A stretch of DNA of 64,000 nucleotides, from contig CAVYJY010000008.1 of assembly GCA_963768965.1 (NCBI GenBank), positions 39,649 to 103,648 on the forward strand, read 5' to 3'. Positions 1 through 64,000 of the stretch are shown here, piece after piece (positions within the stretch are counted from its first letter, which is position 1; the number at the start of each line of letters is the position of its first letter). The stretch is from an uncultured Verrucomicrobiae bacterium (lineage in GTDB: Bacteria > Verrucomicrobiota > Verrucomicrobiia > Chthoniobacterales > UBA10450). The notes beneath the pieces were generated by a model. That model made no database searches. It saw only the letters and a program-made list of their open reading frames with translations, and had not been told where the DNA came from. The translations under genes and the position numbers were made by a program.

Positions 1-155
1 AGATGCGCGGTAACCCGGACGAGATCGCGCCTCTCCCGCCGCCGTCCGACCTGGATTCGCTGCCGCCGCCGGCCGCGGCCGACAGTTCGCCCGCCCCCGA
101 TACCGCGATTTCGGCAGAGCCTTCCCCCACGCCCGAGCCCTCGGCCACCCCTTAG
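1..155 (+). CDS. 3' end of an upstream ORF (Pro/Ser/Ala-rich tail), partial
   Basis: Open frame from position 3 ending at TAG 153-155, 2 nt before the GTG of the next gene. No recognisable domain in the roughly 50 visible codons. Confidence 0.3.
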   Translation, partial: MRGNPDEIAPLPPPSDLDSLPPPAAADSSPAPDTAISAEPSPTPEPSATP

Positions 156-157
156 CG

Positions 158-667
158 GTGAAAAAACTTCTCGGCGCCGCCCTCCTCGTCTTTTCGTTAG
201 GCGGGTGCGCCGGTTATCATCTCGGGCCGATCCAGCCTCACGCCCTGCGCAACGTCCGCAGCATTGCGGTGCCGACTTTCGAAAATAAAACTCTCGCCCC
301 GCGCATCGCCGTGCTCGTGACCGACACCGTGATCAAGCAGTTCCAGCAGGACGGCACCTATCGCATCGCGAGCGACGAGACGGCCGACGCCATTCTCAAG
401 GGCGACATCACCCGGATTTACCGCGCCCCGGCGCGCTCGGTCCGCGGGAATGTCCTGGCGACAAACGAATTCAACCTTTCCCTCCGCGTCCGTTATACCC
501 TGATCGAACGCGGCACCGGCAGGACCCTGGCCTCGCCCGTCGAAGTCGCGGGCACGACCAGCTTTTTCGTCGGGCCCGACATCACTTCCGATGAACGGCA
601 GGCGTTGCCTCTGGCCGCGGAAGAGCTGGCCATCCGGCTCGTCAGCCAGCTCAGCGAGGGCTGGTGA
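158..667 (+). CDS. LptE-like (LPS-assembly) outer-membrane lipoprotein
   Basis: 169-aa ORF with GTG start. Signal peptide with lipobox FSLGGC. Size and pattern (IAVPTFENKT, C-terminal helix) resemble the LptE/RlpB family. Confidence 0.6.
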   Translation: MKKLLGAALLVFSLGGCAGYHLGPIQPHALRNVRSIAVPTFENKTLAPRIAVLVTDTVIKQFQQDGTYRIASDETADAILKGDITRIYRAPARSVRGNVLATNEFNLSLRVRYTLIERGTGRTLASPVEVAGTTSFFVGPDITSDERQALPLAAEELAIRLVSQLSEGW

Positions 668-1548
668 AGGTGAAAGGCCAAGAAAAACTCTGGCGCATTC
701 TGCAGGACAAGCTGGAGATGCTCCTGGCGGGTAATCATCTCCCGGAAGCATTGCGCGTAGCCGAAACCGCGCTCGAGCTGGCGCAAAAAATCTTTCCCGA
801 GAACCATCCCTCGCTCGCCCAAAGCTACGAACGGCTTGGGCAGATCCACGACCAGCGGGACAAAGACTCCGAAGCCAAGGCTTTCCTGGTCCAGGCGCTG
901 GCGATCATGGAGAAAACCGATCCACTGGATCAGCGCGCCATTTTTCGCCTGGCCCGGCGGCTGGCTTATCTCTGCGACGTGGGCGGCGGCGAAGAGGAAG
1001 CGATCAAGTACTACGAGCGAGCCATCCGGGCCGGGAGCGACCTCGACAACGTGCCTCACTCCGACCTCGGGACGATGTTAAATAATGTCGCGCTCATTTA
1101 TCGGCGCCGCGGCCAGGGCAAAGCGGCCGAGCCTTATTACCTCCAAGCCCTCGCGCTCTACGAGAAACAGCTCGGACCCGAACACGCCGACGTCGCCGCG
1201 GTCCTGAATAATCTCGGGGTCTTCTACACGAGCGAGAACCGCCTCGAGGAAGCCGAGCAGATGCACCAGCGCGCCCTCGCGATTCGGCACAAGGCGAATC
1301 CCAAAGGTCACTCCGACATCGCGCAATCGAAGTGCAATCTCGCGGTCGTCTACCATTCGCGCGGCGATCTCACCCGCGCGGGCGAGCTTTACCAGGAATC
1401 GCTCCGGCAGTGGGAAGGGGTGGCGAAGCCTTCGGAGGACTACGAAATCGTCGCCTCCAATTATGCCGATCTTCTGCGGTCGTTAGGCAAACGGCGCCGG
1501 GCCGGCGCGGTCGAATCCCGCGCCCGGAAAATTCGCGCGCGCGCCTAG
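664..1548 (+). CDS. Tetratricopeptide (TPR_12-like) repeat protein
   Basis: 294-aa ORF with repeated A..Y...L.I.EK..G..HP..A..L.NLA.. TPR units. Its start overlaps the upstream stop (GTGA). The exact start is uncertain. Confidence 0.75.
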   Translation: MKVKGQEKLWRILQDKLEMLLAGNHLPEALRVAETALELAQKIFPENHPSLAQSYERLGQIHDQRDKDSEAKAFLVQALAIMEKTDPLDQRAIFRLARRLAYLCDVGGGEEEAIKYYERAIRAGSDLDNVPHSDLGTMLNNVALIYRRRGQGKAAEPYYLQALALYEKQLGPEHADVAAVLNNLGVFYTSENRLEEAEQMHQRALAIRHKANPKGHSDIAQSKCNLAVVYHSRGDLTRAGELYQESLRQWEGVAKPSEDYEIVASNYADLLRSLGKRRRAGAVESRARKIRARA

Positions 1549-1592
1549 CAGCGGTCGAAAATACTCAGCCGAGACCGGAAAGAGGCGAGTCG

Positions 1593-1616
1593 TGTCATAC
1601 TTTGCAAAGTATGACA
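1593..1616. promoter_or_regulatory. Perfect 24-bp palindrome TGTCATACTTTGCAAAGTATGACA (candidate operator)
   Basis: 12+12 nt perfect inverted repeat with no spacer. AT-rich within a GC-rich intergenic region, about 165 nt upstream of tRNA-Leu. Confidence 0.4.
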
Positions 1617-1779
1617 GGAGAAGAGAATTGGTCAGCGACTGTTCTCAAAGGTCTTGCGCCTGAACCACGCATCGCGGTTTTTCAACAGTCTGCCAGGCCG
1701 GCCCGGCCGGAGAATCGCCGCTTGCGGTTGCGGCGGCGGCGGGCAATTTACAGGCCCCGCCTCCGAGGCGGGGCGCAGC

Positions 1780-1860
1780 GCTCACGTGGCGGAATGGCAG
1801 ACGCGTACGGCTCAGGACCGTATGGGGAAACCCGTGGAGGTTCGACTCCTCTCGTGAGCA
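1780..1860 (+). tRNA. tRNA-Leu (anticodon CAG), type II with long variable arm
   Basis: 7-bp acceptor stem GCTCACG/CGTGAGC (1780-1786/1853-1859). Anticodon stem TACGG/CCGTA with loop CTCAGGA (CAG at 1813-1815). Variable arm TGGGGAAACCCGT. T-arm GGAGG-TTCGACT-CCTCT. Discriminator A1860. CCA is not encoded. Confidence 0.9.
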
Positions 1861-1901
1861 GCGCGCCGGATCTTGCGCCTATTTGGTGAAGTTTCGCGTA
1901 A

Positions 1902-2009
1902 GCTTTGGAGTGCGATCGCGTCCTCGCGTCGCTTTCTGGACGCGGAATTCCTTTGGCCGCGCTTAACTTCCCCTAAAAGCGGTGCGAAGACGCACCGCAC
2001 TCCGAAAGC
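1902..2009. repeat. REP-type doublet, family 4 (CTTTGGAGTGCG-hairpin-CGCTTTC ... GAAAAGCGG-hairpin-CCGCACTCCGAAAG)
   Basis: Two inverted hairpin units. A clearly homologous second copy lies at 58767-58888. Stem differences between the copies are compensatory (GCGGTGCG/CGCACCGC versus GCGGCGCG/CGCGCCGC). Confidence 0.6.
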
Positions 2010-2033
2010 TACTTTTCGGGGATCGCCTCCTGC

Positions 2034-4160
2034 CTAACGACCGAAAATTCCGCGCAACCCGCCGCGCGACTCCGGCTTTTGCGCGACCTGCGCCGGCCAG
2101 CATTCCACGATCTCGAGCGCGAGAAAACGGAAGAGGGTGAGCCGGGCAAACTTGATGTCGAGCCGAAGATTTTTCGAGATCTGCGCGATCGAGCGGCTGC
2201 CGTTGAACTGCGAGGCAAACTGCGCTTCTCCCACGGTCAGGCGGAGGTCCTGCACCCGTTCGTAGCCGTCGCGGGTGTAGGCCGGGACCGATCCGCTTTC
2301 GGGGAGCTCCTTCGCGTCGAGCGCCTGATATTGGACAAACCGCAGCGTGCTCAAGGCCCACTGATCAAGGCTGTCCTCGGAGGCCGGGAGCTCGCGGGTA
2401 AACTCGGGCAGTTCCTGCTGCTCAAACATGAATCGAACCCGCTCCGTCCAGAGCTGCGAGAAAAGCCGTTGCCCGTAATGTTGCACAAGCTGCATGGCCG
2501 GCTCGCGCAGGATCAGTCCTTCCCCGGCGAGGGTAATGAAAATCGGACAACCGTCGCTCGCTTGCCGCGCCCGCGCCGCCTCGATCCGCTCGCGGTCCAC
2601 GTTGAGGAGCGTGACGGGCGCCTCTTCGCAATAAAGCTGAGGATTGCGAGTCGTGACCAGGACGATCTCGCCCTCCCGGGCCAATAGTTCGACCGAGTCG
2701 CGCGACCAGAATGCGCGCAGCCGTCCGGTGAGCTTTTCGCGGGCGATGGTCTGCAGCGCCCAGTGCAGGGAAAAGAAACTGGAGTCGCCGCAGAAATAAG
2801 CGCCGCGGGAAGCGCGATCGATTTCGTCCTCCGGCGCCGGCGGCAGGTCAGGTTGGGGCGCGGGGGCGACCGCGGGCGGGGGCATCGGCTCCGATTCTTT
2901 GGCGGGCGAAGTGACGGCCATCGGGGCCGGAGCGCTTGCCGCCGAACGAGGCGGCGGCGTCGGGCGCGGCCTGACTGGTGCGGCCGGCCGGGATTCGTTA
3001 GGCTGGCTCGCTTTCCCCTCCAGGTAATCGCGGACGGAATTGATCAGCGTCTCGGAGGTGAAGGGCTTGTTCAGGGCGCCGATGACGTTTGGAATCTCCG
3101 CGCTGTCCGGCTGGAGATCGCTCCCGAAGCCGGAGACGTAAACCACCGGGATCTTTGCGGTCAGCGGGTCGGCCACGAGCTGCCGGCAGACGGCGTCGCC
3201 CTTCATGTCGGGCAGAATAAAATCGAGCAAAATCAGGTCCGGCTTCTCGCTCCGGCTGATCTCCAGACCTTCCGCCGCGGTCGGGGCGGTCAGGACGCGG
3301 TAATTTTGTTCGTCCAGGATTTCCTTCACGAAACTGAGCAGCATCGCGCTGTCGTCGATCACGAGGATTGTCTTCGAGGCCTCGTTAGGCGAAACCGTCG
3401 CCGCGGCTGCGGGGGCCGCGGTCTGGCGCGACTCGTCGATCTTGCGCACCGCTTCCATCAGCAGCACCTGCCAGTCGAGCTCGATCGTGCGCGGCATTCC
3501 CGGCGGCACCGCGACCTCGGAAATCATGCCGCCTTTCCAGTCGACGATTTCGTTAAAGGCGGCCAGCCCCTCTTTCCCCGGAGCGGTGGCATGACGGACC
3601 TGGCCATTCTCGAAATAAACGCGCGCCTTTTCGCCCCGCGGCCCGGTGAACTCCAGCATCGAAGTCGCGCCGCTGATGCATTTGAGCTGGATGATGTCGG
3701 CAATGTGCAGATCGCTCAGCGTGCCTTGGAATCGTTCGCCTTCGCCGGTATCGGTCGGCGCGAGGAGTGCCTCGACCAGGGTCATGAAGTCCGCCCGTGG
3801 AAACGGTTTTTCCAGGAAATGGATCGCCCCCAGACCGGCGACCTGCTCGCGCTGAGCCGCGAAATGGATCGCGGTCAGGATAATGGCGCGGGCATCGGGG
3901 TGACTCGTGCGCAGATCGTAGATGAACTCCTGCGCCAGGTCGTAGGTCGCGTCCACATCCAGAACGAAAAGCGCCGGCCTTTGATCGACCACCAAATGCT
4001 GCGCCTCGCCTAACGAACCGGCGCGCACCGCCACCGTGCCCGGCGCGGCTTCCTCGACCGCGGAGAGAATTTCCGCCGCCAGACCCTCATCCGGTTCCAG
4101 GACGAGGACTTGCAGTCGAGCAGACGAAGCGGTCGGAGTTTCGGCGGTACCTTGATTCAC
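2034..4160 (-). CDS. Dual response-regulator receiver protein with DUF4388/PATAN-type domains
   Basis: 708-aa ORF. Two REC-like regions (VLVLEPD...FVLDVD; ILVIDDS...DLILLDFILPDMKG). A PATAN/DUF4388-like segment (GTLSDLHIADIIQL...ARVYFENGQV). A Pro-rich linker and a second DUF4388-like C-terminal region. Confidence 0.8.
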   Translation of the reverse strand: MNQGTAETPTASSARLQVLVLEPDEGLAAEILSAVEEAAPGTVAVRAGSLGEAQHLVVDQRPALFVLDVDATYDLAQEFIYDLRTSHPDARAIILTAIHFAAQREQVAGLGAIHFLEKPFPRADFMTLVEALLAPTDTGEGERFQGTLSDLHIADIIQLKCISGATSMLEFTGPRGEKARVYFENGQVRHATAPGKEGLAAFNEIVDWKGGMISEVAVPPGMPRTIELDWQVLLMEAVRKIDESRQTAAPAAAATVSPNEASKTILVIDDSAMLLSFVKEILDEQNYRVLTAPTAAEGLEISRSEKPDLILLDFILPDMKGDAVCRQLVADPLTAKIPVVYVSGFGSDLQPDSAEIPNVIGALNKPFTSETLINSVRDYLEGKASQPNESRPAAPVRPRPTPPPRSAASAPAPMAVTSPAKESEPMPPPAVAPAPQPDLPPAPEDEIDRASRGAYFCGDSSFFSLHWALQTIAREKLTGRLRAFWSRDSVELLAREGEIVLVTTRNPQLYCEEAPVTLLNVDRERIEAARARQASDGCPIFITLAGEGLILREPAMQLVQHYGQRLFSQLWTERVRFMFEQQELPEFTRELPASEDSLDQWALSTLRFVQYQALDAKELPESGSVPAYTRDGYERVQDLRLTVGEAQFASQFNGSRSIAQISKNLRLDIKFARLTLFRFLALEIVECWPAQVAQKPESRGGLRGIFGR

Positions 4161-4313
4161 AATGGCGGAAAGGGAGCAAGTGGCGAACCACCATGTCCGC
4201 CCTACCCCTGTCTCGCCCTAGAAATGGCCCAGCGCAGCGAAATGAAAAGGATTTTTTCGCTCGATGCGAAAAGTCGGCGACCGCCAGCCCCCGCCGGTGG
4301 TCGCCCGAAAGAC

Positions 4314-4436
4314 CTAGTTCGTATGGACTCCGGTCGTGACGGAGCGGCCGCTGTCCGTCCGCACCGTCGTGGAACAGCTGGCAAAGGTTGCGAGCAAGAG
4401 AATGGCGCCAAATGTGGAAAGAAGAATGGTTCGCAT
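4314..4436 (-). CDS. Possible 40-aa lipoprotein (below the ORF-track length cutoff)
   Basis: ATG..TAG ORF translating to MRTILLSTFGAILLLATFASCSTTVRTDSGRSVTTGVHTN. Hydrophobic signal with lipobox FASC, in an otherwise empty 365-bp gap. No clear RBS. Confidence 0.3.
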   Translation of the reverse strand: MRTILLSTFGAILLLATFASCSTTVRTDSGRSVTTGVHTN

Positions 4437-4525
4437 AATTGTGATGTCTGTTTAGCTGATATTCGTAAACGGCTTGGCCAGTGGGCGTCTCGAACTGAAT
4501 TTTTGCGCCTTCCCGCCCCGTTCGC

Positions 4526-5917
4526 TCAGGCGGCGGCGAAATGTTCGGCCAGCTCGCGGCGGCTGATTTTTCCACGCTCGTTTGCCGGGAGGGTTTCGAG
4601 AAAAAAGATCCGCTTCGGCACCTGCCAGCCGCTCAGGCGGGTCCGGCAATATTCCAGAAGCGCGGCCTCGTTCGTCATTTCCCCAGCCACGACACAGGCC
4701 ACCACCTCTTGGTTGCGCAGGGCGGAAGCGCGACCGAAGACCACCGCCTGCCGCACTTCTTCGTGAGTCAGAAGATGCGCCTCCACTTCCGCCGGGTTTA
4801 CTTTTTTCCCGGCCACATTGATCACATCCGAGAGACGCCCAACGATGCGCACGCCGGCCTCGTTCATCGTGACCAGGTCGTCGGGCAAAAACGAACCGTC
4901 GCCCAGTTTGCCCGGCTCAGGCTCAGGGAAATAACCGTCGCCCACCGCCGCGCTCCGGACGCGCACCTGGGTTGCGGAGGCGTCGGGATCGAGCCGCTCG
5001 AGCTTCACACCGCGCAGCGGCCTTCCGACAAAACCTTCCGGCGCTTCCGCCCCGGCGCGGTCGTAGCAAATGCCGCCGCATTCCGACGCGCCGTAAAAGG
5101 AATGAATCGGCAGGCCAAATTTCGCCCGGAAATTATCCGCAACCCGCCGGCTGAGCGGGGCACCCGCGGAGATGCAAAGACGCAATCTCGGCAGCTTCGG
5201 GGCATCGTTCATCTCGCTGAAGGCCTGATAAAAGAGCGGCATCCCCGGGAAAACCGTCGCCCCGGTGCGTGCGAGATCGTCGAGCACCGCGCGCGGCATC
5301 CGGTCGGTGCTGATCGCCATCGGCACGCCACGGACGAGCAGGGGCGTGATCAGATTGCTGAAGCCGTAGGAATGCGAAAGCGGGATGACGGCAAAATTCA
5401 GATCCGCGGCGGTGATATCCATCGTGTCGCAGATCTGCGTCGCGTCCGCGAGGAGCTGTGCGCTGCGGAATCGAATCGCGCGCGGCGCGGCGGTGGTGCC
5501 GGAGGTGAGTTTCAGGAGCACCGGCGGATGCTTGCCCCAATCGATCGCCGGCTGGTCGGGCAGCTGTTCGACCCCGCCTTCCGCCGTCGCGATGAGGGCC
5601 GTGGCGCGACAAGTTTGCAGGGCGGAGGCGCGCTCCTGTTCGCTCATCGTGCGCTCGAGCGGCAGCGCCACAATCCCCCGGCGCAGGCAGGCGAGAAACA
5701 AGGCCGGCCAATGCGCGTGATTGCCAATCTGGATCGCCAGGATTTCGCCCGCGCGCAGTTCCCGCAGCGCGCCGGTCTCGTAGGTCCGGCTCAATTCCTC
5801 CACTTCTTCGAAGCGGCAGCGCACCGCGCCTTGCGGATCAAAAACGGCCGGCTTGCCGGCGCACCGGCCGAGCGTCTCGCTCCACGCTGCCAGGAGTGGA
5901 TCCCCGGCTATCATCAC
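4526..5917 (-). CDS. AMP-dependent synthetase/ligase (class I adenylate-forming enzyme, acyl-CoA ligase-like)
   Basis: 463-aa ORF with AMP-binding core motif [14 protein letters not shown], plus YGASE and GD motifs. Confidence 0.85.
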
Positions 5918-5961
5918 TTGCAGCGACCTTCTTTCGCGTCTACTTTGGCGGCTCTTTTCCT

Positions 5962-6195
5962 ATGAAAACGGACATTCATCCTGATTACCACCAGACGGAC
6001 ATTAGCTGCGCCTGCGGTGCGGTCTACCATACCCGTTCCACTCGCAAGGACATCAAGATCGGCATTTGCGCCGCCTGCCATCCGTTTTTCACCGGCGAAC
6101 AAAAGTTTGTCGATACCGCGGGCCGGGTCGAGAAATTTGCCCGCCGCTACGGCAGCACGAAGGCGACCCGCGCCGGCGCCGCCAAAAAAGCTTAG
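5962..6195 (+). CDS. rpmE: 50S ribosomal protein L31
   Basis: [10 protein letters not shown]...CACG...[10 protein letters not shown] is the canonical L31 sequence with its zinc-ribbon cysteines. The ATG at 5962 was chosen inside the longer track ORF. Confidence 0.95.
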
Positions 6196-6214
6196 CTCAT
6201 TCCGCCTAACGAAC

Positions 6215-6253
6215 GGTGATTGCGCCTTTGGCGTGCAATCGCCGTTTTTGTTT
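6215..6253 (+). terminator. Intrinsic terminator/attenuator-like hairpin between rpmE and prfA
   Basis: 9-bp stem GGTGATTGC/GCAATCGCC (6215-6223/6235-6243), 11-nt loop, followed by GTTTTTGTTT that runs directly into the prfA ATG at 6254. Confidence 0.5.
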
Positions 6254-7330
6254 ATGGACTTCCAATCCCTCATCGCGCGCAAACGGGAACGCTTCCAGCA
6301 ACTGGAAAGCGAGATTGCCGATCCGCACCTTTTCGACAACCGGAAGAAGGCCAGCGACACCATGCGCGAGCATTCCTCGATCAAGGAGTTGCTCGCGGTT
6401 TGGGAGGAACTCGTCACCGCGCGCCGGCAACTGGAAGACAATCGCGAACTCTCTGCCGCTCCCGACGCCGATCTCGCGCAGATGGCGCAGGAGGAAATCC
6501 CGGCACTGGAAAAACGCGTCGCCGATCTTGAATTTGAGGTCCAGGTCGCGCTCCTGCCGCCCGATGAAGCAGACGATCGCGATGCCATTGTGGAAATTCG
6601 CGCCGGCACCGGCGGCAGCGAAGCCGCTATTTTTGCCGCCGATCTCTACCGGATGTACAACCGCTACGCGGAAACCGCCGGGCTCAAGATCGAAGATCTC
6701 GAACTCAGTCCGTCGGAGCTCGGCGGGATGAAGGAAGCCATCTTTAAAATCTCGGGCGAATCGGTTTTCCGGAAGCTGCGCTACGAGAGCGGCGTGCACC
6801 GCGTCCAGCGCGTGCCCGCAACCGAAGCCCAGGGACGCATTCACACTTCCACCGCGACCGTCGCGGTCCTGCCGGAAGCCGAGGAAGTCGATTTCGAAAT
6901 CAAACCGGAAGACCTCCGGATCGAAGTTTGCCGCGCCGGCGGACCCGGCGGGCAGGGCGTGAACACAACCGATTCCGCGGTCCAGGTCATGTACATTCCG
7001 ACCGGCCGGATCGTGCGTTGCCAGGACGGTCGCAGCCAGCAGAAGAACAAGGAAAAAGCGCTTAAGATTTTGCGCGCGCGCCTGCTCGAGGACAAAAAGC
7101 GCGAAGAAGAGGCGAAATACTCCGCTCATCGCAAGAGCCAGATCGGTTCCGGCGGCCGCGAAGAAAAAATCCGCACCTACAATTTCCCGCAGAACCGGAT
7201 CACCGATCACCGCATCGGGCTCACGCTCTACAATCTCGACCGCGTCATGGAAGGCGACCTCGACGAACTGCTCTCCACCCTGCAGCACGCCGATCTCGAA
7301 CAGCGGCTGAAGGAATCGGCCCTGGCCTAA
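6254..7330 (+). CDS. prfA: Peptide chain release factor 1
   Basis: MDFQSLIARKRERFQQLE start. RF1-specific PAT tripeptide (RVPATEAQGR). GGQ motif (GPGGQGVNTTDSAV). The stop TAA lies inside a GCCTAACGA word. Confidence 0.95.
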   Translation: MDFQSLIARKRERFQQLESEIADPHLFDNRKKASDTMREHSSIKELLAVWEELVTARRQLEDNRELSAAPDADLAQMAQEEIPALEKRVADLEFEVQVALLPPDEADDRDAIVEIRAGTGGSEAAIFAADLYRMYNRYAETAGLKIEDLELSPSELGGMKEAIFKISGESVFRKLRYESGVHRVQRVPATEAQGRIHTSTATVAVLPEAEEVDFEIKPEDLRIEVCRAGGPGGQGVNTTDSAVQVMYIPTGRIVRCQDGRSQQKNKEKALKILRARLLEDKKREEEAKYSAHRKSQIGSGGREEKIRTYNFPQNRITDHRIGLTLYNLDRVMEGDLDELLSTLQHADLEQRLKESALA

Positions 7331-7344
7331 CGACAGTGAACCCA

Positions 7345-7444
7345 TGTAGACGTCTCCCTCTGGGAGGCGCGGGCCTGCGCTCCGCGACCAGACCAACCCC
7401 CGAGCGGTGCTTTCCCCCGCGTTTCCCAGAGGGAAACGTCTACA
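7345..7444. repeat. REPIN (inverted REP doublet), family 1, copy a
   Basis: TGTAGACGTCTCCCTCTGGGAGGCGCGGG ... CCCCGCGTTTCCCAGAGGGAAACGTCTACA. GTAG heads and local hairpins in each arm. Confidence 0.85.
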
Positions 7445-7451
7445 ATGCGCC

Positions 7452-8288
7452 ATGACCGTCCTCGAAGTCCTGCAATCGACCACCGCCTATTTCGAAAAGC
7501 GCGCGATCGAGAGCCCGCGGCTCAACGCCGAGCATCTCGTCGCGCATTCGTTAGGGAAAAAGAGGATCGAGCTTTATCTCGAGTTCGAGCGCCCACTGGC
7601 CGAGACCGAACTGGCGCCGCTTCGCGAGCTCGTTAGGCGCCGCGGCCAGGGTGAACCGTTGCAGCATCTGCTCGGGACGGTCGAATTCAGCGACCACACC
7701 TTCGTCTCCGACAAACGCGCGCTGATTCCCCGCCCCGAGACCGAGCAACTGGTCGAATACCTCTGCGACCTCACCTGGCTGGCGAATCCGCGCATGCTCG
7801 ACGTCGGCACCGGCAGCGGCGTCATCGCGCTCTCCCTCGCGGCGCATTTTCCGAGCGCGGAACTGCACGCGGTCGACCTTTCGCCCGACGCGCTCACCCT
7901 CGCCCGCGAAAATGCGGACCGCCTCGGCATCCCGGACCGAATCAAATTCATGCAAGGTCACCTGCTCGACCCGATCGAAGGCAAATTCGACCTCATCGTG
8001 GCGAACCTGCCCTACGTCGCGGCGGGCGACGCTGCGCAACTTGCGCCCGAAGTGCGGCACGATCCGGCGATCGCGCTCTACGGCGGCCCGATCGGCGACG
8101 AACTTATTCGCGAACTCATCGCCACTGCGCCGCCGCACTTGAACTCGGGCGCAACGCTCGCGCTTGAGATTGGCATCGATCAGGAAACCCGCCTTTCCGA
8201 CTTCCTCGCCGCGCAAAATTACCACGACATTCGCTCAAAAAAGGACTATGCAGGGACCCCACGGTTCCTCTTCGCACGGCATGGATAA
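7452..8288 (+). CDS. prmC: Release-factor glutamine N5-methyltransferase (HemK/PrmC)
   Basis: Follows prfA. SAM-binding LDVGTGSGVIAL and substrate motif IVANLPYV (an NPPY variant). The ATG at 7452 was chosen just after the REPIN. Confidence 0.9.
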   Translation: MTVLEVLQSTTAYFEKRAIESPRLNAEHLVAHSLGKKRIELYLEFERPLAETELAPLRELVRRRGQGEPLQHLLGTVEFSDHTFVSDKRALIPRPETEQLVEYLCDLTWLANPRMLDVGTGSGVIALSLAAHFPSAELHAVDLSPDALTLARENADRLGIPDRIKFMQGHLLDPIEGKFDLIVANLPYVAAGDAAQLAPEVRHDPAIALYGGPIGDELIRELIATAPPHLNSGATLALEIGIDQETRLSDFLAAQNYHDIRSKKDYAGTPRFLFARHG

Positions 8289-9543
8289 AATTCTCGTTCA
8301 CGGCGGTCATCCGCTCTCTGGCTCGATCAAGATCAGCGGCTCGAAAAATTCGGCCCTGCCGATCATCGCCGCCACTTTGCTTACGCGCGAACCGTGCGTC
8401 CTCCACCGCGTCCCCGACCTGAGCGACACGAACTACATGCTCCAGATCCTGATGCATCTCGGGGCGGAAGTGGAGCGGGCCAGCGGCACGGTGACGGTGA
8501 AAGCGGAGAACGTGAACTCGGTCGCGCCCTATGAAGTGGTGCGCAAAATGCGAGCCTCGGTTTGCGTCATCGGGCCATTGTTAGGCCGATGCAAGGAAGC
8601 GACCGTCTCGCTGCCCGGCGGCTGCGTCATCGGCGATCGGCCGATCGACCTCCATCTCAAGGGTTTTGAAGGCCTCGGCGCCGCCGTCCGGGTCGAAAAC
8701 GGCAACGTTAAAGTCTTCGCCCCGAAATTGACCGGCGCGGTGATCAATCTGCGCGGAAAATTTGGCCCGACCGTGCTCGGGACCGACAACGTCATGATGG
8801 CTGCCGTTCTGGCCGAAGGCGTGACTGTGATCGAGGGCGCCGCGGCGGAACCGGAAGTGTGCGACCTGGCTGATTTCCTGAACAAGATGGGCGCGAAGAT
8901 CGAGGGCGCGGGGACGCGCCGCATCATCATCGAAGGCGTCAGCGAATTGCACGGGGCCGAGCACGACATCATCCCGGACCGGATCGAGACCGGCACGTTC
9001 CTCGTCGCGGGCGCGATCTTCGGCAAGGGCATCACCCTCAATCGCGTCCAGCCCGAACACGTCACCGCCGTGACTACCGCCCTCACCGAATCCGGTTTCA
9101 AAATCGAAACGACAGAAAACTCGATCACCGTTTCGCCTAACGGCAGCGAGATGAAGCCGCTCGAGATCGTGACCGAGCCGTATCCTGGTTTCCCGACCGA
9201 CATGCAGGCGCAAATGTGCGCCCTCCTTTCCACCACCGAAGGGATCAGCGTGATCACGGAAAATGTTTTCCCGCAGCGTTACATGCACGTCGCGGAATTG
9301 AAGCGAATGGGCGCGCAAGTGCAGATCGAGGGTGCGACCGCGGTCATCCAGGGCGTGGAGCGTTTATACGGCGCGCCGGTGATGGCGAGCGATCTCCGCG
9401 CCTCCGCCGCGCTCGTGCTCGCAGGCCTGAAAGCGGAAGGCACCACCGAAGTGCGGCGCGTTTATCACATCGATCGCGGCTACGAGCATCTCGACGAAAA
9501 GCTAAGCGAGCTTGGCGCGCACATCGAACGTGTGAAAGAATAA
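8281..9543 (+). CDS. murA: UDP-N-acetylglucosamine 1-carboxyvinyltransferase
   Basis: [27 protein letters not shown] is the canonical MurA N-terminus. 420 aa. Overlaps the prmC stop by 8 nt. Confidence 0.95.
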
Positions 9544-9546
9544 GGC

Positions 9547-9918
9547 ATGGAAACGATACCACCTTCAGTTCCAGCCACTTCGGCCAACACCCGCACCTGG
9601 CTTGTCCTTTGTCACGCCAGCGCTTTGCTTGGACTTTTCTTTCACTTTCTCGGCCACATCCTCGGGCCGCTCATCGTCTGGATGGTGAAACGCCCGGAGT
9701 CGCCCGAGATCGACGCCCACGGCAAGGAGTCGCTCAACTTCCAGCTCTCGATGCTGATCTACGACGTCGTCGCGTTCATCCTCTGCTTTGTCCTGATCGG
9801 AATCCCGATCCTGTTTCTGCTTTGGATCCTGAACACCGTCTTCGTCATCATCGCCTCGATCAAAGCGAGTGAAGGCGAGTTGTATCGGTATCCGTTCACG
9901 ATCCGGTTCATCAAGTAG
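9547..9918 (+). CDS. DUF4870-like small membrane protein
   Basis: 123 aa with multiple TM helices. Conserved HGKESLNFQLS and C-terminal GELYRYPFTIRFI pattern. Confidence 0.7.
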   Translation: METIPPSVPATSANTRTWLVLCHASALLGLFFHFLGHILGPLIVWMVKRPESPEIDAHGKESLNFQLSMLIYDVVAFILCFVLIGIPILFLLWILNTVFVIIASIKASEGELYRYPFTIRFIK

Positions 9919-10497
9919 CTGCGCGAGGGCAGGCCGTTGTAGACGCCTCCCTCTGGGAGGCGCGGGCGTTGGGTCGAATACAGTTTCAATCTCCGAGCGA
10001 AGTGTTTTCCCCCGCGTTTCGCAGAGCGAAACGTCTACAGCCGCAGCGCGACGATTTCCCCGGCAGTAGGGCCAGGCGTCGGCGTCGCCGACCAACCCCG
10101 CGCGCACTGGGTTGGCGCGCACATAATCCCATTTCTGATCGTAGCTCTCGTCGCTCCGCAGGACGTGATCGAAAAACCCACGCTGCCAGATGGGATCTTC
10201 GGAATTCGTTTCCGGCAGTGCTTTTTCAAGAGTCCGTTTTAGGACACCAACCCACTTTCCGAGATTAAAATCCTGAGGCCCGGCCACAAAAAAATGCAGA
10301 TGATCCGGCATGATGACATAGCGGCCGACCGAAATACTGAAGTCGGTACAGGCGCGATCGGCGAAACCAACAAACGCGCTGTGAAACCGCTCGTTAGCCA
10401 GCCACGGGCGTTTGCGATAGGTGCAGCAGGTAACGAAAAAGACTGGTGCATCCGTAAAGATGCGATCGAGCCGTCGCGGAGGCCGGAAATATTTCAT
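9565..10497 (-). CDS. REP-associated tyrosine transposase (RAYT; IS200/IS605 TnpA-like Y1 HUH enzyme). Only about 10056-10497 looks genuine
   Basis: HUH motif IMPDHLHFFV, catalytic Tyr motif KWDYVRANPVRAGLV, N-terminal FFVTCCTYRKRPWL. Flanked on both sides by REPINs. The formal ORF has no stop until 9565 and runs through REPIN b, antisense to the DUF4870 gene. Confidence 0.8.
   Translation of the reverse strand: MKYFRPPRRLDRIFTDAPVFFVTCCTYRKRPWLANERFHSAFVGFADRACTDFSISVGRYVIMPDHLHFFVAGPQDFNLGKWVGVLKRTLEKALPETNSEDPIWQRGFFDHVLRSDESYDQKWDYVRANPVRAGLVGDADAWPYCRGNRRAAAVDVSLCETRGKTLRSEIETVFDPTPAPPRGRRLQRPALAQLLDEPDRERIPIQLAFTRFDRGDDDEDGVQDPKQKQDRDSDQDKAEDERDDVVDQHRELEVERLLAVGVDLGRLRAFHHPDDERPEDVAEKVKEKSKQSAGVTKDKPGAGVGRSGWN
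9938..10039. repeat. REPIN family 1, copy b (3' flank of the RAYT gene)
   Basis: TGTAGACGCCTCCCTCTGGGAGGCGCGGG ... CCCCGCGTTTCGCAGAGCGAAACGTCTACA. Confidence 0.85.
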
Positions 10498-10516
10498 CGC
10501 GGAATGTTTCGCGGGT

Positions 10517-10616
10517 TGTAGACGCCTCCCTCTGGGAGGCGCGGATGTGCGGGTTGAAGAGAGCTTATCACCCCGATCAAGCCCACCCCCGCGTTTCGCA
10601 GAGCGAAACGTCTACA
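10517..10616. repeat. REPIN family 1, copy c (5' flank of the RAYT gene)
   Basis: Same consensus arms as copy b. The terminal TGTAGA on the minus strand supplies the TAG stop of nfo. Confidence 0.85.
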
Positions 10617-11479
10617 GCGCAGAGAGCGTTGCCATGTTCTCGACGTCTTCGCGCAGCTCCTTCCCTTTCGGGGTCTCGAGGACTTTCGGGATTTTCTGAA
10701 AACGCCGGTCGCGCATGATGAAGCGAAACGCTTCCAGCCCGATCTGCCCTTTCCCGATGTGCTCGTGCCGGTCGACCCGCGAGCCGCGCGCGGTCTTCGA
10801 GTCGTTCAAATGCAAGGCGACGAGCTGCTCCAATCCGATCGTGCGCTCGAACTCGCGGAACATTTTCCGCGTCCCCGCCGCACTCGTTAGGTCATAACCG
10901 GCGGCGAAGACGTGCGCCGTGTCGAGGCAAACACAAAGCCGTTCCGGTTCGCGCACGTTGGCGATGATCGCGGCCAAATGTTCGAAGGTGTGCCCGAGAC
11001 ATGAGCCCTGCCCGGCCGTCGTCTCGAGCGCGATCCGCGTTTTCACTTTCGGGATCTCACGAAAGATTTGGTTGATCGATTTCACGACTTTTTCCAGCCC
11101 GGCATCCTCGCCCAAGCCGAGATGCGCCCCCGGATGCAGCACGAGAAACGGCAATCCAAGTTGGTCCGCCCGGGTCAATTCCTCGGACAAAGCGCGGATG
11201 GAATTCGCCAGGAACTGCGGATTGGTTGCGGAGAGATTGATCAAATAATTGGCGTGCGCGAACACCTCGGACAATTCCGCCCGCTGCGCGTGCTCGAGAA
11301 ACGCCTTGATTTCCTCCCGCTGCAAACGGCCGCGCGAACCACTGCATGTTGTTCTTCACGAAAATCTGCATCGCCGTGCATTCGATCGAGCGCGCCCGTT
11401 CAATCGCGCGATGCACCCCGCCGCCGATCGACATGTGCGCGCCTAACAAATGGCGCGCGGCTGATTTCTTCCCCGCCAT
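10612..11479 (-). pseudogene. nfo: Endonuclease IV (Nfo), interrupted by a 1-nt insertion
   Basis: The N-terminal ORF (MAGKK..LGAHMSIGGG..QIFVKNNMQWFARP) and the C-terminal ORF (QREEIKAFLEH..LHPGAH..ETTAGQG..LDTAHVFAAGYD..LNDSK..DRHEHIGKG) together give a colinear Endo IV. The frames join if one T is removed from sense CCGTTTGCAG (plus-strand AAA 11324-11326). Confidence 0.85.
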
Positions 11480-13869
11480 CAGAAGCGTTTCGGGCGCCAG
11501 ATCGGTTTCGTGAGGGTGCCGCCCCCGTGATACTCGAAGAGCTGGTAGAGCGGCGTCAGGAGCGCGCCCGGCCCGGTGGCGTCAATCCGGATGTCGAAGT
11601 CGAGTTTGTTCTGGAGAAAATCGACGTCGCCGTGACCGACCATGGCGAAAAGCTTCCCCGAGACGCGCAGCTTGTCGGTGTGAATCACGCCCTCCTTGAT
11701 CGAAAAAGGCGCGCTCGCTTCGTGCGCCACGCTGTAGCCGGCGCCGGCGAACATCTTGCTCACCAGCTCGGAGAGCGGGCCGAAAATCGGAATCGCGAAG
11801 ACGTTGCCATCCGTCACCTTGACCGAGCCGGTGCCCTTGAGAAAACGGGCGTCGCTTCCCACACCGGTGAAATCAAATCGCCCGCTCAGGTCGCCCTCCG
11901 AAGTTTTGTATTTGAAATAGAGATCGGTCAGGGTCGGAAAGTCAGCGCCTTCGACCTCGAGCTTCGCGCTGTAGTGGCGATCGTTTTTGGCTAACGAGAT
12001 ATCGGCACCGCCCGCCACGTCCCCGGAAAATAGTTTTCCCTTCAAGCCGAGGATCTGGAGCCGGTCGTCGGTGAAGAGCAACTGGCCGGCGATCCGATCG
12101 AAAGGCAGAACCTTGTCGAGAAAGGTGTAATCCATCCCGCTCGGAGCATCGACGTCGATCTGGAGATGGGTCTGCTTGCCCGGGCCGAACTGGACGACGC
12201 CGTTCGCCTTCACGTGGGGGGTGCGATGAAAACGATAGGGCACGACGTGTTCCCAGAAACGGGGCTCGATCCACATGATGGCGTCGGACGGTTTCAGGGT
12301 CGTCTCCACGTTCGTGAGGCGGATTTCGCGCTTGGCGGCGTCGTAGGCGACGGAACCGGTCCCGGTCCCTTCTTCGCGGGTGACGCGGAAATCTTCGACC
12401 GCGACGATGCCGTCGCCGAAACGCAGGCTGGCGTTGGCACTGTTCATCCAAATCCCGCGAAAGCGGGTGCGCCCGAGGGCGAGCGTGCCCTCGCCGCGCC
12501 AAGACTTCGGATCGCGGCTCGTGCCGCGCAGGCTGAGATGGATGTTGGGCGAGCGTTGCCAGCCCCACGCACGCAGGAAGGGGCGGCTCTTCTCCGGGAG
12601 GAGCGGCTCGAAGGCGGACGGGACGAGCGTGCTGTCGAGGTTCAAGCGGAAGTCGTTAGGGGCGTCGAAGAGGTCGGCGGTGAGCTGCCCGCTGCGATGG
12701 CGCAGGCGAACGTCGCGGAGCATGGTGCGGTCGCCGTCCCAGGCGAAATCGCCGGTCGCGCCCTCGAAGTCGATCGCGTGCCAGGAAAATTTCTCGACCG
12801 CCCATTTGCCTACGACCTCGAATTTTTTCTCGGGCGCGCCGATGGTGGCAAAGCCCGAAGCCTCAATCTGCGGCGGCGAATGAAAATGCGCCTTCTCCAA
12901 CATCGCACCCAGGCCAAAACTGCCTAACAATGACTTGAGCGCGACGCTGCTCCGCAACTGGAAATCGGCCCGGCCGTTGGCTCGGCTCCAGCTCGCGCTC
13001 CCGGCAAAACTGCCGGTCGCGTCGCTCCACTCCAGCCGCGGGATGGTGCCGGTGTGGTCCTTCCATTCCGCCGCGAGGTAAAAATTTTTCGCCTCGTAAT
13101 CGTCGCGCACAATCCGGGCGCCCCGGAGTGTGGCCTCGACGTGTGCGTCCTCCAGCCGGGAGAGGTCGCCGGAAAACTTGACCTGCAATTCCGGCGCGGT
13201 CGCGGGGTGGCGAAAACCCTGCAGGAGCGTGACGAGATTCTGCAGGAGACGCAACCGCTGAGCCACTTCCTCGGCGGAGCCGGCCGACGGCTGGAAGTCT
13301 TCGCGCTTGATCAACTGTCCGCTGGCCGAAATGCGGACCCCGCAGAAAACCCCCTCTGCCTGGCTGACCTCGATTCGTTCCGGCGGAAAATAAATGTGCG
13401 CCCGGAAATGTTTGAGCTCGGCATTCGACACCTTCCCCGCGACCGGTGGAAGCGGGATGGTGAGATCGCCGTTGCGGATATCGAGCGCGTTGAGGAACGG
13501 CTGGCGATGGAAAAGCGCGGCGTAATTGATATCGAGCGAAATTTCGCTCACCAGGGCGAGGGTTTTTTCCCGCTTTTTATAATCGTAGATCCGGACGTCG
13601 CGCGCGATTAGGCCGCGGAAAGGATCGAGCGTGAGCCGGCGGACGGAAGCCTCGACGCCGCGCTTGTGCAGTTCTTCGACGACGATGTTGCGCCAGTTGC
13701 GGCTGAAGCCTTTTTTCGCGAGATACCAGCCGCCGGCCGCCATGCCGCCGAGGACCAGGATGATCGTTAGGCGAACGAGGTTGTAGAGGAGCCGAACCCG
13801 GGCCGGGCGGCGCAGCCGCCCGCGATGCAGCCGCGGCCTGAGCGGCGGCTGGTCGAGGGTGGAAGGCAT
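11479..13869 (-). CDS. AsmA-like envelope protein (N-terminal TM anchor, AsmA_2-type C-terminal region)
   Basis: 796-aa ORF with a single N-terminal TM helix and a long beta-rich body. C-terminal pattern GSVKVTDGNVFAIPIFGPL...GGTLTKPIWRP is typical of the AsmA/TamB-like family. Confidence 0.6.
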   Translation of the reverse strand: MPSTLDQPPLRPRLHRGRLRRPARVRLLYNLVRLTIILVLGGMAAGGWYLAKKGFSRNWRNIVVEELHKRGVEASVRRLTLDPFRGLIARDVRIYDYKKREKTLALVSEISLDINYAALFHRQPFLNALDIRNGDLTIPLPPVAGKVSNAELKHFRAHIYFPPERIEVSQAEGVFCGVRISASGQLIKREDFQPSAGSAEEVAQRLRLLQNLVTLLQGFRHPATAPELQVKFSGDLSRLEDAHVEATLRGARIVRDDYEAKNFYLAAEWKDHTGTIPRLEWSDATGSFAGSASWSRANGRADFQLRSSVALKSLLGSFGLGAMLEKAHFHSPPQIEASGFATIGAPEKKFEVVGKWAVEKFSWHAIDFEGATGDFAWDGDRTMLRDVRLRHRSGQLTADLFDAPNDFRLNLDSTLVPSAFEPLLPEKSRPFLRAWGWQRSPNIHLSLRGTSRDPKSWRGEGTLALGRTRFRGIWMNSANASLRFGDGIVAVEDFRVTREEGTGTGSVAYDAAKREIRLTNVETTLKPSDAIMWIEPRFWEHVVPYRFHRTPHVKANGVVQFGPGKQTHLQIDVDAPSGMDYTFLDKVLPFDRIAGQLLFTDDRLQILGLKGKLFSGDVAGGADISLAKNDRHYSAKLEVEGADFPTLTDLYFKYKTSEGDLSGRFDFTGVGSDARFLKGTGSVKVTDGNVFAIPIFGPLSELVSKMFAGAGYSVAHEASAPFSIKEGVIHTDKLRVSGKLFAMVGHGDVDFLQNKLDFDIRIDATGPGALLTPLYQLFEYHGGGTLTKPIWRPKRF

Positions 13870-13914
13870 GGGGATTTCTACGGGGTGGGGGCGTTATTTC
13901 AAGCGGGAGCCGGC

Positions 13915-14346
<432 letters not shown>

Positions 14347-14384
14347 CTTGCGCACTATTTCGGAATAGAGTCCCGATTCGCAAA

Positions 14385-14828
14385 ATGAGCATCTCGGATC
14401 TGCCGGCGATAAACGCCTCTTTCAACGCCATCAGCACGGTTTTCATCTCGTTAGGCTGGTGGTTCATCCGGCGCGGCTTCTGGCGCCAGCACATCGCCTG
14501 CATGGTCACGGCGCTGGTTTCCTCCGTCTTTTTTCTCGTCGGCTATCTCGTTTATCATGCCTACGTCGGCGAGAAATCCTCCGGCTACACCGGGCTGATC
14601 GCGTGGTTCTATTTCCCCCTGCTCATCTCCCATGTCCTCCTCGCCTTTGCCACGCTCCCGCTCGTCATCCTGACCCTGATCCCGGTCTTCCGGCGGCGCT
14701 GGGATAAACACCGGCGGATTGCGAAATGGACGATGCCGATCTGGCTTTACGTCTCGGTCACCGGGGTGCTGGTTTATTTCATCCTCTACCAATGGTTCCC
14801 ACCCGCCAGTCTTGCGCTCGGGCGCTAG
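14385..14828 (+). CDS. DUF420-like four-TM membrane protein
   Basis: MSISDLPAINASFNAISTVF start and four predicted TM helices with conserved His residues. The ATG at 14385 was chosen because the upstream part of the track ORF is microsatellite/REP sequence. Confidence 0.65.
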   Translation: MSISDLPAINASFNAISTVFISLGWWFIRRGFWRQHIACMVTALVSSVFFLVGYLVYHAYVGEKSSGYTGLIAWFYFPLLISHVLLAFATLPLVILTLIPVFRRRWDKHRRIAKWTMPIWLYVSVTGVLVYFILYQWFPPASLALGR

Positions 14829-14869
14829 TTGATGTTTGATCAGGCACGCCCAACGAACCTGGGCAAATT

Positions 14870-15328
14870 ATGGTGACGATCGCGACCTACAACGAGCCGG
14901 CAAAGGCGAAACGATTAAAGGAGAAGTTTCAGGCAGCCGGGGTGAAGGCCGATCTGCATAATGAAGCCAACCTGCAAACCTTCGCCTTCATGTCGAAACC
15001 GCAGGCCAACGCCAAGGTGATGGTCGAGGAAGCCGATTTTCCACGTGCCCAGGCCCTGATGGTGGAATGGGAAGCGGCCGATCCCGACATCGGCGCGATC
15101 CGTTGCCCGCAGTGCAATTCGCCGCGGATCGAATATCCGCAGCTGACCCGCAAATTCCTCACCCCGGCGCTGGCCGGAATTCTTTTCGCGATCAAAATGT
15201 TTCCAAAGGAATTTTATTGTCAGGATTGCCATTTCACCTGGACGAATGAGCCGGAACAGCCGCGCTATCGGATTTGGAACCGCTTTTTTTCGGGGCCGGA
15301 AAGCGAAGGTTCACAGGATCGCGGTTAA
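14870..15328 (+). CDS. DUF2007-like domain protein with C-terminal CxxC...CxxC zinc-ribbon and one TM segment
   Basis: 152-aa ORF. N-terminal beta-alpha-beta pattern (VTIATYNEPAKAKRLKEKFQAAGVKADL), then CPQC...CQDC. Confidence 0.5.
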   Translation: MVTIATYNEPAKAKRLKEKFQAAGVKADLHNEANLQTFAFMSKPQANAKVMVEEADFPRAQALMVEWEAADPDIGAIRCPQCNSPRIEYPQLTRKFLTPALAGILFAIKMFPKEFYCQDCHFTWTNEPEQPRYRIWNRFFSGPESEGSQDRG

Positions 15329-15391
15329 TCGCCTAACGACCCCCGATTCCGCGGCCGTCCGGGTCGCGAGAAGCTGCGCTTCGCTCGAACG

Positions 15392-16231
15392 ATGAAATGG
15401 TTGTTCGCTTTTCTCCTCGCCGTTTTGATTTTCGGCGGAGCCGCGCTCTTTAGTTACAAGATCTTCATCCGCCCGGAACTGGTCATGCGCGCCGAGCGCA
15501 CATCGGTCGCCACCCCGGTCCCGACCCCGGACATCAGCCTGCCGGAATTCAAGGCCGCGGCGAAACTAAAGAACGAAGGCAAGCTGACCGAGGCGCGCGC
15601 GGCGCTGACTGCGTTCATTCAAAAATATCCGAGCGGTCTGCACGTCGGCGAAGCGCAGGATCTGCTCGGCGAGGTCAACGTCCGCATCCTTCTCTCCGAT
15701 TACCCGGCGCCGGAAAAAGAGGAATACACCGTCCGCAGCGGTGACGTCCTGGCCCGAATCGCGAGCAAGTTCAAGTCGACCCCGGAGCTGATCATGCGGA
15801 CCAACAACCTGAGCGGCACGATGCTCCGGATCGGTCAGAAATTGCGCATCTCGCACCCGGAATTTTCCATTCTCCTCCAGCGCAACGCCAAGCTCCTTTA
15901 CCTGCTCGATCGCGACCATTTCTTTAAGCGCTATCGGATCCTGAGCGAAAAACTGCCCGGCAAACCGTCGGCCAAAATCAACACCCGGGTGGCGGAAATC
16001 ATGGCTTGGAAAAATGGCAAACGGGTCGGGCTGGCCAGTCCAGAGTTTCTCAACAGCACGCGCTGGGTCCGGCTCGCCACTCCCGGTTTTGTGATTTATT
16101 CCGAACCGGATGATGCCCATCCCATCCTCGACGTGCCGCCCCCGGGCGAAGGCTTCGGGATGGCAGCCTCCGACGTGGAAGAGTTGAGCAGCCTTGTAAA
16201 CACGAAAACGGCTGTCACGATTGTGCAGTGA
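15392..16231 (+). CDS. LysM domain-containing periplasmic protein
   Basis: N-terminal TM/signal segment. LysM motif YTVRSGDVLARIASKFKSTPELIMRTNNLSGTMLRIGQKLRI. Confidence 0.7.
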   Translation: MKWLFAFLLAVLIFGGAALFSYKIFIRPELVMRAERTSVATPVPTPDISLPEFKAAAKLKNEGKLTEARAALTAFIQKYPSGLHVGEAQDLLGEVNVRILLSDYPAPEKEEYTVRSGDVLARIASKFKSTPELIMRTNNLSGTMLRIGQKLRISHPEFSILLQRNAKLLYLLDRDHFFKRYRILSEKLPGKPSAKINTRVAEIMAWKNGKRVGLASPEFLNSTRWVRLATPGFVIYSEPDDAHPILDVPPPGEGFGMAASDVEELSSLVNTKTAVTIVQ

Positions 16232-16233
16232 AA

Positions 16234-16278
16234 CGGAAATCGTCATACCTTCGGTGAACGATTCCGGTTTTAAATTTT
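16234..16278 (+). terminator. Putative intrinsic terminator after the LysM gene
   Basis: Stem CGGAAATCGT/ACGATTCCG (one bulge), 14-nt loop, followed by GTTTTAAATTTT. Ends 3 nt before the accA ATG. Confidence 0.45.
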
Positions 16279-16281
16279 GCC

Positions 16282-17259
16282 ATGGATTCGCAACCGCTCG
16301 ATTTTGAAAAGCCGATCTTTGAGCTGCAGCGCCGGCTTCAGGAGCTAAAGTCGCATTCCGACAAGCACTCGATCGATTTTGATTCCGAAGTGGAATCGAT
16401 GGAGCTCAAGATCCGCGAAACCCGCCGGATGATTTACGATAACCTCACCGCCTGGCAGCGGGTCCAGATCGCGCGCCATGTGCAGCGACCGTTCGCGCTC
16501 GACTACATCGGCCGCTGTTTCACCGAATGGATCGAGCTCCATGGCGACCGCGTCTTCGGCGACGACAAGGCCATGCCCTGCGGCCTGGCCAAACTCGGGC
16601 AGCAGCGCTGCGTCGTCGTCACCCAACAAAAAGGCCGCGACACGAAGGAAAACGTGAAACGCAACTTCGGCTGCGCCTACCCGGAAGGTTATCGCAAGGC
16701 GCTGCGCATCATGCGGCTCGGGGAAAAATTTCAGCTCCCGGTGATCGCGCTCATCGACACGCCCGGCGCCTATCCCGGCATCGGCTCGGAGGAACGCCAC
16801 ATCGCCGAGGCGATCGCGGTCAACCTGCGCGAAATGATGATTCTGCGCGTCCCGATCATTGCCTGCGTCATCGGCGAAGGCGGCTCCGGCGGCGCGCTCG
16901 GGATCGGCGTGGCCGACCGCGTCCTCATCCTCGAGAACGCCTATTATTCCGTCATCAGCCCGGAAGCCTGTTCCGCCATTTTGTGGAAAGATCGCAAGCA
17001 CGCGCCGGAAGCGGCCGAGGCGCTCAAGCTCACTTCACACGACCTGGTGAAACTCGGCGTGGTCGACGAGATCGTGTCGGAGCCCGAAGGCGGCGCGCAT
17101 CGCGATCACGACCTGGCCGCGGCCAATCTCGGCGCGGCGCTGCGGCGGAACTTGAAACGCGCCCTCGAAACGCCGATCGACGAATTGCTGAAGGAGCGCT
17201 ACGCGAAATTCCGCAAGCTCGGCAACTTCGCCGAGCCGAAAGTCAAAAACGGCGCCTAA
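16282..17259 (+). CDS. accA: Acetyl-CoA carboxylase carboxyltransferase subunit alpha
   Basis: 325 aa with the canonical AccA sequence (LDFEKPI.EL...TPGAYPG.GSEERHIAEAIA...IGEGGSGGALG). The stop TAA lies inside a GCCTAACG word. Confidence 0.95.
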   Translation: MDSQPLDFEKPIFELQRRLQELKSHSDKHSIDFDSEVESMELKIRETRRMIYDNLTAWQRVQIARHVQRPFALDYIGRCFTEWIELHGDRVFGDDKAMPCGLAKLGQQRCVVVTQQKGRDTKENVKRNFGCAYPEGYRKALRIMRLGEKFQLPVIALIDTPGAYPGIGSEERHIAEAIAVNLREMMILRVPIIACVIGEGGSGGALGIGVADRVLILENAYYSVISPEACSAILWKDRKHAPEAAEALKLTSHDLVKLGVVDEIVSEPEGGAHRDHDLAAANLGAALRRNLKRALETPIDELLKERYAKFRKLGNFAEPKVKNGA

Positions 17260-17280
17260 CGCCCGACGCCGGGCTCTGAT

Positions 17281-17362
17281 TGTAGACGTCTCCCTCTGGG
17301 AGGCGCGGGAGTGGTCCGGCTCCCATCCTCACCCCCGCGCTTCGCAGAGCGAAGCGTCTACA
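17281..17362. repeat. REPIN family 1, copy d
   Basis: TGTAGACGTCTCCCTCTGGGAGGCGCGGG ... CCCCGCGCTTCGCAGAGCGAAGCGTCTACA. Confidence 0.85.
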
Positions 17363-17372
17363 AGCGAGCCGC

Positions 17373-18233
17373 CTAACGACTTGCCTTCTCGAGCACGCGC
17401 GGCTTCGGCGGCCGTTCCTTCATCCCCGGCGGGAGCGGCGGATACAAATAACGCAGTACCGCCTCGAACCGCGCCGCCCACGCGCCTTCGCTGTGATCGC
17501 CCCCCTCCACTTCGGCATAATGCAGGTCGTCATCCACCCGCCAGCCGTGCTCAACCAACCGGTCGCGCAGATCGCGCGCCCGTTCCCAGCCCGGCTCGTT
17601 CGTGCCGGTATCGAGCCAGATCTTGAGCGGCGGCTTCTCCTTCAGCTTGTCGAGCATGCGGTAGATGACGCAATCGTCCCACCAAACTGAGGGCGACATC
17701 ACGGCGAGCCGGTTAAAAGTTTCGGGAAACCAAAGCCCGAGCGAGAGAGCAGCCAGCCCGCCTAACGACGAACCGCCCAGGCCGGTGAACTCCGCTTCCG
17801 GCCGCGTCCGGTACTCGCGATCGATAAACGGCTTGAGTTCGTCGCGCAGGAAACTGCCGTATTTTCGCAACAGCCCGCGGCTGCGTTTCTTCCGCGGGGC
17901 GTTGGAGTCGATCACGCCGCGGCTGGGCGCATACTCGTGGATCCGGTGGTCGCCCGTGTTCGCGACCGCGACGATGATGAGCGGCTCGATCAGGCGCTTC
18001 TTCGTCAGGCGCTCGGCCGATTCATCCGCGCCCCATTCCACCCCGGCAAACGAAGTCGCGGCATCGAAAACGTTCTGCCCGTCCTGCAGATACAGGACCG
18101 GGTAGCGCCGGCGGCGCGAGCGCTGGTAGCCGGGCGGGAGGTAGACCTGCACGTCGCGCTTGTTCCGCAGGAGGCGCGACTCGAACTGCGGATGCTGCTG
18201 GATGTTGCCGGTTAAAGTGTGATTTTCGTCCAT
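17373..18233 (-). CDS. Esterase-family alpha/beta hydrolase (esterase D / enterochelin-esterase-like)
   Basis: 286 aa. YPVLYLQDGQNVF and nucleophile elbow GGSSLGGL. Confidence 0.75.
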   Translation of the reverse strand: MDENHTLTGNIQQHPQFESRLLRNKRDVQVYLPPGYQRSRRRRYPVLYLQDGQNVFDAATSFAGVEWGADESAERLTKKRLIEPLIIVAVANTGDHRIHEYAPSRGVIDSNAPRKKRSRGLLRKYGSFLRDELKPFIDREYRTRPEAEFTGLGGSSLGGLAALSLGLWFPETFNRLAVMSPSVWWDDCVIYRMLDKLKEKPPLKIWLDTGTNEPGWERARDLRDRLVEHGWRVDDDLHYAEVEGGDHSEGAWAARFEAVLRYLYPPLPPGMKERPPKPRVLEKASR

Positions 18234-18350
18234 CGAAGCCGATTGTTATCGGCGAGGAGAATCGTCTGCGCAAACGCCGCAGGTCGTTCCAAAGTCGCGG
18301 AAAATTATCATCGCCAACCGCCCTACCCTCGCTTTTATTCGCCCTCGCGC

Positions 18351-19061
18351 ATGAACGAACGTTATCTCCGCTGGTATACCCCCCATCTCAGCCGCGATTT
18401 CGAGATGCTCGTCTTCGGCAACGGCGGCGGCCTGCCGCTCGTTCTCTTTCCGACCTCGTTCGGCAACTTCCGCCAGTGCAAGGATTTCAACCTCGTCGAT
18501 GCCTGCGCCCATTTCATCGACAACGGCCAGGTCACGATTTATTGCCCCGACGCGATCGATCTCGAAAGCTTCTACAACAAGTCGATTCACCCGGCCGACC
18601 GGATGCGGACCCATAACGCCTACGAGAACGTCATCGTCCACGACGTGATGGATTTCGCCCGGCGCGAGGCGAACTGCCATCGGGTCGCGGTCTGCGGCGC
18701 CAGTCTGGGCGCTTATCACGCCGGAAATATCGCGTTCCGGCATCCCGATCTCGTGAGCCATTTCATCAGCCTGAGCGGGTCGTTCGACCTCAGCGATTTT
18801 TTCGACGGCTACCACGACGAGAACATATATTTCAACAGCCCCTACCAGTATCTTCCGAACATGCCCGATACCTGGAAGTTCAATCACATGGGGATCATCA
18901 TCGGCACGGGCGAGTGGGATAACACCCGGCACGAAAGCCTCCGCCTGAGCGGGCTCCTGAACGAAAAGGGGATCCAGCATTGGTTCGACGACCGCAAATG
19001 GTGCGGCCATGATTGGAATTACTGGCGCGACATGTTGCCCTATTATCTTTCCAAGCTTTAG
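18351..19061 (+). CDS. Esterase-family alpha/beta hydrolase (second, divergent member)
   Basis: MNERYLRWYTPHLSRDFEMLVFG start and nucleophile elbow CGASLGAYHA. The ATG at 18351 was chosen inside the longer track ORF. Confidence 0.7.
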   Translation: MNERYLRWYTPHLSRDFEMLVFGNGGGLPLVLFPTSFGNFRQCKDFNLVDACAHFIDNGQVTIYCPDAIDLESFYNKSIHPADRMRTHNAYENVIVHDVMDFARREANCHRVAVCGASLGAYHAGNIAFRHPDLVSHFISLSGSFDLSDFFDGYHDENIYFNSPYQYLPNMPDTWKFNHMGIIIGTGEWDNTRHESLRLSGLLNEKGIQHWFDDRKWCGHDWNYWRDMLPYYLSKL

Positions 19062-19094
19062 CTCCGTTCACCCCGCAGCCCACAAACCACACTT

Positions 19095-20048
19095 ATGAAA
19101 AAAATCGGCATTCTTTACGGCCAGGAACACAGCTTCCCACCGGCCTTCGTCGCGCGGGTCAATGAAAAGACGGGAGGCCGTGACATCATGGCCGAGCCGG
19201 TCCGGATCGATAAAGTCATCCAGGGCGAATCCGGCGGCTACGACGTCGTGATCGATCGCATTTCGCAGGACGTGCCCTTCTATCGCGCCTGGCTCAAGAA
19301 CGAAGCGCTCACCGGCTGCGCCGTCGTCAACAACCCGTTCTGGTGGAGTGCGGACGAAAAATTTTTCAACAACGCGCTCGCGACCAAGATCGGCGTCGGC
19401 GTGCCCAAAACCGTCCTCCTGCCTTCGCATTCGCTCCCGCCCGACACGAGCGACGGCTCCTTCCGCAACCTCGCCTACCCGTTGGATTGGAACGCCATTT
19501 TTGCCTACGTCGGCTGGCCTGCGTTCTTCAAACCCTTCGCCGGCGGCGGCTGGAAAAATGTCTACAAGCTGCATAATGCCGACGAATTTTTCCGGGCCTA
19601 CAGCGAGACCGGCCAGCTCGTCATGATGCTGCAGGAGGAAGTGAAATTTGATATGTATTTCCGCTGTTACTCGATCGACCAGCGGCATGTGCGCGTCATG
19701 AATTACGAGCCGCGCCATCCGTATCATCTGCGTTACCAGACCGATTGGCAGGCCCCGCGCGACATCCTCGAAAAAGTCGAGCAGGGCGTCCTCGCCCTCA
19801 ATCAATACCTCGGCTACGACCTGAACACGGTTGAGTTTGCGATCCGCGACGGCGTCCCGATGGCGATCGATTTTTGCAATCCCGCGCCCGACGCCGAGAT
19901 CGCGTCGGTCGGCCAGGCCAACTTCGACTGGGTCGTCGAAGCCGTCTCGGAAATGGCGATCCGAAAAGCAAAAGAGCACGTTCCCGGGCGCGACAACCTG
20001 AGCTGGGGCAAATTCGTCCAGACCGCAGTCCAGCGCGGCGCCTTGTAG
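19095..20048 (+). CDS. ATP-grasp fold protein (RimK/glutathione-synthetase-like ligase)
   Basis: 317 aa. Pre-ATP-grasp and ATP-grasp pattern (WPAFFKPFAGGGWKNVYKL, VMMLQEEV, NTVEFAIRDGVPMAIDFCNP). The stop TAG is the GTAG head of REPIN e. Confidence 0.7.
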   Translation: MKKIGILYGQEHSFPPAFVARVNEKTGGRDIMAEPVRIDKVIQGESGGYDVVIDRISQDVPFYRAWLKNEALTGCAVVNNPFWWSADEKFFNNALATKIGVGVPKTVLLPSHSLPPDTSDGSFRNLAYPLDWNAIFAYVGWPAFFKPFAGGGWKNVYKLHNADEFFRAYSETGQLVMMLQEEVKFDMYFRCYSIDQRHVRVMNYEPRHPYHLRYQTDWQAPRDILEKVEQGVLALNQYLGYDLNTVEFAIRDGVPMAIDFCNPAPDAEIASVGQANFDWVVEAVSEMAIRKAKEHVPGRDNLSWGKFVQTAVQRGAL

Positions 20049-20148
20049 ACGCCTCCCTCTGGGAGGCGCGGGCACCAGTTTCGCCGACGGAGATAACCGT
20101 CCCGACATCGACCCTTACCCCCGCGCTTCGCAGAGCGAAGCGTCTACA
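20044..20148. repeat. REPIN family 1, copy e
   Basis: TGTAGACGCCTCCCTCTGGGAGGCGCGGG ... CCCCGCGCTTCGCAGAGCGAAGCGTCTACA. Confidence 0.85.
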
Positions 20149-20216
20149 TGCCCGGCCCAACGTCGGCAGGAAATTTTTCGACCGCACGACAGAGTTCGGC
20201 TTAAGTTAGGCGATTC

Positions 20217-21465
20217 ATGAGCATCGAAGTAAAAATCCCGGCGGTCGGTGAATCGATCGAGAGCGGTATCGTCTCCGTCTGGCACAAGAAGTCGGGCGAA
20301 TACGTCGAGGCGGGCGAAGCGCTCCTCACCCTTGAGACCGACAAGGTTTCGACCGAGATCACGGCCGAGAAGGCCGGTGTTCTCGAGACAAAAGTCGACG
20401 AGGGCCAGGAAGTGAAAATCGGCGAAGTCGTGGCGACGATCGACGACAAGGCGAGCGCCCCGGCCAAAGAAGAAGCGAAGCCAGCCGCCGCCGCCCCTAA
20501 CGACTCCAAGCCCACGCCGGCGAAAGCCTCCGCCAAACGTTCCCCTAACGCCGAGGTTCTTTCTCCGGCGGTCAAACGCCTGACGACCGAGGAAAAGCTC
20601 GACCCCGCCGCCATCAGCGCCACCGGCAAAGGCGGCCGCCTGACGAAGGGGGACGTCCTCGCTCATCTCGAATCGAAGCCGGAATCCGCCTCCACCGACG
20701 ACCAGGAAAAGCCCCGCACTCCGAAAAAGACCGTCACTCCCGAACCGTCCGAGACTTCTGGCGAAGAGCGCTTCACGCGCAAGAAAATGTCGCCGCTCCG
20801 GCGCAAGATCGCCTCGCAAATGGTCATGTCGCAGCAGACCACCGCCACCCTCACCACCTTCAACGAGTGCGACATGAGCGAGGTCATGGCCTTCCGCAAA
20901 AAAGCGCAGGAAAAATTCCAGGCCGATCATGGAATCAAGCTCGGTTTCATGTCCTTTTTCATCAAAGCGACGGTCGAAGGGCTCAAAGCCGTCCCCGCGA
21001 TCAACAGCCGCATTGAAGGCGACGATTTCATTCTCAATCACTATCTTCGACATCGGCGTCGCCGTCGGGACCGAGCGCGGTCTCGTCGTCCCGGTCGTGC
21101 GCGAGGCGGACCAGAAAAGTTTCGCGGATCTCGAGCGCGACATCGCCGACTACGCGGCCCGGGCCCGCGACGGCAAAATCAAGATCGAAGATTTGCAGGG
21201 CGGCACCTTCACCATCTCGAATGGCGGCGTTTACGGCTCCCTCATGGGCACGCCGATCCTGAATCCGCCACAGAGCGGCATCCTCGGCATGCACGCCATC
21301 CAGGAGCGACCGATCGCAGTCAAAGGCGAAATCGTCGTTAGGCCGATGATGTATCTGGCGCTGAGCTACGATCACCGCGCCGTCGACGGCAAGGAAGCGG
21401 TCACGTTCCTGGTCAAGGTGAAGGAAGCGATCGAGAATCCGACCGCGCTCCTGCTCGATCTTTAA
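20217..21465 (+). pseudogene. sucB: Dihydrolipoyllysine-residue succinyltransferase (2-oxoglutarate dehydrogenase E2), interrupted by a 1-nt insertion
   Basis: Lipoyl domain (LETDKVSTEI), E3-binding region and catalytic domain ([29 protein letters not shown]...[10 protein letters not shown]). The frames join as ..FILNHY|[16 protein letters not shown].. if nt 21045 is removed (CAC TAT c TTC GAC). Confidence 0.85.
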
Positions 21466-21554
21466 CCGTCAATCCCTTCCCGCCCGCTTGGGATGACAAG
21501 CAGGAGCGGCGCGCTTAGATATACGCCCCTCCCGGGACCAACCCTTTTTGCATC

Positions 21555-22961
21555 ATGGATAAATTCGACGTCATCATCATCGGCTCCGGCCCGGGCGGCT
21601 ACGTTGCGGCGATTCGGTCCGCCCAGCTCGGGTTAAAGACCGCCATCGTCGAAAAAGACAGCGAACTCGGCGGCACCTGCCTCAACGTTGGCTGCATCCC
21701 GAGCAAAGCGCTCCTCGCTTCGAGCGACCACTTCTCTTTCGCGCAAAACGAAGCCGCCAAACACGGCATCGTGCTCGAAAAAGTCGGCCTCGATCTCGCG
21801 ACCATGCTCGGCCGCAAAGACAAGGTCGTAAAAACCCTCACCGGTGGCGTCCGCGCCTTGATGAAGGGGAACAAAGTCAGCGTTTTCAGCGGTCTGGGCA
21901 CCATCACCGAGCCGGGCAAGGTGCGGGTCCAGCCTAGCGAAGGCGAGCCGGTCGACGTCGCGGCCGATCACATCGTCATCGCGACCGGGAGCGTGCCGAT
22001 CAATCTCCCGAGCATGCCTTTCGACGGCGATATTATCGTCAGCAGCACCGAAGCGCTCTGCTTCGAAAAACCGCCCGAAAAATTTCTCGTCATCGGCGCG
22101 GGCGCGATCGGCCTCGAGCTCGGCTCAGTCTGGGCGCGGCTCGGGTCCGAAGTGACCGTGCTCGAATTTCTCCCGCGCATCGCGGTCGGATTTGATCTCG
22201 AAGTTTCCAACCTCCTCCAGCGCGCCCTCACCGCGCAGGGGATGAAATTCCATCTCGAAACCAAGGTCGGCTCGGTCAAGGTCACGAACGGCCGCGCCAT
22301 TGCCACCGCCAACAAGGGCGGGGAAGAACTCAATTTCGAGGCCGACAAAGTCCTCGTCTCGGTCGGTCGCCGCGCCTTTGCCGAAGGCGTTGGCGCGGAC
22401 AAAATCGGCGTCGCGCTCGACGACCGCGGCCGGATCAAGGTGGACGAAACGTTTCGCACCAACGTCGCGGGTATTTATGCGATCGGCGACGTCATTGCCG
22501 GCCCGATGCTGGCGCATAAGGCCGAAGAGGAAGGCATCGCCTGCGTCGAGTTGATCGCAGGCAAGGCCGGGCACGTGAATTACGACGTCATCCCCGGCAT
22601 TATCTACACCAACCCCGAGCTGGCCGGCGTCGGCGTCACGGAAGATTTCGCGAAAGAAAAAGGCATGAAGGTCCGCGTCGGAAAGTTCCCGTTCCGGGCC
22701 AATGGCCGCGCCCTCGCCAACGCGGACGTGGAAGGTTTAGTGAAGTTTGTTGCCGACGAGGCGACCGATCGCATTCTCGGGGCGTCAATCCTTTCCCATG
22801 CCGCCTCGGAATTAATCGCCGAAATCGTCGCGGTAATGGAATTCGGCGGCAGCAGCGAAGACCTCGGCCGCACCGTTCACGCCCACCCGACCTTGAGCGA
22901 AGCGGTCAAGGAAGCCGCCCTCGCCGTCGACAAGCACGCCATCCACATCGGCAACCGTTAG
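21555..22961 (+). CDS. lpdA: Dihydrolipoyl dehydrogenase (E3)
   Basis: 468 aa. FAD motif [13 protein letters not shown], redox-active [14 protein letters not shown]-terminal HAHPTLSE. The stop TAG lies inside a CGTTAGGC word. Confidence 0.95.
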
Positions 22962-22978
22962 GCGTCCTTTTTGTTCTC

Positions 22979-23072
22979 TGTCATTCTGAGCGGAGCGAAG
23001 AATCTCTGACCCTCTCCGACGCGTGCCGTCTCCGGAAATAGTTAGAGATCTTTCGCTCCGCTCAAGATGACA
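22979..23072. repeat. REP family 2 hairpin element, copy 2
   Basis: TGTCATTCTGAGCGGAGCGAAGAATCTCT ... AGAGATCTTTCGCTCCGCTCAAGATGACA. Same element as 14077-14183. Confidence 0.8.
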
Positions 23073-23122
23073 GGAATGGAGGAGATGCCATCCAGTTCCG
23101 GAAGCGCCCACGAACCTAGAGT

Positions 23123-23398
23123 ATGGCGGAAGACGACAAGGAACTTTCCGGCGCGGAAGAATACATCGCGGCGGAAATTGAGCTCACCGAGCCGCTCGAT
23201 CCCGAGCAGGAAAAAAATCTGCGCGACACGTTACAAAAGCTCGATCCGCACGCGCTGGATTCGTGCGACATCAGCCCGGAGAAAATTTCCCTCTGTTACG
23301 ATCCCACCCTCACGACCAAAGAGTCTCTCCTCGCCGCGATCCAGACGGCCGGCGGGAAACTCAAGCACGTCGAGAGCGAAGGCTCGCCGCTCCTCTAG
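23123..23398 (+). CDS. Hypothetical acidic 91-aa protein
   Basis: ORF only, with GC3-rich codon usage like its neighbours. No motif recognised. Confidence 0.4.
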   Translation: MAEDDKELSGAEEYIAAEIELTEPLDPEQEKNLRDTLQKLDPHALDSCDISPEKISLCYDPTLTTKESLLAAIQTAGGKLKHVESEGSPLL

Positions 23399-24598
23399 TC
23401 AGGCCAGCCCGAGCGCCTGACGCGGGTCGCGCGCGAACTTGAATCCGCCTAACGATTCCTCCGGCGGAAAGTTTTTCGTCAAGCCAAGGAACTGGAATTT
23501 CGTGCCGAGAAATTCCGGGTGAATCAGGGTCTGGAGGGCGCGGCTTTTTTCCGCCCCGGCCGAAGCCAGCGCCGCGTGAGTCGAAAGCAGCCCGGTCAGA
23601 AAATGATGCTGGTCGGTAAAGCCCGCGACCCGCAGTCCGCAAAGTTCGGCCTGCTCGGCCAGGCTGGTCCACTCGACATGCGTCGTCAGATCGCTCTGCC
23701 CGACTCGTTCCAGGATCGAGGGCAACACCCGGTGATCGGCGTAACATTGCAGCGTCCCGGTCCGGCGACTCGGCGCATAAAACTCCTCCCGCGCCAAACC
23801 ATAATCGGCCATCAGCACCACCCCGCGCCGCAGCTTGCCCGCCAGCGCCTCGACCCAATCAAGCGCCGCGAGATTGATCTCGGTCTCGTAGCCGACCTCG
23901 GGCACGGGCGAAAGTTTGGTCAGGCGCTCCGCCAGGCGGGCGTCGGAGATCGGTCGATCGACCAAAGTGAAACCACACGAGGTCCGCTCGACCATCCGCT
24001 CGCTCCAGCGCCGCTCCTCGCCCGTGCCCGTCGCGACCAGGAGATGCACCGGCATGGCGTCGAGCAGCTCGTTGGAAAAATGGACGCCGCAAAACGGCTC
24101 CATCGCGGCGAGCGATTCGACCCATTCCGTGCGCTCGGCAAATGGCCGCAGCACTCCCTCCTGCCGCTTCCGCAAAACGGCGAACGGCTCGATAATCCGG
24201 TAACGCACCGTCGCAAAAAGATCCGGGTTCTGCTCGCGCAACCCTTCCAGGACGTCGGTCGCGAACTCCCCATGATGCGCCCCCTGCTCGACGATGACGA
24301 AATCGCCCGGGCGCCCGAGCGTTTCCCAGATCTCGGCAAATTGGCCCGCCATCAATTTCCCAAACAACGGCCCTACGCTCACGCTCGTGAAATAATCGCC
24401 CCGCCGCCCGATCGCGCACCGCCCCGAGCTGTAATAACCGTGCTCCGGATGATAGAGCGCCTGCTCCATGAACCAGCTGAACGGCACCGGACCGCGCGCG
24501 CGGATCCCCGCGCGGATTTCATGAATCAGTTCCTCGTTTCCTTCCATCGCTCCTGCACCGAGGGGACTGCTCCGGCACTCTTCACCGAACTCTTCCAC
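23399..24598 (-). CDS. SAM-dependent methyltransferase, MidA/NDUFAF7 (DUF185) family
   Basis: HPEHGYYSS...GRRGDYFTSVSVGPLFG...VEQGAHHGEF pattern. An alternative start is the ATG at 24547. Confidence 0.7.
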   Translation of the reverse strand: MEEFGEECRSSPLGAGAMEGNEELIHEIRAGIRARGPVPFSWFMEQALYHPEHGYYSSGRCAIGRRGDYFTSVSVGPLFGKLMAGQFAEIWETLGRPGDFVIVEQGAHHGEFATDVLEGLREQNPDLFATVRYRIIEPFAVLRKRQEGVLRPFAERTEWVESLAAMEPFCGVHFSNELLDAMPVHLLVATGTGEERRWSERMVERTSCGFTLVDRPISDARLAERLTKLSPVPEVGYETEINLAALDWVEALAGKLRRGVVLMADYGLAREEFYAPSRRTGTLQCYADHRVLPSILERVGQSDLTTHVEWTSLAEQAELCGLRVAGFTDQHHFLTGLLSTHAALASAGAEKSRALQTLIHPEFLGTKFQFLGLTKNFPPEESLGGFKFARDPRQALGLA

Positions 24599-24674
24599 CC
24601 CTCAAGCACTTGGCAATTTCCTCAGTTTGCCGCTAAGTTGCGCGCGATCTTCTGGGCCTTCGCCCACTTGCCGC

Positions 24675-27218
24675 ATGCCTGTTGATTATTTCACACCGAC
24701 GGAGTATTCCCGCTACCACCGCGCCTGGTACACGCGCCCGTGGATTTATCTCCCGCTCGTTCTTTTCCTCGTCGTCGTCCTCGCGAGTCTCCTTGCTTTT
24801 CTGCCCCTCGCGGCTTCGCTCAGACACCAGGCCGCCGCGCTCGATCTGACCCATCTCGAAAAGATGGAATCGGCCAGCGTCATCGTGGACCGCAATGACA
24901 AGATCTTCGGCCAGATCTACGTCGAGAATCGCGAGACCATCCCCTACGAGCAACTGCCCCAGTCCCTCGTTAACGCCATTATCGCGATTGAGGACAACAA
25001 ATTTTACCAGCACCACGGCTACGACTTGTTAGGCATCGTCCGCGCCGCGCTCAAGAATCTGGTCGCCGGCCACGTCCGCCAGGGCGCGAGCACGATCACC
25101 CAGCAGCTGGCCCGCAACAGTTTCGAGCTCAAGGGCAAAACCTTTCGCCGCAAGCTCCTCGAGATGTTCGTTGCTCGCCGGATCGAGGACAATTTCTCCA
25201 AGCAAAAAATCATGGAGCTCTACCTGAACCGGATCTATTTCGGCGGCGGACTCTACGGCGCGGAAGCGGCCGCGCGCGGCTACTTCGATAAACCGGCGCG
25301 CGAGATGACCCTCGCGGAAAGCGCCACCCTCGCCGGTCTGGTCAAGAGCCCTAACAAACTCTCGCCCTGGTCGGATCGAAACGCTTCGCGCGAGGCACGC
25401 AATTTCGTCCTGAACCGGATGCTCGAGCTCGGTTTCATCGACGACGCGCAGTCCCGCGGGGCGCAGGCGGAAGAGGTGGTCACCGGCAACCGCCAAAACG
25501 CGCGCGGACAGAACTACGCGATCGATTACATCCGCCAGCAGGTCATCGCCGCCGTCGGCTGGGACCGGGCCATGAGCGACGGCTTCCGCATCCACACCAC
25601 GATCGACGCCGGGATGCAGGCGGCGGCCGAAAAATCGCTCCGCGACCAGCTCGACGCCGCCGAGCAGGCGCCGGGCTACGAGCACCAGACCTACGCCCAG
25701 TACGTCACTCTTCTGCAGGATCGCCGCGGCAAATCGCCTAACGACAAGACAAGCGCTCCGCCGGCGCCGGAGTATCTCCAGGGCGCGGTCATCGCGCTCG
25801 ACAACCGCAGCGGCGGCATCCTCGCCCTCGTCGGCGGGCGCGATTTCGAGCACAACGAATACAATCGCGCCCTCCAGGCCCGCCGCCCGCCCGGCACTGC
25901 CATGCTCCCTTTTGTCTACGCCGCGGCTTTCGCCAAGGGACTTTTCCCCGGCTCGATGGTGGAAGATTCCGCGCTCGACAACCGCACCGTCATGATCGGC
26001 GGCACGACCGGCATCCTCGGCGAATGGGGGCCGGAGAACCCCGATAACCGCTACGAAGGCCAGATCACCGCGCGCGAGGCGCTGGCGAAATCGAAGAACG
26101 GCGCCGCCGTCCGCATCGGGACCAACGCCGGGCTGGACAACGTCACCCAGCTCGTCCACGCCGCCGGGGTGGAGAGCAAGTTGCGTCCGTACCCCGCGAC
26201 ATTTCTTGGCAGCAGCGTGATCACGCTGGCCGAGCTGGCCCGCGCCTACACCATCTTCCCTAACGAAGGCTCGCGCGCCCCCGTAGCCCATATTCTCGAC
26301 CGGATCGAGGACAAACAGGGCAACGTCGTCTGGCGCCCGGAACGCGATCGCGAGCACGCTCCCGTGATCAAACCGGAGATCGCCTATGAAGTGACCTCCT
26401 GCCTGACGGATGCGCTGAGCGAAGGCACCGGACAGGTCGCCTACGAAAAATACGGGCTGAAAAAATTTCCCGCCGCCGGCAAAACCGGTACCGCCTACGG
26501 TTTCACCGACGCCCTTTTCGCCGGCTACGATTCGGCCGTGACCTGCGCCGTCTGGGCCGGCTTCGACAAGCCGGAAAAAATTTATCGCGGCGCCTTTGGC
26601 AGTGTCATCGCGCTGCCGGTCTGGGTCGAGGTGATGAACGCCTCGCTCACCCGCTTCGAGCCCCAGCCGTTTCCGGTGCCGCCCGGCGTGCGCAAGGTCG
26701 AGATCTGTTCCGCCTCGGGTTTGCTCGCGACCGATAAATGTTACGAGGACGTGCGGAGCGCGAGCGGCGATGTCGTGAAACGCCGCACCAGTTACATCGA
26801 ACTCGCGACCGACGAGCAAATGCCGACCGACGGTTGCGATGTCCATGGCGACTCCGTTCGGACCCAGCTCGTGAAAAAATTTGAAGAAGGCCAATGGCCG
26901 CGGGCTGCGCTCGCGGTCGATACCGGCGACGTCCCGCCCGTGACGATGCAGGGCCCGACACTGCTGGCGGACGACGATCCCTACGAAGCGATTGGCTCGA
27001 CCTTTAAGCCGAAACAGGTGGTGGCGGCAGGCGGCCACACTGAGCCGGGGCTCGATCCCGACAAACCAGTGAAACGCGCCATCCCGGTCGCACCCGCGGC
27101 CGAGAACACGATCGAAGTGCGCCGGGCGCAGCCCGTGCGGCCGATCGACGATGCCAACGGCGAAACTCTGATTCAAAACGAACCGCCCGCGCCGCTCGAT
27201 TTCGGTGACGACGAATAA
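24675..27218 (+). CDS. Bifunctional penicillin-binding protein 1A (GT51 transglycosylase + transpeptidase)
   Basis: GT51 motifs IAIEDNKFYQHHGYD and RQGASTITQQLAR. Transpeptidase region containing KTGT (AAGKTGTAYG). N-terminal TM anchor. Confidence 0.9.
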   Translation: MPVDYFTPTEYSRYHRAWYTRPWIYLPLVLFLVVVLASLLAFLPLAASLRHQAAALDLTHLEKMESASVIVDRNDKIFGQIYVENRETIPYEQLPQSLVNAIIAIEDNKFYQHHGYDLLGIVRAALKNLVAGHVRQGASTITQQLARNSFELKGKTFRRKLLEMFVARRIEDNFSKQKIMELYLNRIYFGGGLYGAEAAARGYFDKPAREMTLAESATLAGLVKSPNKLSPWSDRNASREARNFVLNRMLELGFIDDAQSRGAQAEEVVTGNRQNARGQNYAIDYIRQQVIAAVGWDRAMSDGFRIHTTIDAGMQAAAEKSLRDQLDAAEQAPGYEHQTYAQYVTLLQDRRGKSPNDKTSAPPAPEYLQGAVIALDNRSGGILALVGGRDFEHNEYNRALQARRPPGTAMLPFVYAAAFAKGLFPGSMVEDSALDNRTVMIGGTTGILGEWGPENPDNRYEGQITAREALAKSKNGAAVRIGTNAGLDNVTQLVHAAGVESKLRPYPATFLGSSVITLAELARAYTIFPNEGSRAPVAHILDRIEDKQGNVVWRPERDREHAPVIKPEIAYEVTSCLTDALSEGTGQVAYEKYGLKKFPAAGKTGTAYGFTDALFAGYDSAVTCAVWAGFDKPEKIYRGAFGSVIALPVWVEVMNASLTRFEPQPFPVPPGVRKVEICSASGLLATDKCYEDVRSASGDVVKRRTSYIELATDEQMPTDGCDVHGDSVRTQLVKKFEEGQWPRAALAVDTGDVPPVTMQGPTLLADDDPYEAIGSTFKPKQVVAAGGHTEPGLDPDKPVKRAIPVAPAAENTIEVRRAQPVRPIDDANGETLIQNEPPAPLDFGDDE

Positions 27219-28215
27219 AGACGCCGGAGGCGAATTTCGGCTCACGGTCCTCAACCCCGGGGGCCGCGATCGGGCGCAGGACTTTTCGTTAGGGAGCAAT
27301 CCCCCGGACGAGGGCGAACATGCGCCGGTCAATTTTCACGGCTACGCTGCCTGCACCGGCGGTTCTTTCGAGCGCGATGTCGCGCGTGCGATCGCGGCCC
27401 GGCGACCGGTTTTGCTCCTCCTGCGCGGCGATTTCAAGGAGACGCAGCGCGCGCTTCGGCAACTGCAAAGCGAAAATCTGCCGGTTGCCGTTTCCTTCAA
27501 GGAAACCGGCCTGCACCAGATTGCGCAACAGCTGGCCGATCCCGGCCGGGCGGAGCGTTTCCGCGAGATCGTCGAGGCCGCCGATGGCTGCCTGGCCGCG
27601 ACGCCCGAGGCGCTTGTCTTCTACGGCCGCGGCGAATTCATCCCGACGCCTTACCCGGTCGACGATGCGCGCTGGGATTTTTCGCGGTCGTTAGGCGAAC
27701 GCCGGGGAATTTTTGTCGGGACCCGGGAATGGAACACGCCCTCGCGCCATCATCTCGCCGCGCTCGTCCTCGCCGCCGGTCTGGGCGAACCGATCACTAT
27801 CTTCGATGAGGAACCGAAGCGTTGCCGCAAAGTCCTCGGCGCTCTCGGAGTTCCGCCGGCTTCGATCCGGATCATGGAAAAGCGCCTCCCGTATCGCGAC
27901 TACCTCGCAGAGATGGCGCGGCACCGCATCGTCCTTCAGGCCGACAAGAGTAGCGTGCCCGGGCAGGTCGCGGGCGACGCCCTGCTCTGCCGCCTGCCTT
28001 GCATCGGCGGCGATGGCGCGATCGAGCTCCTCGTCTTTCCCGGAACCTGCGGCCAGGGGCGCTCGTTAGGGGAAATCGCGGAGTTGGCCACGCGCCTGCT
28101 GCGCGACTCCAGTTATTACGACGAGATTGTTCTCCAGTCGCAGCAATTGGCGCGGGAGCGCCTCAGCTTCGAAGTCGTGGCGTGCAAGCTGGAAGATTTC
28201 TTCGCCAAATTGTAG
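27205..28215 (+). CDS. Hypothetical protein, possibly GT-B glycosyltransferase-like
   Basis: 336-aa ORF with typical codon usage and only weak GT-B C-terminal resemblance. The stop TAG is the GTAG head of the REP-3 palindrome. Confidence 0.45.
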   Translation: MTTNKDAGGEFRLTVLNPGGRDRAQDFSLGSNPPDEGEHAPVNFHGYAACTGGSFERDVARAIAARRPVLLLLRGDFKETQRALRQLQSENLPVAVSFKETGLHQIAQQLADPGRAERFREIVEAADGCLAATPEALVFYGRGEFIPTPYPVDDARWDFSRSLGERRGIFVGTREWNTPSRHHLAALVLAAGLGEPITIFDEEPKRCRKVLGALGVPPASIRIMEKRLPYRDYLAEMARHRIVLQADKSSVPGQVAGDALLCRLPCIGGDGAIELLVFPGTCGQGRSLGEIAELATRLLRDSSYYDEIVLQSQQLARERLSFEVVACKLEDFFAKL

Positions 28216-28301
28216 GGCGCGCCATCCTGGCCGCCCCTGGGGTATGGCCTGTTCACCGGACAGACGCGAACCCCCCGGCGGCCAGGATGGCGCGCCCTAC
28301 A
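28211..28301. repeat. REP family 3 long palindrome
   Basis: TGTAGGGCGCGCCATCCTGGCCGCC (41-nt loop) GGCGGCCAGGATGGCGCGCCCTACA. The 25-nt arms are perfectly complementary, and GTAG heads sit at both ends. Confidence 0.8.
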
Positions 28302-29451
28302 ATTCGATCGCCTCGCGATAGATTTCTTCCAGCGCGCGGACCTGCGCGCGCTGCTCAAACCTGGCCGCGATCGCGCCCGCGCCGGCCTGCGCCAGCCGGC
28401 TCAGCTCCGCCGGCCGCCGGGTCCATTCCCGCAACGCCTCGGCCAGGGCGGCGTGGTCGCGCTCCTTGACCAAAATGCCGCTCGCGCCATCGTCGATCGC
28501 CTCCGGGATGCCGCCATGCCGGGTCGCGAAAACCGGCAGGCCGCTCGCCATCGCCTCCAGCATGGAATTGGGAACGCCTTCCTGGTTTCCATCCGCCCCC
28601 AGCTCGCTCGGATGCAGGAAAATATGCGCCTCGTAAAAGGCCTCGCGCAGTTGCTTCTGCGAGAGGAAACCGGCGAATCGGACGCGATCATGCACTCCCA
28701 GTTCCCGCGCCAGTTCCTCCAGCTCCGCGCGCAACGGGCCCTCCCCCGCGAGGGTAAAGATGGCGGCGGAATTTTCTTTCTGAAATTTCGCGAAAGCGCG
28801 CAGGCTCGTGCCGAAGCCTTTTTTCTCAATCAACCGTCCAGCCTGGAAAAAGCGCCAGGCGCCGTCGTTAGGCCAGGATCGCTCTCGAAAGGTAAGGTCG
28901 TCGAGCGGAATGCCGGTGCGATGCAGCCGGATCTTTTCGGGCGGGCAATCCAACTCGCCGAGCGCGCGGGCGAGCGATTCCGACCGGACGAGGACGAGCC
29001 GCGCCGCCGCCAGCATCTCGCGCGTGGCGGCCCGGTAGTGCGGCTTATCCAAGTCGACCATGACATCGGCCCCGTGGAAGGAGACCACGACCGGTTTCCG
29101 CCACTGCCGCATGAGCGGCAGGAGATGGACCGCGATGTGCCCAAAATAAATGTGCAGCAATTGCGCCTCGTTTTCGTCGAGCAGGCGCCTGATCTGTTGG
29201 ACCTCGCGGTGCGAGATCTGCCAGGGGGAATCCCGCAACGTCCGAAACCAGAAACGTCGCAGGAAATGCGTTCCCGGTTTCCCGACGACGAAAACCGGCT
29301 CGAAGGGAAACCGCTCGGCTTCCTCGCGTTTCTGCGCGATCACGACCGGGCGAAAGCGCTCCAGGGCCGTGATCTGCCGGTAGATGTGCAACATCTCCGG
29401 CTTCAGAAACGTCGCGCAAAAGGAGGCGACGACAGGCGGCGAGACAGGCAC
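28297..29451 (-). CDS. Glycosyltransferase family 4 (GT-B, WcaL-like)
   Basis: 384 aa. EGVPNSMLEAMASGLPVFATRHGGIPE (E-x7-E region). The stop TAG is supplied by the other end of the REP-3 palindrome. Confidence 0.8.
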   Translation of the reverse strand: MPVSPPVVASFCATFLKPEMLHIYRQITALERFRPVVIAQKREEAERFPFEPVFVVGKPGTHFLRRFWFRTLRDSPWQISHREVQQIRRLLDENEAQLLHIYFGHIAVHLLPLMRQWRKPVVVSFHGADVMVDLDKPHYRAATREMLAAARLVLVRSESLARALGELDCPPEKIRLHRTGIPLDDLTFRERSWPNDGAWRFFQAGRLIEKKGFGTSLRAFAKFQKENSAAIFTLAGEGPLRAELEELARELGVHDRVRFAGFLSQKQLREAFYEAHIFLHPSELGADGNQEGVPNSMLEAMASGLPVFATRHGGIPEAIDDGASGILVKERDHAALAEALREWTRRPAELSRLAQAGAGAIAARFEQRAQVRALEEIYREAIEL

Positions 29452-29503
29452 GCCTAACGTTCAACGCAAGCGCGTCCGGTTCAACTCAATCGCTCGCGAG
29501 CGC

Positions 29504-29821
29504 CTAAAAGGTCCAGGCGAAAAGGACGATCCCTTTCGGCTTGCCCGGATCCTTCGGATCGTGCGAGACGCGCTCCTGCGCATTCCCGTACTCGGCCGGG
29601 GCGGCCGGGTTGATCAATTGAATCGGCTGCCGGGTGCGAATCGCGACCTGCACCGCTCCTTCGGTCGGAACGATCGGCGCCGCGGCCGGCGGGCGTGGCT
29701 TGGGGAGCTCGGCTTCGATCTGCCCCGTGGTCGTGGTGGTGACGGTCGTCGTGAGCTCCTGCCCAAGAGCGACGCTGCTCGCGGCGGCCGCGAGTAAGAT
29801 GCTGAGGAATGTTTTCTTCAT
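29504..29821 (-). CDS. Small secreted Thr/Pro-rich protein
   Basis: MKKTFLSILLAAAASSVALGQ signal peptide. 105 aa. The ATG at 29821 was chosen inside the longer track ORF. Confidence 0.5.
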   Translation of the reverse strand: MKKTFLSILLAAAASSVALGQELTTTVTTTTTGQIEAELPKPRPPAAAPIVPTEGAVQVAIRTRQPIQLINPAAPAEYGNAQERVSHDPKDPGKPKGIVLFAWTF

Positions 29822-29898
29822 AATTGTTCTCCCCGAGGCTCGGCCAGAACGCGCAATGGCTTGCTCGCGCCCTGCCCTCACCCCACAATTATAGTTCG

Positions 29899-30870
29899 AT
29901 GGATTACATTGAAAAGGCCGCACGTGTCCTTGATTTAGAAATTTCCGAGCTGCAACGGCTCCGGGCGCGGCTGGGCGAAAGCTTCATCCGCGCGGTCGAT
30001 CTGATCAAAAAAGCGGTCGAATCCCGCGGCAAGGTCATCGTGCTCGGGGTCGGAAAATCCGGGCACATCGGGGAGAAAATTGCCGCCACCCTCACCAGCA
30101 CGGGCTCGCCCGCGGTCGTCCTGAATTCGCTCAACGCCCTCCACGGCGACCTCGGCATGGTCTCGGATGGCGACGTCATCCTTGCCCTCAGCTACAGCGG
30201 CGAGACGGAAGAGCTCCTCCGCATTCTCCCCGCCATCGCCCGTTTCCAAGTCGATGTCATTGGCATCTGCGGCGCGGCCGATTCGACCCTGGCGCAGAAT
30301 TGCGACGTGCTCCTTGATGTCAACGTGGAGCAGGAAGCGTGTCCGCTAAACCTCGCCCCGACCTCGAGCACGACCGTCATGCTCGCCCTCGGCGATGCGC
30401 TTGCCATGGTTCTGCTCGAGGCGCGCGGGTTTCAGAAAGAAGATTTCGCCAAATTCCATCCCGCCGGGATGGTCGGGCGCAGCCTCCTCCTGCGCGTGCA
30501 CCAGATCATGCGGCCGCGCGCTGCTCTCGCGCTCGTTCGACCGGAGGATAATATTCGCGCCGTACTGGAATTGATGACTTCTCTCCGTGCCGGCGCCGCC
30601 GTCATCGCCGGGCCGGATGAACAACTGCTCGGGATATTCACCCACGGCGATTTCGTTAGGCATTTCCAGACCGACCCGCGGGTCGGTGAGCGGCTCGTGG
30701 CCGACCTGATGACGCTTAATCCGGTCGTGGTTCACCAGGATAAACTCGCGGTTGAAGTGTTGAACCTGCTCGAGCGCCACCGCATTGACGACCTCGTCGT
30801 GGTCGACGATCGCGGGGTGCCGGTCGGGATCGTCGACTCGCAGGATCTGACCAAGCTGAAGCTGCTCTGA
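29899..30870 (+). CDS. kdsD: Arabinose-5-phosphate isomerase (KpsF/GutQ/KdsD; SIS + tandem CBS)
   Basis: SIS motif VIVLGVGKSGHIGEKIAATL..SYSGET, followed by two CBS domains. Confidence 0.85.
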   Translation: MDYIEKAARVLDLEISELQRLRARLGESFIRAVDLIKKAVESRGKVIVLGVGKSGHIGEKIAATLTSTGSPAVVLNSLNALHGDLGMVSDGDVILALSYSGETEELLRILPAIARFQVDVIGICGAADSTLAQNCDVLLDVNVEQEACPLNLAPTSSTTVMLALGDALAMVLLEARGFQKEDFAKFHPAGMVGRSLLLRVHQIMRPRAALALVRPEDNIRAVLELMTSLRAGAAVIAGPDEQLLGIFTHGDFVRHFQTDPRVGERLVADLMTLNPVVVHQDKLAVEVLNLLERHRIDDLVVVDDRGVPVGIVDSQDLTKLKLL

Positions 30871-30921
30871 AACCAGCCCGACTTGTAAATCCTCGCGCCC
30901 TCAACTAAGAATCTCACCTCT

Positions 30922-31479
30922 ATGGCCGCCGCGAACGATCTCCGCAAAGGACAAGCAATTAAATACAACGGGAACACCGCCATCGTCCTCGATGTGCAGC
31001 ACCGGACGCCGGGCAACCTGCGCGCCTTTGTCCAGGCCATCATCCGTTACATCAACACTGGCAAAAGCGCCGATGTCCGCTTCGGCTCGACCGACAAGGT
31101 GGAACTGGTCGATGTCTCGCGCACCACGCTCGAGTTCAGCTACAAGGACAATACCGGTTACCATTTCATGGATCCGAGCACCTACGAAACGATCACGCTC
31201 GACGAGCACCTCCTGAGCGAGGCAAAGGGTTACCTGGTCGAGAATCTGCCGGTCGAGGTTCTTTTCACCGAAGGCCGGCCGGTCCAGGTGGAATTGCCCT
31301 CCTCCGTCCAGGTCAAGGTGGTCGAAGCGCCGGAAGGCCTGCGCGGCGACACCGCGAGCAATGTGACCAAGCCCGCTCTGCTCGAAACCGGCAAAACGGT
31401 CAACGTCCCGCTTTTCATTAAAGAAGGCGAAAAGATCAAGATCGACACCCGCACCGGCGCCTATATGGGCCGTGCCTAA
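30922..31479 (+). CDS. efp: Elongation factor P
   Basis: 185 aa. NDLRKGQAIKYNG and C-terminal VNVPLFIKEGEKIKIDTRTGAYMGRA. The stop TAA lies inside a GCCTAACGA word. Confidence 0.95.
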   Translation: MAAANDLRKGQAIKYNGNTAIVLDVQHRTPGNLRAFVQAIIRYINTGKSADVRFGSTDKVELVDVSRTTLEFSYKDNTGYHFMDPSTYETITLDEHLLSEAKGYLVENLPVEVLFTEGRPVQVELPSSVQVKVVEAPEGLRGDTASNVTKPALLETGKTVNVPLFIKEGEKIKIDTRTGAYMGRA

Positions 31480-31599
31480 CGAATGGCCTCACGGCGCGTT
31501 CCCCGGCATACGACCCGGCGCAGGCCGGTCCGGGGTGGCGTCAAAGTCGCCCCCTACGTCGTCCCGACCCGGCGCGGCACCCCGCCCGGCGGCTCCCTC

Positions 31600-32295
31600 A
31601 TGGTCCCGACGAAATGGGTCAAGTTCATCGTCGCCCTTTTTCTCCTCCCGATCTGCGCTCTCCTCAGCCAGACGTTTTTCACCTCCTTCGCCCGGGCCAC
31701 CGTGGCGGAGCGGCTCTGGGCGGGTGAAGAGTTCTGGTTCTTTTCGTTAGGCGCGGTTCTCTGGCTGATCGCGTTTTTCGGATTGCCGCGCCCGCTGTTG
31801 ATCTACGTCTTCGGCCACGAGCTGACCCACGCGCTCTGGGTCTGGATGATGGGCGGCCGGGTCAGCCAGTTCAAGGTGGGCCGCGACGGCGGGCACATCA
31901 TGACCGACAAAAACAATTTTCTCATCGCCCTCGCGCCCTACTTTTTCCCGCTCTACAGCATCCTCGTGCTCGCGCTTTACGGCGGGCTCAGTCTCTTCGT
32001 TAATCTCCAGCCCTACGGCCAGCTCCTCTACGCGCTGCTCGGGGTGACCTGGGCCTTCCACCTCACCTTTACCTGCTGGATGATCCCGAAGAACCAGACC
32101 GACCTGAGCGATAACGGGACGATCTTTTCGCTCGTCGTGATTTACCTGATCAACCTGCTCCTGCTCAGCGTCCTGCTCGTGATCGCCTCGCCCCGGATCA
32201 CTTTTGAAAATTTCGGGAGCGACATCGTGCGCAACCTCGCGAATTTCTCGCACACCATCGTCACGCTTCTCGAGCGCTTCAGCCGCGGGGCGTAG
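31600..32295 (+). CDS. Multi-pass membrane protein with an HExxH motif (putative zinc metalloprotease, M50/DUF3267-like)
   Basis: Six predicted TM helices and FGHELTHALW. The start is uncertain (the track ORF begins at 31483). Confidence 0.5.
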   Translation: MVPTKWVKFIVALFLLPICALLSQTFFTSFARATVAERLWAGEEFWFFSLGAVLWLIAFFGLPRPLLIYVFGHELTHALWVWMMGGRVSQFKVGRDGGHIMTDKNNFLIALAPYFFPLYSILVLALYGGLSLFVNLQPYGQLLYALLGVTWAFHLTFTCWMIPKNQTDLSDNGTIFSLVVIYLINLLLLSVLLVIASPRITFENFGSDIVRNLANFSHTIVTLLERFSRGA

Positions 32296-35132
32296 CAACG
32301 ACGACCGCGAAGGGCAATCGCGCGATCGCCTGCGCGAGCGGCAGGGCCGCACCCTGCTCGGTCGTCGTTCCGGTAAACAAATCCTCGCCCCCGGCAAACC
32401 CTTCCGGCATTTGAACCGCGGTATCGCGCCAAGCCTCGCCGATGGGCGGAAACCCGACGCGCAAACTCAGCCGCGGAGCGAGCACGACGATCGATTGGCC
32501 ATTCCATTCCCGGGCGAAAGCGATGCAGCAATCCGCAAATTCACCGGTGACATTGAGCGGGAGATAATTTCCCTCGCGGAACAGCTCCGGATTCTCGCGC
32601 CGGAACGTCAGCAGGCGATGGGTGAGGAAAAGCTTGATCCGTCCGTCGCGCCAACTGCCTAACAACTCCTCCGGCGTCGCGCCAGCCAGACCGTCGAGCA
32701 TTTCCCGGCGTTGCTGGTAATCGACCGGCCGTCGATTATCCGGGTCGACCAGACTGAAGTCCCAGATCTCGTTTCCCTGGTAAATATCCGGCACCCCGGG
32801 CGATGTCAGCTTGAGCAGCACCTGCGAGAGCGAGTTGATCGCCCCCGCGCGCGCGACCTCCTCCGCGACCGGCAGGAAACTTTCCAGGAAACGATTGCGC
32901 GGCGAGGGATCGAGAATCTTCTCAATAAACGCCGCGACCGCCGCGTCCCACTGTTCGTTAGGCTGAACCCAGCTCGTGTTCACCTTCGCTTCCTTCATCG
33001 CCTTCGCCATGTATTGCTGGATGCGCGCCAGGTAATCGGCCCGCGCTTCGTCGCTCAGCTCGCGATACGGCTCGAGCGGCCAGCTCCCGAGCAACGTCTG
33101 GTAGAGGAGATACTCCTCGTTCCGGTCCGGCGCCTCGCTCTCCTCCAGCCGCCCCTTCCAGCGCCGGTTCAGGGTGCGCCAGCGGCCTAACGAACGGCGC
33201 CATTGCTCCGGCATTTCCGAGATCACCGCCATCCGCGCCCGCACGTCTTCGCTCCGCTTCGTGTCGTGGGTGGAAGTGGAGAGCATGGTGGCGGGCCATT
33301 TCTCCTGGCGCTCGCGATTGTGCCGGTGAAATCCTTCCACGCTCAACCCGAAGCGCTGCGGTTCGCCGCCGACTTCATTGAGCGCGGCGAGGCGGTTGTA
33401 GAGGTAAAAGGCCGTGTCCTCCAGCCCTTTCGCCATGATCGGCCCGGTCGTTTGCTGGAATTTCAGAACAAAGTGGATGTGCTCTGCGCGCGCTTCGTCA
33501 TCAAGGTTCTCCGGAAAACGGAAAAGGAGGATGTCGCGCAGGAAATTAAAGACCGATTCTTCGAGGGCAGGGTTGCGCCGCTTGGCGGCGGCGACGGCCC
33601 GCTCAATCACCGCGCGGTCCGCTTCGCTCACCGGGCGGTCGGGCGCGAGATAAGTCCGATACACTGGAAAGCAGGCGATCGTCTCCCGTACCGCCAGGGT
33701 CAGGGCGTCCAGGGTGTAGTCTCGGTACCAACGATTTTTCTCCGAGATCCGGTCGAACATCGCCCCGAGGACATTGACGTCGTTGGCCAGCGAGAGCCGC
33801 ATGACGAGGCGCTTCTTGGCGTAAACGAGATGCCCGAAATGCATCGTGTGCCCGATGAATTTCTGAAATGCGCTCGTGATCGTGCGCTCCGCCGCGGTGT
33901 CGACCAGCACGCCGATGGCGTCGTTCATGAAGTCGTAGCCGGTCGTGCCATGCACGGGCCACTCGTTTGGAAGCTGCTCGTCACCGCTCAGGATCTTCTC
34001 GACCACGAGATAGATGGCCCGCTTCTCCCCGGAGGAAGCGGTTTTCAGTTTTTCCGCGGCACGGCGCTGTAGTTTCTCGAAGTACTCGTTAGGCAAATAG
34101 AGCCCGTCGGGGTGGTCGATCCGCAGACCGGTCACGGCGCCGCTCGCCGACCAGTTCGAGGACAAGCTCATGCGCGGCATCGAAAACCTCCGGCAATTCC
34201 ATCCGGATGGCGGCCAGATCATTCACGTCGAAGAAGCGCCGGTAATTGATCTCCTCCGCCGCCACCCGCCAGAAAGCGAGCCGATAGGCCTGGTCGGTCA
34301 GGAGGGCATCGAGCGCGTCGAAGCTGCGGGAATCGCCCGGCGTCCCGTTGATGATCGCGAGGGCTTTTTCCACCGCTTCCTGCACCAGCGGCGCTTCCTG
34401 GCAGCGGCGTTCCAGCCGGCGCTTGATGATCTCCTTTTCCCTCGCTCGCTCCGCGATCCGTTCGGAGTCGGTCTCGGTTCGGCGGGGCAGATATTCGAGC
34501 GCGGTCAGGATGCTCTGCAATTCCGCGTAGAAATCCTCTTCCTTGTGCGCGCCCAACTGCTCGAGCGCGATCTCGAGAATGTGCCGGTAGGTCCCGGGCG
34601 CGATCGGAAATTCATGTTCGAAATAGCGCAGGTAAAAGCGGCCGCCGTCGTAGTGGACTTTCAGTTCCCCCCGCTCCAAAACCCGCCCATATTGGTCGCC
34701 CAGGATCGGGATCAGCACCTTGTCGCGCAGGTCCGACTTGAGCGGCTGCCAGTCGATGTCGAAATATGGCGCAAACTCCGAGCTCGGACCGTTCTCCAGG
34801 ACGTCGGCCCACCAGGCGTTGGTCGGTTCGCCGATGCCCATGTGGTTGGGCACGAAATCGAGCATCTGACCCATCCCGCGGTCGTGCAATTCCTCCATCC
34901 AGGCGTCGTATTCCGCCCGCGAGCCAATCGCGGCATTCAGCTTGTTGTGATCGGTAATGTCGTAGCCGTGCAGGCTCTCCGCCCGCGCCTGGAAATAGGG
35001 CGATGCGTAACAATCGCTGATCCCGAGGGCGTGGAGATACGGCACGATCTTTCGCGCCTGCGCGAAGGTGAACTCCCGGTTGAACTGGAGGCGGTAAGTG
35101 GAGCTGGGAATGAGTGGGTGCGGCGTGCTCAC
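32279..35132 (-). pseudogene. treY: Malto-oligosyltrehalose synthase (TreY, GH13), interrupted by a 1-nt insertion
   Basis: N-terminus YRLQFNREFTF...HGYDITDH...LDFVPNHMG. The two ORFs join as ..HELVLELV|ASGAVTGLRIDHPDGL.. if one G is removed from sense GTCGGCGAGC (plus-strand CC 34147-34148). Combined length is about 950 aa. Confidence 0.85.
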
Positions 35133-35205
35133 GGGACGGGGAATTTAGACAGGAATTCCAGGATGAACAGGATTGGGCGGCCTGAAACGGCCGTAGACCC
35201 AAGCC

Positions 35206-36915
35206 CTACATCTTTTCCGGCACCTGAATTCCCAGCAGATCTAGGCCGCGGTGCAGGACACGCGCCGTCAGCTCGGAAAGGGCGAGCCGGCTGGCGCGCA
35301 CCGGCGGATCGGCTTTCAAAACGGGGCACGCTTCGTAGAAGGAGTGGAAGGAATTGGCCAGCTCGAAGAGATAATTCGCGAGCAGGTTCGGCCGAAAATC
35401 GTTCAGGACCTGCGGCACGGTCTCGGCAAACTGCGCCAGGCGCTTGGCCAGGTTGAGCTCGGCCGGCTCGGTCAGGACCAATTCGTTCGGCGCGACAAAC
35501 TCTTCCCCCGCCTTGCGGAAGATCGAGCGAATCCGGACATAGGCGTTTTGCAGGTAAGGTGCGGTGTTTCCCTGGAAAGAAAGCATCCGGTCCCAGGAAA
35601 AGATGTAATCCGTCATCCGGTACTGCGAGAGATCGGCGTACTTCACCGCTCCGATTCCGATCGTGCTGCGCGATCTGATTCTTTTCCGCTTCCGGCAGTT
35701 CGGGATTTTTTTCCTCCACGATTTTTTGCGCGCGGACGATGGCTTCATCGAGCAAATCGCGCAGCGGCACGTTTTCGCCCGAGCGCGTCTTCATCAATTT
35801 GCGATCCTCGCCAAGGATGCTGCCGTGGGTGATGTGGCGGAAGTCGGTCGTGTAACCTTCGCGCCGCGCGATCTCGAAGATCTGTTTGAAATGCAGCTGC
35901 TGCGGCGCGCCGGTCTCGATCCAGATCGTGTCCGCGCCAAGGTCGCGCACCCGGTAATCGATCGTCGCAATGTCGGTCGTGGCGTAATTGAAACCGCCGT
36001 CGCTTTTCTGAATGATGCAGGGCCGTTCCGCCAGCTCGGGAATATCGCGGAAGAAAACGCAAACCGCGCCTTCGCTCACTTCCGCGAGGCCGGATTGGCG
36101 CAGCCGCGCGACCACGGCGGCAAGGCGGTCGTTGTAGAAACTTTCCCCGCGCTGGATGTCGTAGCGGATGCCGAGAATGTCGTAGGCGGCCTCGAATTCC
36201 TTCATCGAAAGCGCGACGCACTCGTTCCAGATGGCGAGGCTTTCCTCCTCGCCGCCTTGCAGCCTGACGAGTTCCTGGCGACAAGCGTCGCGCACCTGCT
36301 CGTCCATCTTGCCCAGTTCGTTCGCCGCTCTTGTAAATCCGTACCAGCTCCGCGATCGGGTCGCGGGCCAGGGCATCGCGGTCGAGGAGATTTTTCCAGC
36401 CGTAGATCACCATCCCGAACTGCGTTCCCCAGTCGCCGATGTGATTATCGCGAATCACGTCGTGTCCGAGGAAGCTGGCGATGCGGGCGAGGGCATCGCC
36501 CATCACGAGGCTGCGGATGTGGCCGACATGCATCGGCTTGGCCACGTTCGGCGATCCGAAATCGATCACGATGCGGTGACGCTTTTCGGCCGGCGACACG
36601 CCCAGCCGCTCATCGCGCAAAAGCTCCGCCGCACGGGCCGAGATCGCCTCCGGCTTGAGCGTGAAATTGATGAACCCCGGGCCCGCCATCGTCGGCGCCT
36701 CCGTCAGATCGTCGGGCGCGAGCTGGTCGATGATTTTCTGCGCCAGATTTCTCGGATTTTCGCCCCGCTGCTTGGCCAGGATGAGGGCGGCGTTGGTCTG
36801 GTAATCACCAAAACGCGCGTCGGTCGCGGGCGTGACTTCGCCCGCCAGCGGGAGGCCGGCGGCGGTGAGGGCGCGCTCCAGCTCGTCGTCTCAAAAGCGA
36901 CTGAAATGTTTCCAT
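35206..36915 (-). pseudogene. argS: Arginine--tRNA ligase carrying three separate 1-nt insertions
   Basis: Four colinear pieces in three frames. These are METFQSLL | DDELERALTAAG..FGDYQTNAA..AGPGFINF..MHVGHIRS (HIGH).. | ANELGKMDEQ...ATTDIA..KMKTRSG (KMSK-like).. | TIGIGAVKYADLS..DALR domain ending ..VPEKM. The extra bases lie at about 36891, 36325-36326 and 35665. Confidence 0.85.
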
Positions 36916-36975
36916 GACAAGGATCGAACGTTAGGCCGCGGGCCCGCACCGGTCGGTGGGACGGCAGCCGGCCCC

Positions 36976-37440
36976 CTATTTCGTCGCGCGCTCTTCGAAG
37001 ACGGCCAGGATTTCTTCTTTCGTCCCGGCGGCAGCAAGCGTTTCGCGCACCGAGCGATCGTTCAAGAACTTCGCGATCGAGGCCAGGGTGCGGAGGTGCG
37101 TTTGAAACTGGTTCTTCGGGACAATGAAGAGGACAACAAATTTAACCGGCGCATTATCGAGCGCGTCGAACTCGATCCCCTGCGAGGAACGCCCGAAGGC
37201 GGCCACCACCTCGCTCACCGCCTCCGAGGAAGCATGCGGAATCGCGATCCCGAATCCGATCCCGGTGCTCATCGTTTCCTCGCGTTGTTTGAGCGCGGCG
37301 AGGATGCCGTCCCGGCTGCCGGCGTCGATTTTTTCCCGCGCCACGAGGAGATCGATCAGTTCGACGATGGCCGGCCAACGCTCGGTCGCCGTCATCTCGG
37401 GAATGATCTGCTCGGAGGATAAAAGGCTGGCCAAAGACAT
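36976..37440 (-). CDS. ptsN: PTS EIIA-Ntr (nitrogen regulatory IIA protein)
   Basis: 154 aa. EIIA type-2 active-site region TGIGFGIAIPHAS. Confidence 0.8.
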   Translation of the reverse strand: MSLASLLSSEQIIPEMTATERWPAIVELIDLLVAREKIDAGSRDGILAALKQREETMSTGIGFGIAIPHASSEAVSEVVAAFGRSSQGIEFDALDNAPVKFVVLFIVPKNQFQTHLRTLASIAKFLNDRSVRETLAAAGTKEEILAVFEERATK

Positions 37441-37512
37441 GCGGAGTGCTCCGAGTGGAGCGGAAGCTAAACGTCCGCGGTTCGGATGACAAGTTGGGAA
37501 AAATAAACGGTT

Positions 37513-38226
37513 CTACTGGTCTTCCCTTAAACGATAGCTGAGTTGGCGCGAGAGGAGCCAGCGCACTCCAAACATGTCGACCGTGGCGCGGACGGCGCGG
37601 TTCCCGAGGCCGTATTTGCTCAGGCCAAACTGGCGCGGCCGATGATTGACCGGGATCTCGACCAGGCGATAGCCGGCGCCTTTGACCAGCGCGGGAATAA
37701 AGCGGTGCATGCCCTTGAACGGCACGAGCGTGCGGACGCATTCGCGCCGCATCGCCTTGAGCGTGCAGCCGGTGTCGCGCACGCCGTCCTTTGTGAAACG
37801 GCTCCGGACGAAGTTCGCGATCCGGCTCGTCAGGCGCTTGACCAGGGTGTCTTTGCGTTGCGCGCGGTAGCCGCAGACCAAATCGGCGCCGCGCTCGATC
37901 TCGGCCAGGAGCCGGGGAATATCGGCCGGATCGTTCTGCAGGTCGCCGTCGATCAGGACCACGGTCGCGCCGCGGGCGGCGTTGGTGCCGGCGTACATGG
38001 CCGCGCTTTGTCCGGCGTTTTTCTCAAAGCGCAGGACGCGGATTTCCGGCGTTCTCGTTAGGCGCGAAAGCGTCTGGTCGGTCGAACCGTCATCGACAAA
38101 AATGATTTCGTGCGGAATGCCCACGAGCGCGGCGCTCAGCTCGGCCTGAAGAATGGGCACGTTTTCCTCCTCGTTAAAAAGCGGCACCACCACGGAGACG
38201 GCCGGCGGGGAAGGGTTCTCGGTCAT
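37513..38226 (-). CDS. GT2 polyprenol-phosphate glycosyltransferase (ArnC/DPM1-like)
   Basis: MTENPSPPAVSVVVPLFNEEEN, VDDGSTD, DGDLQNDP. Its ATG overlaps the TGA of the upstream gene (ATGA at 38223-38226). Confidence 0.8.
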   Translation of the reverse strand: MTENPSPPAVSVVVPLFNEEENVPILQAELSAALVGIPHEIIFVDDGSTDQTLSRLTRTPEIRVLRFEKNAGQSAAMYAGTNAARGATVVLIDGDLQNDPADIPRLLAEIERGADLVCGYRAQRKDTLVKRLTSRIANFVRSRFTKDGVRDTGCTLKAMRRECVRTLVPFKGMHRFIPALVKGAGYRLVEIPVNHRPRQFGLSKYGLGNRAVRATVDMFGVRWLLSRQLSYRLREDQ

Positions 38227-39798
38227 AACGGCATCGTCCGGTAATCGTAGCAGGCGTAGACCTGGAGTTCGCGCAGGATCTTGCCGCCTGTCCGCACTTC
38301 GATCGTGCTGATGAGCTCGGTCCGGCCAAACCCGGCCCGGATGCTGCGCGGCGGCTTGTCTCTTTTCCCGAGATGAAGAAAGAGCGCGGTCCGGCCGGTG
38401 AAAAGATTCACGCCCTTCCTCCTCGGTGTAGACTTCGTTCGGGTCGCGCGGCGCGTTGGGCGGGAGCGCGACGAATTCATCGTAGCGCGGCCAAAACGAA
38501 AACTGGTTCACCATGTCCTGCGACTCCGGGATGTAGACCGGCGGATGCCCCGGGCCTTCGACCCGTTTCTCGGGCAAATAAAAGGCCAGCTCGGAAGCGC
38601 GGTCGCGTTCATCGGCGATGAGGAAAACTCGCTGCCCGGTTTGCTTTTCAAAGTCGCTCCGCACTTTGTCGACCGCTACCGCCATCGCCTCCCAGCCGCG
38701 CAGGCGATCGGTCGGGTCACGCCCGCGCCGGGTGATGCCGACCGGGTTTAACATCAGGATGACCAGCACCGCGCTCAGCAAAAGGCCGAGGAAAACGGCG
38801 GCGTTGGCCCAGGCATGCGCGCGGGTGCGGGAGGCGGCTCGCTCGCGCCAATAGGAGACCGCAAGGACGCCGAGACTGGGGAAAGCAAGCGCGTCCCAGT
38901 TCGGCGCGGCGGCATCGTTGATCGAGAGGATGAGATAAACGAAAAAGACCGGCAGCCCGAACCAGAGGAGATAGAAGACGACGAAGTTGCGCTGCGCTCG
39001 CCGCCAGCTCGCGATCGTCGCCCAGACGAGCCCGAGAAAGAGCAAAGGCGAATAGGTCGCGAAATGTTCGGCCAGAAAAGTCAGGAGCTCGAGCGGATGA
39101 AAACCAGGCGCGGCGTCGAGACTGCCGCGCGACTTGAGATGGGCGAGAGTGATCCAGGCGTGCTCCGCGTTCCACAAAATCGGCGGGATGGTGCAGAGGG
39201 CGAAAGCGAGCAGGAGCAGATAAAGATTGGGCCGGAGAAACTCGCGCCGCAGCCGCCGGGCGAGGAGGAGGACGAGCAGAATCGAGACGAGCTGAAGCGC
39301 GTTGGTGTATTTGCAGAGAAATCCGATCCCCACGAGCAAGCCGGTGCAGGGCCACCACCAGGAAAAACGCGGCGAGCGTTCGATCGCGAGCCAAAAACTG
39401 AAGAGCGCCGCCGTCCAGAAAAAGAGCGAGAGCGGATCGATCGTGAAAACCAGGCTGCCGAGATTGAAGATGGGCGTGACATTCAGGACCACGACTGTCC
39501 AGAAGGCGGCGAGCGAGCTAAAAAGCCGCTGGGAAAAATAATAGATGAGCAAACTCGTCCCGGCCGCGAGGAGCGGGCTCCAGAAGCGGACGCCAAACTC
39601 GGTGTCGCCAAAAATCGCCGTGCTCGCGGCCATGGCGAAGGCCACGCCGGGCCCTTTGCTGAAATAGGAAAGGGCCGGGCGCTCCGACCACATCCAATAA
39701 TAGGCCTCGTCGGGCGAGAGCTGGGTCGCGCCCAGAAAGGCGAAGCGGATCGCCGTTAGTCCCAGGATGAAAATCCAAACTGCCCGGGTCGTGCTCAT
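38223..39798 (-). pseudogene. GT39/GT83-type (ArnT/PMT-like) membrane glycosyltransferase, interrupted by a 1-nt insertion
   Basis: N-terminus with the DEAYYW motif and more than 10 TM helices. The authentic C-terminus (NLFTGRTALFLHLGKRD...LQVYACYDYRTMPL) lies in the 38223-38480 ORF. The frames join if one G is removed from sense GAAGGGCGTG (plus-strand CCC 38413-38415). The 761-aa track ORF is therefore an artefactual fusion with the GT2 gene. Confidence 0.75.
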
Positions 39799-40445
39799 GC
39801 GATGGCATCACCGACAAGGCGCGGATGCCGGGCGAAAAATTGCGGCGCCCAGCGAGCCATCGCCCAGCGATAAAGCGCCTCGAGGAGTGCGAGCAGGATG
39901 GCCGTTTCACCCACCGCCAGGAAAAAAGTCGCCGCCACATCGCTCGGCCAATGCGCCCCGAGATAAACCCGCGACCAGGCGATCGCGATCGCAAAAACAA
40001 AATAAAGCCAGCCTCGGCGCCGGTAAAAAAAGGTCAGGATGAGCGCGACGGTGGCGTTGTTCGTCACGTGCCCGGACGGAAACGAGGGGCCGGAGCGGTT
40101 GCGATCGCTCGCGTCGGAATAACGAATGGTCACCGGCTTGAAGAGGGTGAGAAATTCCGGCCGCGCCTTGGCCTGCACCACCATGCGCACCCGCTCGACC
40201 TGTTTCGGGCGCCGCCGATCGACTGCCTTCTTCAGCGACGAGGTGATGGCGCCGTTGATGAGGAGCGCGAGGCCGATGCAGAAAACGAGCGCCCGTCCCT
40301 TGAAACCGGCGAAGATCAACGCATAGAGCACGAGCAGGGCGATCAGCGGCTTCCAGATATCGATGTTGCTGATCCCGGCCATGAACAAGTCGAGGGCCGG
40401 ACTCGTCCACTGCTCGTTGATAAGATGAAACAAAGCTCGATCCAT
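39795..40445 (-). CDS. PAP2-family phosphatase (undecaprenyl/lipid phosphate phosphatase-like)
   Basis: KKAVDRRRP ... FPSGH ... SRVYLGAHWPSDV is the tripartite PAP2 motif. The ATG at 40445 was chosen. Confidence 0.8.
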   Translation of the reverse strand: MDRALFHLINEQWTSPALDLFMAGISNIDIWKPLIALLVLYALIFAGFKGRALVFCIGLALLINGAITSSLKKAVDRRRPKQVERVRMVVQAKARPEFLTLFKPVTIRYSDASDRNRSGPSFPSGHVTNNATVALILTFFYRRRGWLYFVFAIAIAWSRVYLGAHWPSDVAATFFLAVGETAILLALLEALYRWAMARWAPQFFARHPRLVGDAIA

Positions 40446-40502
40446 GAAACTGCCGCGCGTCGGGCAGTGCGGCACGATAAGAAGCGCACTGGCGCGAAAC
40501 AA

Positions 40503-41177
40503 GTGCTTAACCGCAGCGGCCTCCTCCTTCTCCTGCTCCTTCCCCTAACGACCCTGCGCGCCGCGCCCCAGCCCGCGGCCCGGGAAATTCTCGACCGGGT
40601 GCGCCTGCAGCAATCGCAACAGCAGCTCGATCTCCAGGGCCAGCTCCGTTCCGACGGCACCGTCCTGCCCTTTCGCATCACCCAGACCGGGCCGGTCATC
40701 CGCTACACTTTCGCCAACCCGCCCGAGACCGTACAACTGCGGCTCGAGAACGAGGGCTCCCGGCTCGATCTCGTCTTTCTCAACAGCACGAAAAAGTTTT
40801 CCGCCTCCCGCCTCGACGAAAAAATCGGCGGCACCGCTGTCACCTACGGCGATCTTGCGCTCAAGTTCCTCTACTGGCCCAACGCCGAGGTGCTCACCGC
40901 CGACACCATCCGCAGCCGGATGTGCTGGAAACTTCGCCTGACCGCTCCGAGCAACGACGCGGCTTACAAGACCGTCCTGCTTTGGGTCGACCAGGAGAGC
41001 GGCGCGCTCATGCGGATGGAAGGTTACGACCAGAAAAACCTGCTCGTGAAGCGATTTGAAGTCGTCTCCGCCCAGAAAATCGACGGCCGCTGGTTCCTGA
41101 AACAAATGCGCATCGAGGAAATCGAACCGGGAACCGATAAAGTCCGCCTCCGCAGCTATCTCGAGATCAAAAAGTAG
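40503..41177 (+). CDS. Outer-membrane lipoprotein-sorting (LolA-like) fold protein
   Basis: Signal peptide LLLLLLLPLTTLRAAPQ. C-terminal pattern ..VVSAQKIDGRWFLKQMRIE... The start is uncertain (GTG 40503 proposed); the upstream part of the 450-aa track ORF is antisense to the PAP2 gene. Confidence 0.55.
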   Translation: MLNRSGLLLLLLLPLTTLRAAPQPAAREILDRVRLQQSQQQLDLQGQLRSDGTVLPFRITQTGPVIRYTFANPPETVQLRLENEGSRLDLVFLNSTKKFSASRLDEKIGGTAVTYGDLALKFLYWPNAEVLTADTIRSRMCWKLRLTAPSNDAAYKTVLLWVDQESGALMRMEGYDQKNLLVKRFEVVSAQKIDGRWFLKQMRIEEIEPGTDKVRLRSYLEIKK

Positions 41178-41242
41178 CGTCCATGGCCCGTCTCCCGCGT
41201 CAGATTTGCCCGACTCTGGTTGAGATAACAGAAAATTAACGT

Positions 41243-42985
41243 ATGAATCCCGCGATGTTTTTCGCTCGCTCTCTCTCGGTCGCCATTCTCCTTTTCGCCG
41301 CGTTCTCGCCGGGCCGAATTTTCGCCCAAAACGTGCCGCCGGTCGTCTCCGATTCCATTCCCGACGCCACTTATTTCGCCGGGGGACCGGCCGCCCTCGT
41401 CCCGCTCGAGGGTTATTTTAGCGACCCGGATACGACGGTTGTTCGCCTAACGACGGTGCTGGGCGAGATCGACATCGCGCTTTACGATGAGGAGACGCCG
41501 CTGACCGTGGCCAATTTCAAGAACTACATCGATAGCGGGCGCTATTTCCCGATCGACCCAACCACCCAGACGCCGGCGCCGCTATTTTTCCACCGCTCGG
41601 TCGCCGGATTCGTCATTCAAAGTGGCGGGTTCGCCGGCACGGTGAACCCAGCCGAGCCGGTGAATGTTCAGCCGACCGCGATCGTGACCTTCCCGCCGGT
41701 TCCTAACGAGCCCGGCATTTCCAATACCCGCGGCACGATCGCAATGGCGAAAGTCGAGGGAAATCCCGACAGCGCGACCAGCCAGTGGTTCATTAATCTG
41801 GCCGATAACCTCGATCTCAATACCCAGAACGGCGGGTTCACCGTTTTTGGCCGCGTCATCCGCGACGGCATGACCGTGGCCGATGCCATCGGCGCCCTCC
41901 CCCGCTTCAACTTCGGTTCGCCTTTCGAGTCGCTTCCGCTGCGCAATTTCACCGCGGGCAATTCGGTTAAGCCGGAAAACCTGGTTTCGATCCCCGCGAT
42001 TAATTACCTCCCGGCGCTCACCTTCACCGCGAGCAGCGCGCAGCCCGCGCTGGCGACCGTGAAAGTGAGCGGCACCAACCTTCTCATCACCCCCAAAGCC
42101 CTCGGCGACGCCACCATCACCGTCACCGCGACGGATGTCGACGGCGCGCAGGTTTCGCAATCCTTCGTCGTCAGCATGATCGCCAATCCCGTGCGGGTCG
42201 CGAACATCTCGACCCGCGCCCTCGTCGGCGCTCTCGATGCCGCCCTCATTGGCGGGTTTATCGTCGCGGGCGACACGCCCAAACTGGTCGCGGTGCGGGC
42301 CATCGGTCCATCGCTCGCCGGCGTCGGGATCGGCAACCCCCTCGCCAACCCGTCTCTCGAACTCCACGATGGCACCGGCGCCCTGATCGCTTCCAACGAC
42401 AATTGGCAGGACGCCGCCAACGCACAGGACCTGGTCGACCTCGGCCTGGCCCCGACTGAGCCTAACGAATCCGCCATTCTCACCACCATCCCCGCCAGCA
42501 GCACAGGTCTCGCCTACACCGCCGTCGTGCAGGGCCCGGGCGGCAGCAGTGGGGTCGGCCTGGTGGAAGTTTACGACCTCGACAGCGGCCCGGGCGCGAG
42601 TGTGCTCAACATCTCGACCCGGAGCGACGTCCAGACCGGCGATAACGTCCTTATCGGCGGTCTCATCGTTGCCGGGACCGGTTCGCAGCAGGTCCTCGTG
42701 CGCGCGATCGGACCGTCGCTCGGCAGCTTCGGCGTGGCCGATCCGCTGGCCGACCCGACCCTGACCCTCTTTGACGCCCAGGGCGCGCAGATCGATTTCA
42801 ACGACAACTGGCAGGATAACCCCGACCAGGCTGAGATCGCAGCGAGCATGCTCGCGCCTAACGATGCCGCCGAATCGGCCGTCCTGCCGACGCTGGCCCC
42901 GGGCGGCTACACCGCGATTGTGCGCGGCGCGGGCGATATCACCGGCACGGGGCTGGTGGAAGTTTACGTCCTGGGTTCCGAATAG
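41243..42985 (+). CDS. Secreted cyclophilin-type PPIase + Ig-like domain + tandem C-terminal NISTR/NDNW/LVEVY modules
   Basis: Signal peptide. Cyclophilin motifs FHRSVAGFVIQSGGF, GTIAMAK, SQWFINL, FTVFGRVI. A Big-like segment (ATVKVSGTNLLITPKALGDATITVTATD). Two roughly 125-aa modules at about 42197-42585 and 42602-42976. Confidence 0.8.
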   Translation: MNPAMFFARSLSVAILLFAAFSPGRIFAQNVPPVVSDSIPDATYFAGGPAALVPLEGYFSDPDTTVVRLTTVLGEIDIALYDEETPLTVANFKNYIDSGRYFPIDPTTQTPAPLFFHRSVAGFVIQSGGFAGTVNPAEPVNVQPTAIVTFPPVPNEPGISNTRGTIAMAKVEGNPDSATSQWFINLADNLDLNTQNGGFTVFGRVIRDGMTVADAIGALPRFNFGSPFESLPLRNFTAGNSVKPENLVSIPAINYLPALTFTASSAQPALATVKVSGTNLLITPKALGDATITVTATDVDGAQVSQSFVVSMIANPVRVANISTRALVGALDAALIGGFIVAGDTPKLVAVRAIGPSLAGVGIGNPLANPSLELHDGTGALIASNDNWQDAANAQDLVDLGLAPTEPNESAILTTIPASSTGLAYTAVVQGPGGSSGVGLVEVYDLDSGPGASVLNISTRSDVQTGDNVLIGGLIVAGTGSQQVLVRAIGPSLGSFGVADPLADPTLTLFDAQGAQIDFNDNWQDNPDQAEIAASMLAPNDAAESAVLPTLAPGGYTAIVRGAGDITGTGLVEVYVLGSE

Positions 42986-43036
42986 CATCGCCAATCAGGC
43001 CGCCTGCCGGGCCGTATCGGCCTGACCCACTTTTCG

Positions 43037-44488
43037 TTAGGCCGGAAGGGCCGGGATTCGTTGCCCAAAAATGTCGCGCAACGCCGTCCGCGCGGCGTGA
43101 TAACCACACATCCCGTGCACTCCGCCGCCGGGCGGCGTAGAGGACGAGCAGAGGTAAAATCCGCGCCGCGGCGTGCGGTAAGGCGCCGGACTAACGACCG
43201 GCCGCGCAAGCAATTGCCAGAGATCGGCCGCGCCGCCATTGATATCGCCGCCGACGAGGTTTGCATTCGAGCGCTCGAGCGCGCTCGCGGTCGAGCGGTG
43301 GCGCGCGAGCACGCCGTCGCGGAAGCCCGGCGCAAAGCGCTCGAGCTGGCGCTCGATCGCCTCCGTCATGTTGCGCTCGGAACCGTAGGGCACGTGGCAG
43401 TAAGCCCAGAGCGTTTCCTGATTCCCTGGCGCGCGCGTTCGGTCGAAGAGACTTTGCTGCGCGACGAGGACAAACGGCTTCTCCGCATGCCGGCCGCACG
43501 CGACCTCGCGCTCGCTCGCCGCAATTTCTTCCAGCGTGCCGCCGAGATGGAGCGTCCCGGCCGCGCGGCATTCCTCCGCCAGCCACGGTACCGGGCCGGA
43601 AAGCGCGTAATCAATTTTGAAAACACCCGGCGCGTGCCGGAAATCTTCCAGCCGGCGGCGATAGCGATCCGGCAACTGCTCCGCCGCCAGCCGCGCAAAT
43701 TGCCAGCAGGTGATGTCGAACAAAACCGCGCGTGCCGCGGGCAACTGCGCGAGATTTTCGATCCGGCGACCGGTTTCGATCTCGCCGCCCAACCCGCGCA
43801 AATGCGCCGCCAGTGCGTCGCTGATCGACTGCGCGCCGCCGCGCGGCAGGGGCCAGCCGACGGCGTGACCGGCCGCGCCCAGAACCAGCCCGAAGGCGGC
43901 GGAAGCGATCGCCTCCAGCGGGAGAAAAGAATGCGCCGCAATCCCGGCAAAAAGCGCGCGCGCCGGCGCTTCCCGGAAGCAGAACTTCGCCAGGGCGCCC
44001 GCCGGGGCGAGCGCGGGCAGCCCGAAACGCGCCAGTGCCAGCGGATGCTTTGGAAGATGGAGCATCGGCTGCAAAAATTCCGCGCTCAGTTTTTCCCAAT
44101 CGCGCACCAAGGGCTGCATCAGCCGGCGCCAGGCGGCCCCGTCTTTGCCTAACGACTCGTTGATTTCCTGCAAATCCTGCCGCAGGCAGGCCGCGCTGCC
44201 GCCATCGAGCGGATGCGCCAGCGCAATCGGCGGCTGAATCCATTCCAGGCCATGCCGCTGCAACGGCAGGGTCCGGAAAAAGGGCGAGCCAAAGGCCAGC
44301 GGATGAATCGCCGAACCGAGATCGTGGACAAACCCGGGCCGGGTCAGCTCGGCCGAACGCGCGGCCCCGCCGATGCTGGAATTGGCCTCGAGCACGAGGA
44401 CCGAGCAGCCGGCCTGCGCCAGAGTGATCGCGGCCGCCAGGCCATTCGGCCCGGACCCCACCACCACGGCATCGTATTCGGTCTTCAT
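43037..44488 (-). CDS. NAD(P)/FAD-dependent oxidoreductase (phytoene-desaturase/CrtI-like family)
   Basis: [35 protein letters not shown] Rossmann motif. The stop TAA lies inside a GCCTAACGA word. Confidence 0.75.
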
Positions 44489-44594
44489 TATTCTTGCGCG
44501 GCGCGCCGGCCACTTCTTTTTCCTCGGAAGCGGCAGGATTGGCAACGAAGCTTTCGCGGATGTGCAACGGCACAAACCTCGTTAGACTGCTTTG

Positions 44595-45698
44595 ATGGAC
44601 TCCATTTGGGACCTGGCTAATCCGCATTTGCGCGATCTCGCAATCTACGAGCCGGGCAAGCCGATCGAGGAAACCGCCCGCGAATCCGGCTTGCGCCCCG
44701 ATCAAATCATCAAGCTGGCCTCGAACGAAAACCCGCTCGGTCCATCGCCGGCGGTCCAGGCTGCAATGCGTGCCGCGCTTGCCGGCGCCAATCTTTACCC
44801 CGATGGCGGCGGTTTTTATCTGCGTGCCGCGCTTTCCAAGAAACTTCAGCTCGAACCGGGCAACCTCGTCCTCGGCAACGGCTCGAACGAAATCATCGAG
44901 TTCATCGGCCACGCCTTTCTCGGACCGAAGGTCGAGATCGTGACTTCCGAAAATGCCTTTATCGCCTACCGGCTGGTCGCCTCGCTCTTTGGCGCGAAGA
45001 CAGTGACCGTGCCGGACCGCGAATACTGCTTCGATCTCGAGGCGATGGCGGCCGCGATCACGCCTCAGACCCGCGTCGTCTTCATCGCCAATCCGAACAA
45101 CCCCACCGGCACACTCGTTAGGCAAGAGGGAATCGATCGCTTCATGGAGCGCGTCCCGGATCACGTCGTGGTCGTTTTCGACGAGGCTTACCACGAATAC
45201 CTCGACGCGCCGCCGGACACCCTTCAGTTCGTTAGGGAAGGTCGCAACGTGATCATTCTGCGCACCTTTTCCAAGATCCACGCTCTCGCCAGCATCCGTT
45301 TGGGCTACGGCATCGCGCGTCCGGAGTTGATTCGAGTCGTGCAAAAAACCCGCGAACCTTTCAACACCAGCGGGGTCGCCCAGGCCGCCGCCGTCGCCGC
45401 TCTCGCGGACGAAGCGCATCAGGCGGAATCGAAACGCCTGACCGACGAGGGCCGGCGTTTCCTGGAGACGGAATTTGCCGCACTCGGGCTGCCCTTCGTT
45501 CCAAGCGTGGCCAATTTTGTCCTGGTCAAGGTCGGCGACGGCAAGGCGCTGTTTAAAGATCTCCTGCGCCACGGCGTCATCGTGCGCGCCCTGAGCGGCT
45601 ACAGCCTGCCGGAATGGGTGCGGATATCCGTCGGGACGATGGAGCAGAATCGCCAGTGCATCGCCGCGCTCCGCGAGACGATGAGCCGTCATGCCTGA
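44595..45698 (+). CDS. hisC: Histidinol-phosphate aminotransferase
   Basis: LASNENPLGPSP, NPNNPTG, RTFSKIHALASIRLGY (PLP lysine). Confidence 0.9.
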   Translation: MDSIWDLANPHLRDLAIYEPGKPIEETARESGLRPDQIIKLASNENPLGPSPAVQAAMRAALAGANLYPDGGGFYLRAALSKKLQLEPGNLVLGNGSNEIIEFIGHAFLGPKVEIVTSENAFIAYRLVASLFGAKTVTVPDREYCFDLEAMAAAITPQTRVVFIANPNNPTGTLVRQEGIDRFMERVPDHVVVVFDEAYHEYLDAPPDTLQFVREGRNVIILRTFSKIHALASIRLGYGIARPELIRVVQKTREPFNTSGVAQAAAVAALADEAHQAESKRLTDEGRRFLETEFAALGLPFVPSVANFVLVKVGDGKALFKDLLRHGVIVRALSGYSLPEWVRISVGTMEQNRQCIAALRETMSRHA

Positions 45699-47040
45699 CG
45701 AAAACACGGCGACGATCGCCGCCGTCTCGACCCCGCCCGGCGAGGGCGCGATCGCGCTCGTCCGGCTTTCCGGCCCGGAAGCGATCGCGGTCGCAGATCA
45801 AATCTTTCGCGGCCCGCAACCGCCGTCCGACGCCGCGCCGCACTTCCAGCAGTTTGGCGAGATCGTGGAGGAAGAAAGGGTGATCGACCAGGTGCTGCTC
45901 ACGGTTCATCGCGGGCCGGCCAGTTACACCGGTGAAGACGTGGTCGAGATCAGCTGTCACGGCGGCGTGCTGGTGACGGCGCGGGTCTGGGAAGCCTGTC
46001 TCCAGGCCGGGGCGCGCGCGGCTCGTCCCGGCGAGTTTACCGAGCGCGCCTTCCTCAACGGCAAGATGGATCTGACCCAGGCCGAAGCCGTGATCGATCT
46101 CATTCGCGCCCAGACCGATCTCGCGCTCCGCTCGGCCGCGGAACAACTCGAAGGCCGGCTGGGTGAAAAGATCACGAAGTTGCGCGAAGACCTCATCGGA
46201 CTGATCGCGAATCTCGAGGCCTACATCGACTTCCCCGATGAAGACATCGAACCGGATGTAGGCGCGGTCTTCCTCGCGCGCCTGGATGCCATCCGGCTCG
46301 CGATCGACACCCTTCTCGCGACCGCGGACCAGGGCCGCATCTTCCGCGAAGGAGTGCGCGTCGTGATTTACGGCGCGACCAATGCCGGAAAATCGAGCCT
46401 GCTCAACCGCCTCCTTGGTTTCCCGCGCGCGATCGTGAGCGAAACGCCGGGCACGACCCGCGATACGATCGAGGAAGTGGTCAACTTGCGCGGAATCGCG
46501 CTGCGCCTGACCGATACCGCCGGCCTTCGCGCCACCGAGACGGACGCGATCGAGAACGAAGGCATCGCGCGCACCGAGCGCTCGCTCGCCAACGCCGATC
46601 TTGTTCTGCATGTGGTCGACGCGAGCGCGCCGCGCCCGGCGCATTTCGGTGTGCGCGCGGGAGGTGTGCCTGAGCTTTTGCTTTTGAACAAAAGCGATCT
46701 GCCGGAACACAGCGACTGGGCGGGCTGCGAGGCGCTGCGCATTTCCTGCACGAGTGAGGACGGGCTCGCGGGCTTGGAGGATGCGATCCTCAGCAAAGTC
46801 AGCGCCCAACGCTGGGACGTGCTGAGCGCGGTCGCGATCAACGCGCGTCATCGCGATTGCCTGCGGCGCGCGCTCGCTGCCTGCGATGTAGCGCGGGACG
46901 CATTTACGCAAAATCTGGCGCCGGAATTGGTCGCGGTCGATCTGCGTGGCGCCTTGCAGGCGGTCGGCGAGGTCATCGGACACGCCGACATGGAGAAAAT
47001 CCTCGACGCGCTTTTCGCCACGTTTTGCATCGGAAAATGA
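45691..47040 (+). CDS. mnmE: tRNA modification GTPase MnmE (TrmE)
   Basis: G-domain GATNAGKSSLLN / DTAGLR / NKSD and C-terminal CIGK. Overlaps the hisC stop. Confidence 0.95.
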   Translation: MPDENTATIAAVSTPPGEGAIALVRLSGPEAIAVADQIFRGPQPPSDAAPHFQQFGEIVEEERVIDQVLLTVHRGPASYTGEDVVEISCHGGVLVTARVWEACLQAGARAARPGEFTERAFLNGKMDLTQAEAVIDLIRAQTDLALRSAAEQLEGRLGEKITKLREDLIGLIANLEAYIDFPDEDIEPDVGAVFLARLDAIRLAIDTLLATADQGRIFREGVRVVIYGATNAGKSSLLNRLLGFPRAIVSETPGTTRDTIEEVVNLRGIALRLTDTAGLRATETDAIENEGIARTERSLANADLVLHVVDASAPRPAHFGVRAGGVPELLLLNKSDLPEHSDWAGCEALRISCTSEDGLAGLEDAILSKVSAQRWDVLSAVAINARHRDCLRRALAACDVARDAFTQNLAPELVAVDLRGALQAVGEVIGHADMEKILDALFATFCIGK

Positions 47041-48065
47041 ACGGCCTAACGAGTGACTGGTATGAACAAATCGTTCGGCCGCTCCTCTTCCGGATGGATC
47101 CCGAGACGGCGCATCACCTGGCCATGCGCCTTCTCCGCAGCGCTCCGCAGATCCCGGGCGGGCTGGCCTTTTTGCGTTCCTTCGCCCCGCCGCCGCAGCC
47201 GCGCACTCTTTTCGGTTTGCAGTTCCGGAATCCGTTAGGCCTCGCCGCCGGCTTCGATAAAAACGGCCTCGCCATCCCGGCCTGGGAAGCGCTCGGGTTC
47301 GGTTTCGTCGAGATCGGGACGGTGACCGCCAAACCGCAACCCGGAAATCCGCGGCCGCGCATTTTTCGCTACCCGAAAGAGGAAGCGCTGGTAAACCGGC
47401 TCGGGTTCAATAACGAAGGCGCGAACGTGATCGGCGAACGGCTGCGGCGATTGCGCGCGAGCTCTGCGGCGCCGGCGATTCCGATCGGCGTTAACCTCGG
47501 GAAGTCGAAAGTCACGCCGCTGGAGGAGGCGCCGGCGGATTATCTCTACAGCTTTCGCCGGCTCGCGCCCGTGGCCGATTACATCGCGCTGAACGTCAGC
47601 TCGCCCAATACCCCGGGCTTGCGCAGTTTGCAGGAGCGCGATGCCCTGGCCGCCTTGTTCCGCGTCGTGACCGAGGAAAACGCGCGCCTCCCCTCGCCGA
47701 AACCGCTCCTGCTCAAGATCGCGCCGGACCTTTCCGACGATGCCCTCGGAGAAATCGTCGGCGTCTGTGAAGAATTTGGGTTGGCCGGCCTGATCGCGAC
47801 GAACACCACGCTCGACCATGGCGCACTCCGCGCCACCGAGGAAGCGGGCGGGTTGAGCGGAGGCCCGTTGCGCGCGCGTGCGACCGAAGTCATCCGGCTC
47901 CTGCGCAGCCGGACGCGCCTGCCGCTAATCGGAGTCGGCGGAATCTGCGACGCGGCTTCCGCGCGGGAGAAGCTGGAGGCAGGCGCGGAGCTGCTCCAGA
48001 TCTATACCGGTTATATTTATCGCGGGCCCGGCCTGCTCCGCGAACTGGGTGCTTCCCTCTCGTAA
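47037..48065 (+). CDS. pyrD: Dihydroorotate dehydrogenase (quinone), class 2
   Basis: MNGLTSDWYEQIVRPLLF N-terminus, GFVEIGTVT..PQPGNPRPR, LGFNNEG, NVSSPNTPGLR. ATGA overlap with mnmE. Confidence 0.9.
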   Translation: MNGLTSDWYEQIVRPLLFRMDPETAHHLAMRLLRSAPQIPGGLAFLRSFAPPPQPRTLFGLQFRNPLGLAAGFDKNGLAIPAWEALGFGFVEIGTVTAKPQPGNPRPRIFRYPKEEALVNRLGFNNEGANVIGERLRRLRASSAAPAIPIGVNLGKSKVTPLEEAPADYLYSFRRLAPVADYIALNVSSPNTPGLRSLQERDALAALFRVVTEENARLPSPKPLLLKIAPDLSDDALGEIVGVCEEFGLAGLIATNTTLDHGALRATEEAGGLSGGPLRARATEVIRLLRSRTRLPLIGVGGICDAASAREKLEAGAELLQIYTGYIYRGPGLLRELGASLS

Positions 48066-48214
48066 TTCGTTAGGCAACCCGGGCGGTCGGAAGCTTTCTC
48101 CGGCACGATTGGCGGGCGCGCCCGAGGAGTTCTTCGGGCGCAGTTTGAGGACAGACTTTGCCTCGGGAGCGGCACGTTCATTGCTATAATTACCATAGTT
48201 TCTAGAACTATTAT

Positions 48215-49768
48215 ATGCGCTCCCTTTTGTCCAAGATCTTTGCTGGCGTCGCTTTTCCTCTCCTCACCGCGAGCGCTTTTGCCGATAACCTCACCCTCGC
48301 CTGGAATCCGGGCGAAGGAGGAACTCCCCAAGGCTACATTCTTTACTGGGGCGTCACCTCCGGGGGCCCTTACAACCGGATGGACGACACGCATCATCAG
48401 ACCACCGTCACCCTGAGCAACCTCACGAACGGCGTCCGCTATTACTTCGTCGCCACAGCCTACAACATCGACGGCGTCCAGAGCGGATACTCGGAAGAAA
48501 TCTCCGCCGTCCCCGGTGCGACGCCCACGCCAACTCCGACTCCGACTCCGACGCCCACGCCAACGCCAACCGCGACCCCAACTCCAACTGCGACCCCAAC
48601 TCCAACTGCGACGCCAACTCCCACTCCGACCGCGACGCCTACGCCAACCCCGAGCGCGACTCCGACTCCAACGCCTACGCCAACTCCGACGGCAACGCCT
48701 ACGCCCACTCCGACCGCAACGCCCACTCCCACAGCGACGCCAACGCCGACAGCAACCCCAACACCAACTGCCACCCCCACGGCAACGCCAACGCCAACTG
48801 CAACCCCAACTCCAACGGCAACCCCGACACCAACCGCGACTCCGACGCCGACTCCGACGCCGAGCCCGACACCGACGGCAACGCCCACACCTTCCGCCAC
48901 GCCAACCCCGAGCCCGAGCCCGACTCCGACTCCATCTTCGACCCCCACGCCAACTCCGAGCCCGACCCCTTCACCGACTGCGACGCCACCTCTGCCGCCT
49001 CAGTACCTGCTTAACATCTCCACCCGCGTGAAAGTGCGCGGCGGTGACAACGTCATGATCGGCGGATTCATCATCGACGGTGCCGCCAATAAGGATGTCG
49101 TCTTCCGCGCCCTCGCCCCGTCGCTCGCCGACCTCGGCGTCAAAAAGGTCCTGAGCGATCCAAGCCTGGAGGTTTACAATTCGGCCGGCGCACTCGTTCA
49201 CCAAAACGACAACTGGACCACCCTGCCGGCCGGCACCGTCCCCGCCGGACTTGAGCCGAAATACCCGGCCGAGGCGGTCATCGTGGCCAGCCTTGCGCCC
49301 GGCAGCTACACCGCCGTCCTCCGCAGCGTGAATGGCGTCGAGGGAAATGCCCTTTGCGAGCTTTACGACCTGCTTCCAGGCAATTCCAGCGTGCGCAATA
49401 TCTCGACCCGCGGTCAGGCGGGCGCCGGTGACGACGTCATGATCGGAGGCTTCATCGTGGCTGGCACCCAGCCTTCAAAAGTCATGATCCGGGCCATCGG
49501 TCCCTCCCTTACCGCGTTCGGTCTCACGGGAGTGCTGCCCGATCCGGTTCTCGAACTCCGCGACCAGGAAGGGTCGCTCATCTATCAGAACGACAACTGG
49601 CAGGGTGAGCAGGCTCAGCAGATCGTCGACTCCGGCCTCAAACCTATCAACGCCAAGGAATCGGCCATCTTGGCCACGCTTACCCCCGGTGCCTACACCG
49701 CAATCGTGCACGACGCCGGCTCTGGCCAGGGCGTCGCTTTGGTGGAAGTCTACGCGCTCGATCCGTGA
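48215..49768 (+). CDS. Secreted FN3-like domain + roughly 160-aa (Thr-Pro)n linker + tandem NISTR/NDNW/LVEVY modules
   Basis: Signal peptide. FN3-like [15 protein letters not shown]...YYFVATAYN. Modules at about 49008-49380 and 49391-49765. The C-terminal roughly 260 aa are nearly identical to those of the next gene. Confidence 0.8.
48518..48998 (+). repeat. Low-complexity (ACN-CCN)n coding repeat for the Thr/Pro/Ala/Ser linker
   Basis: Roughly 160 codons of [12 protein letters not shown]. Open in all six frames, which explains several spurious track ORFs. Confidence 0.9.
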
Positions 49769-49824
49769 TCCGGTCTGTTTCGAATAATCGCGACCGGCAC
49801 ACCACAATTTTTAGCTATTTCGTA

Positions 49825-51708
49825 ATGGACCATTCCTTCGTGAAATTCTTTCTCATCGCTGCTCTTTCCCTTTGCGCCACCGCCGTTTTTGCGGAGAACC
49901 TCTCGCCCTCTGGAATCATCGGCGGCGGGTCCGCGTCCTGGACCAATCCGCACACCGCCGGCCGCTACAAAAAGTACTATTGGAAAGATCTTCAACCCAC
50001 CAGCAGCACCGCCTACAATTGGGCCGATCTCGACTCGCAGGTTGCGAGCGCGGTGGCGAACAAGAAGCAGTTCATCGTTCTCCTCAACCTTAATTCGGGA
50101 GACCCGACCGGCGGAATCGGCGCCCTGCCTTCATGGCTGATCAGCGCCGGAGCCAAGGCGTATCCAATGGTCAGCACCAAAACGGGCGAGACGCTTTACC
50201 AGTTTTTGCCCTGGGACCCGGTCTGGCAAAGTCACGCGCTGACTTTGATTGCGGCATTTTGCGACCGCTACGACGGGCAACTCGCGAGCGTTTCGATGGG
50301 GGGACTTGGCGGCACGACTGAGATGCACATGAACGACACTTTCCCTTATCCCGACGGCAAAGACATGGCCGCGGCCGCGGCGGCGTGGGTGATATCGAGT
50401 AATACGATCATCGCGCAGTACGCCGCCCATCTCACCCAGACGCCGTTCGTGGCGGCTCTCGCAGTTCCTTTCAACGGGACGACAGGAACGACTGCGCTCC
50501 AGTCCGTCGTGGACACTTCGCTCAGCCTCTATGGTTCGCGCATCGGGTTTGAGAATTGGGGCCTCAACGCCGATAGCTCCACCAGCTATCTGCCCAACGC
50601 GATCATTTACAATCATCGCTTTACCAATCCAGTCGGCTTCCAGATGACCGGCAACGCCACCACCGGAGGCGGAGGCGATCTTCGTGGAACATTGCGCGAG
50701 GCGATGGACGCCGGCGTCGCCATGGGCGCCCAGTATTTGCAGGTCTACGGTGACGACGTAGCAAACCCCATCTACGCCGACGATCTCGACGCGGTCGCGG
50801 CGCAGCTTCTTCCACCGCCAAACCCGACGCCGACGCCGTCGCCAACACCGACGGCGACGCCGACACCTACACCTACACCTACAGCGACGCCGACGCCGAC
50901 GCCGACTCCTACCCCGAGTCCGACGCCCACTCCGCCACCTCATTACCTGCTCAACATCTCTACCCGCGTGAAAGTGCGCACCGGTGACAACGTCATGATC
51001 GGCGGCTTCATCATCGACGGCGCGGTCAACAAAGACGTCGTCTTCCGTGCGCTCGGACCGTCCCTGGGCGATCTCGGGATCAAGAAAGTCCTGAGCGATC
51101 CGAGCCTGGAGGTTTATAACTCTGCCGGCACGCTGGTGCAGCAGAACGACAACTGGACCACCTTGCCGCCCGGAACTGTTCCCGCTGGCTTGGAACCGAA
51201 ATACTCGGCCGAGTCCGTCATCCTGGCCAACCTCGCGCCTGGCAGCTACACCGCCATCCTTCGCAGCGTCAATGGTGTCACCGGGAACGCACTTTTCGAG
51301 CTCTACGACCTCGTCCCGGGCAATTCCAGCGTGCGCAACATCTCGACCCGCGGCCAGACCGGCGTGGGCGACGACGTCATGATCGGAGGCTTCATCGTCG
51401 CAGGAGTCCAGCCATCAAAGGTCATGATCCGGGCCATCGGCCCTTCGCTCACCGCCTTCGGCCTCACCGGCGTCCTGCCCGATCCGGTCCTCGAGCTCCG
51501 CGACCAGGAGGGATCGCTCATTTACCAGAACGACAACTGGGAGGGCGAACAGGCGCAGCAGATCCTCGACTCGGGCCTCGCGCCAGGTGACGCCAGGGAA
51601 TCGGCCATCATCGCCACGCTTAACCCCGGCGCCTACACCGCGATCGTGCACGGCGCCGGCGCCGACCAGGGCGTCGCCTTGGTAGAAGTCTACGCGCTCG
51701 ACCCGTAG
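49825..51708 (+). CDS. Secreted TIM-barrel-like (putative glycoside-hydrolase-like) head + (Thr-Pro)n linker + tandem NISTR/NDNW/LVEVY modules
   Basis: Signal peptide [23 protein letters not shown]. Head of about 330 aa with only weak GH42/GH35-like patterning ([10 protein letters not shown]..., PSWL). Modules at about 50947-51320 and 51331-51705. Confidence 0.7.
50812..50940 (+). repeat. Second (ACN-CCN)n Thr/Pro linker-coding repeat
   Basis: [43 protein letters not shown]. Confidence 0.9.
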
Positions 51709-51739
51709 GCGGGCCCAAGAACCGATTCAGCCTAACGAC

Positions 51740-54700
51740 TTAAGGCATCTGGTAGACTTCCACCAGTCCGACACCCGTCGTGTTGTTTTTCCCGCGGATG
51801 ACGGCGGAGTAACTGCCCGGATCCAACGTCACCAGAACGGCCGATTCCTTATCGTTGGTCGGGGCGAGGCCCGTCGCTTCGATCGCTGCCTTGTCGTCGG
51901 TCTTCCAATTGTCGTTCGATAGGATCAACTGGGAACCCCGATAAAAATCGAGCGTCGGATCCTGCAGCGCGCCCTCGACACCGGCAGCAGTCAGGCTCGG
52001 GCCACGCGCCCGAATCATCACCTGATGACTGACCTGGCCGCTGATGATAAAGCCACCAATGAGCGCCGTGTTATCATCATCACCAACGCTGGTTCGGGTC
52101 GAGATGTTAACGAGTAACGTGGCACTGGTTGAATCCAGGTCGTAAACCTCCACCAAGCCCACGCCGTTGGTCGTCCCGCGCAGAATCGCGGTGTATGGCC
52201 CGGGAGCGAGAGTGATAACGACGGCGGATTCGCGGTCATCGGTCGGAGCCAGTCCGGTCGCTTCAATCTCGGCTTCCTGACTCTCTCGATAGCTATCATT
52301 ATAGAAAAGCTGTGTCCCCGCCCCGTCATGGAGGTCAAGCGACGGATCCTGCAGCGCGTTCACCACGCCTTTCTGGGTGAGTGAAGGACCGAGGCCACGG
52401 ATGATGACCTGCTTCGGCGTATTGCCCTGGATAATGAAACCCGCAATCATGACTCCGTCCCCACTCTGGACGAGGCCGCGGGTCGAGATATTAACCGGCT
52501 TGGTCGAGAGATCCGGATTAACAATACTAACGAGCGTCGACGATGTCGTGCCGAGGAAGGCGCCGTTGGTCGGATTCGACAGATTGATCATGAACTGCCG
52601 GGTCGGCGAGCCGACCGATTGGTTGATCAGAGTGACGTTGATGACCTTGGACGTGACGCCAGGGCCAAAGGTGAGCGTGCCTGAGGTGGCCACGTAATCC
52701 GTTCCAGCCTTGGCCGTCACATCGCTGGTCGCGTAACTCACCGAATAGGTTAGGTTCGGATCGCCGATCCGCGACAGCGTAACCGTCGTGCTCGCCACTC
52801 CAGCCTGGTTGTTCACCGTATAAGTCGGCGAAGCGAATTGGAAAGTCGTCGCATCATTATCAATGATCGTGACCGTCGCCGTGCTCGGTGTCCCGAGCCG
52901 TGGCGCCGCGTTCGTTCCTTCGCCGAGAGGATTCGAGAGGACGACGCTAAAGGTCGTCGTGCCATCGGTGCTGGTGTTATCGATGATCGGGACCGTGATC
53001 GTTTGCGAGAAGATATTCGGCCCAAAAGTCAGGCGGCCCGACGTGCGCGTATAATTGGAACCTTCGGTTGCGGTCCCGTCGCTGGTGGCGTAGTCGACCG
53101 TGACGGTCTCGTTAGGGTCGCCCACCCGGAGGGCTTCCACCGTCAGCGTCACCGTCCCCGAGCCCTCATCCACAGAGTAGGTGGAAGGGTTAAAGCGAAA
53201 AGCGGTCGCATCGTTATCGATGATGTTTACGGTGGCCTGGCCGATGCCACCGACAAACCCGGTTCCATCCGGCGAGGTTAACGTGACGGTAAAGAAAAGC
53301 GTCGGGTTAGTCGTGGGGTCGTCGATGATCGGGATTTGAATGGTCTTGCTGACTTCACCCACATTGAAGGTGACGCTGCCGGTGGTGGCGACATAGTTAA
53401 TGCCAGAGAGGGCGGTGCCATCGCTCGTCGAATAATTGACGGTCGCTTGCACGCCAAGCCCGCCCGAGCGGGTCACGGTGAGACTGGCGAACCCGGCACC
53501 TTCATCAACATCAAAGGAAGATTTGCTGAACCCGATCGTGGCAGTGGGTGAATCATCGTCGGCGATATCGACGGTAGCGACGCTATTTGTGCCAATCGCC
53601 GCTCCCGGACCAGGTTCGCTCAGACTAACGAAAAAGCTTTCAGTGCTCTCGATAAGGTTGTCGTTGGTGATTGGGACATTGACCGTCTTTTGCGTCTCGC
53701 CCGCGTTGAAAGTCAAGGTGCCGCTGCTTAAAGTAAAATCAGCCCCCTGGGCTGCCGTCCCGCTAATCGTCTGATATTTGACAGTCAGTATGTCGTTCGG
53801 GTTACCTTGACGGCTGGCGGTAACGATCAGGTTAACGGATCCACCGTTTTCCGCGACCGTATAATTAGCCGGACTGAACTGAATGGTGCTGCGGATATCG
53901 TCGTCGATGATCGTAACAATGGAGCTACCCTGGGCGCCCACGATCGCCCCCGGGCTAGGATTACTCAGCGTGACCCGGAAAGTCTCCGGGTCCTCGGAAA
54001 TCGTATCATTGTTAATTGGAACCAAGATTGTCTTACTTGTCTCTCCCGGGGCAAAAGTAAGGGTGCCGATAACTGGAGAAAAATCGAAGCCAGAAAAGGC
54101 TGTAATCGGCGTCGCGGCATAATTCACGGAAGTTGCCTTCGAAGCGTCACCATTGGGGATGAGATTAACGGTCAGAACGGCGTTACCTCCCGCCTCGGTA
54201 ATGCTATAGGTAGCACTGCTGAACTGCACGACATTGCCGAGATCGTCATCGGTGATCGTGATCTGAGTCGAAGAAATGCTGCCTAGCTGCGCGACGTCGC
54301 TGCTCGTCAGAGTGAGATGAAAAGTCACGTCGCCCTGGATGAGGGTGTTATTAGGGATCGGGATAATAATTGTTTTTTGATGTTCGTTATCCACGACCAC
54401 AGTTACGTCGTTGATCTTCGCCACCAATGGGGCAAAAAAGATCGTGCCGGAAACCGGGGTAAAGTTCACGCCCGACTGAGCGGTGTCACCCGCTCTCAGT
54501 TCGGTCGTGTAATCCACCGAGGTGCCGTTGACGTCAAAGTCACCAAATCGCACAACCGTGATCGCGATGGCGAGTTGATCCCCTTCCTTAAACCGATGGG
54601 CTGTCGTGAGGAATTGAGCGGTGTTCGGACCGGCATTATCAAAGATCGTGACCCGGGCCGTAGCCTGCGCCCCGATGGAAGTAAACGGACCCGGATTGAT

Positions 54701-56767
54701 GAGGCCGATCGTAAAAGTCTTCACGCCCTGTGCGAGCGGATTATCCTTCACCGGGATGGTGACGTCCTGAACATTCACCCCGGCTGGGAAAGTAATGGTG
54801 GTCGATGACGGCAGGTCGTAATCAACCCCCAGGACCGCCGTATCCCCGGTCGCCCCTAACGATAGTTCGACGGTCAGCACCTGGTTGGGATCGGCACCGC
54901 GCGTTGCTTTGACTCTCACTTGCACGGCGCCGCTGATTTCCACGACGCCATACTCCGGGGAGTCAAATTCCACCGTGTTCAAGCCATCATCATCTTGCAG
55001 GGCGACTTCCGCCGAGGAAGGAAGACCCAGAGTGGCGTTGACTGGATTACTTAATTCCACCGTAAAGGATTGAGGAGGTTCCACCACGGTATCGTTTAGG
55101 ACCGGCACAGTGATCGTTCCAACCGATGAACCCGAGGCAAACGTCAGGGTTCCGCTGGTCTGGACAAACCGACTGCCATCGGCCGACCCAGCGACGGTTT
55201 GGTATTGCACACTCACGGTCGAGGTGGTGCTACCGGTCCGATTCAGAAGCACGGTCAGCGTCACGGCACCGGCATTCTCCGAGACGGAGTAGGTGGGACT
55301 GCTGAATTGGACCGTGCCTGCGGTATCGTCGTCCAGAATCGCCAGGCTCGAGACCGAAACGCTCCCCAAGGTCGCGCCGGTCGGATTCGCCAAGACCAGC
55401 CCGACCGTCTCCGTATTCTCGACCAAGGTATCATTGAGAAGCGTAACTGTGAAAGTCTTGAGCGTCTCTCCCGCGTTGAAAGTCAACCTCTTATTCGAGC
55501 CACTCGAGATCGCGGTGTAATCCTGTCCCGGCGTCGCCGAACCGGTCTCAGTGAAATACTGCACTGTCACCACCTGGTTTTGATCGCCGACGCGATTGAC
55601 TCGCACTGTCACGGTCGCGATACCGCCGTTCTCACTTGCCGAATAAGTCGTACTCACAAACTCGACTGTGTTCGCGCTTTCGTTATCGATAATCGAGACC
55701 TCGGCGTTCTGGGTTCCGCCCGGTATGATCACTCCGGAGTTAGGACTCGCGCTCAGGGCGATGAAGAACGATTCAGTACCTTCGACTTCGGAGTCGTCGA
55801 AAATGGGAACGTCGAAAGTCGCGAAGGTCTGGCCTTGCGCGAAGGCCACCGTGCGCGTGACAGTCGCGTAGTCGCGATCGGCTGCGGCGGTACCTCCGAC
55901 GGTGCTGATGTTGACCTCCACAGCACTGCTGATATTGCCGCTGCGGAGGAGAGTGATGGTAGCATTGACCCCGTTCTCCGCCACCTGATAAGAGGTATTG
56001 CTAAAGGTCACCGTGCTGGCCTCATTGTCTACGATCGTGACCACGGCGATGGCCTGGCCGAAAGCAAAATCGCCGCCTTGCGAGGAGAGGTTCACCGTAA
56101 AGGTCTCGTCCCCCTCGACGACCGAATCGTCGAGAATCGAGACGGGAATCGATTTGGAGGTTTCGCCGGGGTTAAAAGTCAGTGTCCCGGTCGCTGCAAG
56201 ATAGTCGACGTTCTGCGTTGCTGACCCGGAAGCAGTAGTGAAGTCCACCATGTCTGTGCCCGTCGTATCTCCGGTCCGAGTCACGGTGAGCTGAATGCTG
56301 CCGCCGTTCTCAGTCACGGAATAAGATGCAGGGTTGAACCCAATCGTCGTGCCGCTGCTGTCGTTGTCGTTAATCGTGACCGTGGCAACGCTCGTTCCGA
56401 GCGTCGCATTCGTCGGCTTGGAGAGGGTAAAGGTGAACTGTTCCTGTGACTCCGCGACCAGATCATCCACCAGCGGGACTAAAACCAGTTTGGCCGATTC
56501 GTTAGGGGCAAAGCTTAGTGTCCCTGTCGTCTGGGTATAATCGGTCGCTTTTTTTGCCGTCCCGTCGGCGGTCGCGTAATCCACCGTGATCGTGTTTGCA
56601 TGATTGGCCGGCGTCACTTGCACCACAATCGCCACACTGCCGCCGCTTTCGGAAACGGTGTAACTGCTGGCTTGCAGTGAGACCGTATTTTGCGCCGAGA
56701 CATGCTGGGCAAAGCCGGCCAGGAGGAGGAGAAGCGCGGTCAGGAAGACCGCTCGGATGGTTTGCAT
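51740..56767 (-). CDS. Giant secreted protein: 12 Calx-beta domains + tandem NISTR/NDNW/LVEVY modules
   Basis: Signal peptide MQTIRAVFLTALLLLLAGFAQHVSA (ATG 56767). Twelve units of about 115 aa following Y.V.E.GG...V.V.R.G.....V.Y.T..G(T/S)A..G.DY....GTL.F..GE..K...V.I.DD...E..E.F.V.LS.P. C-terminal modules at about 52495-52125 and 52111-51743. Confidence 0.85.
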   Translation of the reverse strand: MQTIRAVFLTALLLLLAGFAQHVSAQNTVSLQASSYTVSESGGSVAIVVQVTPANHANTITVDYATADGTAKKATDYTQTTGTLSFAPNESAKLVLVPLVDDLVAESQEQFTFTLSKPTNATLGTSVATVTINDNDSSGTTIGFNPASYSVTENGGSIQLTVTRTGDTTGTDMVDFTTASGSATQNVDYLAATGTLTFNPGETSKSIPVSILDDSVVEGDETFTVNLSSQGGDFAFGQAIAVVTIVDNEASTVTFSNTSYQVAENGVNATITLLRSGNISSAVEVNISTVGGTAAADRDYATVTRTVAFAQGQTFATFDVPIFDDSEVEGTESFFIALSASPNSGVIIPGGTQNAEVSIIDNESANTVEFVSTTYSASENGGIATVTVRVNRVGDQNQVVTVQYFTETGSATPGQDYTAISSGSNKRLTFNAGETLKTFTVTLLNDTLVENTETVGLVLANPTGATLGSVSVSSLAILDDDTAGTVQFSSPTYSVSENAGAVTLTVLLNRTGSTTSTVSVQYQTVAGSADGSRFVQTSGTLTFASGSSVGTITVPVLNDTVVEPPQSFTVELSNPVNATLGLPSSAEVALQDDDGLNTVEFDSPEYGVVEISGAVQVRVKATRGADPNQVLTVELSLGATGDTAVLGVDYDLPSSTTITFPAGVNVQDVTIPVKDNPLAQGVKTFTIGLINPGPFTSIGAQATARVTIFDNAGPNTAQFLTTAHRFKEGDQLAIAITVVRFGDFDVNGTSVDYTTELRAGDTAQSGVNFTPVSGTIFFAPLVAKINDVTVVVDNEHQKTIIIPIPNNTLIQGDVTFHLTLTSSDVAQLGSISSTQITITDDDLGNVVQFSSATYSITEAGGNAVLTVNLIPNGDASKATSVNYAATPITAFSGFDFSPVIGTLTFAPGETSKTILVPINNDTISEDPETFRVTLSNPSPGAIVGAQGSSIVTIIDDDIRSTIQFSPANYTVAENGGSVNLIVTASRQGNPNDILTVKYQTISGTAAQGADFTLSSGTLTFNAGETQKTVNVPITNDNLIESTESFFVSLSEPGPGAAIGTNSVATVDIADDDSPTATIGFSKSSFDVDEGAGFASLTVTRSGGLGVQATVNYSTSDGTALSGINYVATTGSVTFNVGEVSKTIQIPIIDDPTTNPTLFFTVTLTSPDGTGFVGGIGQATVNIIDNDATAFRFNPSTYSVDEGSGTVTLTVEALRVGDPNETVTVDYATSDGTATEGSNYTRTSGRLTFGPNIFSQTITVPIIDNTSTDGTTTFSVVLSNPLGEGTNAAPRLGTPSTATVTIIDNDATTFQFASPTYTVNNQAGVASTTVTLSRIGDPNLTYSVSYATSDVTAKAGTDYVATSGTLTFGPGVTSKVINVTLINQSVGSPTRQFMINLSNPTNGAFLGTTSSTLVSIVNPDLSTKPVNISTRGLVQSGDGVMIAGFIIQGNTPKQVIIRGLGPSLTQKGVVNALQDPSLDLHDGAGTQLFYNDSYRESQEAEIEATGLAPTDDRESAVVITLAPGPYTAILRGTTNGVGLVEVYDLDSTSATLLVNISTRTSVGDDDNTALIGGFIISGQVSHQVMIRARGPSLTAAGVEGALQDPTLDFYRGSQLILSNDNWKTDDKAAIEATGLAPTNDKESAVLVTLDPGSYSAVIRGKNNTTGVGLVEVYQMP

Positions 56768-57005
56768 AATTTTCGTTAGGGAATTTGGTCGCCGACATCC
56801 AACTGACGACAACGGCAGCGGAACGAGCGCGCGGAGATTCTCAGAATTCACAAATGAAGGCAAGCATTCTTTTTTCCGTTGTTCGCGTTATTGTCGGGAC
56901 GCCGTCTTTCAGAGGGAGGGAATCGCTTCCGTCGCTTCCGCGGGATGGCGCACCGCCGCCACGATTGCGCTCGCCCCGGTGGTTCGCCGTGATTAAATTT
57001 CTCGC

Positions 57006-57539
57006 ATGACGCGCCTTATCTTTGGTCTTGTCTTTCTGTCACTCGCCTTGTCCTCCTCTCTCCGAGCCCAATCCCCCGCCCCGGCCGCTTCTGCGACGCC
57101 TTCACCCACGCCCGCCTGCCAGGCGGCGGAGTTTCGCCAGTTCGATTTTTGGCTGGGCAAATGGAAGGTCTCGCTCCAGCGCGGCCAGCAGGTCGGGTCG
57201 AGCGAGATCACCCGCCAGGCCGAAGGCTGCGCCATCCGCGAGCAATGGACCGCCGCCTCCGGCAAGGGCGGGATGAGCATCAATTATTACGACCCGGCGG
57301 TGAAGAAATGGCACCAGGATTGGGTCGGCGGCGACGGCACCATCCTGCACCTCCGCGGCGGGATGAAAGACGGCGTCATGGTCCTGAGCGATGAGCCGGC
57401 GAAGGGCCAGGCCACACTGGTGAATCGGATTTCGTTTACCCCGATGCCGGATGGCAAAGTGAAACAGGAATGGGCGACCTCGAAGGATAACGGCCAGACC
57501 TGGCAGACCAGTTTCCTCGGGATTTACGAGAAGCTGTAG
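57006..57539 (+). CDS. Secreted hypothetical protein (DUF1579-like?)
   Basis: Signal peptide. 177-aa ORF with FDFWLGKW and WHQDWVG patterns. The family assignment is tentative. Confidence 0.5.
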   Translation: MTRLIFGLVFLSLALSSSLRAQSPAPAASATPSPTPACQAAEFRQFDFWLGKWKVSLQRGQQVGSSEITRQAEGCAIREQWTAASGKGGMSINYYDPAVKKWHQDWVGGDGTILHLRGGMKDGVMVLSDEPAKGQATLVNRISFTPMPDGKVKQEWATSKDNGQTWQTSFLGIYEKL

Positions 57540-57584
57540 CCGGGGCTTGCGGTGGACCGGGCGGCTGTCGCAGGCTAGGCGGTC

Positions 57585-58262
57585 ATGGCAAAACTTGGCG
57601 GACAATGGCGCTACCTCGCGCTCCTCATTTCGATTCTTTTTCTTTTCGTGGTCACGCCGGTGGCCACGCTTTTCCGCCATGGAGTCCTGATCATGGACGC
57701 GCTCGCGGCGGTGGTGCTGGTGAGCGCCTCTTTCGCCCTGGGCAAGCGGAAACGACTTCTCGCCGTCGCCCTCGTGCTCTGCGGCCTCTCCGTTATCGGC
57801 ACCGTGTTGGTCCTCGTCACGCAGCAACGGTGGGCGGCGATTTTTTCCCACGCCAGTATCGTCGTTCTCATCCTTTTTTTCTGCGTCACGATCCTGAGTT
57901 ACGTCCTGAGCGGCGCTCGGATCACGCTCGACAAGATCTTTGCCGCAGTCTGCGTTTACATGCTCCTCGGCTACGCCTGGACCTTCGCTTATGCGCTGGT
58001 GGATGATCTGCAGCCGGGGTCGTTCATCGCCGCCTCCCCCTTGGACCCCGATGAATACGTCGGGCACGTCCTGGCCTTGCGCTATTTCAGCTTCATGACC
58101 CTGACCACGGTCGGCTACGGCGATATCGTGCCGCGCGGGGCGACGGCGCGCACTCTCGCCTCGCTCGAGGCGGTGACGGGCCAGATTTACCTCATGGTGC
58201 TGGTGGCGCGCCTGGTCGGGCTGCACATCGTGCATGCGCACGGCCGGCGCAAAATCGAGTGA
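57585..58262 (+). CDS. Potassium channel protein (pore-loop, TVGYGD selectivity filter)
   Basis: 225 aa with multiple TM helices. FSFMTLTTVGYGDIVP. Confidence 0.85.
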   Translation: MAKLGGQWRYLALLISILFLFVVTPVATLFRHGVLIMDALAAVVLVSASFALGKRKRLLAVALVLCGLSVIGTVLVLVTQQRWAAIFSHASIVVLILFFCVTILSYVLSGARITLDKIFAAVCVYMLLGYAWTFAYALVDDLQPGSFIAASPLDPDEYVGHVLALRYFSFMTLTTVGYGDIVPRGATARTLASLEAVTGQIYLMVLVARLVGLHIVHAHGRRKIE

Positions 58263-58356
58263 GACGCCCCGTCGCGCCCGCGGCCGTCAAGCTATTTTTC
58301 TTTCGGTTAGGCAATTTCGGGGGTCGTTATTCGTGAATTTTGCGCTATAGTCCGCG

Positions 58357-58716
58357 ATGGCTAAACCATCCGGTACGTTCTTTTCCCGTCGCGCTCCCGA
58401 TATCATCACCGAAGAGCTGGTCGCGGTCCTGTCTTCCAAGACCGCCTATGAATTCAAGCCGCTCTTCGACATTCTCCTCGCCAATCTGCGCGAGCGGAAC
58501 GCTGCCAGCGGCGGCGAAGAAATGCTCCGCCTCCGTTCCTACGAGAAGCTGCAGGGCCTGGTGAGCCAGGGCGCGGTCGACCGCAAGGTCAACGGTACGG
58601 TGAAGAAATACAAAGGCGTGCCGGCGCGGATGATGGCGCTGCGGGCGGAGATGAAAACGCTCCGGGCCGATTGGAACGAGCGCGCCCAGGCCAAGGCCGC
58701 GGCCGCCGCGGGCTAG
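58357..58716 (+). CDS. Hypothetical 119-aa protein
   Basis: ORF with typical codon usage. No motif recognised. Confidence 0.45.
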   Translation: MAKPSGTFFSRRAPDIITEELVAVLSSKTAYEFKPLFDILLANLRERNAASGGEEMLRLRSYEKLQGLVSQGAVDRKVNGTVKKYKGVPARMMALRAEMKTLRADWNERAQAKAAAAAG

Positions 58717-58766
58717 GCTTCTCCCCTCCTGGGAGGCCGGTCGGGCGCTTTCGCTCGCCCATGCGA

Positions 58767-58888
58767 GCTTTGGGAGTGCGGCATGTCCTCGTGCCGCTTT
58801 CCTGACGCGCCGCCGGAAGAGTCACTCTGCGAGTTTGGCATCGGCCCCGCCGGAAAAGCGGCGCGGGGACGCGCCGCACTCCGAAAGC
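58767..58888. repeat. REP-type doublet, family 4, copy 2
   Basis: GCTTTGGGAGTGCGGCATGTCCTCGTGCCGCTTTCC ... GGAAAAGCGGCGCGGGGACGCGCCGCACTCCGAAAGC. Homologous to 1902-2009. Confidence 0.6.
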
Positions 58889-58906
58889 GCTGCGCGCGAA
58901 AATTTG

Positions 58907-61111
58907 TCAGGCGCTGAGGGAATGACCGCCGGCGCTATAGACCATGATGACGCGCCGGAGATCTCCGATCTCCGCCCGCATCGCTTCCAGGGCCGCGAGA
59001 TCTTCCGCCTCGTTAGGCGGAGTGAAGCCTTTTAGGACCAGCGCGGCTTCCTGCGAGCAACTGCGCATCGCCGCGATCCCATCCTCGCCCACGACGATCT
59101 CGAGCTCGGCCGGGACCCGCGCCGCTTCCATCAGCCTGGTCAATTGCTCCCGCGCTTTCGCTTCCTGTTCCGGATCGGCCACGGCGAAGACGAGTCGGAT
59201 GGTATGGTTCCGCCATTCCGGGTTTTGCGCCAGCATGTGGGCGAGGAGCAGCATGAGCGCGCCGTTTTTGCCGCCCTGCCACCAGACGTCGATCGTGCCG
59301 CGCGGCGCGGCCGCGAGCCGTTTCTCTTCGTCGGGGCAATAGACGATGAGCGCGCTGCGCTCGAGTTCGGCGATCCGGCGCAGGACCTGGCAGAAACGCT
59401 CCAGCCGTTTCGGGTTATCGGCCCAGCCCACCAGGACGGTGTTGGGCCGGATGCCGCCGATCCCGCAACATTCCACCAGCGACTCCATGCCATGCAGCAG
59501 GTCGGGCTCGATCACGACCGCGGGGAAAGCCTGCAGATCTTCCCCGGCAATAAATTTGCGCAGCTTGTCTTCCTCCTCGTCGCGGCGCTCGTTTAATTTC
59601 TCGCCCGTCTCTTCCATCACCTGCGCGAGAATCATGATCCCGCGGCCGGCGGTCAGCCAGGAGCCGTACTGCGCGAGGTGATTGCGCCGCCAGGCGCCGC
59701 CGCTGAGGGCGAGGATGATCGGGCGCCAGTTCTTGGGGTGGTAACGCGTATCCTCCAGTTGCAGCAAAGCGCGGCGCGCACGCTCAAACGCGGCCCCGCT
59801 GCGCACGTCGCCCCAGGCGGCGCGGATTTCCTTGCGCGAGATCCACCATTTCAGAAACACCATCGCGCCGATCCCGACCGCGGCCCAGACCGGGTCGAGC
59901 AGGAGCATCGCCGCCACGCAGCCGATCGCGCCGAGGAGCGCGCTCGACCAATGGCTGAGCTTGAAGGACGGGCGATAGCTCGGGTTACGCGTGGCCGACT
60001 CGTAGAAGCAGGCGAGGTTGATCGTGCCGTAGGTGACCATGAAAAACATCGTGATGATCGGCGCGATCGCGTTCAGGTCGCCGAAGACGATCGCGACCTG
60101 CGCGATGATGAGGGTGAGGATGGTGGCGCGGCGGGGCTCATTGCTCGCGCCGCTGCCGCGAGCGAGCGGGCGCAGCCGCGGGAAGATATCGTCGCGCGCC
60201 AACGCCTGCAGGATGCGCGGCGCGCCCATCATGCTCCCGAGCGCGGAGGAGAGCGTGGCCGCAAAAATCCCGGCGTTGATGAGCATGGGAGACCAGGCCA
60301 CCTCGAGAATCACGAGCGGCCTTTCGAGAAGCGCCTCGCGCGGCGTCGCGGCCGCGAAGAGGAACGCCATCGCAATATAAACGACCGCGGTAAATCCGAT
60401 CGCGGCCAGGGTCCCGCGCGGAATCGACTTGGCGGGATTCTGCAGATCGCCCGACATGTTTACCCCCGCCATGATCCCGGTCACGGCCGGGAAAAAGAGC
60501 GCGAACATAATGAAAACGCTCTCGCCGGGCGGGTAGGCCGAGTGCAAATTTGCGCGCAGCGTCGCCTCCGACGCCGCCGGGATGGCGCCGGCAAAAAACG
60601 AAACGAGCGCGAGCGCGAGAATGGCAAGAATGCCGTACTGCACCTTGATCGCCCAGCTCGCGCCGATGTAAACGCAGATGAAAATGCCGACGTTCACGAT
60701 CGTGCCGATGGCGCGGGCGGAGAGCCCGAGGTTGGGAAACAAATTCTGAAACGCCTCCGTGAAACCGATCACGTAAAGCGCGACCGAGATCGCCTGCGCG
60801 AGAAAGAAGACGACGCCGATGGCGCCGCCAAATTCCACCCCGAGACTGCGGCTGATCAGGTAATAAGCACCGCCACCTTTCACTCGGGTGTTCGTCGCCA
60901 GACCCGAGACCGAGAGCGCAGTCAGAGTCGTGATCAACTTCGCCACGAGCACGATGACGATCGCCTGGATCAAGCCCGACTCGCCGACGACGAGGCCGAA
61001 GCGGAGGAACATGATGACGCCGAGAATCGTCAGGGTGCTCGGGGTGAAAACGCCGCCAAACGTGCCGAACTTGGTCGGCGCGGCGGCGGGCGAAGAAGAA
61101 CTGTTGGCCAC
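58907..61111 (-). CDS. APC-superfamily permease with a large cytosolic C-terminal domain (cation-chloride cotransporter/SLC12-like)
   Basis: 734 aa with GTG start. About 12 TM helices with an amino-acid-permease-like pattern (FGTFGGVFTPS..), followed by a soluble domain of about 280 aa. Confidence 0.7.
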   Translation of the reverse strand: MANSSSSPAAAPTKFGTFGGVFTPSTLTILGVIMFLRFGLVVGESGLIQAIVIVLVAKLITTLTALSVSGLATNTRVKGGGAYYLISRSLGVEFGGAIGVVFFLAQAISVALYVIGFTEAFQNLFPNLGLSARAIGTIVNVGIFICVYIGASWAIKVQYGILAILALALVSFFAGAIPAASEATLRANLHSAYPPGESVFIMFALFFPAVTGIMAGVNMSGDLQNPAKSIPRGTLAAIGFTAVVYIAMAFLFAAATPREALLERPLVILEVAWSPMLINAGIFAATLSSALGSMMGAPRILQALARDDIFPRLRPLARGSGASNEPRRATILTLIIAQVAIVFGDLNAIAPIITMFFMVTYGTINLACFYESATRNPSYRPSFKLSHWSSALLGAIGCVAAMLLLDPVWAAVGIGAMVFLKWWISRKEIRAAWGDVRSGAAFERARRALLQLEDTRYHPKNWRPIILALSGGAWRRNHLAQYGSWLTAGRGIMILAQVMEETGEKLNERRDEEEDKLRKFIAGEDLQAFPAVVIEPDLLHGMESLVECCGIGGIRPNTVLVGWADNPKRLERFCQVLRRIAELERSALIVYCPDEEKRLAAAPRGTIDVWWQGGKNGALMLLLAHMLAQNPEWRNHTIRLVFAVADPEQEAKAREQLTRLMEAARVPAELEIVVGEDGIAAMRSCSQEAALVLKGFTPPNEAEDLAALEAMRAEIGDLRRVIMVYSAGGHSLSA

Positions 61112-61129
61112 TCGAGTCAGAGTTTTTAC

Positions 61130-61898
61130 CTACGAGTCTGCCCGAAGTCGAAGCGGAAAGATCGTCACCTCCACTCCGCGCGACATGATGACGTGATCGG
61201 GCGCGCGCCCGGTGGGAGCGAAGCCGTCGAGCGCGAGGAGGCGATCGTCCCAGGCCGTCACGCTCGCTTCGCAAAGCGGATACGGCTGATGGAAAACCGC
61301 GCCGCGGAAAGAGGCGGCCGTTTCCGTGCGCGTAAAGCCGGTAGCGTTCGATGAGAAAGAATTCGAGCGAACCGGGCGCGGCCGCCGGCAATTCCGAGCC
61401 GGGCGCGTATTCGAAGATCGTCGGCTCCAGGCTGCCGACGCGGAGCGAACGATAATGGATCGCGCCCGATTCCGTACGGCTCGATTCCATCGCCGCGTGC
61501 TCGTAGGGGAGATGAAAAAAGCGCCGCGCAATTTTCACCGCCAGCGGCTGATTGGCATCGAGCGAATAAAACCACACTCCCGGCACGCCGGCGTCGTCGT
61601 GCACGTAAGTGCGCACGTTTAGCTCCATGAAATTCGACAGCCGCGGGAAGCCGGGGAGAAAGCGCGGGCGCACCTTGCGCATGAAAAACGGCACGATCCC
61701 GAGCCAGGCTTTGCCGCCGAAAGTATCGACATGCAAACCCTCCGGCAGCGTCGCCCGGATCGCCGCGGCCGGATATTCCCAATGCAGGAATAGCAGATCG
61801 CGCCATTGCTGATACATCGCCGGCCGCCCCACCGGGCGCGCCCGGACCGCGAGCCGCTGTTGCTCGTTAGGCGAGAACGCAGTCGCGGCGGTGCTCAT
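61130..61898 (-). pseudogene. DUF2071 (YgjF/YqjF-like) family protein, interrupted by a 1-nt insertion
   Basis: N-terminal part ..WRDLLFLHWEYP...FMELNVRTYV.. continues in the 61130-61531 ORF (..RGAVFHQPYPLCEASV..VEVTIFPL). The frames join if one C is removed from sense CTCTTTCCGCGGC (plus-strand GG 61296-61297). The remainder of the 586-aa track ORF is out-of-frame read-through into the permease gene. Confidence 0.65.
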
Positions 61899-62017
61899 CT
61901 CCCGTCACGCTACAGCGAAATGGCGGCGAAGGAAAAATCCGCGCGCCCCCTCCGGCCGGGCCGCGCGCGGTTGATTTGTATCGACCTGGCGCGGCCTGTT
62001 CGGGAATGCTCGCCGCC

Positions 62018-62191
62018 ATGTCCAAGACTCTCCTTTACTCCCTGGCCGCAGTCGGCGACCTCGTCCTCGCCTACTTTTTCTTCCGCAGCGGACGCCTCCT
62101 CATTCCGGGGATTCTGGTCCTGGCCGCCGTTTTCTTTATCATCGCGGCGACGGGCAGCGCACTTGGCCGGGGCGGCCCGCCCAGAACCTGA
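62018..62191 (+). CDS. Small two-TM membrane protein (57 aa)
   Basis: MSKTLLYSLAAVGDLVLAYFFFRSGRLLIPGILVLAAVFFIIAATG. ORF only. Confidence 0.4.
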   Translation: MSKTLLYSLAAVGDLVLAYFFFRSGRLLIPGILVLAAVFFIIAATGSALGRGGPPRT

Positions 62192-62214
62192 CCCCCCCGC
62201 GGCGTCATGCTCGT

Positions 62215-62577
62215 TTAAAAAATGAGCACCTGATAGCCGTCGTCGATCAGCTTCTTGAAGCTCGGGTGGCCCTTGAATTCATCGATCAGCGGAATGCCGA
62301 CCGCCTCGATTTTCTCCGTCATCTTGTAGGCGCCCGCGCAATAACTGCAGGCGCCTTCCACCTGCCCGCGCACTTTTTCGAAGAGCTCGTTGTATTTGTG
62401 ATCCGCGGCCGCGAACGCTGCCGCCGCCTGGGTGCCGGCGCCGTCGAAAATGATCTTCGCCGAATCGGTCCCGCCCTCTTTCACATATTCGTAGGCGCCC
62501 ATGAAGGCGTTGACGACGCGCCCCATGCTCTCGTGGGTATCGCCCGCGGCGAGGATGATGAATGCTGCTTTTGACAT
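62215..62577 (-). CDS. DsrE/DsrF-like family protein
   Basis: MSKAAFIILAAGDTHESMGRV... 120 aa with a conserved Cys pair (ACSYCAGAY). The ATG at 62577 was chosen. Confidence 0.6.
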   Translation of the reverse strand: MSKAAFIILAAGDTHESMGRVVNAFMGAYEYVKEGGTDSAKIIFDGAGTQAAAAFAAADHKYNELFEKVRGQVEGACSYCAGAYKMTEKIEAVGIPLIDEFKGHPSFKKLIDDGYQVLIF

Positions 62578-62720
62578 AACTAAAATTTCCTCCGGTGAAA
62601 AACTTCCTGCGCTAAAAAACACGTCCGCGCATTGCTCCCGGACGCAAGCGCCGCGGGCTCCGGCGACGAATCTTTTTTAAAGACGAGAGAACATCCCTCG
62701 TCGCGTTAGGAGACAAATTT

Positions 62721-63119
62721 ATGAGCTACATCAAACAAATGTTCGAATCGCACCCGGTGAATCCCTCCTCGGACCACGCCACCAACATCGAGTGCATCAC
62801 CGCCTGCTATTCCTGCGCGGAAGCCTGCAATGCCTGCGCCGACGCCTGCCTCGGCGAAAAAAACGTCGCCGACATGGTGTCATGCATTCGCGACTGCACC
62901 GATTGCGCCGACGTCTGCCTGGTCACGGCGCGGATCGTCTCGCGCTTCACCCGCACCGATTTCAAGCTCGCCGGCGCCCAGCTCCGCGCCTGCATCCAGG
63001 CCTGCCAAAGCTGCGGGGCGGAGTGCGAGAAACACGGCGCGAAGATGGAACATTGCCGCGTCTGCGCCGAAGCCTGCCGCCGCTGCGAGGAAGCCTGCGA
63101 GGCTTTGCTGGCGGAATAA
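62721..63119 (+). CDS. Cys-rich four-helix-bundle protein (DUF326; copper-binding type)
   Basis: Repeated CxxxCxxC motifs (CITACYSCAEACNACADAC, CIRDCTDCADVC, CIQACQSCGAEC, CRVCAEACRRCEEAC). AGGAG sits 8 nt upstream of the ATG. Confidence 0.8.
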   Translation: MSYIKQMFESHPVNPSSDHATNIECITACYSCAEACNACADACLGEKNVADMVSCIRDCTDCADVCLVTARIVSRFTRTDFKLAGAQLRACIQACQSCGAECEKHGAKMEHCRVCAEACRRCEEACEALLAE

Positions 63120-63139
63120 GGCACCGGGGCAAAAAAAAC

Positions 63140-63161
63140 GCGGGGCCATCATTGGCCCCGC
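63140..63161 (-). terminator. Intrinsic terminator oriented for minus-strand transcription
   Basis: Stem GCGGGGCCA/TGGCCCCGC with a 4-nt loop. On the minus strand it is followed by T8 (plus-strand A8 at 63131-63138). There is no U-run for the plus-strand direction. Confidence 0.7.
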
Positions 63162-63296
63162 TCAAAAGCTGACGGAAGGAAACGTCAAGTTTAGGTGTTT
63201 ATAAGTGACCTCCGAGCTTTGCGCAGTATTTAGCAGCCGCTGTGCCAGCCTTGCGGCGAATTGATTCACATCGGCCACCCGCAAGCGCATAGCCGT

Positions 63297-63318
63297 CTTC
63301 GGTCCTAGCCGAATAGAC
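63297..63318 (+). repeat. 22-nt direct repeat, left copy (CTTCGGTCCTAGCCGAATAGAC)
   Basis: 20/22 identical to 63823-63844. The two copies bracket the LuxR-family gene. Confidence 0.75.
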
Positions 63319-63350
63319 CGCGGGCGCGCGCACGGCTGAGACTTCGCGGC

Positions 63351-63794
63351 GTGACGCGCCGGAAAAAGTCAGCCTCCAAGACCGGCCCGGGCAAACCACT
63401 CTCCGCCCACGAAGCCGGCAAGCTCTCGGCCCGGGTGCGCGAAGAACCTGCCACCACGGAAGCTTACGGCGCCCGCACGTGGAGCCGTGAGGAGGAACTC
63501 CTCGACAATCTCACTCCTGGCGAAATGGAAGTGCTCGCGCTCATGGCCGAGCGGCTGACTAACGAGACCATCGCGGACCGGCGGAAGGTGGGATTGTCCA
63601 CGATCGAGAAACACATCGAGAACATTTACCCGAAGCTTTTGGTCAACACGCGCGCCGATGCCGTCGCTCTCTACCTCCATGCACAGCAGGAACGTTCGCG
63701 CCGTGAGCTGACCGAGCTCCGCCGGGAAAATGCCCGGCTCATCCGCCAGAACGCGGCCCTTCAAGCCGAAATCCGGCGGCGCCGCGGTGGTTGA
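63351..63794 (+). CDS. LuxR/FixJ-family HTH transcriptional regulator with a C-terminal coiled-coil
   Basis: LTPGEMEVLALMAERLTNETIADRRKVGLSTIEKHIENIYPKLLV is the GerE-type HTH. GTG start; the exact start is uncertain. Confidence 0.7.
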   Translation: MTRRKKSASKTGPGKPLSAHEAGKLSARVREEPATTEAYGARTWSREEELLDNLTPGEMEVLALMAERLTNETIADRRKVGLSTIEKHIENIYPKLLVNTRADAVALYLHAQQERSRRELTELRRENARLIRQNAALQAEIRRRRGG

Positions 63795-63822
63795 TCGCAG
63801 CGCCGCCCGCGCCGCGCCAATT

Positions 63823-63844
63823 CTTCGGTCGCAGCCGAATAGAC
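63823..63844 (+). repeat. 22-nt direct repeat, right copy (CTTCGGTCGCAGCCGAATAGAC)
   Basis: See 63297-63318. Confidence 0.75.
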
Positions 63845-64000
63845 GCTTCCTTCGGGATTCGCGCACACTCCCGCTCTCGTCTCCACAGCTCATGATCTTG
63901 CGAGGAAAATCCCTGGTTCCATTCGCGCGAACGCCGCGGAGAGCCGCGGGACGATTTTGCGGCGCCGCGCGCCGTTCCCAAAACCGCACATAACCGCGCG

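What the first reader, a model, noticed from the sequence alone, without database searches (positions are those of the whole stretch)
1..64000. Hyper-abundant non-palindromic 9-mer TCGTTAGGC / GCCTAACGA at about 1 per kb (uptake-signal-like genome word)
By eye I count at least 59 copies of the 7-nt core CGTTAGG/CCTAACG: 33 as CGTTAGG on the plus strand and 26 as CCTAACG. At least 37 copies match the exact 9-mer TCGTTAGGC/GCCTAACGA. Examples are at 194, 1480, 2032, 2995, 3382, 4008, 6204, 7325, 7630, 13764, 14449, 15331, 17371, 17760, 21335, 23447, 25735, 27688, 28865, 30653, 31474, 31744, 32955, 33185, 34086, 38055, 41445, 42460, 42856, 43034, 44147, 45115, 47044, 48067, 51730, 59010 and 61864. 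A rough estimate assuming about 62% GC and independent bases predicts about 8 copies of the 7-mer and fewer than 1 of the 9-mer on both strands. Flanking sequence is not conserved, so this is a free-standing word and not part of a larger repeat. It occurs in both orientations, in intergenic DNA, and inside genes in all three frames. In frame it reads as S-L-G (TCG TTA GGC), V-R (GTT AGG), P-N-E/D (CCT AAC GA) or L-T (CTA ACG), using TTA, AGG and CTA codons that are otherwise rare in this GC3-rich coding sequence. That argues for selection on the DNA and not on the protein. Its embedded TAA/TAG is the actual stop codon of at least 7 genes: prfA, accA, lpdA, efp, the PATAN regulator, the 17373 esterase and the 43037 oxidoreductase. 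Density, short length, lack of strand polarity and proteome imprint resemble the DUS of Neisseriaceae and the USS of Pasteurellaceae. I know of no such signal described for this kind of organism. Alternatives are a nucleoid-protein or partition/condensation binding word, or a recombination signal.
Basis: partly seen in the sequence, partly recalled or inferred. Interest (0 to 1): 0.8.

Follow-up and report, generated by a model that had tools for sequence, protein, structure and literature searches.

The report
DUS-like genome word in soil Verrucomicrobia
A 9-base DNA word, TCGTTAGGC, is scattered about once per kilobase through this soil Verrucomicrobia genome, roughly 140 times more often than chance, and shows the sequence hallmarks of the 'DNA uptake sequences' by which Neisseria and Haemophilus recognise their own DNA; I found no report of such a signal outside those two families.

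Summary
The window has 37 copies of TCGTTAGGC/GCCTAACGA (0.26 expected) and 59 copies of the core CGTTAGG (3.8 expected). It is the commonest 9-mer.

- **Shape:** flanks carry no information. Both orientations are equal, with no bias to DNA strand, GC-skew strand or transcription. There are no hairpins, and spacing is slightly more even than random.
- **Coding imprint:** 71% of copies lie inside genes in the four stop-free frames, forcing rare codons (35% of all TTA codons). Eight of 54 stop codons sit inside the word. Resampling synonymous codons removes the coding copies.
- **Source:** a Chthoniobacterales (Verrucomicrobiota) soil MAG.
- **Relatives:** 27 related species carry the same word at 0.76/kb (O/E 143). 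Copies are often at orthologous sites, 3-6 times better conserved than their flanks, and there are also lineage-specific gains.
- **Other versions:** a sister subclade uses an extended dialect, ACTCGTTAGGC. Candidatus Udaeobacter-like lineages instead carry an unrelated word, AAGATCGACA (O/E 144), plus decaying relics of the first.

These properties match neisserial DUS and Pasteurellaceae USS. Polarity rules out Chi/KOPS. Uptake itself is untested, and a HIP1-like or nucleoid-binding role remains possible. I found no prior description.

The parts
194..202 (+). exact TCGTTAGGC; in lptE-like gene, sense, S-L-G frame
1480..1488 (+). exact TCGTTAGGC; in TPR protein gene, sense, S-L-G frame
2032..2040 (-). 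exact TCGTTAGGC; its TAG is the stop codon of the response-regulator/DUF4388 gene
2995..3003 (+). exact TCGTTAGGC; in response-regulator gene, antisense, P-N-D/E frame
3382..3390 (+). exact TCGTTAGGC; in response-regulator gene, antisense, P-N-D/E frame
4008..4016 (-). exact TCGTTAGGC; in response-regulator gene, sense, S-L-G frame
6204..6212 (-). exact TCGTTAGGC; intergenic, upstream of prfA
7325..7333 (-). exact TCGTTAGGC; its TAA is the stop codon of prfA
7548..7556 (+). variant TCGTTAGGG; in prmC, sense, S-L-G frame
7630..7638 (+). exact TCGTTAGGC; in prmC, sense, V-R frame
9135..9143 (-). variant CCGTTAGGC; in EPSP-synthase-family gene, antisense, P-N frame
10884..10892 (+). variant TCGTTAGGT; in TIM-barrel gene, antisense, L-T frame
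12653..12661 (+). variant TCGTTAGGG; in YhdP-like gene, antisense, P-N frame
13764..13772 (+). exact TCGTTAGGC; in YhdP-like gene, antisense, L-T frame
14448..14456 (+). exact TCGTTAGGC; in DUF420 gene, sense, S-L-G frame
15331..15339 (-). exact TCGTTAGGC; intergenic, 3 nt after the DUF2007 gene stop
17254..17262 (-). variant GCGTTAGGC; its TAA is the stop codon of accA
17371..17379 (-). exact TCGTTAGGC; its TAG is the stop codon of the esterase gene
17760..17768 (-). exact TCGTTAGGC; in esterase gene, sense, S-L-G frame
20495..20503 (-). variant TCGTTAGGG; in inter-domain linker of the E2 acyltransferase gene, antisense, P-N frame
20543..20551 (-). variant GCGTTAGGG; in E2 linker, antisense, P-N frame
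21335..21343 (+). exact TCGTTAGGC; in E2 acyltransferase gene, sense, V-R frame
22955..22963 (+). variant CCGTTAGGC; its TAG is the stop codon of lpdA
23447..23455 (-). exact TCGTTAGGC; in Methyltransf_28 gene, sense, S-L-G frame; conserved in 8+ relatives
25736..25744 (-). exact TCGTTAGGC; in PBP1 gene, antisense, P-N-D/E frame; conserved in relatives
26258..26266 (-). variant TCGTTAGGG; in PBP1 gene (F-P-N-E); conserved in 17 relatives, F-P-N-G elsewhere
27286..27294 (+). variant TCGTTAGGG; in unknown 336-aa gene, sense, S-L-G frame
27688..27696 (+). exact TCGTTAGGC; in unknown 336-aa gene, sense, S-L-G frame
28063..28071 (+). variant TCGTTAGGG (TCGTTAGGC in 12 relatives); in unknown 336-aa gene, S-L-G frame
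28865..28873 (+). exact TCGTTAGGC; in GT4 glycosyltransferase gene, antisense, W-P-N-D
29452..29460 (-). variant ACGTTAGGC; intergenic at the 5' end of the GT4 gene; the variant is conserved in 15+ relatives
30653..30661 (+). exact TCGTTAGGC; in SIS-CBS gene, V-R frame; lineage-specific gain, GTS CGG in about 60 relatives changed to GTT AGG here (two synonymous changes)
31474..31482 (-). exact TCGTTAGGC; its TAA is the stop codon of efp; conserved in about 20 relatives
31744..31752 (+). exact TCGTTAGGC; in unknown 270-aa gene, S-L-G; core kept in 47 of 74 aligned relatives, synonymous decay series in the others
32955..32963 (+). exact TCGTTAGGC; in unknown 633-aa gene, Q-P-N-E; core kept in 37 of 56 aligned relatives, synonymous CCG/CCA AAC/AAT in the others
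33185..33193 (-). exact TCGTTAGGC; in unknown 633-aa gene, S-L-G where relatives without the word have S-L-Q
34086..34094 (+). exact TCGTTAGGC; its TAA is the stop codon of the alpha-amylase-family gene (L-P-N-E in the overlapping ORF against L-P-K/Q-E elsewhere)
36928..36936 (+). variant ACGTTAGGC; intergenic
38055..38063 (+). exact TCGTTAGGC; in PMT_2/GT2 gene, antisense, L-T frame
40543..40551 (-). variant TCGTTAGGG; in LolA-like gene, antisense, L-T frame
41445..41453 (-). exact TCGTTAGGC; in cyclophilin gene, antisense, L-T frame
41701..41709 (-). variant TCGTTAGGA; in cyclophilin gene, antisense, P-N frame
42460..42468 (-). exact TCGTTAGGC; in cyclophilin gene, antisense, P-N-E frame
42856..42864 (-). 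exact TCGTTAGGC; in cyclophilin gene, antisense, P-N-D/E frame
43034..43042 (+). exact TCGTTAGGC; its TAA is the stop codon of the FAD oxidoreductase gene
44147..44155 (-). exact TCGTTAGGC; in FAD oxidoreductase gene, sense, S-L-G frame
45115..45123 (+). exact TCGTTAGGC; in aminotransferase gene, sense, V-R frame
45229..45237 (+). variant TCGTTAGGG; in aminotransferase gene, sense, V-R frame
47044..47052 (-). exact TCGTTAGGC; at the mnmE/pyrD junction, antisense, L-T frame of pyrD
47232..47240 (+). variant CCGTTAGGC; in pyrD, sense frame (P-L-G)
48067..48075 (+). exact TCGTTAGGC; intergenic, 2 nt after the pyrD stop
51730..51738 (-). exact TCGTTAGGC; intergenic, between two convergent gene ends
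53109..53117 (+). variant TCGTTAGGG; in Calx-beta giant gene, antisense, P-N frame
54854..54862 (-). variant TCGTTAGGG; in Calx-beta giant gene, sense, S-L-G frame
56499..56507 (+). variant TCGTTAGGG; in Calx-beta giant gene, antisense, P-N frame
56773..56781 (+). variant TCGTTAGGG; intergenic, upstream of the Calx-beta gene
59010..59018 (+). exact TCGTTAGGC; in amino-acid permease/SLC12 gene, antisense, P-N frame
61864..61872 (+). exact TCGTTAGGC; intergenic
62703..62711 (+). variant GCGTTAGGA; intergenic

Best explanation
TCGTTAGGC is a lineage-specific 'self' tag of Chthoniobacterales chromosomes. It most likely works like the DNA uptake sequences of Neisseriaceae (DUS) and Pasteurellaceae (USS).

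Proposed mechanism, all of it inferred:
1. A sequence-specific, probably monomeric DNA receptor on the uptake machinery binds the non-palindromic word in double-stranded DNA, in either orientation. A type IV pilus or competence-pseudopilus minor pilin is one candidate.
2. Fragments released by lysed relatives that carry the word are taken up preferentially.
3. ComEC imports them as single strands and they recombine into the chromosome.
4. Because word-bearing alleles are over-transmitted, any mutation that creates or improves a word is driven upward.
5. Words accumulate until mutational decay and selection on the encoded proteins balance the drive.

Shown here: a free-standing word at about one per kilobase, slightly more evenly spaced than random and blind to orientation. 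It sits where it is tolerated, meaning gene ends, stop codons, linkers, poorly conserved residues and synonymous positions, even at the cost of rare codons.

Inferred from the phylogenetic pattern: a change in receptor specificity creates dialects (ACTCGTTAGGC) or a replacement word (AAGATCGACA in Udaeobacter-like lineages), after which the old word decays.

A donor-side bias, such as sequence-specific packaging or export of DNA, would produce the same drive and cannot be told apart here.
For: - **Abundance:** 37 copies of the 9-mer against 0.26 expected and 59 of the 7-mer against 3.8. Masked Markov models of order 1-4 predict 0.2-0.3. Synonymous-codon resampling abolishes the coding copies.
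- **Free-standing:** flanks carry no information. Only 2 of 51 words have an inverted partner nearby, and local folding energy is unchanged.
- **No polarity:** 33 plus to 26 minus in a window with near-uniform negative GC skew; 20 sense to 21 antisense; 47 on the G-rich strand to 48 on the C-rich strand in independent soil contigs.
- **Spacing:** more even than random, CV 0.76, P = 0.017.
- **One-mismatch halo:** 45 observed against 11.5 expected, with positions 3, 4 and 7 nearly invariant.
- **Proteome imprint:**
  - 35% of TTA, 22% of AGG, 21% of CTA and 17% of CCT codons lie in the word.
  - Relatives without the word have synonymous alternatives or different residues at the same sites: SLQ to SLG, LPKE to LPNE, FPNG to FPNE.
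  - Codons under words are less conserved, 64% against 73% amino-acid identity.
- **Gene ends:** 12 of 59 copies lie within 10 nt of a stop (1.0 expected), and 8 of 54 stop codons sit inside the word.
- **Phylogeny:**
  - The same word has O/E 143 in 27 related species.
  - 55-80% of the window's copies are kept in place at 77-84% nucleotide identity, against 13-25% expected from the flanks.
  - Lineage-specific gains occur at sites 4-7 mismatches from the word in all other relatives.
  - There is an 11-mer dialect and a different dispersed word in Udaeobacter-like lineages with O/E 144.
  - Relics and a synonymous decay series of the first word persist there.
- **Literature:**
  - These are the properties described for DUS and USS (PMC2817400, PMC3630211).
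  - All five Angelo-meadow Verrucomicrobia populations (54-56% GC), from the meadow samples whose names also appear on the AAGATCGACA-bearing AV MAGs, encode ComEC, two of them next to RuvB. Recombination is common in those soil populations (PMC7305173).
- **Pilins:** a prepilin-type gene occurs on a word-rich soil contig.
Against: - There is no functional evidence of any kind. No uptake, binding or transformation data exist for any Chthoniobacterales.
- The window contains no competence, pilus or DNA-receptor gene. I could not inspect a complete genome of this clade.
- ComEC and prepilins are widespread in bacteria that have no uptake specificity, so their presence is only permissive.
- Unlike neisserial DUS, the words do not form inverted-pair terminators. 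Unlike USS, they have no AT-rich flanks.
- Positional conservation beyond the flanks is equally expected if the word has an in-situ function. That is how the same pattern was read for HIP1 (PMC5861425).
- Depletion in accessory or foreign DNA is only weakly indicated: the 48-64 kb quarter is word-poor at P about 0.02, and word-free gaps in relatives hold ordinary accessory genes.
Confidence: 0.55

Rival explanations
1. A HIP1-like word. As with the cyanobacterial octamer GCGATCGC, the word would be created or maintained inside the cell. One route is a sequence-specific DNA methyltransferase coupled to biased mismatch repair. Another is selection for a methylation-dependent role in recombination or chromosome structure, not discrimination at the cell surface.
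For: - HIP1 shows the same gross statistics: 15-300-fold over-representation, conservation within and between ORFs, and replacement by alternative words in some lineages that tracks the cognate methyltransferase (PMC5861425; PMC4390886 abstract).
- The Udaeobacter-type word AAGATCGACA contains GATC and shares GATCG with HIP1.
- Word replacement between sister clades would follow from swapping a methyltransferase.
- Positional conservation fits an in-situ function.
Against: - The window's word is non-palindromic and contains no palindromic sub-site. Every described HIP is a palindrome recognised by a Type II-like methyltransferase.
- Biased very-short-patch-type repair acts on one position and is not known to generate a 140-fold excess of a 9-mer.
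- Gains occur at sites 4-7 mismatches away from the word, which needs a force acting on all positions.
- The window has no DNA methyltransferase. PrmC and Methyltransf_28 are protein methyltransferases.
- Recent HIP1 work itself points to transformation and recombination (bioRxiv 10.1101/2024.09.10.611283), so this rival partly converges with the main explanation.
Confidence: 0.18
2. A binding-site array for a chromosome-organising protein (nucleoid-associated, condensin-loading or segregation factor). Selection would keep roughly one site per kilobase for compaction or domain structure.
For: - Spacing is more even than random.
- Sites are conserved in place beyond their flanks.
- The word works in either orientation.
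- A non-palindromic 9-mer suits a monomeric DNA-binding domain.
Against: - From my own knowledge, not tested here: known site-specific chromosome organisers (parS, the Noc, SlmA and MatP sites) use tens of palindromic sites confined to chromosome domains, not thousands of exact 9-mers inside genes.
- A housekeeping structural protein would not be expected to change its word completely between sister clades, or to lose it in many lineages.
- Frequent lineage-specific gains and losses fit a drive better than selection on fixed positions.
Confidence: 0.12
3. A polar recombination or translocation signal of the Chi (RecBCD/AddAB) or KOPS/AIMS (FtsK) type.
For: Such signals are short, non-palindromic, over-represented and differ between lineages (general knowledge). 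The HIP1 transformation study also invokes a Chi-like effect.
Against: - A polar signal should lie mostly on one replication strand. Here the split is 33 to 26 in a window whose cumulative GC skew falls almost monotonically.
- In independent soil contigs the split is 47 on the G-rich strand to 48 on the C-rich strand.
- The density, about 1 per kb for a 9-mer, and the 140-fold excess far exceed Chi or KOPS values as I recall them.
Confidence: 0.03
4. A by-product: part of a dispersed mobile repeat, a favoured peptide or codon pattern, or an assembly artefact.
For: Some other 'abundant words' in relatives did turn out to be tandem heptamer arrays, REP-like hairpin repeats or codon-driven strings.
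Against: - The flanks are random.
- Sense and antisense copies are equal, and four different peptides are encoded.
- Rare codons are used.
- Codon resampling removes the copies.
- The word occurs in MAGs and contigs from many independent studies and assembly pipelines, as their record and contig names indicate.
Confidence: 0.01

Closest known systems
DNA uptake sequence (DUS) of Neisseriaceae (12-mer AT-GCCGTCTGAA and its dialects; the receptor is the minor pilin ComP)
   Same: - A non-palindromic word at about 1 per kb, present in thousands of copies per genome.
- Both orientations are used.
- It lies inside genes as well as between them, and is enriched at gene 3' ends.
- Dialects track the phylogeny (here TCGTTAGGC against ACTCGTTAGGC).
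- Copies are conserved in place among related species, with turnover.
- There is a halo of one-mismatch variants around a strict inner core (PMC3630211).
   Different: - The sequence and the phylum are unrelated.
- There are no inverted-pair terminator hairpins.
- A larger share of copies is coding: 71% here against 34.5% in N. meningitidis (header rows of PMC2817400).
- A sister clade carries a wholly different word, not a dialect sharing a core.
- Receptor and uptake bias are unknown here.
Uptake signal sequence (USS) of Pasteurellaceae (9-mer cores AAGTGCGGT / ACAAGCGGT)
   Same: - A 9-mer core at a similar density. From my own knowledge, the 1,471 copies in H. influenzae fall in a genome of about 1.8 Mb.
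- Most copies are in ORFs: 65% in H. influenzae (header rows of PMC2817400) against 71% here.
- The proteome is imprinted, with copies at poorly conserved residues (PMC2817400).
- Two unrelated-looking word types exist within one taxon.
- From my own knowledge, not checked here: USS are also reported to be more evenly spaced than random, as this word is.
   Different: - There are no AT-rich helically phased flanks.
- USS frames correlate with preferred codons, whereas every open frame of this word needs at least one rare codon.
- The word carries a stop codon in two of its six frames and supplies 15% of the window's stop codons.
- Competence has not been demonstrated.
HIP1 (GCGATCGC) and alternative HIPs of cyanobacteria
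   Same: - Hyper-abundance of 15-300-fold.
- Conservation within and between ORFs.
- Lineage-specific replacement by other words.
- Function still debated, with recent evidence for a role in natural transformation.
   Different: - HIPs are palindromes tied to orphan Type II-like methyltransferases.
- The word here is non-palindromic, and no methyltransferase link is known.
Chi and KOPS/AIMS polar octamers
   Same: Short, non-palindromic, over-represented and lineage-specific words read by DNA-processing machines.
   Different: Those signals are strongly skewed toward one replication strand and far less enriched. This word shows no skew.
REP/BIME and MITE-like dispersed repeats
   Same: Many copies, often near gene ends.
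   Different: Those are longer, structured (hairpin) and intergenic. This word is 9 nt with random flanks and no structure, and lies mostly inside genes. A genuine REP-like hairpin repeat also exists in the window and is distinct from the word.

Membership tests
DUS/USS-type DNA uptake sequences | A short (9-12 nt) non-palindromic word, hyper-abundant at about 1 per kb and over 100 times expectation | tested here: met
   37 against 0.26 expected, 0.58/kb; core 0.92/kb. O/E 143 across 27 related species.
DUS/USS-type DNA uptake sequences | A free-standing word, not part of a longer repeat or mobile element | tested here: met
   The logo has information only at T-CGTTAGG-C/G. No hairpin partners.
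DUS/USS-type DNA uptake sequences | Both orientations used, with no replication-strand or transcription polarity | tested here: met
   33 to 26 on the two strands, 20 to 21 sense to antisense. 47 to 48 relative to GC skew in independent contigs.
DUS/USS-type DNA uptake sequences | Imprint on coding sequence: encoded peptides and codons are distorted, and copies sit at poorly conserved positions | tested here: met
   Share of rare codons. Synonymous and non-synonymous differences from relatives lacking the word. 64% against 73% amino-acid identity. Codon resampling.
DUS/USS-type DNA uptake sequences | Lineage-specific, with dialects congruent with phylogeny and copies shared at orthologous sites | tested here: met
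   Clade distribution. 11-mer dialect. Orthologous retention 3-6 times above flank expectation.
DUS/USS-type DNA uptake sequences | Under-representation in recently acquired or accessory DNA | tested here: inconclusive
   The 48-64 kb quarter holds 4 9-mers against 10-12 per quarter elsewhere, P about 0.02. Word-free 5-6 kb gaps in relatives hold accessory but not obviously mobile genes. No word-rich virus was found in IMG/VR.
DUS/USS-type DNA uptake sequences | The organism has natural-competence machinery (ComEC, DprA, type IV pilus or pseudopilus) | tested here: inconclusive
   None in the window. ComEC is reported in all five Angelo-meadow Verrucomicrobia populations (PMC7305173 Table S3). 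Prepilin-type genes occur on word-bearing contigs. No whole genome of this clade was accessible.
DUS/USS-type DNA uptake sequences | Word-bearing DNA is preferentially bound, taken up or transformed, and a cognate receptor exists (ComP in Neisseria) | not testable with these tools
   Needs uptake, competition or EMSA experiments, or phylogenetic profiling across whole genomes.
HIP1-type highly iterated palindromes | A palindromic word matching an orphan methyltransferase site | tested here: not met
   TCGTTAGGC is non-palindromic and has no palindromic sub-site (direct reading). No DNA methyltransferase in the window. Methylation state is untestable here.
Chi / KOPS polar signals | Strong skew toward one replication strand | tested here: not met
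REP / MITE dispersed repeats | A conserved unit over 20 nt with an inverted repeat, located between genes | tested here: not met

The most novel reading that the evidence does not exclude
Chthoniobacterales include Candidatus Udaeobacter, described as one of the most dominant soil bacterial groups. They would possess a previously unrecognised, sequence-specific system for recognising their own DNA, used for uptake or exchange. This would be a third, independent origin of uptake signal sequences, in a different phylum. Receptor specificity would have switched at least twice: a 9-mer, an 11-mer dialect, and an unrelated 10-mer, with the old word left as fossils. It would imply that kin-biased natural transformation shapes the genomes of dominant uncultured soil bacteria. 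It would also give a sequence tag for tracking it in metagenomes and extracellular DNA.
Probability: 0.5. Interest if true: 0.9.

Novelty: new member of a known kind. Interest (0 to 1): 0.8.

Why it matters
Genome-wide uptake signal sequences are known from only two proteobacterial families of animal-associated bacteria, and they are the clearest genomic footprint of habitual natural transformation with self-preference.

Finding the same footprint in Chthoniobacterales, with dialects and a replaced word in Udaeobacter-like lineages, would matter in four ways:

1. It would show that this solution evolved independently in another phylum.
2. It would be strong indirect evidence that abundant, uncultured soil bacteria exchange DNA by transformation, a long-standing open question in soil microbiology.
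3. It would make the question testable. Words can be counted in extracellular-DNA pools. Candidate receptors can be found by matching gene families to word identity across hundreds of MAGs. Synthetic fragments with and without the word can be used in microcosms.
4. It would give a practical lineage tag for binning and for spotting foreign islands.

If the word instead turns out to be HIP1-like or a nucleoid signal, it would still be the first non-palindromic example of that class.

Tried and rejected
1. **'Other words' in relatives.** I first read AATGACGAA (L036/L037), CAACGCTCAA (L061), TCATCCCGAG (L056/L075) and CCTGCTCG (L029) as further lineage-specific words. Looking at the copies showed tandem heptamer arrays, REP-like inverted repeats and a codon-driven string. 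Only AAGATCGACA is a second dispersed word.
2. **Gene calls from the look-up of encoding contigs.** It returned only two ~1-kb contigs, so I used my own codon-model gene map plus Pfam.
3. **Unmasked Markov orders 4-5.** They 'explain' the word only because the word dominates its own sub-words. I used a masked background and codon resampling instead.
4. **Viral contigs.** Two scans for pairs of words found only chance or tandem-repeat hits, each with just the two copies used to find it. No word-rich phage turned up.
5. **Hairpin or terminator role.** Rejected.
6. **Pilin search.** A regex search in 1.8 Mb of fetched DNA found three prepilin-type genes, one on a word-rich contig with only an N_methyl Pfam hit. 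That is too little to name a receptor.
7. **Word-free gaps in relatives as islands.** The genes are accessory but not clearly mobile, so this is inconclusive.
8. **Literature.** Searches for the words themselves, for uptake sequences in Verrucomicrobia, and for k-mer discovery of new uptake sequences found nothing relevant.
9. **A shared 'TCG' between the two words.** TCGTTAGGC and TTGTCGATCTT both contain it. I noted this but judged it too weak to interpret.

Full report
**Observation.** An exact search finds 37 copies of TCGTTAGGC/GCCTAACGA, 20 on the plus strand and 17 on the minus. One hundred dinucleotide-preserving shuffles give a mean of 0.26 and a maximum of 2. The core CGTTAGG occurs 59 times, 33 plus and 26 minus, against 3.8 expected.
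- It is the most frequent 9-mer in the window, 37 copies against 22 for the runner-up.
- With the word masked out of the background, Markov models of order 1-4 predict 0.18-0.31 copies. Unmasked orders 4-5 are contaminated by the word itself.
- I resampled every codon synonymously from the window's own usage, keeping proteins, intergenic DNA and stop codons. That leaves 6.6 +/- 1.1 copies, which I attribute to the untouched positions. The excess is therefore not a consequence of the proteome or of codon usage.

**Anatomy.**
- A logo of the 59 sites carries information only at T(51/59)-CGTTAGG-[C 43 / G 13]. There is a faint purine preference over the next three or four bases, and the flanks are otherwise random.
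- One-mismatch variants form a halo of 45 observed against 11.5 expected. The commonest are TCGTTAGGG (12), TCGTCAGGC (6) and TTGTTAGGC (5). Positions 3, 4 and 7 almost never vary.
- Only 2 of 51 words have an inverted partner within 80 nt, and local folding energy equals that of random positions. The word is not a hairpin, a terminator or part of a REP element.
- Spacing is somewhat more even than random: CV 0.76, P = 0.017, largest gap 3.7 kb.

**Context in the window.** I built a codon-model gene map and checked it with Pfam. The genes are ordinary housekeeping ones: lptE, prfA, prmC, accA, E2/lpdA, a PBP1, efp, argS, mnmE, pyrD and others. There is no competence, pilus or DNA-methyltransferase gene.
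- Of the 59 sites, 42 lie inside genes, 8 contain a gene's stop codon and 9 are intergenic.
- Coding copies are 20 sense and 21 antisense. They use only the four stop-free frames: S-L-G 15, P-N-D/E 15, V-R 5 and L-T 6.
- They force rare codons. The word holds 14 of 40 TTA, 5 of 23 AGG, 6 of 29 CTA and 14 of 82 CCT codons in the window.
- Twelve sites lie within 10 nt of a stop codon (1.0 expected), and 8 of the 54 called stop codons are the word's own TAA or TAG.
- The 48-64 kb quarter is word-poor: 4 9-mers against 10-12 in each other quarter, P about 0.02. It includes a lower-GC giant Calx-beta gene that carries only TCGTTAGGG variants.

**No polarity.**
- GC skew is negative in 13 of the 16 4-kb bins and the cumulative skew falls almost monotonically, so I take the window to lie on one replichore. 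The word still splits 33 to 26.
- A metagenome scan for a convergent pair of words returned 120 soil and rhizosphere contigs. After removing the pair used to find each word-rich contig, TCGTTAGG lies on the G-rich strand 47 times and on the C-rich strand 48 times.

**Who carries it.** An EF-P-anchored scan of one genome per species places the window in Chthoniobacterales (Verrucomicrobiota). Nearly all hits are MAGs, many named for soil samples. The closest locus (L001) has an identical EF-P but only 89% nucleotide identity, so it is a different species.
- GCCTAACGA is the top 9-mer in about 30 of the 80 loci. Pooled over 27 of them there are 345 copies in 452 kb, O/E 143.
- These records come from many independent studies and assembly pipelines, judging by their record and contig names, so an artefact is excluded.
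- Clustering the EF-P region shows the word is phylogenetically structured.
- Several 'other words' I first noted in relatives proved to be tandem heptamer arrays, REP-like repeats or codon strings.
- A census restricted to dispersed copies leaves exactly one other true word, AAGATCGACA(W). It occurs in the Udaeobacter-like clusters at 0.63/kb for the 10-mer (O/E 144), with both orientations equal. L080 has 35 copies in 20 kb.
- One subclade (L017, L031, L041, L050) uses an extended dialect, ACTCGTTAGGC. Across the four loci, A at -2 is present in 57-80% of copies and C at -1 in 57-87%; the small L050 sample is the lowest. The window's clade shows no preference at -2.
- Lineages without a dominant word still hold TCGTTAGGC at O/E about 22, and the AAGATCGACA clade at about 6.
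- At one S-L-G site the relatives show a synonymous decay series: TCGTTAGGC, TCGTTGGGC, TCATTGGGC, TCACTGGGC, TCGCTGGGC. I read TCGTTAGGC as the older word, now decaying where it has been replaced or lost.

**Dynamics.**
- In word-bearing relatives at 77-84% nucleotide identity, 55-80% of the window's 8-mers are retained in place. Flank identity predicts 13-25%. In the AAGATCGACA lineages retention is about zero.
- Where relatives lack the word, they carry synonymous alternatives: TCG CTC GGC, GTG CGG, CCG AAC.
- In other cases they carry different residues: S-L-Q for S-L-G, L-P-K/Q-E for L-P-N-E, F-P-N-G for F-P-N-E.
- Codons under words are less conserved than the rest of the same genes, 64% against 73% amino-acid identity.
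- The copy at 30653 is a window-specific gain by two synonymous changes to rarer codons, GTS CGG to GTT AGG.
- A site-by-species matrix shows many single-lineage gains at positions where every other relative is 4-7 mismatches from the word.
- A directional force therefore acts on the DNA at all nine positions. It both creates and maintains copies.

**Interpretation.** Taken together, these properties match those documented for neisserial DUS and Pasteurellaceae USS:
- density of about 1 per kb and orientation-blindness;
- random flanks and a mismatch halo around a strict core;
- enrichment at gene ends and a proteome imprint at poorly conserved positions;
- orthologous retention with turnover;
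- dialects that follow phylogeny.

The comparison papers are PMC2817400 and PMC3630211. The accepted explanation for DUS and USS is molecular drive. A sequence-specific uptake receptor over-transmits word-bearing fragments, which then recombine.

I adopt that as the best explanation here, with confidence 0.55. Only the genomic footprint is shown; uptake, receptor and recombination are inferred. Supporting but permissive evidence:
- All five Verrucomicrobia populations (54-56% GC) of the Angelo meadow encode ComEC, two of them next to RuvB. Sample names from that meadow also appear on the AAGATCGACA-bearing AV MAGs. The authors found pervasive recombination in those soil populations (PMC7305173).
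- Prepilin-type genes occur on word-bearing contigs.

**Rivals.**
- *HIP1-like word (0.18).* Cyanobacterial HIP1 has similar statistics, and lineage-specific replacements track methyltransferases. The Udaeobacter word contains GATC. Against this, the window's word is non-palindromic, no repair bias is known to build a 9-mer, and recent work ties HIP1 itself to natural transformation.
- *Nucleoid or segregation binding array (0.12).* This fits the even spacing and positional conservation. It does not fit the complete change of word between sister clades, its loss in many lineages, or the rapid gains.
- *Polar Chi/KOPS signals (0.03).* Excluded by the orientation tests.
- *Artefact, peptide or mobile-repeat explanations (0.01).* Excluded by the flank, codon and multi-study evidence.

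**Novelty.** Full-text searches found no description. I searched for the words themselves, for uptake sequences together with Verrucomicrobia or Udaeobacter, and for k-mer discovery of new uptake sequences. A Udaeobacter genome paper mentions neither competence nor any such repeat. I classify this as a new member of a known kind: a third, independent uptake-signal-like word system, in a new phylum. It differs from DUS and USS in three ways. There are no hairpin pairs or AT-rich flanks. The word contains a stop codon and supplies 15% of the window's stop codons. And a sister clade has replaced the word outright.

**Limits.** No complete genome of the clade could be examined, so genome-wide replichore, island and competence-gene tests remain to be done. 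The relatives' loci are syntenic and phylogenetically related, so pooled counts are not independent. P-values based on aligned codons are inflated by that non-independence. The assembly contains frameshifts, which affect gene calls but not word counts.

Noticed in passing
window 7343-7371, 9936-9964, 10515-10543, 17279-17307, 20042-20070 (+ strand): Five copies of a 29-nt repeat, TTGTAGACGYCTCCCTCTGGGAGGCGCGG, forming an 8-bp stem with a 3-nt loop. Four of the five lie just downstream of the stop of a plus-strand gene. There is no U-tract and no Rfam match, and the repeat is absent from all 80 relatives' loci. It looks like a species-specific REP-like or terminator-like element, distinct from the 9-mer word.
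   Followed up: partly
window 20217-21465 and 35132-36376: The E2 acyltransferase gene and argS are each split between two reading frames, with Pfam domains continuing across the frame change. These are either indel errors typical of long-read assemblies or real pseudogenes.
   Followed up: partly
window 14207-14270: A tandem hexamer (GAGCAC)n encodes a (Glu-His)n tract at the N-terminus of the DUF420 membrane protein. It accounts for the apparent abundance of CGAGCACGA.
   Followed up: no
window 48076-64000, especially 51740-56767: A word-poor stretch. It holds a 1675-aa protein with 12 Calx-beta repeats at lower GC (0.57) that carries only TCGTTAGGG variants, plus two unknown proteins (48215-51708) with no copy at all. 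This may be younger or accessory DNA.
   Followed up: partly
L052, L057, L059, L060, L062-L064, L067, L068, L070-L073, L076, L077, L080: Udaeobacter-like relatives carry a different dispersed word, (A)AGATCGACA(W), at 0.6-2 per kb with both orientations equal. L080 carries this word (35 copies) together with 6 exact copies of TCGTTAGGC.
   Followed up: partly
L017, L031, L041, L050: A subclade uses an extended dialect, ACTCGTTAGGC, with A at -2 and C at -1 in most copies.
   Followed up: yes
L036 10581-10690 and 14443-14561; L037; L061 1633-1667: Tandem heptamer arrays, (ATGACGA)n and (ACGCTCA)n, some arranged as inverted arrays. Their function is unknown, and they mimic 'abundant words' in k-mer counts.
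   Followed up: no
L056 9832/9900 and 11645/11716: Inverted pairs of a longer repeat containing GTCATCCCGAGCG. This is a REP-like element in another Chthoniobacterales lineage.
   Followed up: no
L240 13873-14346; L071 near 19208; L205 near 12447: Prepilin-type genes with a GFTLVEI N-terminal methylation motif. The L240 gene (157 aa, Pfam N_methyl only) sits on a soil contig with 18 words in 14.5 kb. It is a possible starting point for a receptor search.
   Followed up: partly
window 1780-1860: tRNA-Leu(CAG), the only RNA gene detected by ARAGORN and Rfam in the window.
   Followed up: yes
L001 compared with window 20.9-41.5 kb: The best genome hit has a 100% identical EF-P but only 89% nucleotide identity over 16 kb, and differs at 4 of 14 word sites. 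The window's own genome is therefore not the species representative in the collection.
   Followed up: yes

Follow-up and report, generated by a model that had tools for sequence, protein, structure and literature searches.

A predicted PPC-type jelly-roll pair on unrelated exported proteins of Chthoniobacterales and its putative role in target binding

The stretch of DNA analysed here, called the window below, comprises 64,000 nucleotides and encodes four proteins that differ in their N-terminal parts (heads) and end in two consecutive copies of one module. The locus raises the question of what this module is, why it comes in pairs, and whether the pair, here called the cassette, binds a ligand, anchors its protein or marks it for sorting. 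The source organism is a soil Verrucomicrobium.

Modules of the window and the pair as the unit

All four open reading frames (ORFs) were found as given in the preliminary description, each with a signal peptide and two terminal modules. In A, B, C, and D the N-terminus runs from a basic n-region through a hydrophobic h-region to an A-x-A-like site. The features are as follows.

Protein A, 41243..42985, plus strand: ORF of 580 aa with signal peptide, cyclophilin PPIase, Ig-like (Big_2-like) domain, and cassette
Module A1, 42194..42598, plus strand: 'a' (first) position, K30 and YDL present, domain E 4.7e-53
Module A2, 42599..42982, plus strand: 'b' (second) position, domain E 1.2e-57, NF038127 match at residues 502-560
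Protein B, 48215..49768, plus strand: ORF of 517 aa with signal peptide, FN3, Thr-Pro-rich linker of ~160 aa, and cassette
Linker of B, 48515..49003, plus strand: Thr/Pro-rich by composition, 163 aa with 70 T and 63 P
Module B1, 49004..49387, plus strand: 'a' position, from the module profile search
Module B2, 49388..49765, plus strand: 'b' position, from the module profile search
Protein C, 49825..51708, plus strand: ORF of 627 aa with signal peptide, ~300-aa head, Pro/Thr linker of ~49 aa, and cassette
Linker of C, 50797..50943, plus strand: Pro/Thr-rich by composition
Module C1, 50944..51327, plus strand: 'a' position, part of the tandem AlphaFold model
Module C2, 51328..51705, plus strand: 'b' position, the module modelled singly
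Protein D, 51740..56767, minus strand: ORF of 1675 aa with signal peptide, 12 Calx-beta domains, and cassette
Module D1, 52118..52501, minus strand: 'a' position, from the module profile search
Module D2, 51743..52117, minus strand: 'b' position, from the module profile search

The heads were examined by Pfam scan. The cyclophilin of protein A (PF00160) was recovered with E 5.8e-28, together with a weak Big_2 match, and PF03160 matched protein D in 12 stretches (E 5.8e-256). The FN3 domain of protein B (fn3, 34.8 bits) appeared solely if the head was scanned alone. These three assignments agree with the earlier ones, whereas the head of protein C, formerly described as TIM-barrel-like, gave no match in either the Pfam or the PDB sequence search.

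The modules measure about 125-135 aa, and the eight copies of the window lie two adjoining per protein. A module profile run against the six-frame translation of the window recovered exactly eight copies with domain E values of 1e-53 to 1e-61, and no further copy at E<=10. The nucleotide motif AAYATCTCNACCCG occurs eight times, once at each module start, with 0 occurrences expected from 100 shuffles; the eight copies with a common start string had been described correctly. The signature of the module reads NISTR ... GGFI ... RA.GPSL ... NDNW ... ESA ... LVEVY, and its conserved acidic, aromatic and other residues include D15, D52, N68, D69, W71, E91, Y103, and E120.

Beyond the window, the unit is the pair and not the single module. 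The copy number was exactly two in 112 of 120, in 114 of 150, and in 117 of 140 of the proteins or ORFs counted, which upholds across the family the claim that the modules are always paired. Copy numbers above two are mainly multiples of two, and apparent single modules are chiefly frameshift or edge fragments. The gap separating the partners is 0-8 aa. The two positions also separate in phylogeny: among the modules of other proteins, the one closest to an 'a' module was again of the 'a' type in 143 of 164 cases, and the one closest to a 'b' module was again of the 'b' type in 151 of 166. K30 (90%) and D123 (96%) mark the 'a' position specifically.

At 50% identity the family falls into at least 18,847 protein clusters. 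Related loci were collected with a single tandem pair as query, and nearly all of the 79 best genome loci belong to Chthoniobacterales/Udaeobacter soil MAGs. At least 57 Pfam families were identified in the heads of 67 representatives. Heads joined to the cassette include peptidases, a lysozyme-type glycosidase, a PPIase, Ig/FN3/Calx-beta arrays, and beta-propellers; the module is thus common to unrelated heads, as first proposed from the window alone. A hydrophobic N-terminus was found in 96 of the 125 representatives beginning with Met. Cassette genes tend to be clustered, with at least two in 34 of 80 loci.

Sequence relatives and predicted fold

The preliminary description could not place the module in a named family. 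This holds for Pfam, which yielded no family for the full-length proteins, for their modules scanned singly, or for a set of 35 diverse modules. The PPC model PF04151 matched neither the four proteins nor their isolated modules at E<=1, nor any of the 35 diverse modules at E<=5. A PDB sequence search with the module profile returned only chance-level matches (E >= 0.48), and a literature search on DVUA0089, Verrucomicrobia PPC, Chthoniobacterales, Udaeobacter, and the NISTR motif retrieved no account of the module. Secretin, MshL, and YscC also appeared as candidate homologues and were rejected because their matches lie far below the cut-offs and rest on a local 'GD.V.IGG.I' hairpin.

It does not hold fully for NCBIfam, where NF038127 (DVUA0089 family) matched 23 of the 35 modules at a borderline level, the best of them with E 1.5e-7. 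Against a curated whole-protein cut-off of 29 bits, proteins A, B, and C scored 25.0, 27.9, and 29.4 bits, respectively, and D was absent from the matches; module C2 alone scored 15.9 bits. The alignments extend at most over profile positions 6-109 of 150, mostly ~49-109, and thus do not cover the full profile. Comparison of the module profile with the DVUA0089-family alignment by hhalign gave a probability of 72% (E 3.3e-5) over 58 columns, with the common stretch DP.L.L..G..(ND/DD)...L.PG.Y. Judged by sequence, the module is a distant relative of the DVUA0089 ('FDP') domain, and no closer sequence relative was found. Both occur in Sec-exported proteins. DVUA0089 proteins, however, are ~200 aa long, with one copy of the domain and a PEP-CTERM anchor (PF07589) at the end, whereas the module is paired and differs in its N- and C-terminal thirds. 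PEP-CTERM was not matched by Pfam in the four window proteins, whose chains end at the module.

AlphaFold predicted a beta-jelly-roll or beta-sandwich of 8-9 strands, from shallow alignments of 8 and 20 sequences, both for the single module C2 (pLDDT 86.6, pTM 0.81) and for the tandem (pLDDT 86.3, pTM 0.76). The NISTR edge strand is the most conserved motif, yet it has the lowest model confidence (pLDDT 58-70). The best PDB matches of the single-module model were all PPC-type jelly rolls (Foldseek probability 1.0, TM 0.5-0.67). They include the C-domain of Tk-SP, the Thermococcus kodakaraensis subtilisin (3afg; TMq 0.62-0.64, rmsd 3.2-3.8 Å, 123 columns, 11-12% identity), the B. anthracis collagenase PPC domain (5sv5, TMt 0.67), ColG s3b (1nqj/2o8o, TMt up to 0.62), and ColH s3 (3jqw). 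The Tk-SP C-terminal jelly roll has been described as a Ca2+-dependent stabiliser; it resembles the cassette as a C-terminal appendage of a secreted protein and differs from it in being a single archaeal copy on one protease. The tandem model had as its top match the ColG s3a-s3b tandem collagen-binding domain (CBD) (5iku, E 2e-8). With a TM-score of just 0.32, the two domains are oriented to each other differently from those of ColG.

By its predicted structure, the module belongs to the PPC/clostridial CBD superfamily, in line with the early hunch of a PPC-type beta-sandwich. The fold similarity is moderate, and small beta-sandwiches are easily alike: GOLD domains, calpain domain III, and the CPE C-domain also scored against the module. 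ColG s3a-s3b, ColH s3, and PF04151 PPC domains are likewise jelly rolls of ~110-125 aa, and clostridial CBDs and PPC domains, like the cassette, stand at the C-terminus of secreted proteins, often in tandem (5iku, E495). The penultimate-strand motif L.PG.Y..V is common to the module and clostridial CBDs, and was the sole part aligned by hhalign between the module profile and ColG s3a/s3b (probability 0.2%, not significant). Since nothing else was aligned, the classical D-x-D-x-Y binding/Ca2+ residues of PPC domains are not recognisably conserved in this comparison. Unlike PPC/CBD domains, the module lacks a PF04151 match and has its own NISTR...LVEVY signature; its pairing is obligatory with distinct partners, its heads are mainly non-peptidase, and in the genome sample it is nearly confined to Chthoniobacterales.

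Possible roles in binding, self-association or sorting

The pair lies within 15 residues of the C-terminus, mostly 0-2, in 139 of 150 representatives and in 125 of 140 locus ORFs. A strictly C-terminal position, as first claimed, is true of the four window proteins and not of the family: in ~6-7% of members the sole location of the pair is internal or just behind the signal peptide. One pair at each end was found in 25 of the 150 top representatives (~17%), and some proteins have three pairs. Post-signal-peptide pairs are followed by 230-780 residues (e.g., L026, L046, L055, L058, L060, L064, P0168, P0179-P0181, and P0247). Such positions, at either or both ends of the mature chain, are as expected of binding modules.

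Among the three functions initially offered, that of a ligand-binding cassette fits best. With moderate confidence, the cassette can be regarded as a PPC/CBD-like non-catalytic targeting module that binds a target, and not as a sorting signal. The two modules with their 0-8 residue gap make up a single two-domain cassette of ~255 aa that is ancient, asymmetric, and probably rigid. It stands at the end of the mature chain, usually C-terminal, and in Chthoniobacterales has been joined to dozens of unrelated Sec-exported heads, among them enzymes, Ig/FN3/Calx-beta arrays, and beta-propellers. The putative ligand would be insoluble or polymeric: a glycan from the envelope or matrix of the cell itself, or else a polymer of its environment. 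Ca2+ may take part in the binding. The heads would thereby be enriched or kept at the surface in question, much as by ColG s3a-s3b or, in secreted proteases, by tandem PPC domains. In protease E495, tandem C-terminal PPC domains bind protein substrates (PMC3327674), and DVUA0089 is a member of an exopolysaccharide/biofilm sigma-54 regulon (PMC4641369). Against binding stands the very strong bias toward the exact C-terminus, which a pure binding role does not need.

A more specific form of the binding reading, possible although tentative, is that the pair represents the recognition half of a clade-specific surface retention, tethering many unrelated exoproteins of each genome to the cell via an envelope or matrix glycan of Chthoniobacterales/Udaeobacter. 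If true, two PPC-like jelly rolls in an obligate heterotypic pair would provide the functional equivalent of SLH, cell-wall-binding, and dockerin modules, and would explain how the extracellular proteome is organised in these abundant soil bacteria.

It is unlikely that the pairs bind each other instead. Pairs on different proteins, for example as pseudo-symmetric jelly-roll oligomers, would then build a surface layer or matrix network cross-linked by the proteins with a pair at each end. The both-end and three-pair proteins and the loci with several cassette genes would suit such a network, and the low confidence of the conserved NISTR strand could mean that a real partner is absent from the model; shallow alignments, however, also predict low confidence at domain edges. 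The tandem model matched double-jelly-roll capsid proteins and bicupins (PRD1 P3, vicilins) at E 1e-4 to 1e-7, but TM-scores of just ~0.25 (0.17-0.26) and an rmsd of 13-19 Å led to the rejection of a double-jelly-roll or bicupin arrangement.

Decidedly improbable is a sorting tag of T9SS-like logic, in which an outer-membrane translocon or sortase-like enzyme would recognise the folded C-terminal pair, export the cargo, and cleave it or attach it covalently. The C-terminal bias and the extreme diversity of the cargo agree with it, as do the Sec signals on all window proteins, given that in a diderm cell crossing the outer membrane takes a second step. T9SS CTDs are likewise small beta-sandwiches and share with dockerins and SLH domains the logic of a terminal module behind interchangeable extracellular heads. 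The cassette, in contrast, matches none of these in sequence and is found at the N-terminus, inside the chain, and as several pairs per protein as well, whereas T9SS CTDs are single and found solely at the extreme C-terminus. These locations of the pair disfavour a sorting signal, and N-terminal and internal positions had been named in advance as refuting the sorting or anchoring signal of the preliminary description. The T9SS tail model TIGR04183 matched 1 of 35 modules (E 0.1), and the 255-aa cassette far exceeds known sorting domains. The candidate sorting enzyme or receptor likewise failed to appear: all-against-all BLAST of ORFs within +/-6 kb of 79 related loci revealed no such conserved partner gene, and no T9SS machinery is encoded in the 64-kb window or in these flanks. 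Recurrent non-cassette clusters in the flanks were antisense shadows of the cassette, an FtsX-type permease, prolyl oligopeptidase, and syntenic housekeeping genes (hisC, mnmE, and pyrD).

A stabilising or folding appendage devoid of a target of its own, like the Ca2+-binding jelly roll of Tk-SP (the best single-domain structural match) or the PPC domains removed stepwise after secretion from protease E495 (PMC3327674), is very improbable. A folding aid would hardly serve 57 or more head families that are unrelated and in many cases fold autonomously (Ig, FN3, propeller), nor would it be expected behind Thr-Pro linkers of up to ~160 aa or at both ends of one protein.

As a binding module, the cassette is most likely an unnamed, hugely expanded variant within the known PPC/CBD-like binding modules. 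The principle is not new; terminal binding modules of PPC/CBD type are well known, also as tandems. Members of the Chthoniobacterales such as Candidatus Udaeobacter abound in soil and are largely uncultured, and most of their extracellular proteins bear the annotation 'hypothetical' or one that names the head domain alone. A profile with a fold assignment (PPC/CBD-like, obligate pair) would better the annotation of their genomes and define the exoproteome computationally, and the tandem cassette would constitute a single recombinant reagent for finding the polymer that holds these exoproteins.

Linkers and the cassettes of proteins B and C

The (Thr-Pro)n linkers described behind two of the heads correspond to uninterrupted T/P/S/A runs, mainly of Thr and Pro, at residues 102-259 of protein B and 334-372 of protein C. 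Such a linker was rejected as a rule of the family, a T/P/S-rich stretch preceding the pair in just 18 of 139 representatives. The window also has a PMT_2/GT2 gene at 37513..39798, which might act in a putative O-glycosylation of the Thr-Pro linkers.

Pairwise identity among the eight modules is 41-55%, with the exception of B1/C1 (88%) and B2/C2 (89%). The nucleotide homology between B and C starts within the Pro/Thr linker of C. Their cassettes differ by 75 synonymous versus 30 non-synonymous codon differences, which points to purifying selection.

Four secreted proteins ending in a module pair

Four proteins of the window begin with a signal peptide and terminate in two adjoining modules of 125-135 amino acids apiece, the pair being referred to here as the cassette (about 255 aa). 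This observation of the preliminary description was confirmed by the open reading frames, by alignment and by profile search.

41243-42985, plus strand: protein A, 580 aa, ORF with Sec-type N-terminus
48215-49768, plus strand: protein B, 517 aa, ORF with Sec-type N-terminus
49825-51708, plus strand: protein C, 627 aa, ORF with Sec-type N-terminus
51740-56767, minus strand: protein D, 1675 aa, ORF with Sec-type N-terminus

The eight copies (A1/A2 to D1/D2) share 41-55% identity, except for B1/C1 (88%) and B2/C2 (89%), and have 30 invariant columns. A module profile searched against the six-frame translation of the window recovered all eight, with domain E-values of 1e-53 to 1e-61, and nothing beyond them at E<=10. 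The nucleotide motif AAYATCTCNACCCG is present at 8/8 module starts, against a chance expectation of 0. The polar and aromatic positions R8, R35, N68, D69, W71, E91, Y103 and E120 (module numbering), all invariant or nearly so, may contribute to a ligand-binding or Ca2+ site.

The heads, i.e., the regions N-terminal of the cassette, differ among the four proteins. Pfam scans identified cyclophilin and, weakly, Big_2 in A, 12 Calx-beta stretches in D and, only on scanning the head by itself, an fn3 domain in B. The C head (49825-50796, about 300 aa) had been labelled TIM-barrel-like; it matches neither Pfam nor PDB sequences, and these searches gave nothing behind the label. It is kept among relatives as a sequence cluster of homologues. 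Uninterrupted T/P/S/A stretches, mainly Thr and Pro, occupy residues 102-259 of B and 334-372 of C.

An 821-nt stretch of B and C (48947-49768 versus 50887-51708) is 84% identical in nucleotide sequence; the homology runs from about 57 nt inside the Thr-Pro linker to the stop codon, and the heads are unrelated. Their cassettes differ by 75 synonymous versus 30 non-synonymous codons. The pattern suggests that linker and cassette were recently duplicated together and placed behind another head, and that purifying selection has since preserved the cassettes; recombination could plausibly have occurred in the repetitive linker DNA.

Three envelope-related genes (37513-41177) lie immediately upstream of A:

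37513-39798, minus strand: PMT_2 plus GT2 fusion glycosyltransferase
39795-40502, minus strand: PAP2 phosphatase
40485-41177, plus strand: LolA-like protein

A hisC-mnmE-pyrD block (44592-48065) separates A from B and is syntenic in the closest related loci (L001, L003, L005 and L010); the cassette genes are thus surrounded by housekeeping genes and do not lie in a dedicated island. Three ORFs with coding-like codon bias gave no match in a Pfam scan:

57006-57539: 177-aa ORF with signal-peptide-like N-terminus, adjoining D
32279-34222, minus strand: 647-aa ORF
19095-20048: 317-aa ORF

Sequence and fold relatives

No Pfam model matches the module, as scanned in the four proteins, in isolated modules and in 35 diverse family members. 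A PDB sequence search with the module yielded no relative, and literature searches found no published description of it; public entries of the family are called 'hypothetical protein' or named for the head, leaving the module itself nameless, and the window's own proteins are deposited with no name. The earlier remark that it could not be placed in a named family holds for Pfam, but is qualified by borderline, partial matches to NF038127, the NCBIfam model of the DVUA0089 family. These matches are weak but reproducible (A, 25.0 bits; B, 27.9; C, 29.4; cut-off, 29 bits) and extend to 23 of 35 single modules (best E 1.5e-7), with alignments reaching at most profile positions 6-109 and mostly about 49-109 of 150. 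When the module profile was aligned to a profile of 26 DVUA0089-family proteins, the probability was 72% and the E-value 3.3e-5 over 58 columns, the common stretch being DP.L.L..G..(ND/DD)...L.PG.Y. In the founder DVUA0089, from plasmid pDV1, a signal peptide is followed by a domain of about 150 aa and then by a PEP-CTERM anchor, a build common to its relatives, whereas the cassette has neither this anchor nor the single-copy build. By these comparisons the module constitutes a separate sequence family, and the closest family that has a name is that of DVUA0089.

AlphaFold2 modelled C2 as a sandwich of 8-9 strands (pLDDT 86.6, pTM 0.81) and the C1-C2 tandem with pLDDT 86.3 and pTM 0.76, the latter suggesting that the two modules hold a defined mutual orientation. 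In the PDB, the single-module model matched Tk-SP best, over its C-terminal jelly roll (TMq 0.62-0.64); ColG s3b, ColH s3 and the PPC domain of B. anthracis collagenase (TMt 0.67) were also among the best matches, and the Foldseek probability was 1.0 for all. The predicted fold is PPC/CBD-like, in keeping with the earlier hunch of a PPC-type beta-sandwich; the cassette agrees with the PPC superfamily in fold and architecture but does not match the PF04151 profile. For the tandem model the best match was the tandem collagen-binding domain s3a-s3b of ColG (E 2e-8), with a TM of only 0.32, and the cassette domains are thus oriented differently; direct profile comparison of the module with ColG s3a/s3b was not significant. 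A T9SS CTD identity for the cassette was rejected.

Module residues 1-20, comprising the NISTR motif at the module start and the next hairpin, are the most conserved motif and have the lowest pLDDT (58-70) in both models, the remainder being mostly >85. This could be due to the small depth of the alignments or to the model lacking the strand's true partner or Ca2+.

Pairing, position and distribution in the family

With the 8-module profile, 18,847 clusters (50% identity) were retrieved at E<=1e-3 and 9,813 clusters at the stricter E<=1e-30. A tandem-pair query retrieved at least 8,000 candidates. Chthoniobacterales, Udaeobacter, 'Spartobacteria' or Verrucomicrobia soil MAGs account for 77 of the 79 best genome loci. 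Carriers labelled as other phyla are a Nitrospirota MAG (L055), a Tepidisphaeraceae MAG (L079) and a Ktedonobacteraceae MAG (protein P0113), labels that could stem from mis-binning or horizontal transfer; L055 hardly differs from the Udaeobacter locus L046 in architecture or sequence.

The claim that the module is always paired holds across the family: exactly two copies occur in 112/120 close matches, 114/150 cluster representatives and 117/140 locus ORFs, and other proteins carry mostly four or six, set out as pairs. Spacing within each pair is 0-8 aa, and seeming single copies are nearly all fragments from frameshifts or locus edges. In six MAG loci (L016, L045, L054, L061, L068 and L072) the cassette is broken over adjacent frames, mimicking single-copy modules, through either frameshift errors or pseudogene formation. 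First ('a') modules have another 'a' as closest neighbour in a different protein in 143 of 164 cases, and second ('b') modules another 'b' in 151 of 166, the two forming separate lineages; all four window proteins fit the a-then-b pattern. K30 (90%) and D123 (96%) are 'a'-specific and G9 (78%) is 'b'-specific. K30 lies where strand 3 begins and D123 at the a-to-b junction; both are candidates for fixing that junction.

A strictly C-terminal position, as first described, was not borne out. The pair stands at the chain end in 139/150 representatives, a second pair is present in 25/150 (in many right behind the signal peptide) and three pairs in two; it is solely N-terminal or internal in 11/150 representatives and in 7 of about 125 complete locus ORFs. 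N-terminal architectures include signal peptide-pair-CHRD-DUF1800, signal peptide-pair-M23 peptidase and signal peptide-pair-BNR. A pair directly after the signal peptide is a recurrent build (L058, L064, L026, L046, L055, L060, P0181 and P0247), followed by CHRD plus DUF1800 or else by M23 peptidase, BNR repeats or unassigned regions of 600-780 aa.

The heads of 67 representatives comprise 57 Pfam families, including He_PIG, fn3, PKD, beta-propellers, Laminin_G_3, astacin, subtilase, GH25, cyclophilin and CHRD, and most full-length members have a hydrophobic N-terminus. Cassette genes cluster, with at least two within about 12 kb in 34/80 loci; the locus flanks contain no recurrent non-cassette partner gene except syntenic housekeeping genes.

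Proposed function of the cassette

The best-supported reading, by analogy, is a non-catalytic, rigid two-domain putative binding unit that would bind a target and could be joined to any head. It is favoured because the fold relatives are binding modules and because the cassette occupies chain termini, sometimes past long flexible linkers, tolerates any head and can flank a protein on both sides. The cassette would work like tandem PPC/CBD modules: ColG s3a-s3b binds collagen according to PDB entry titles, and in protease E495 the tandem PPC domains use conserved polar and aromatic residues to bind protein substrates (PMC3327674). A weak pointer to the cassette ligand is the membership of DVUA0089 in an exopolysaccharide/biofilm sigma-54 regulon (PMC4641369).

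Self-association of cassettes is a rather improbable alternative, although it would suit both the proteins bearing a pair at each end and the low modelled confidence (pLDDT 58-70) of the NISTR edge strand. Two observations count against the sorting function suggested earlier: pairs also occur N-terminally, internally and in multiples, and the locus flanks contain no partner gene. A folding or stability appendage is unlikely, the heads being too diverse.

What sets this putative binding cassette apart is its obligate heterotypic pairing, a sequence signature of its own and a very large expansion specific to its clade. The finding introduces no new principle; it is useful for annotating abundant soil Verrucomicrobia and for the biology of their exoproteome. 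Among public gene models of B/C homologues, many (P0003-P0007, P0017, P0024 and others) are only 237-244 aa long and start at an internal Met or Val ('MIGGFII...', 'VRGGD...') within the first module; such truncated calls lack the head and linker.
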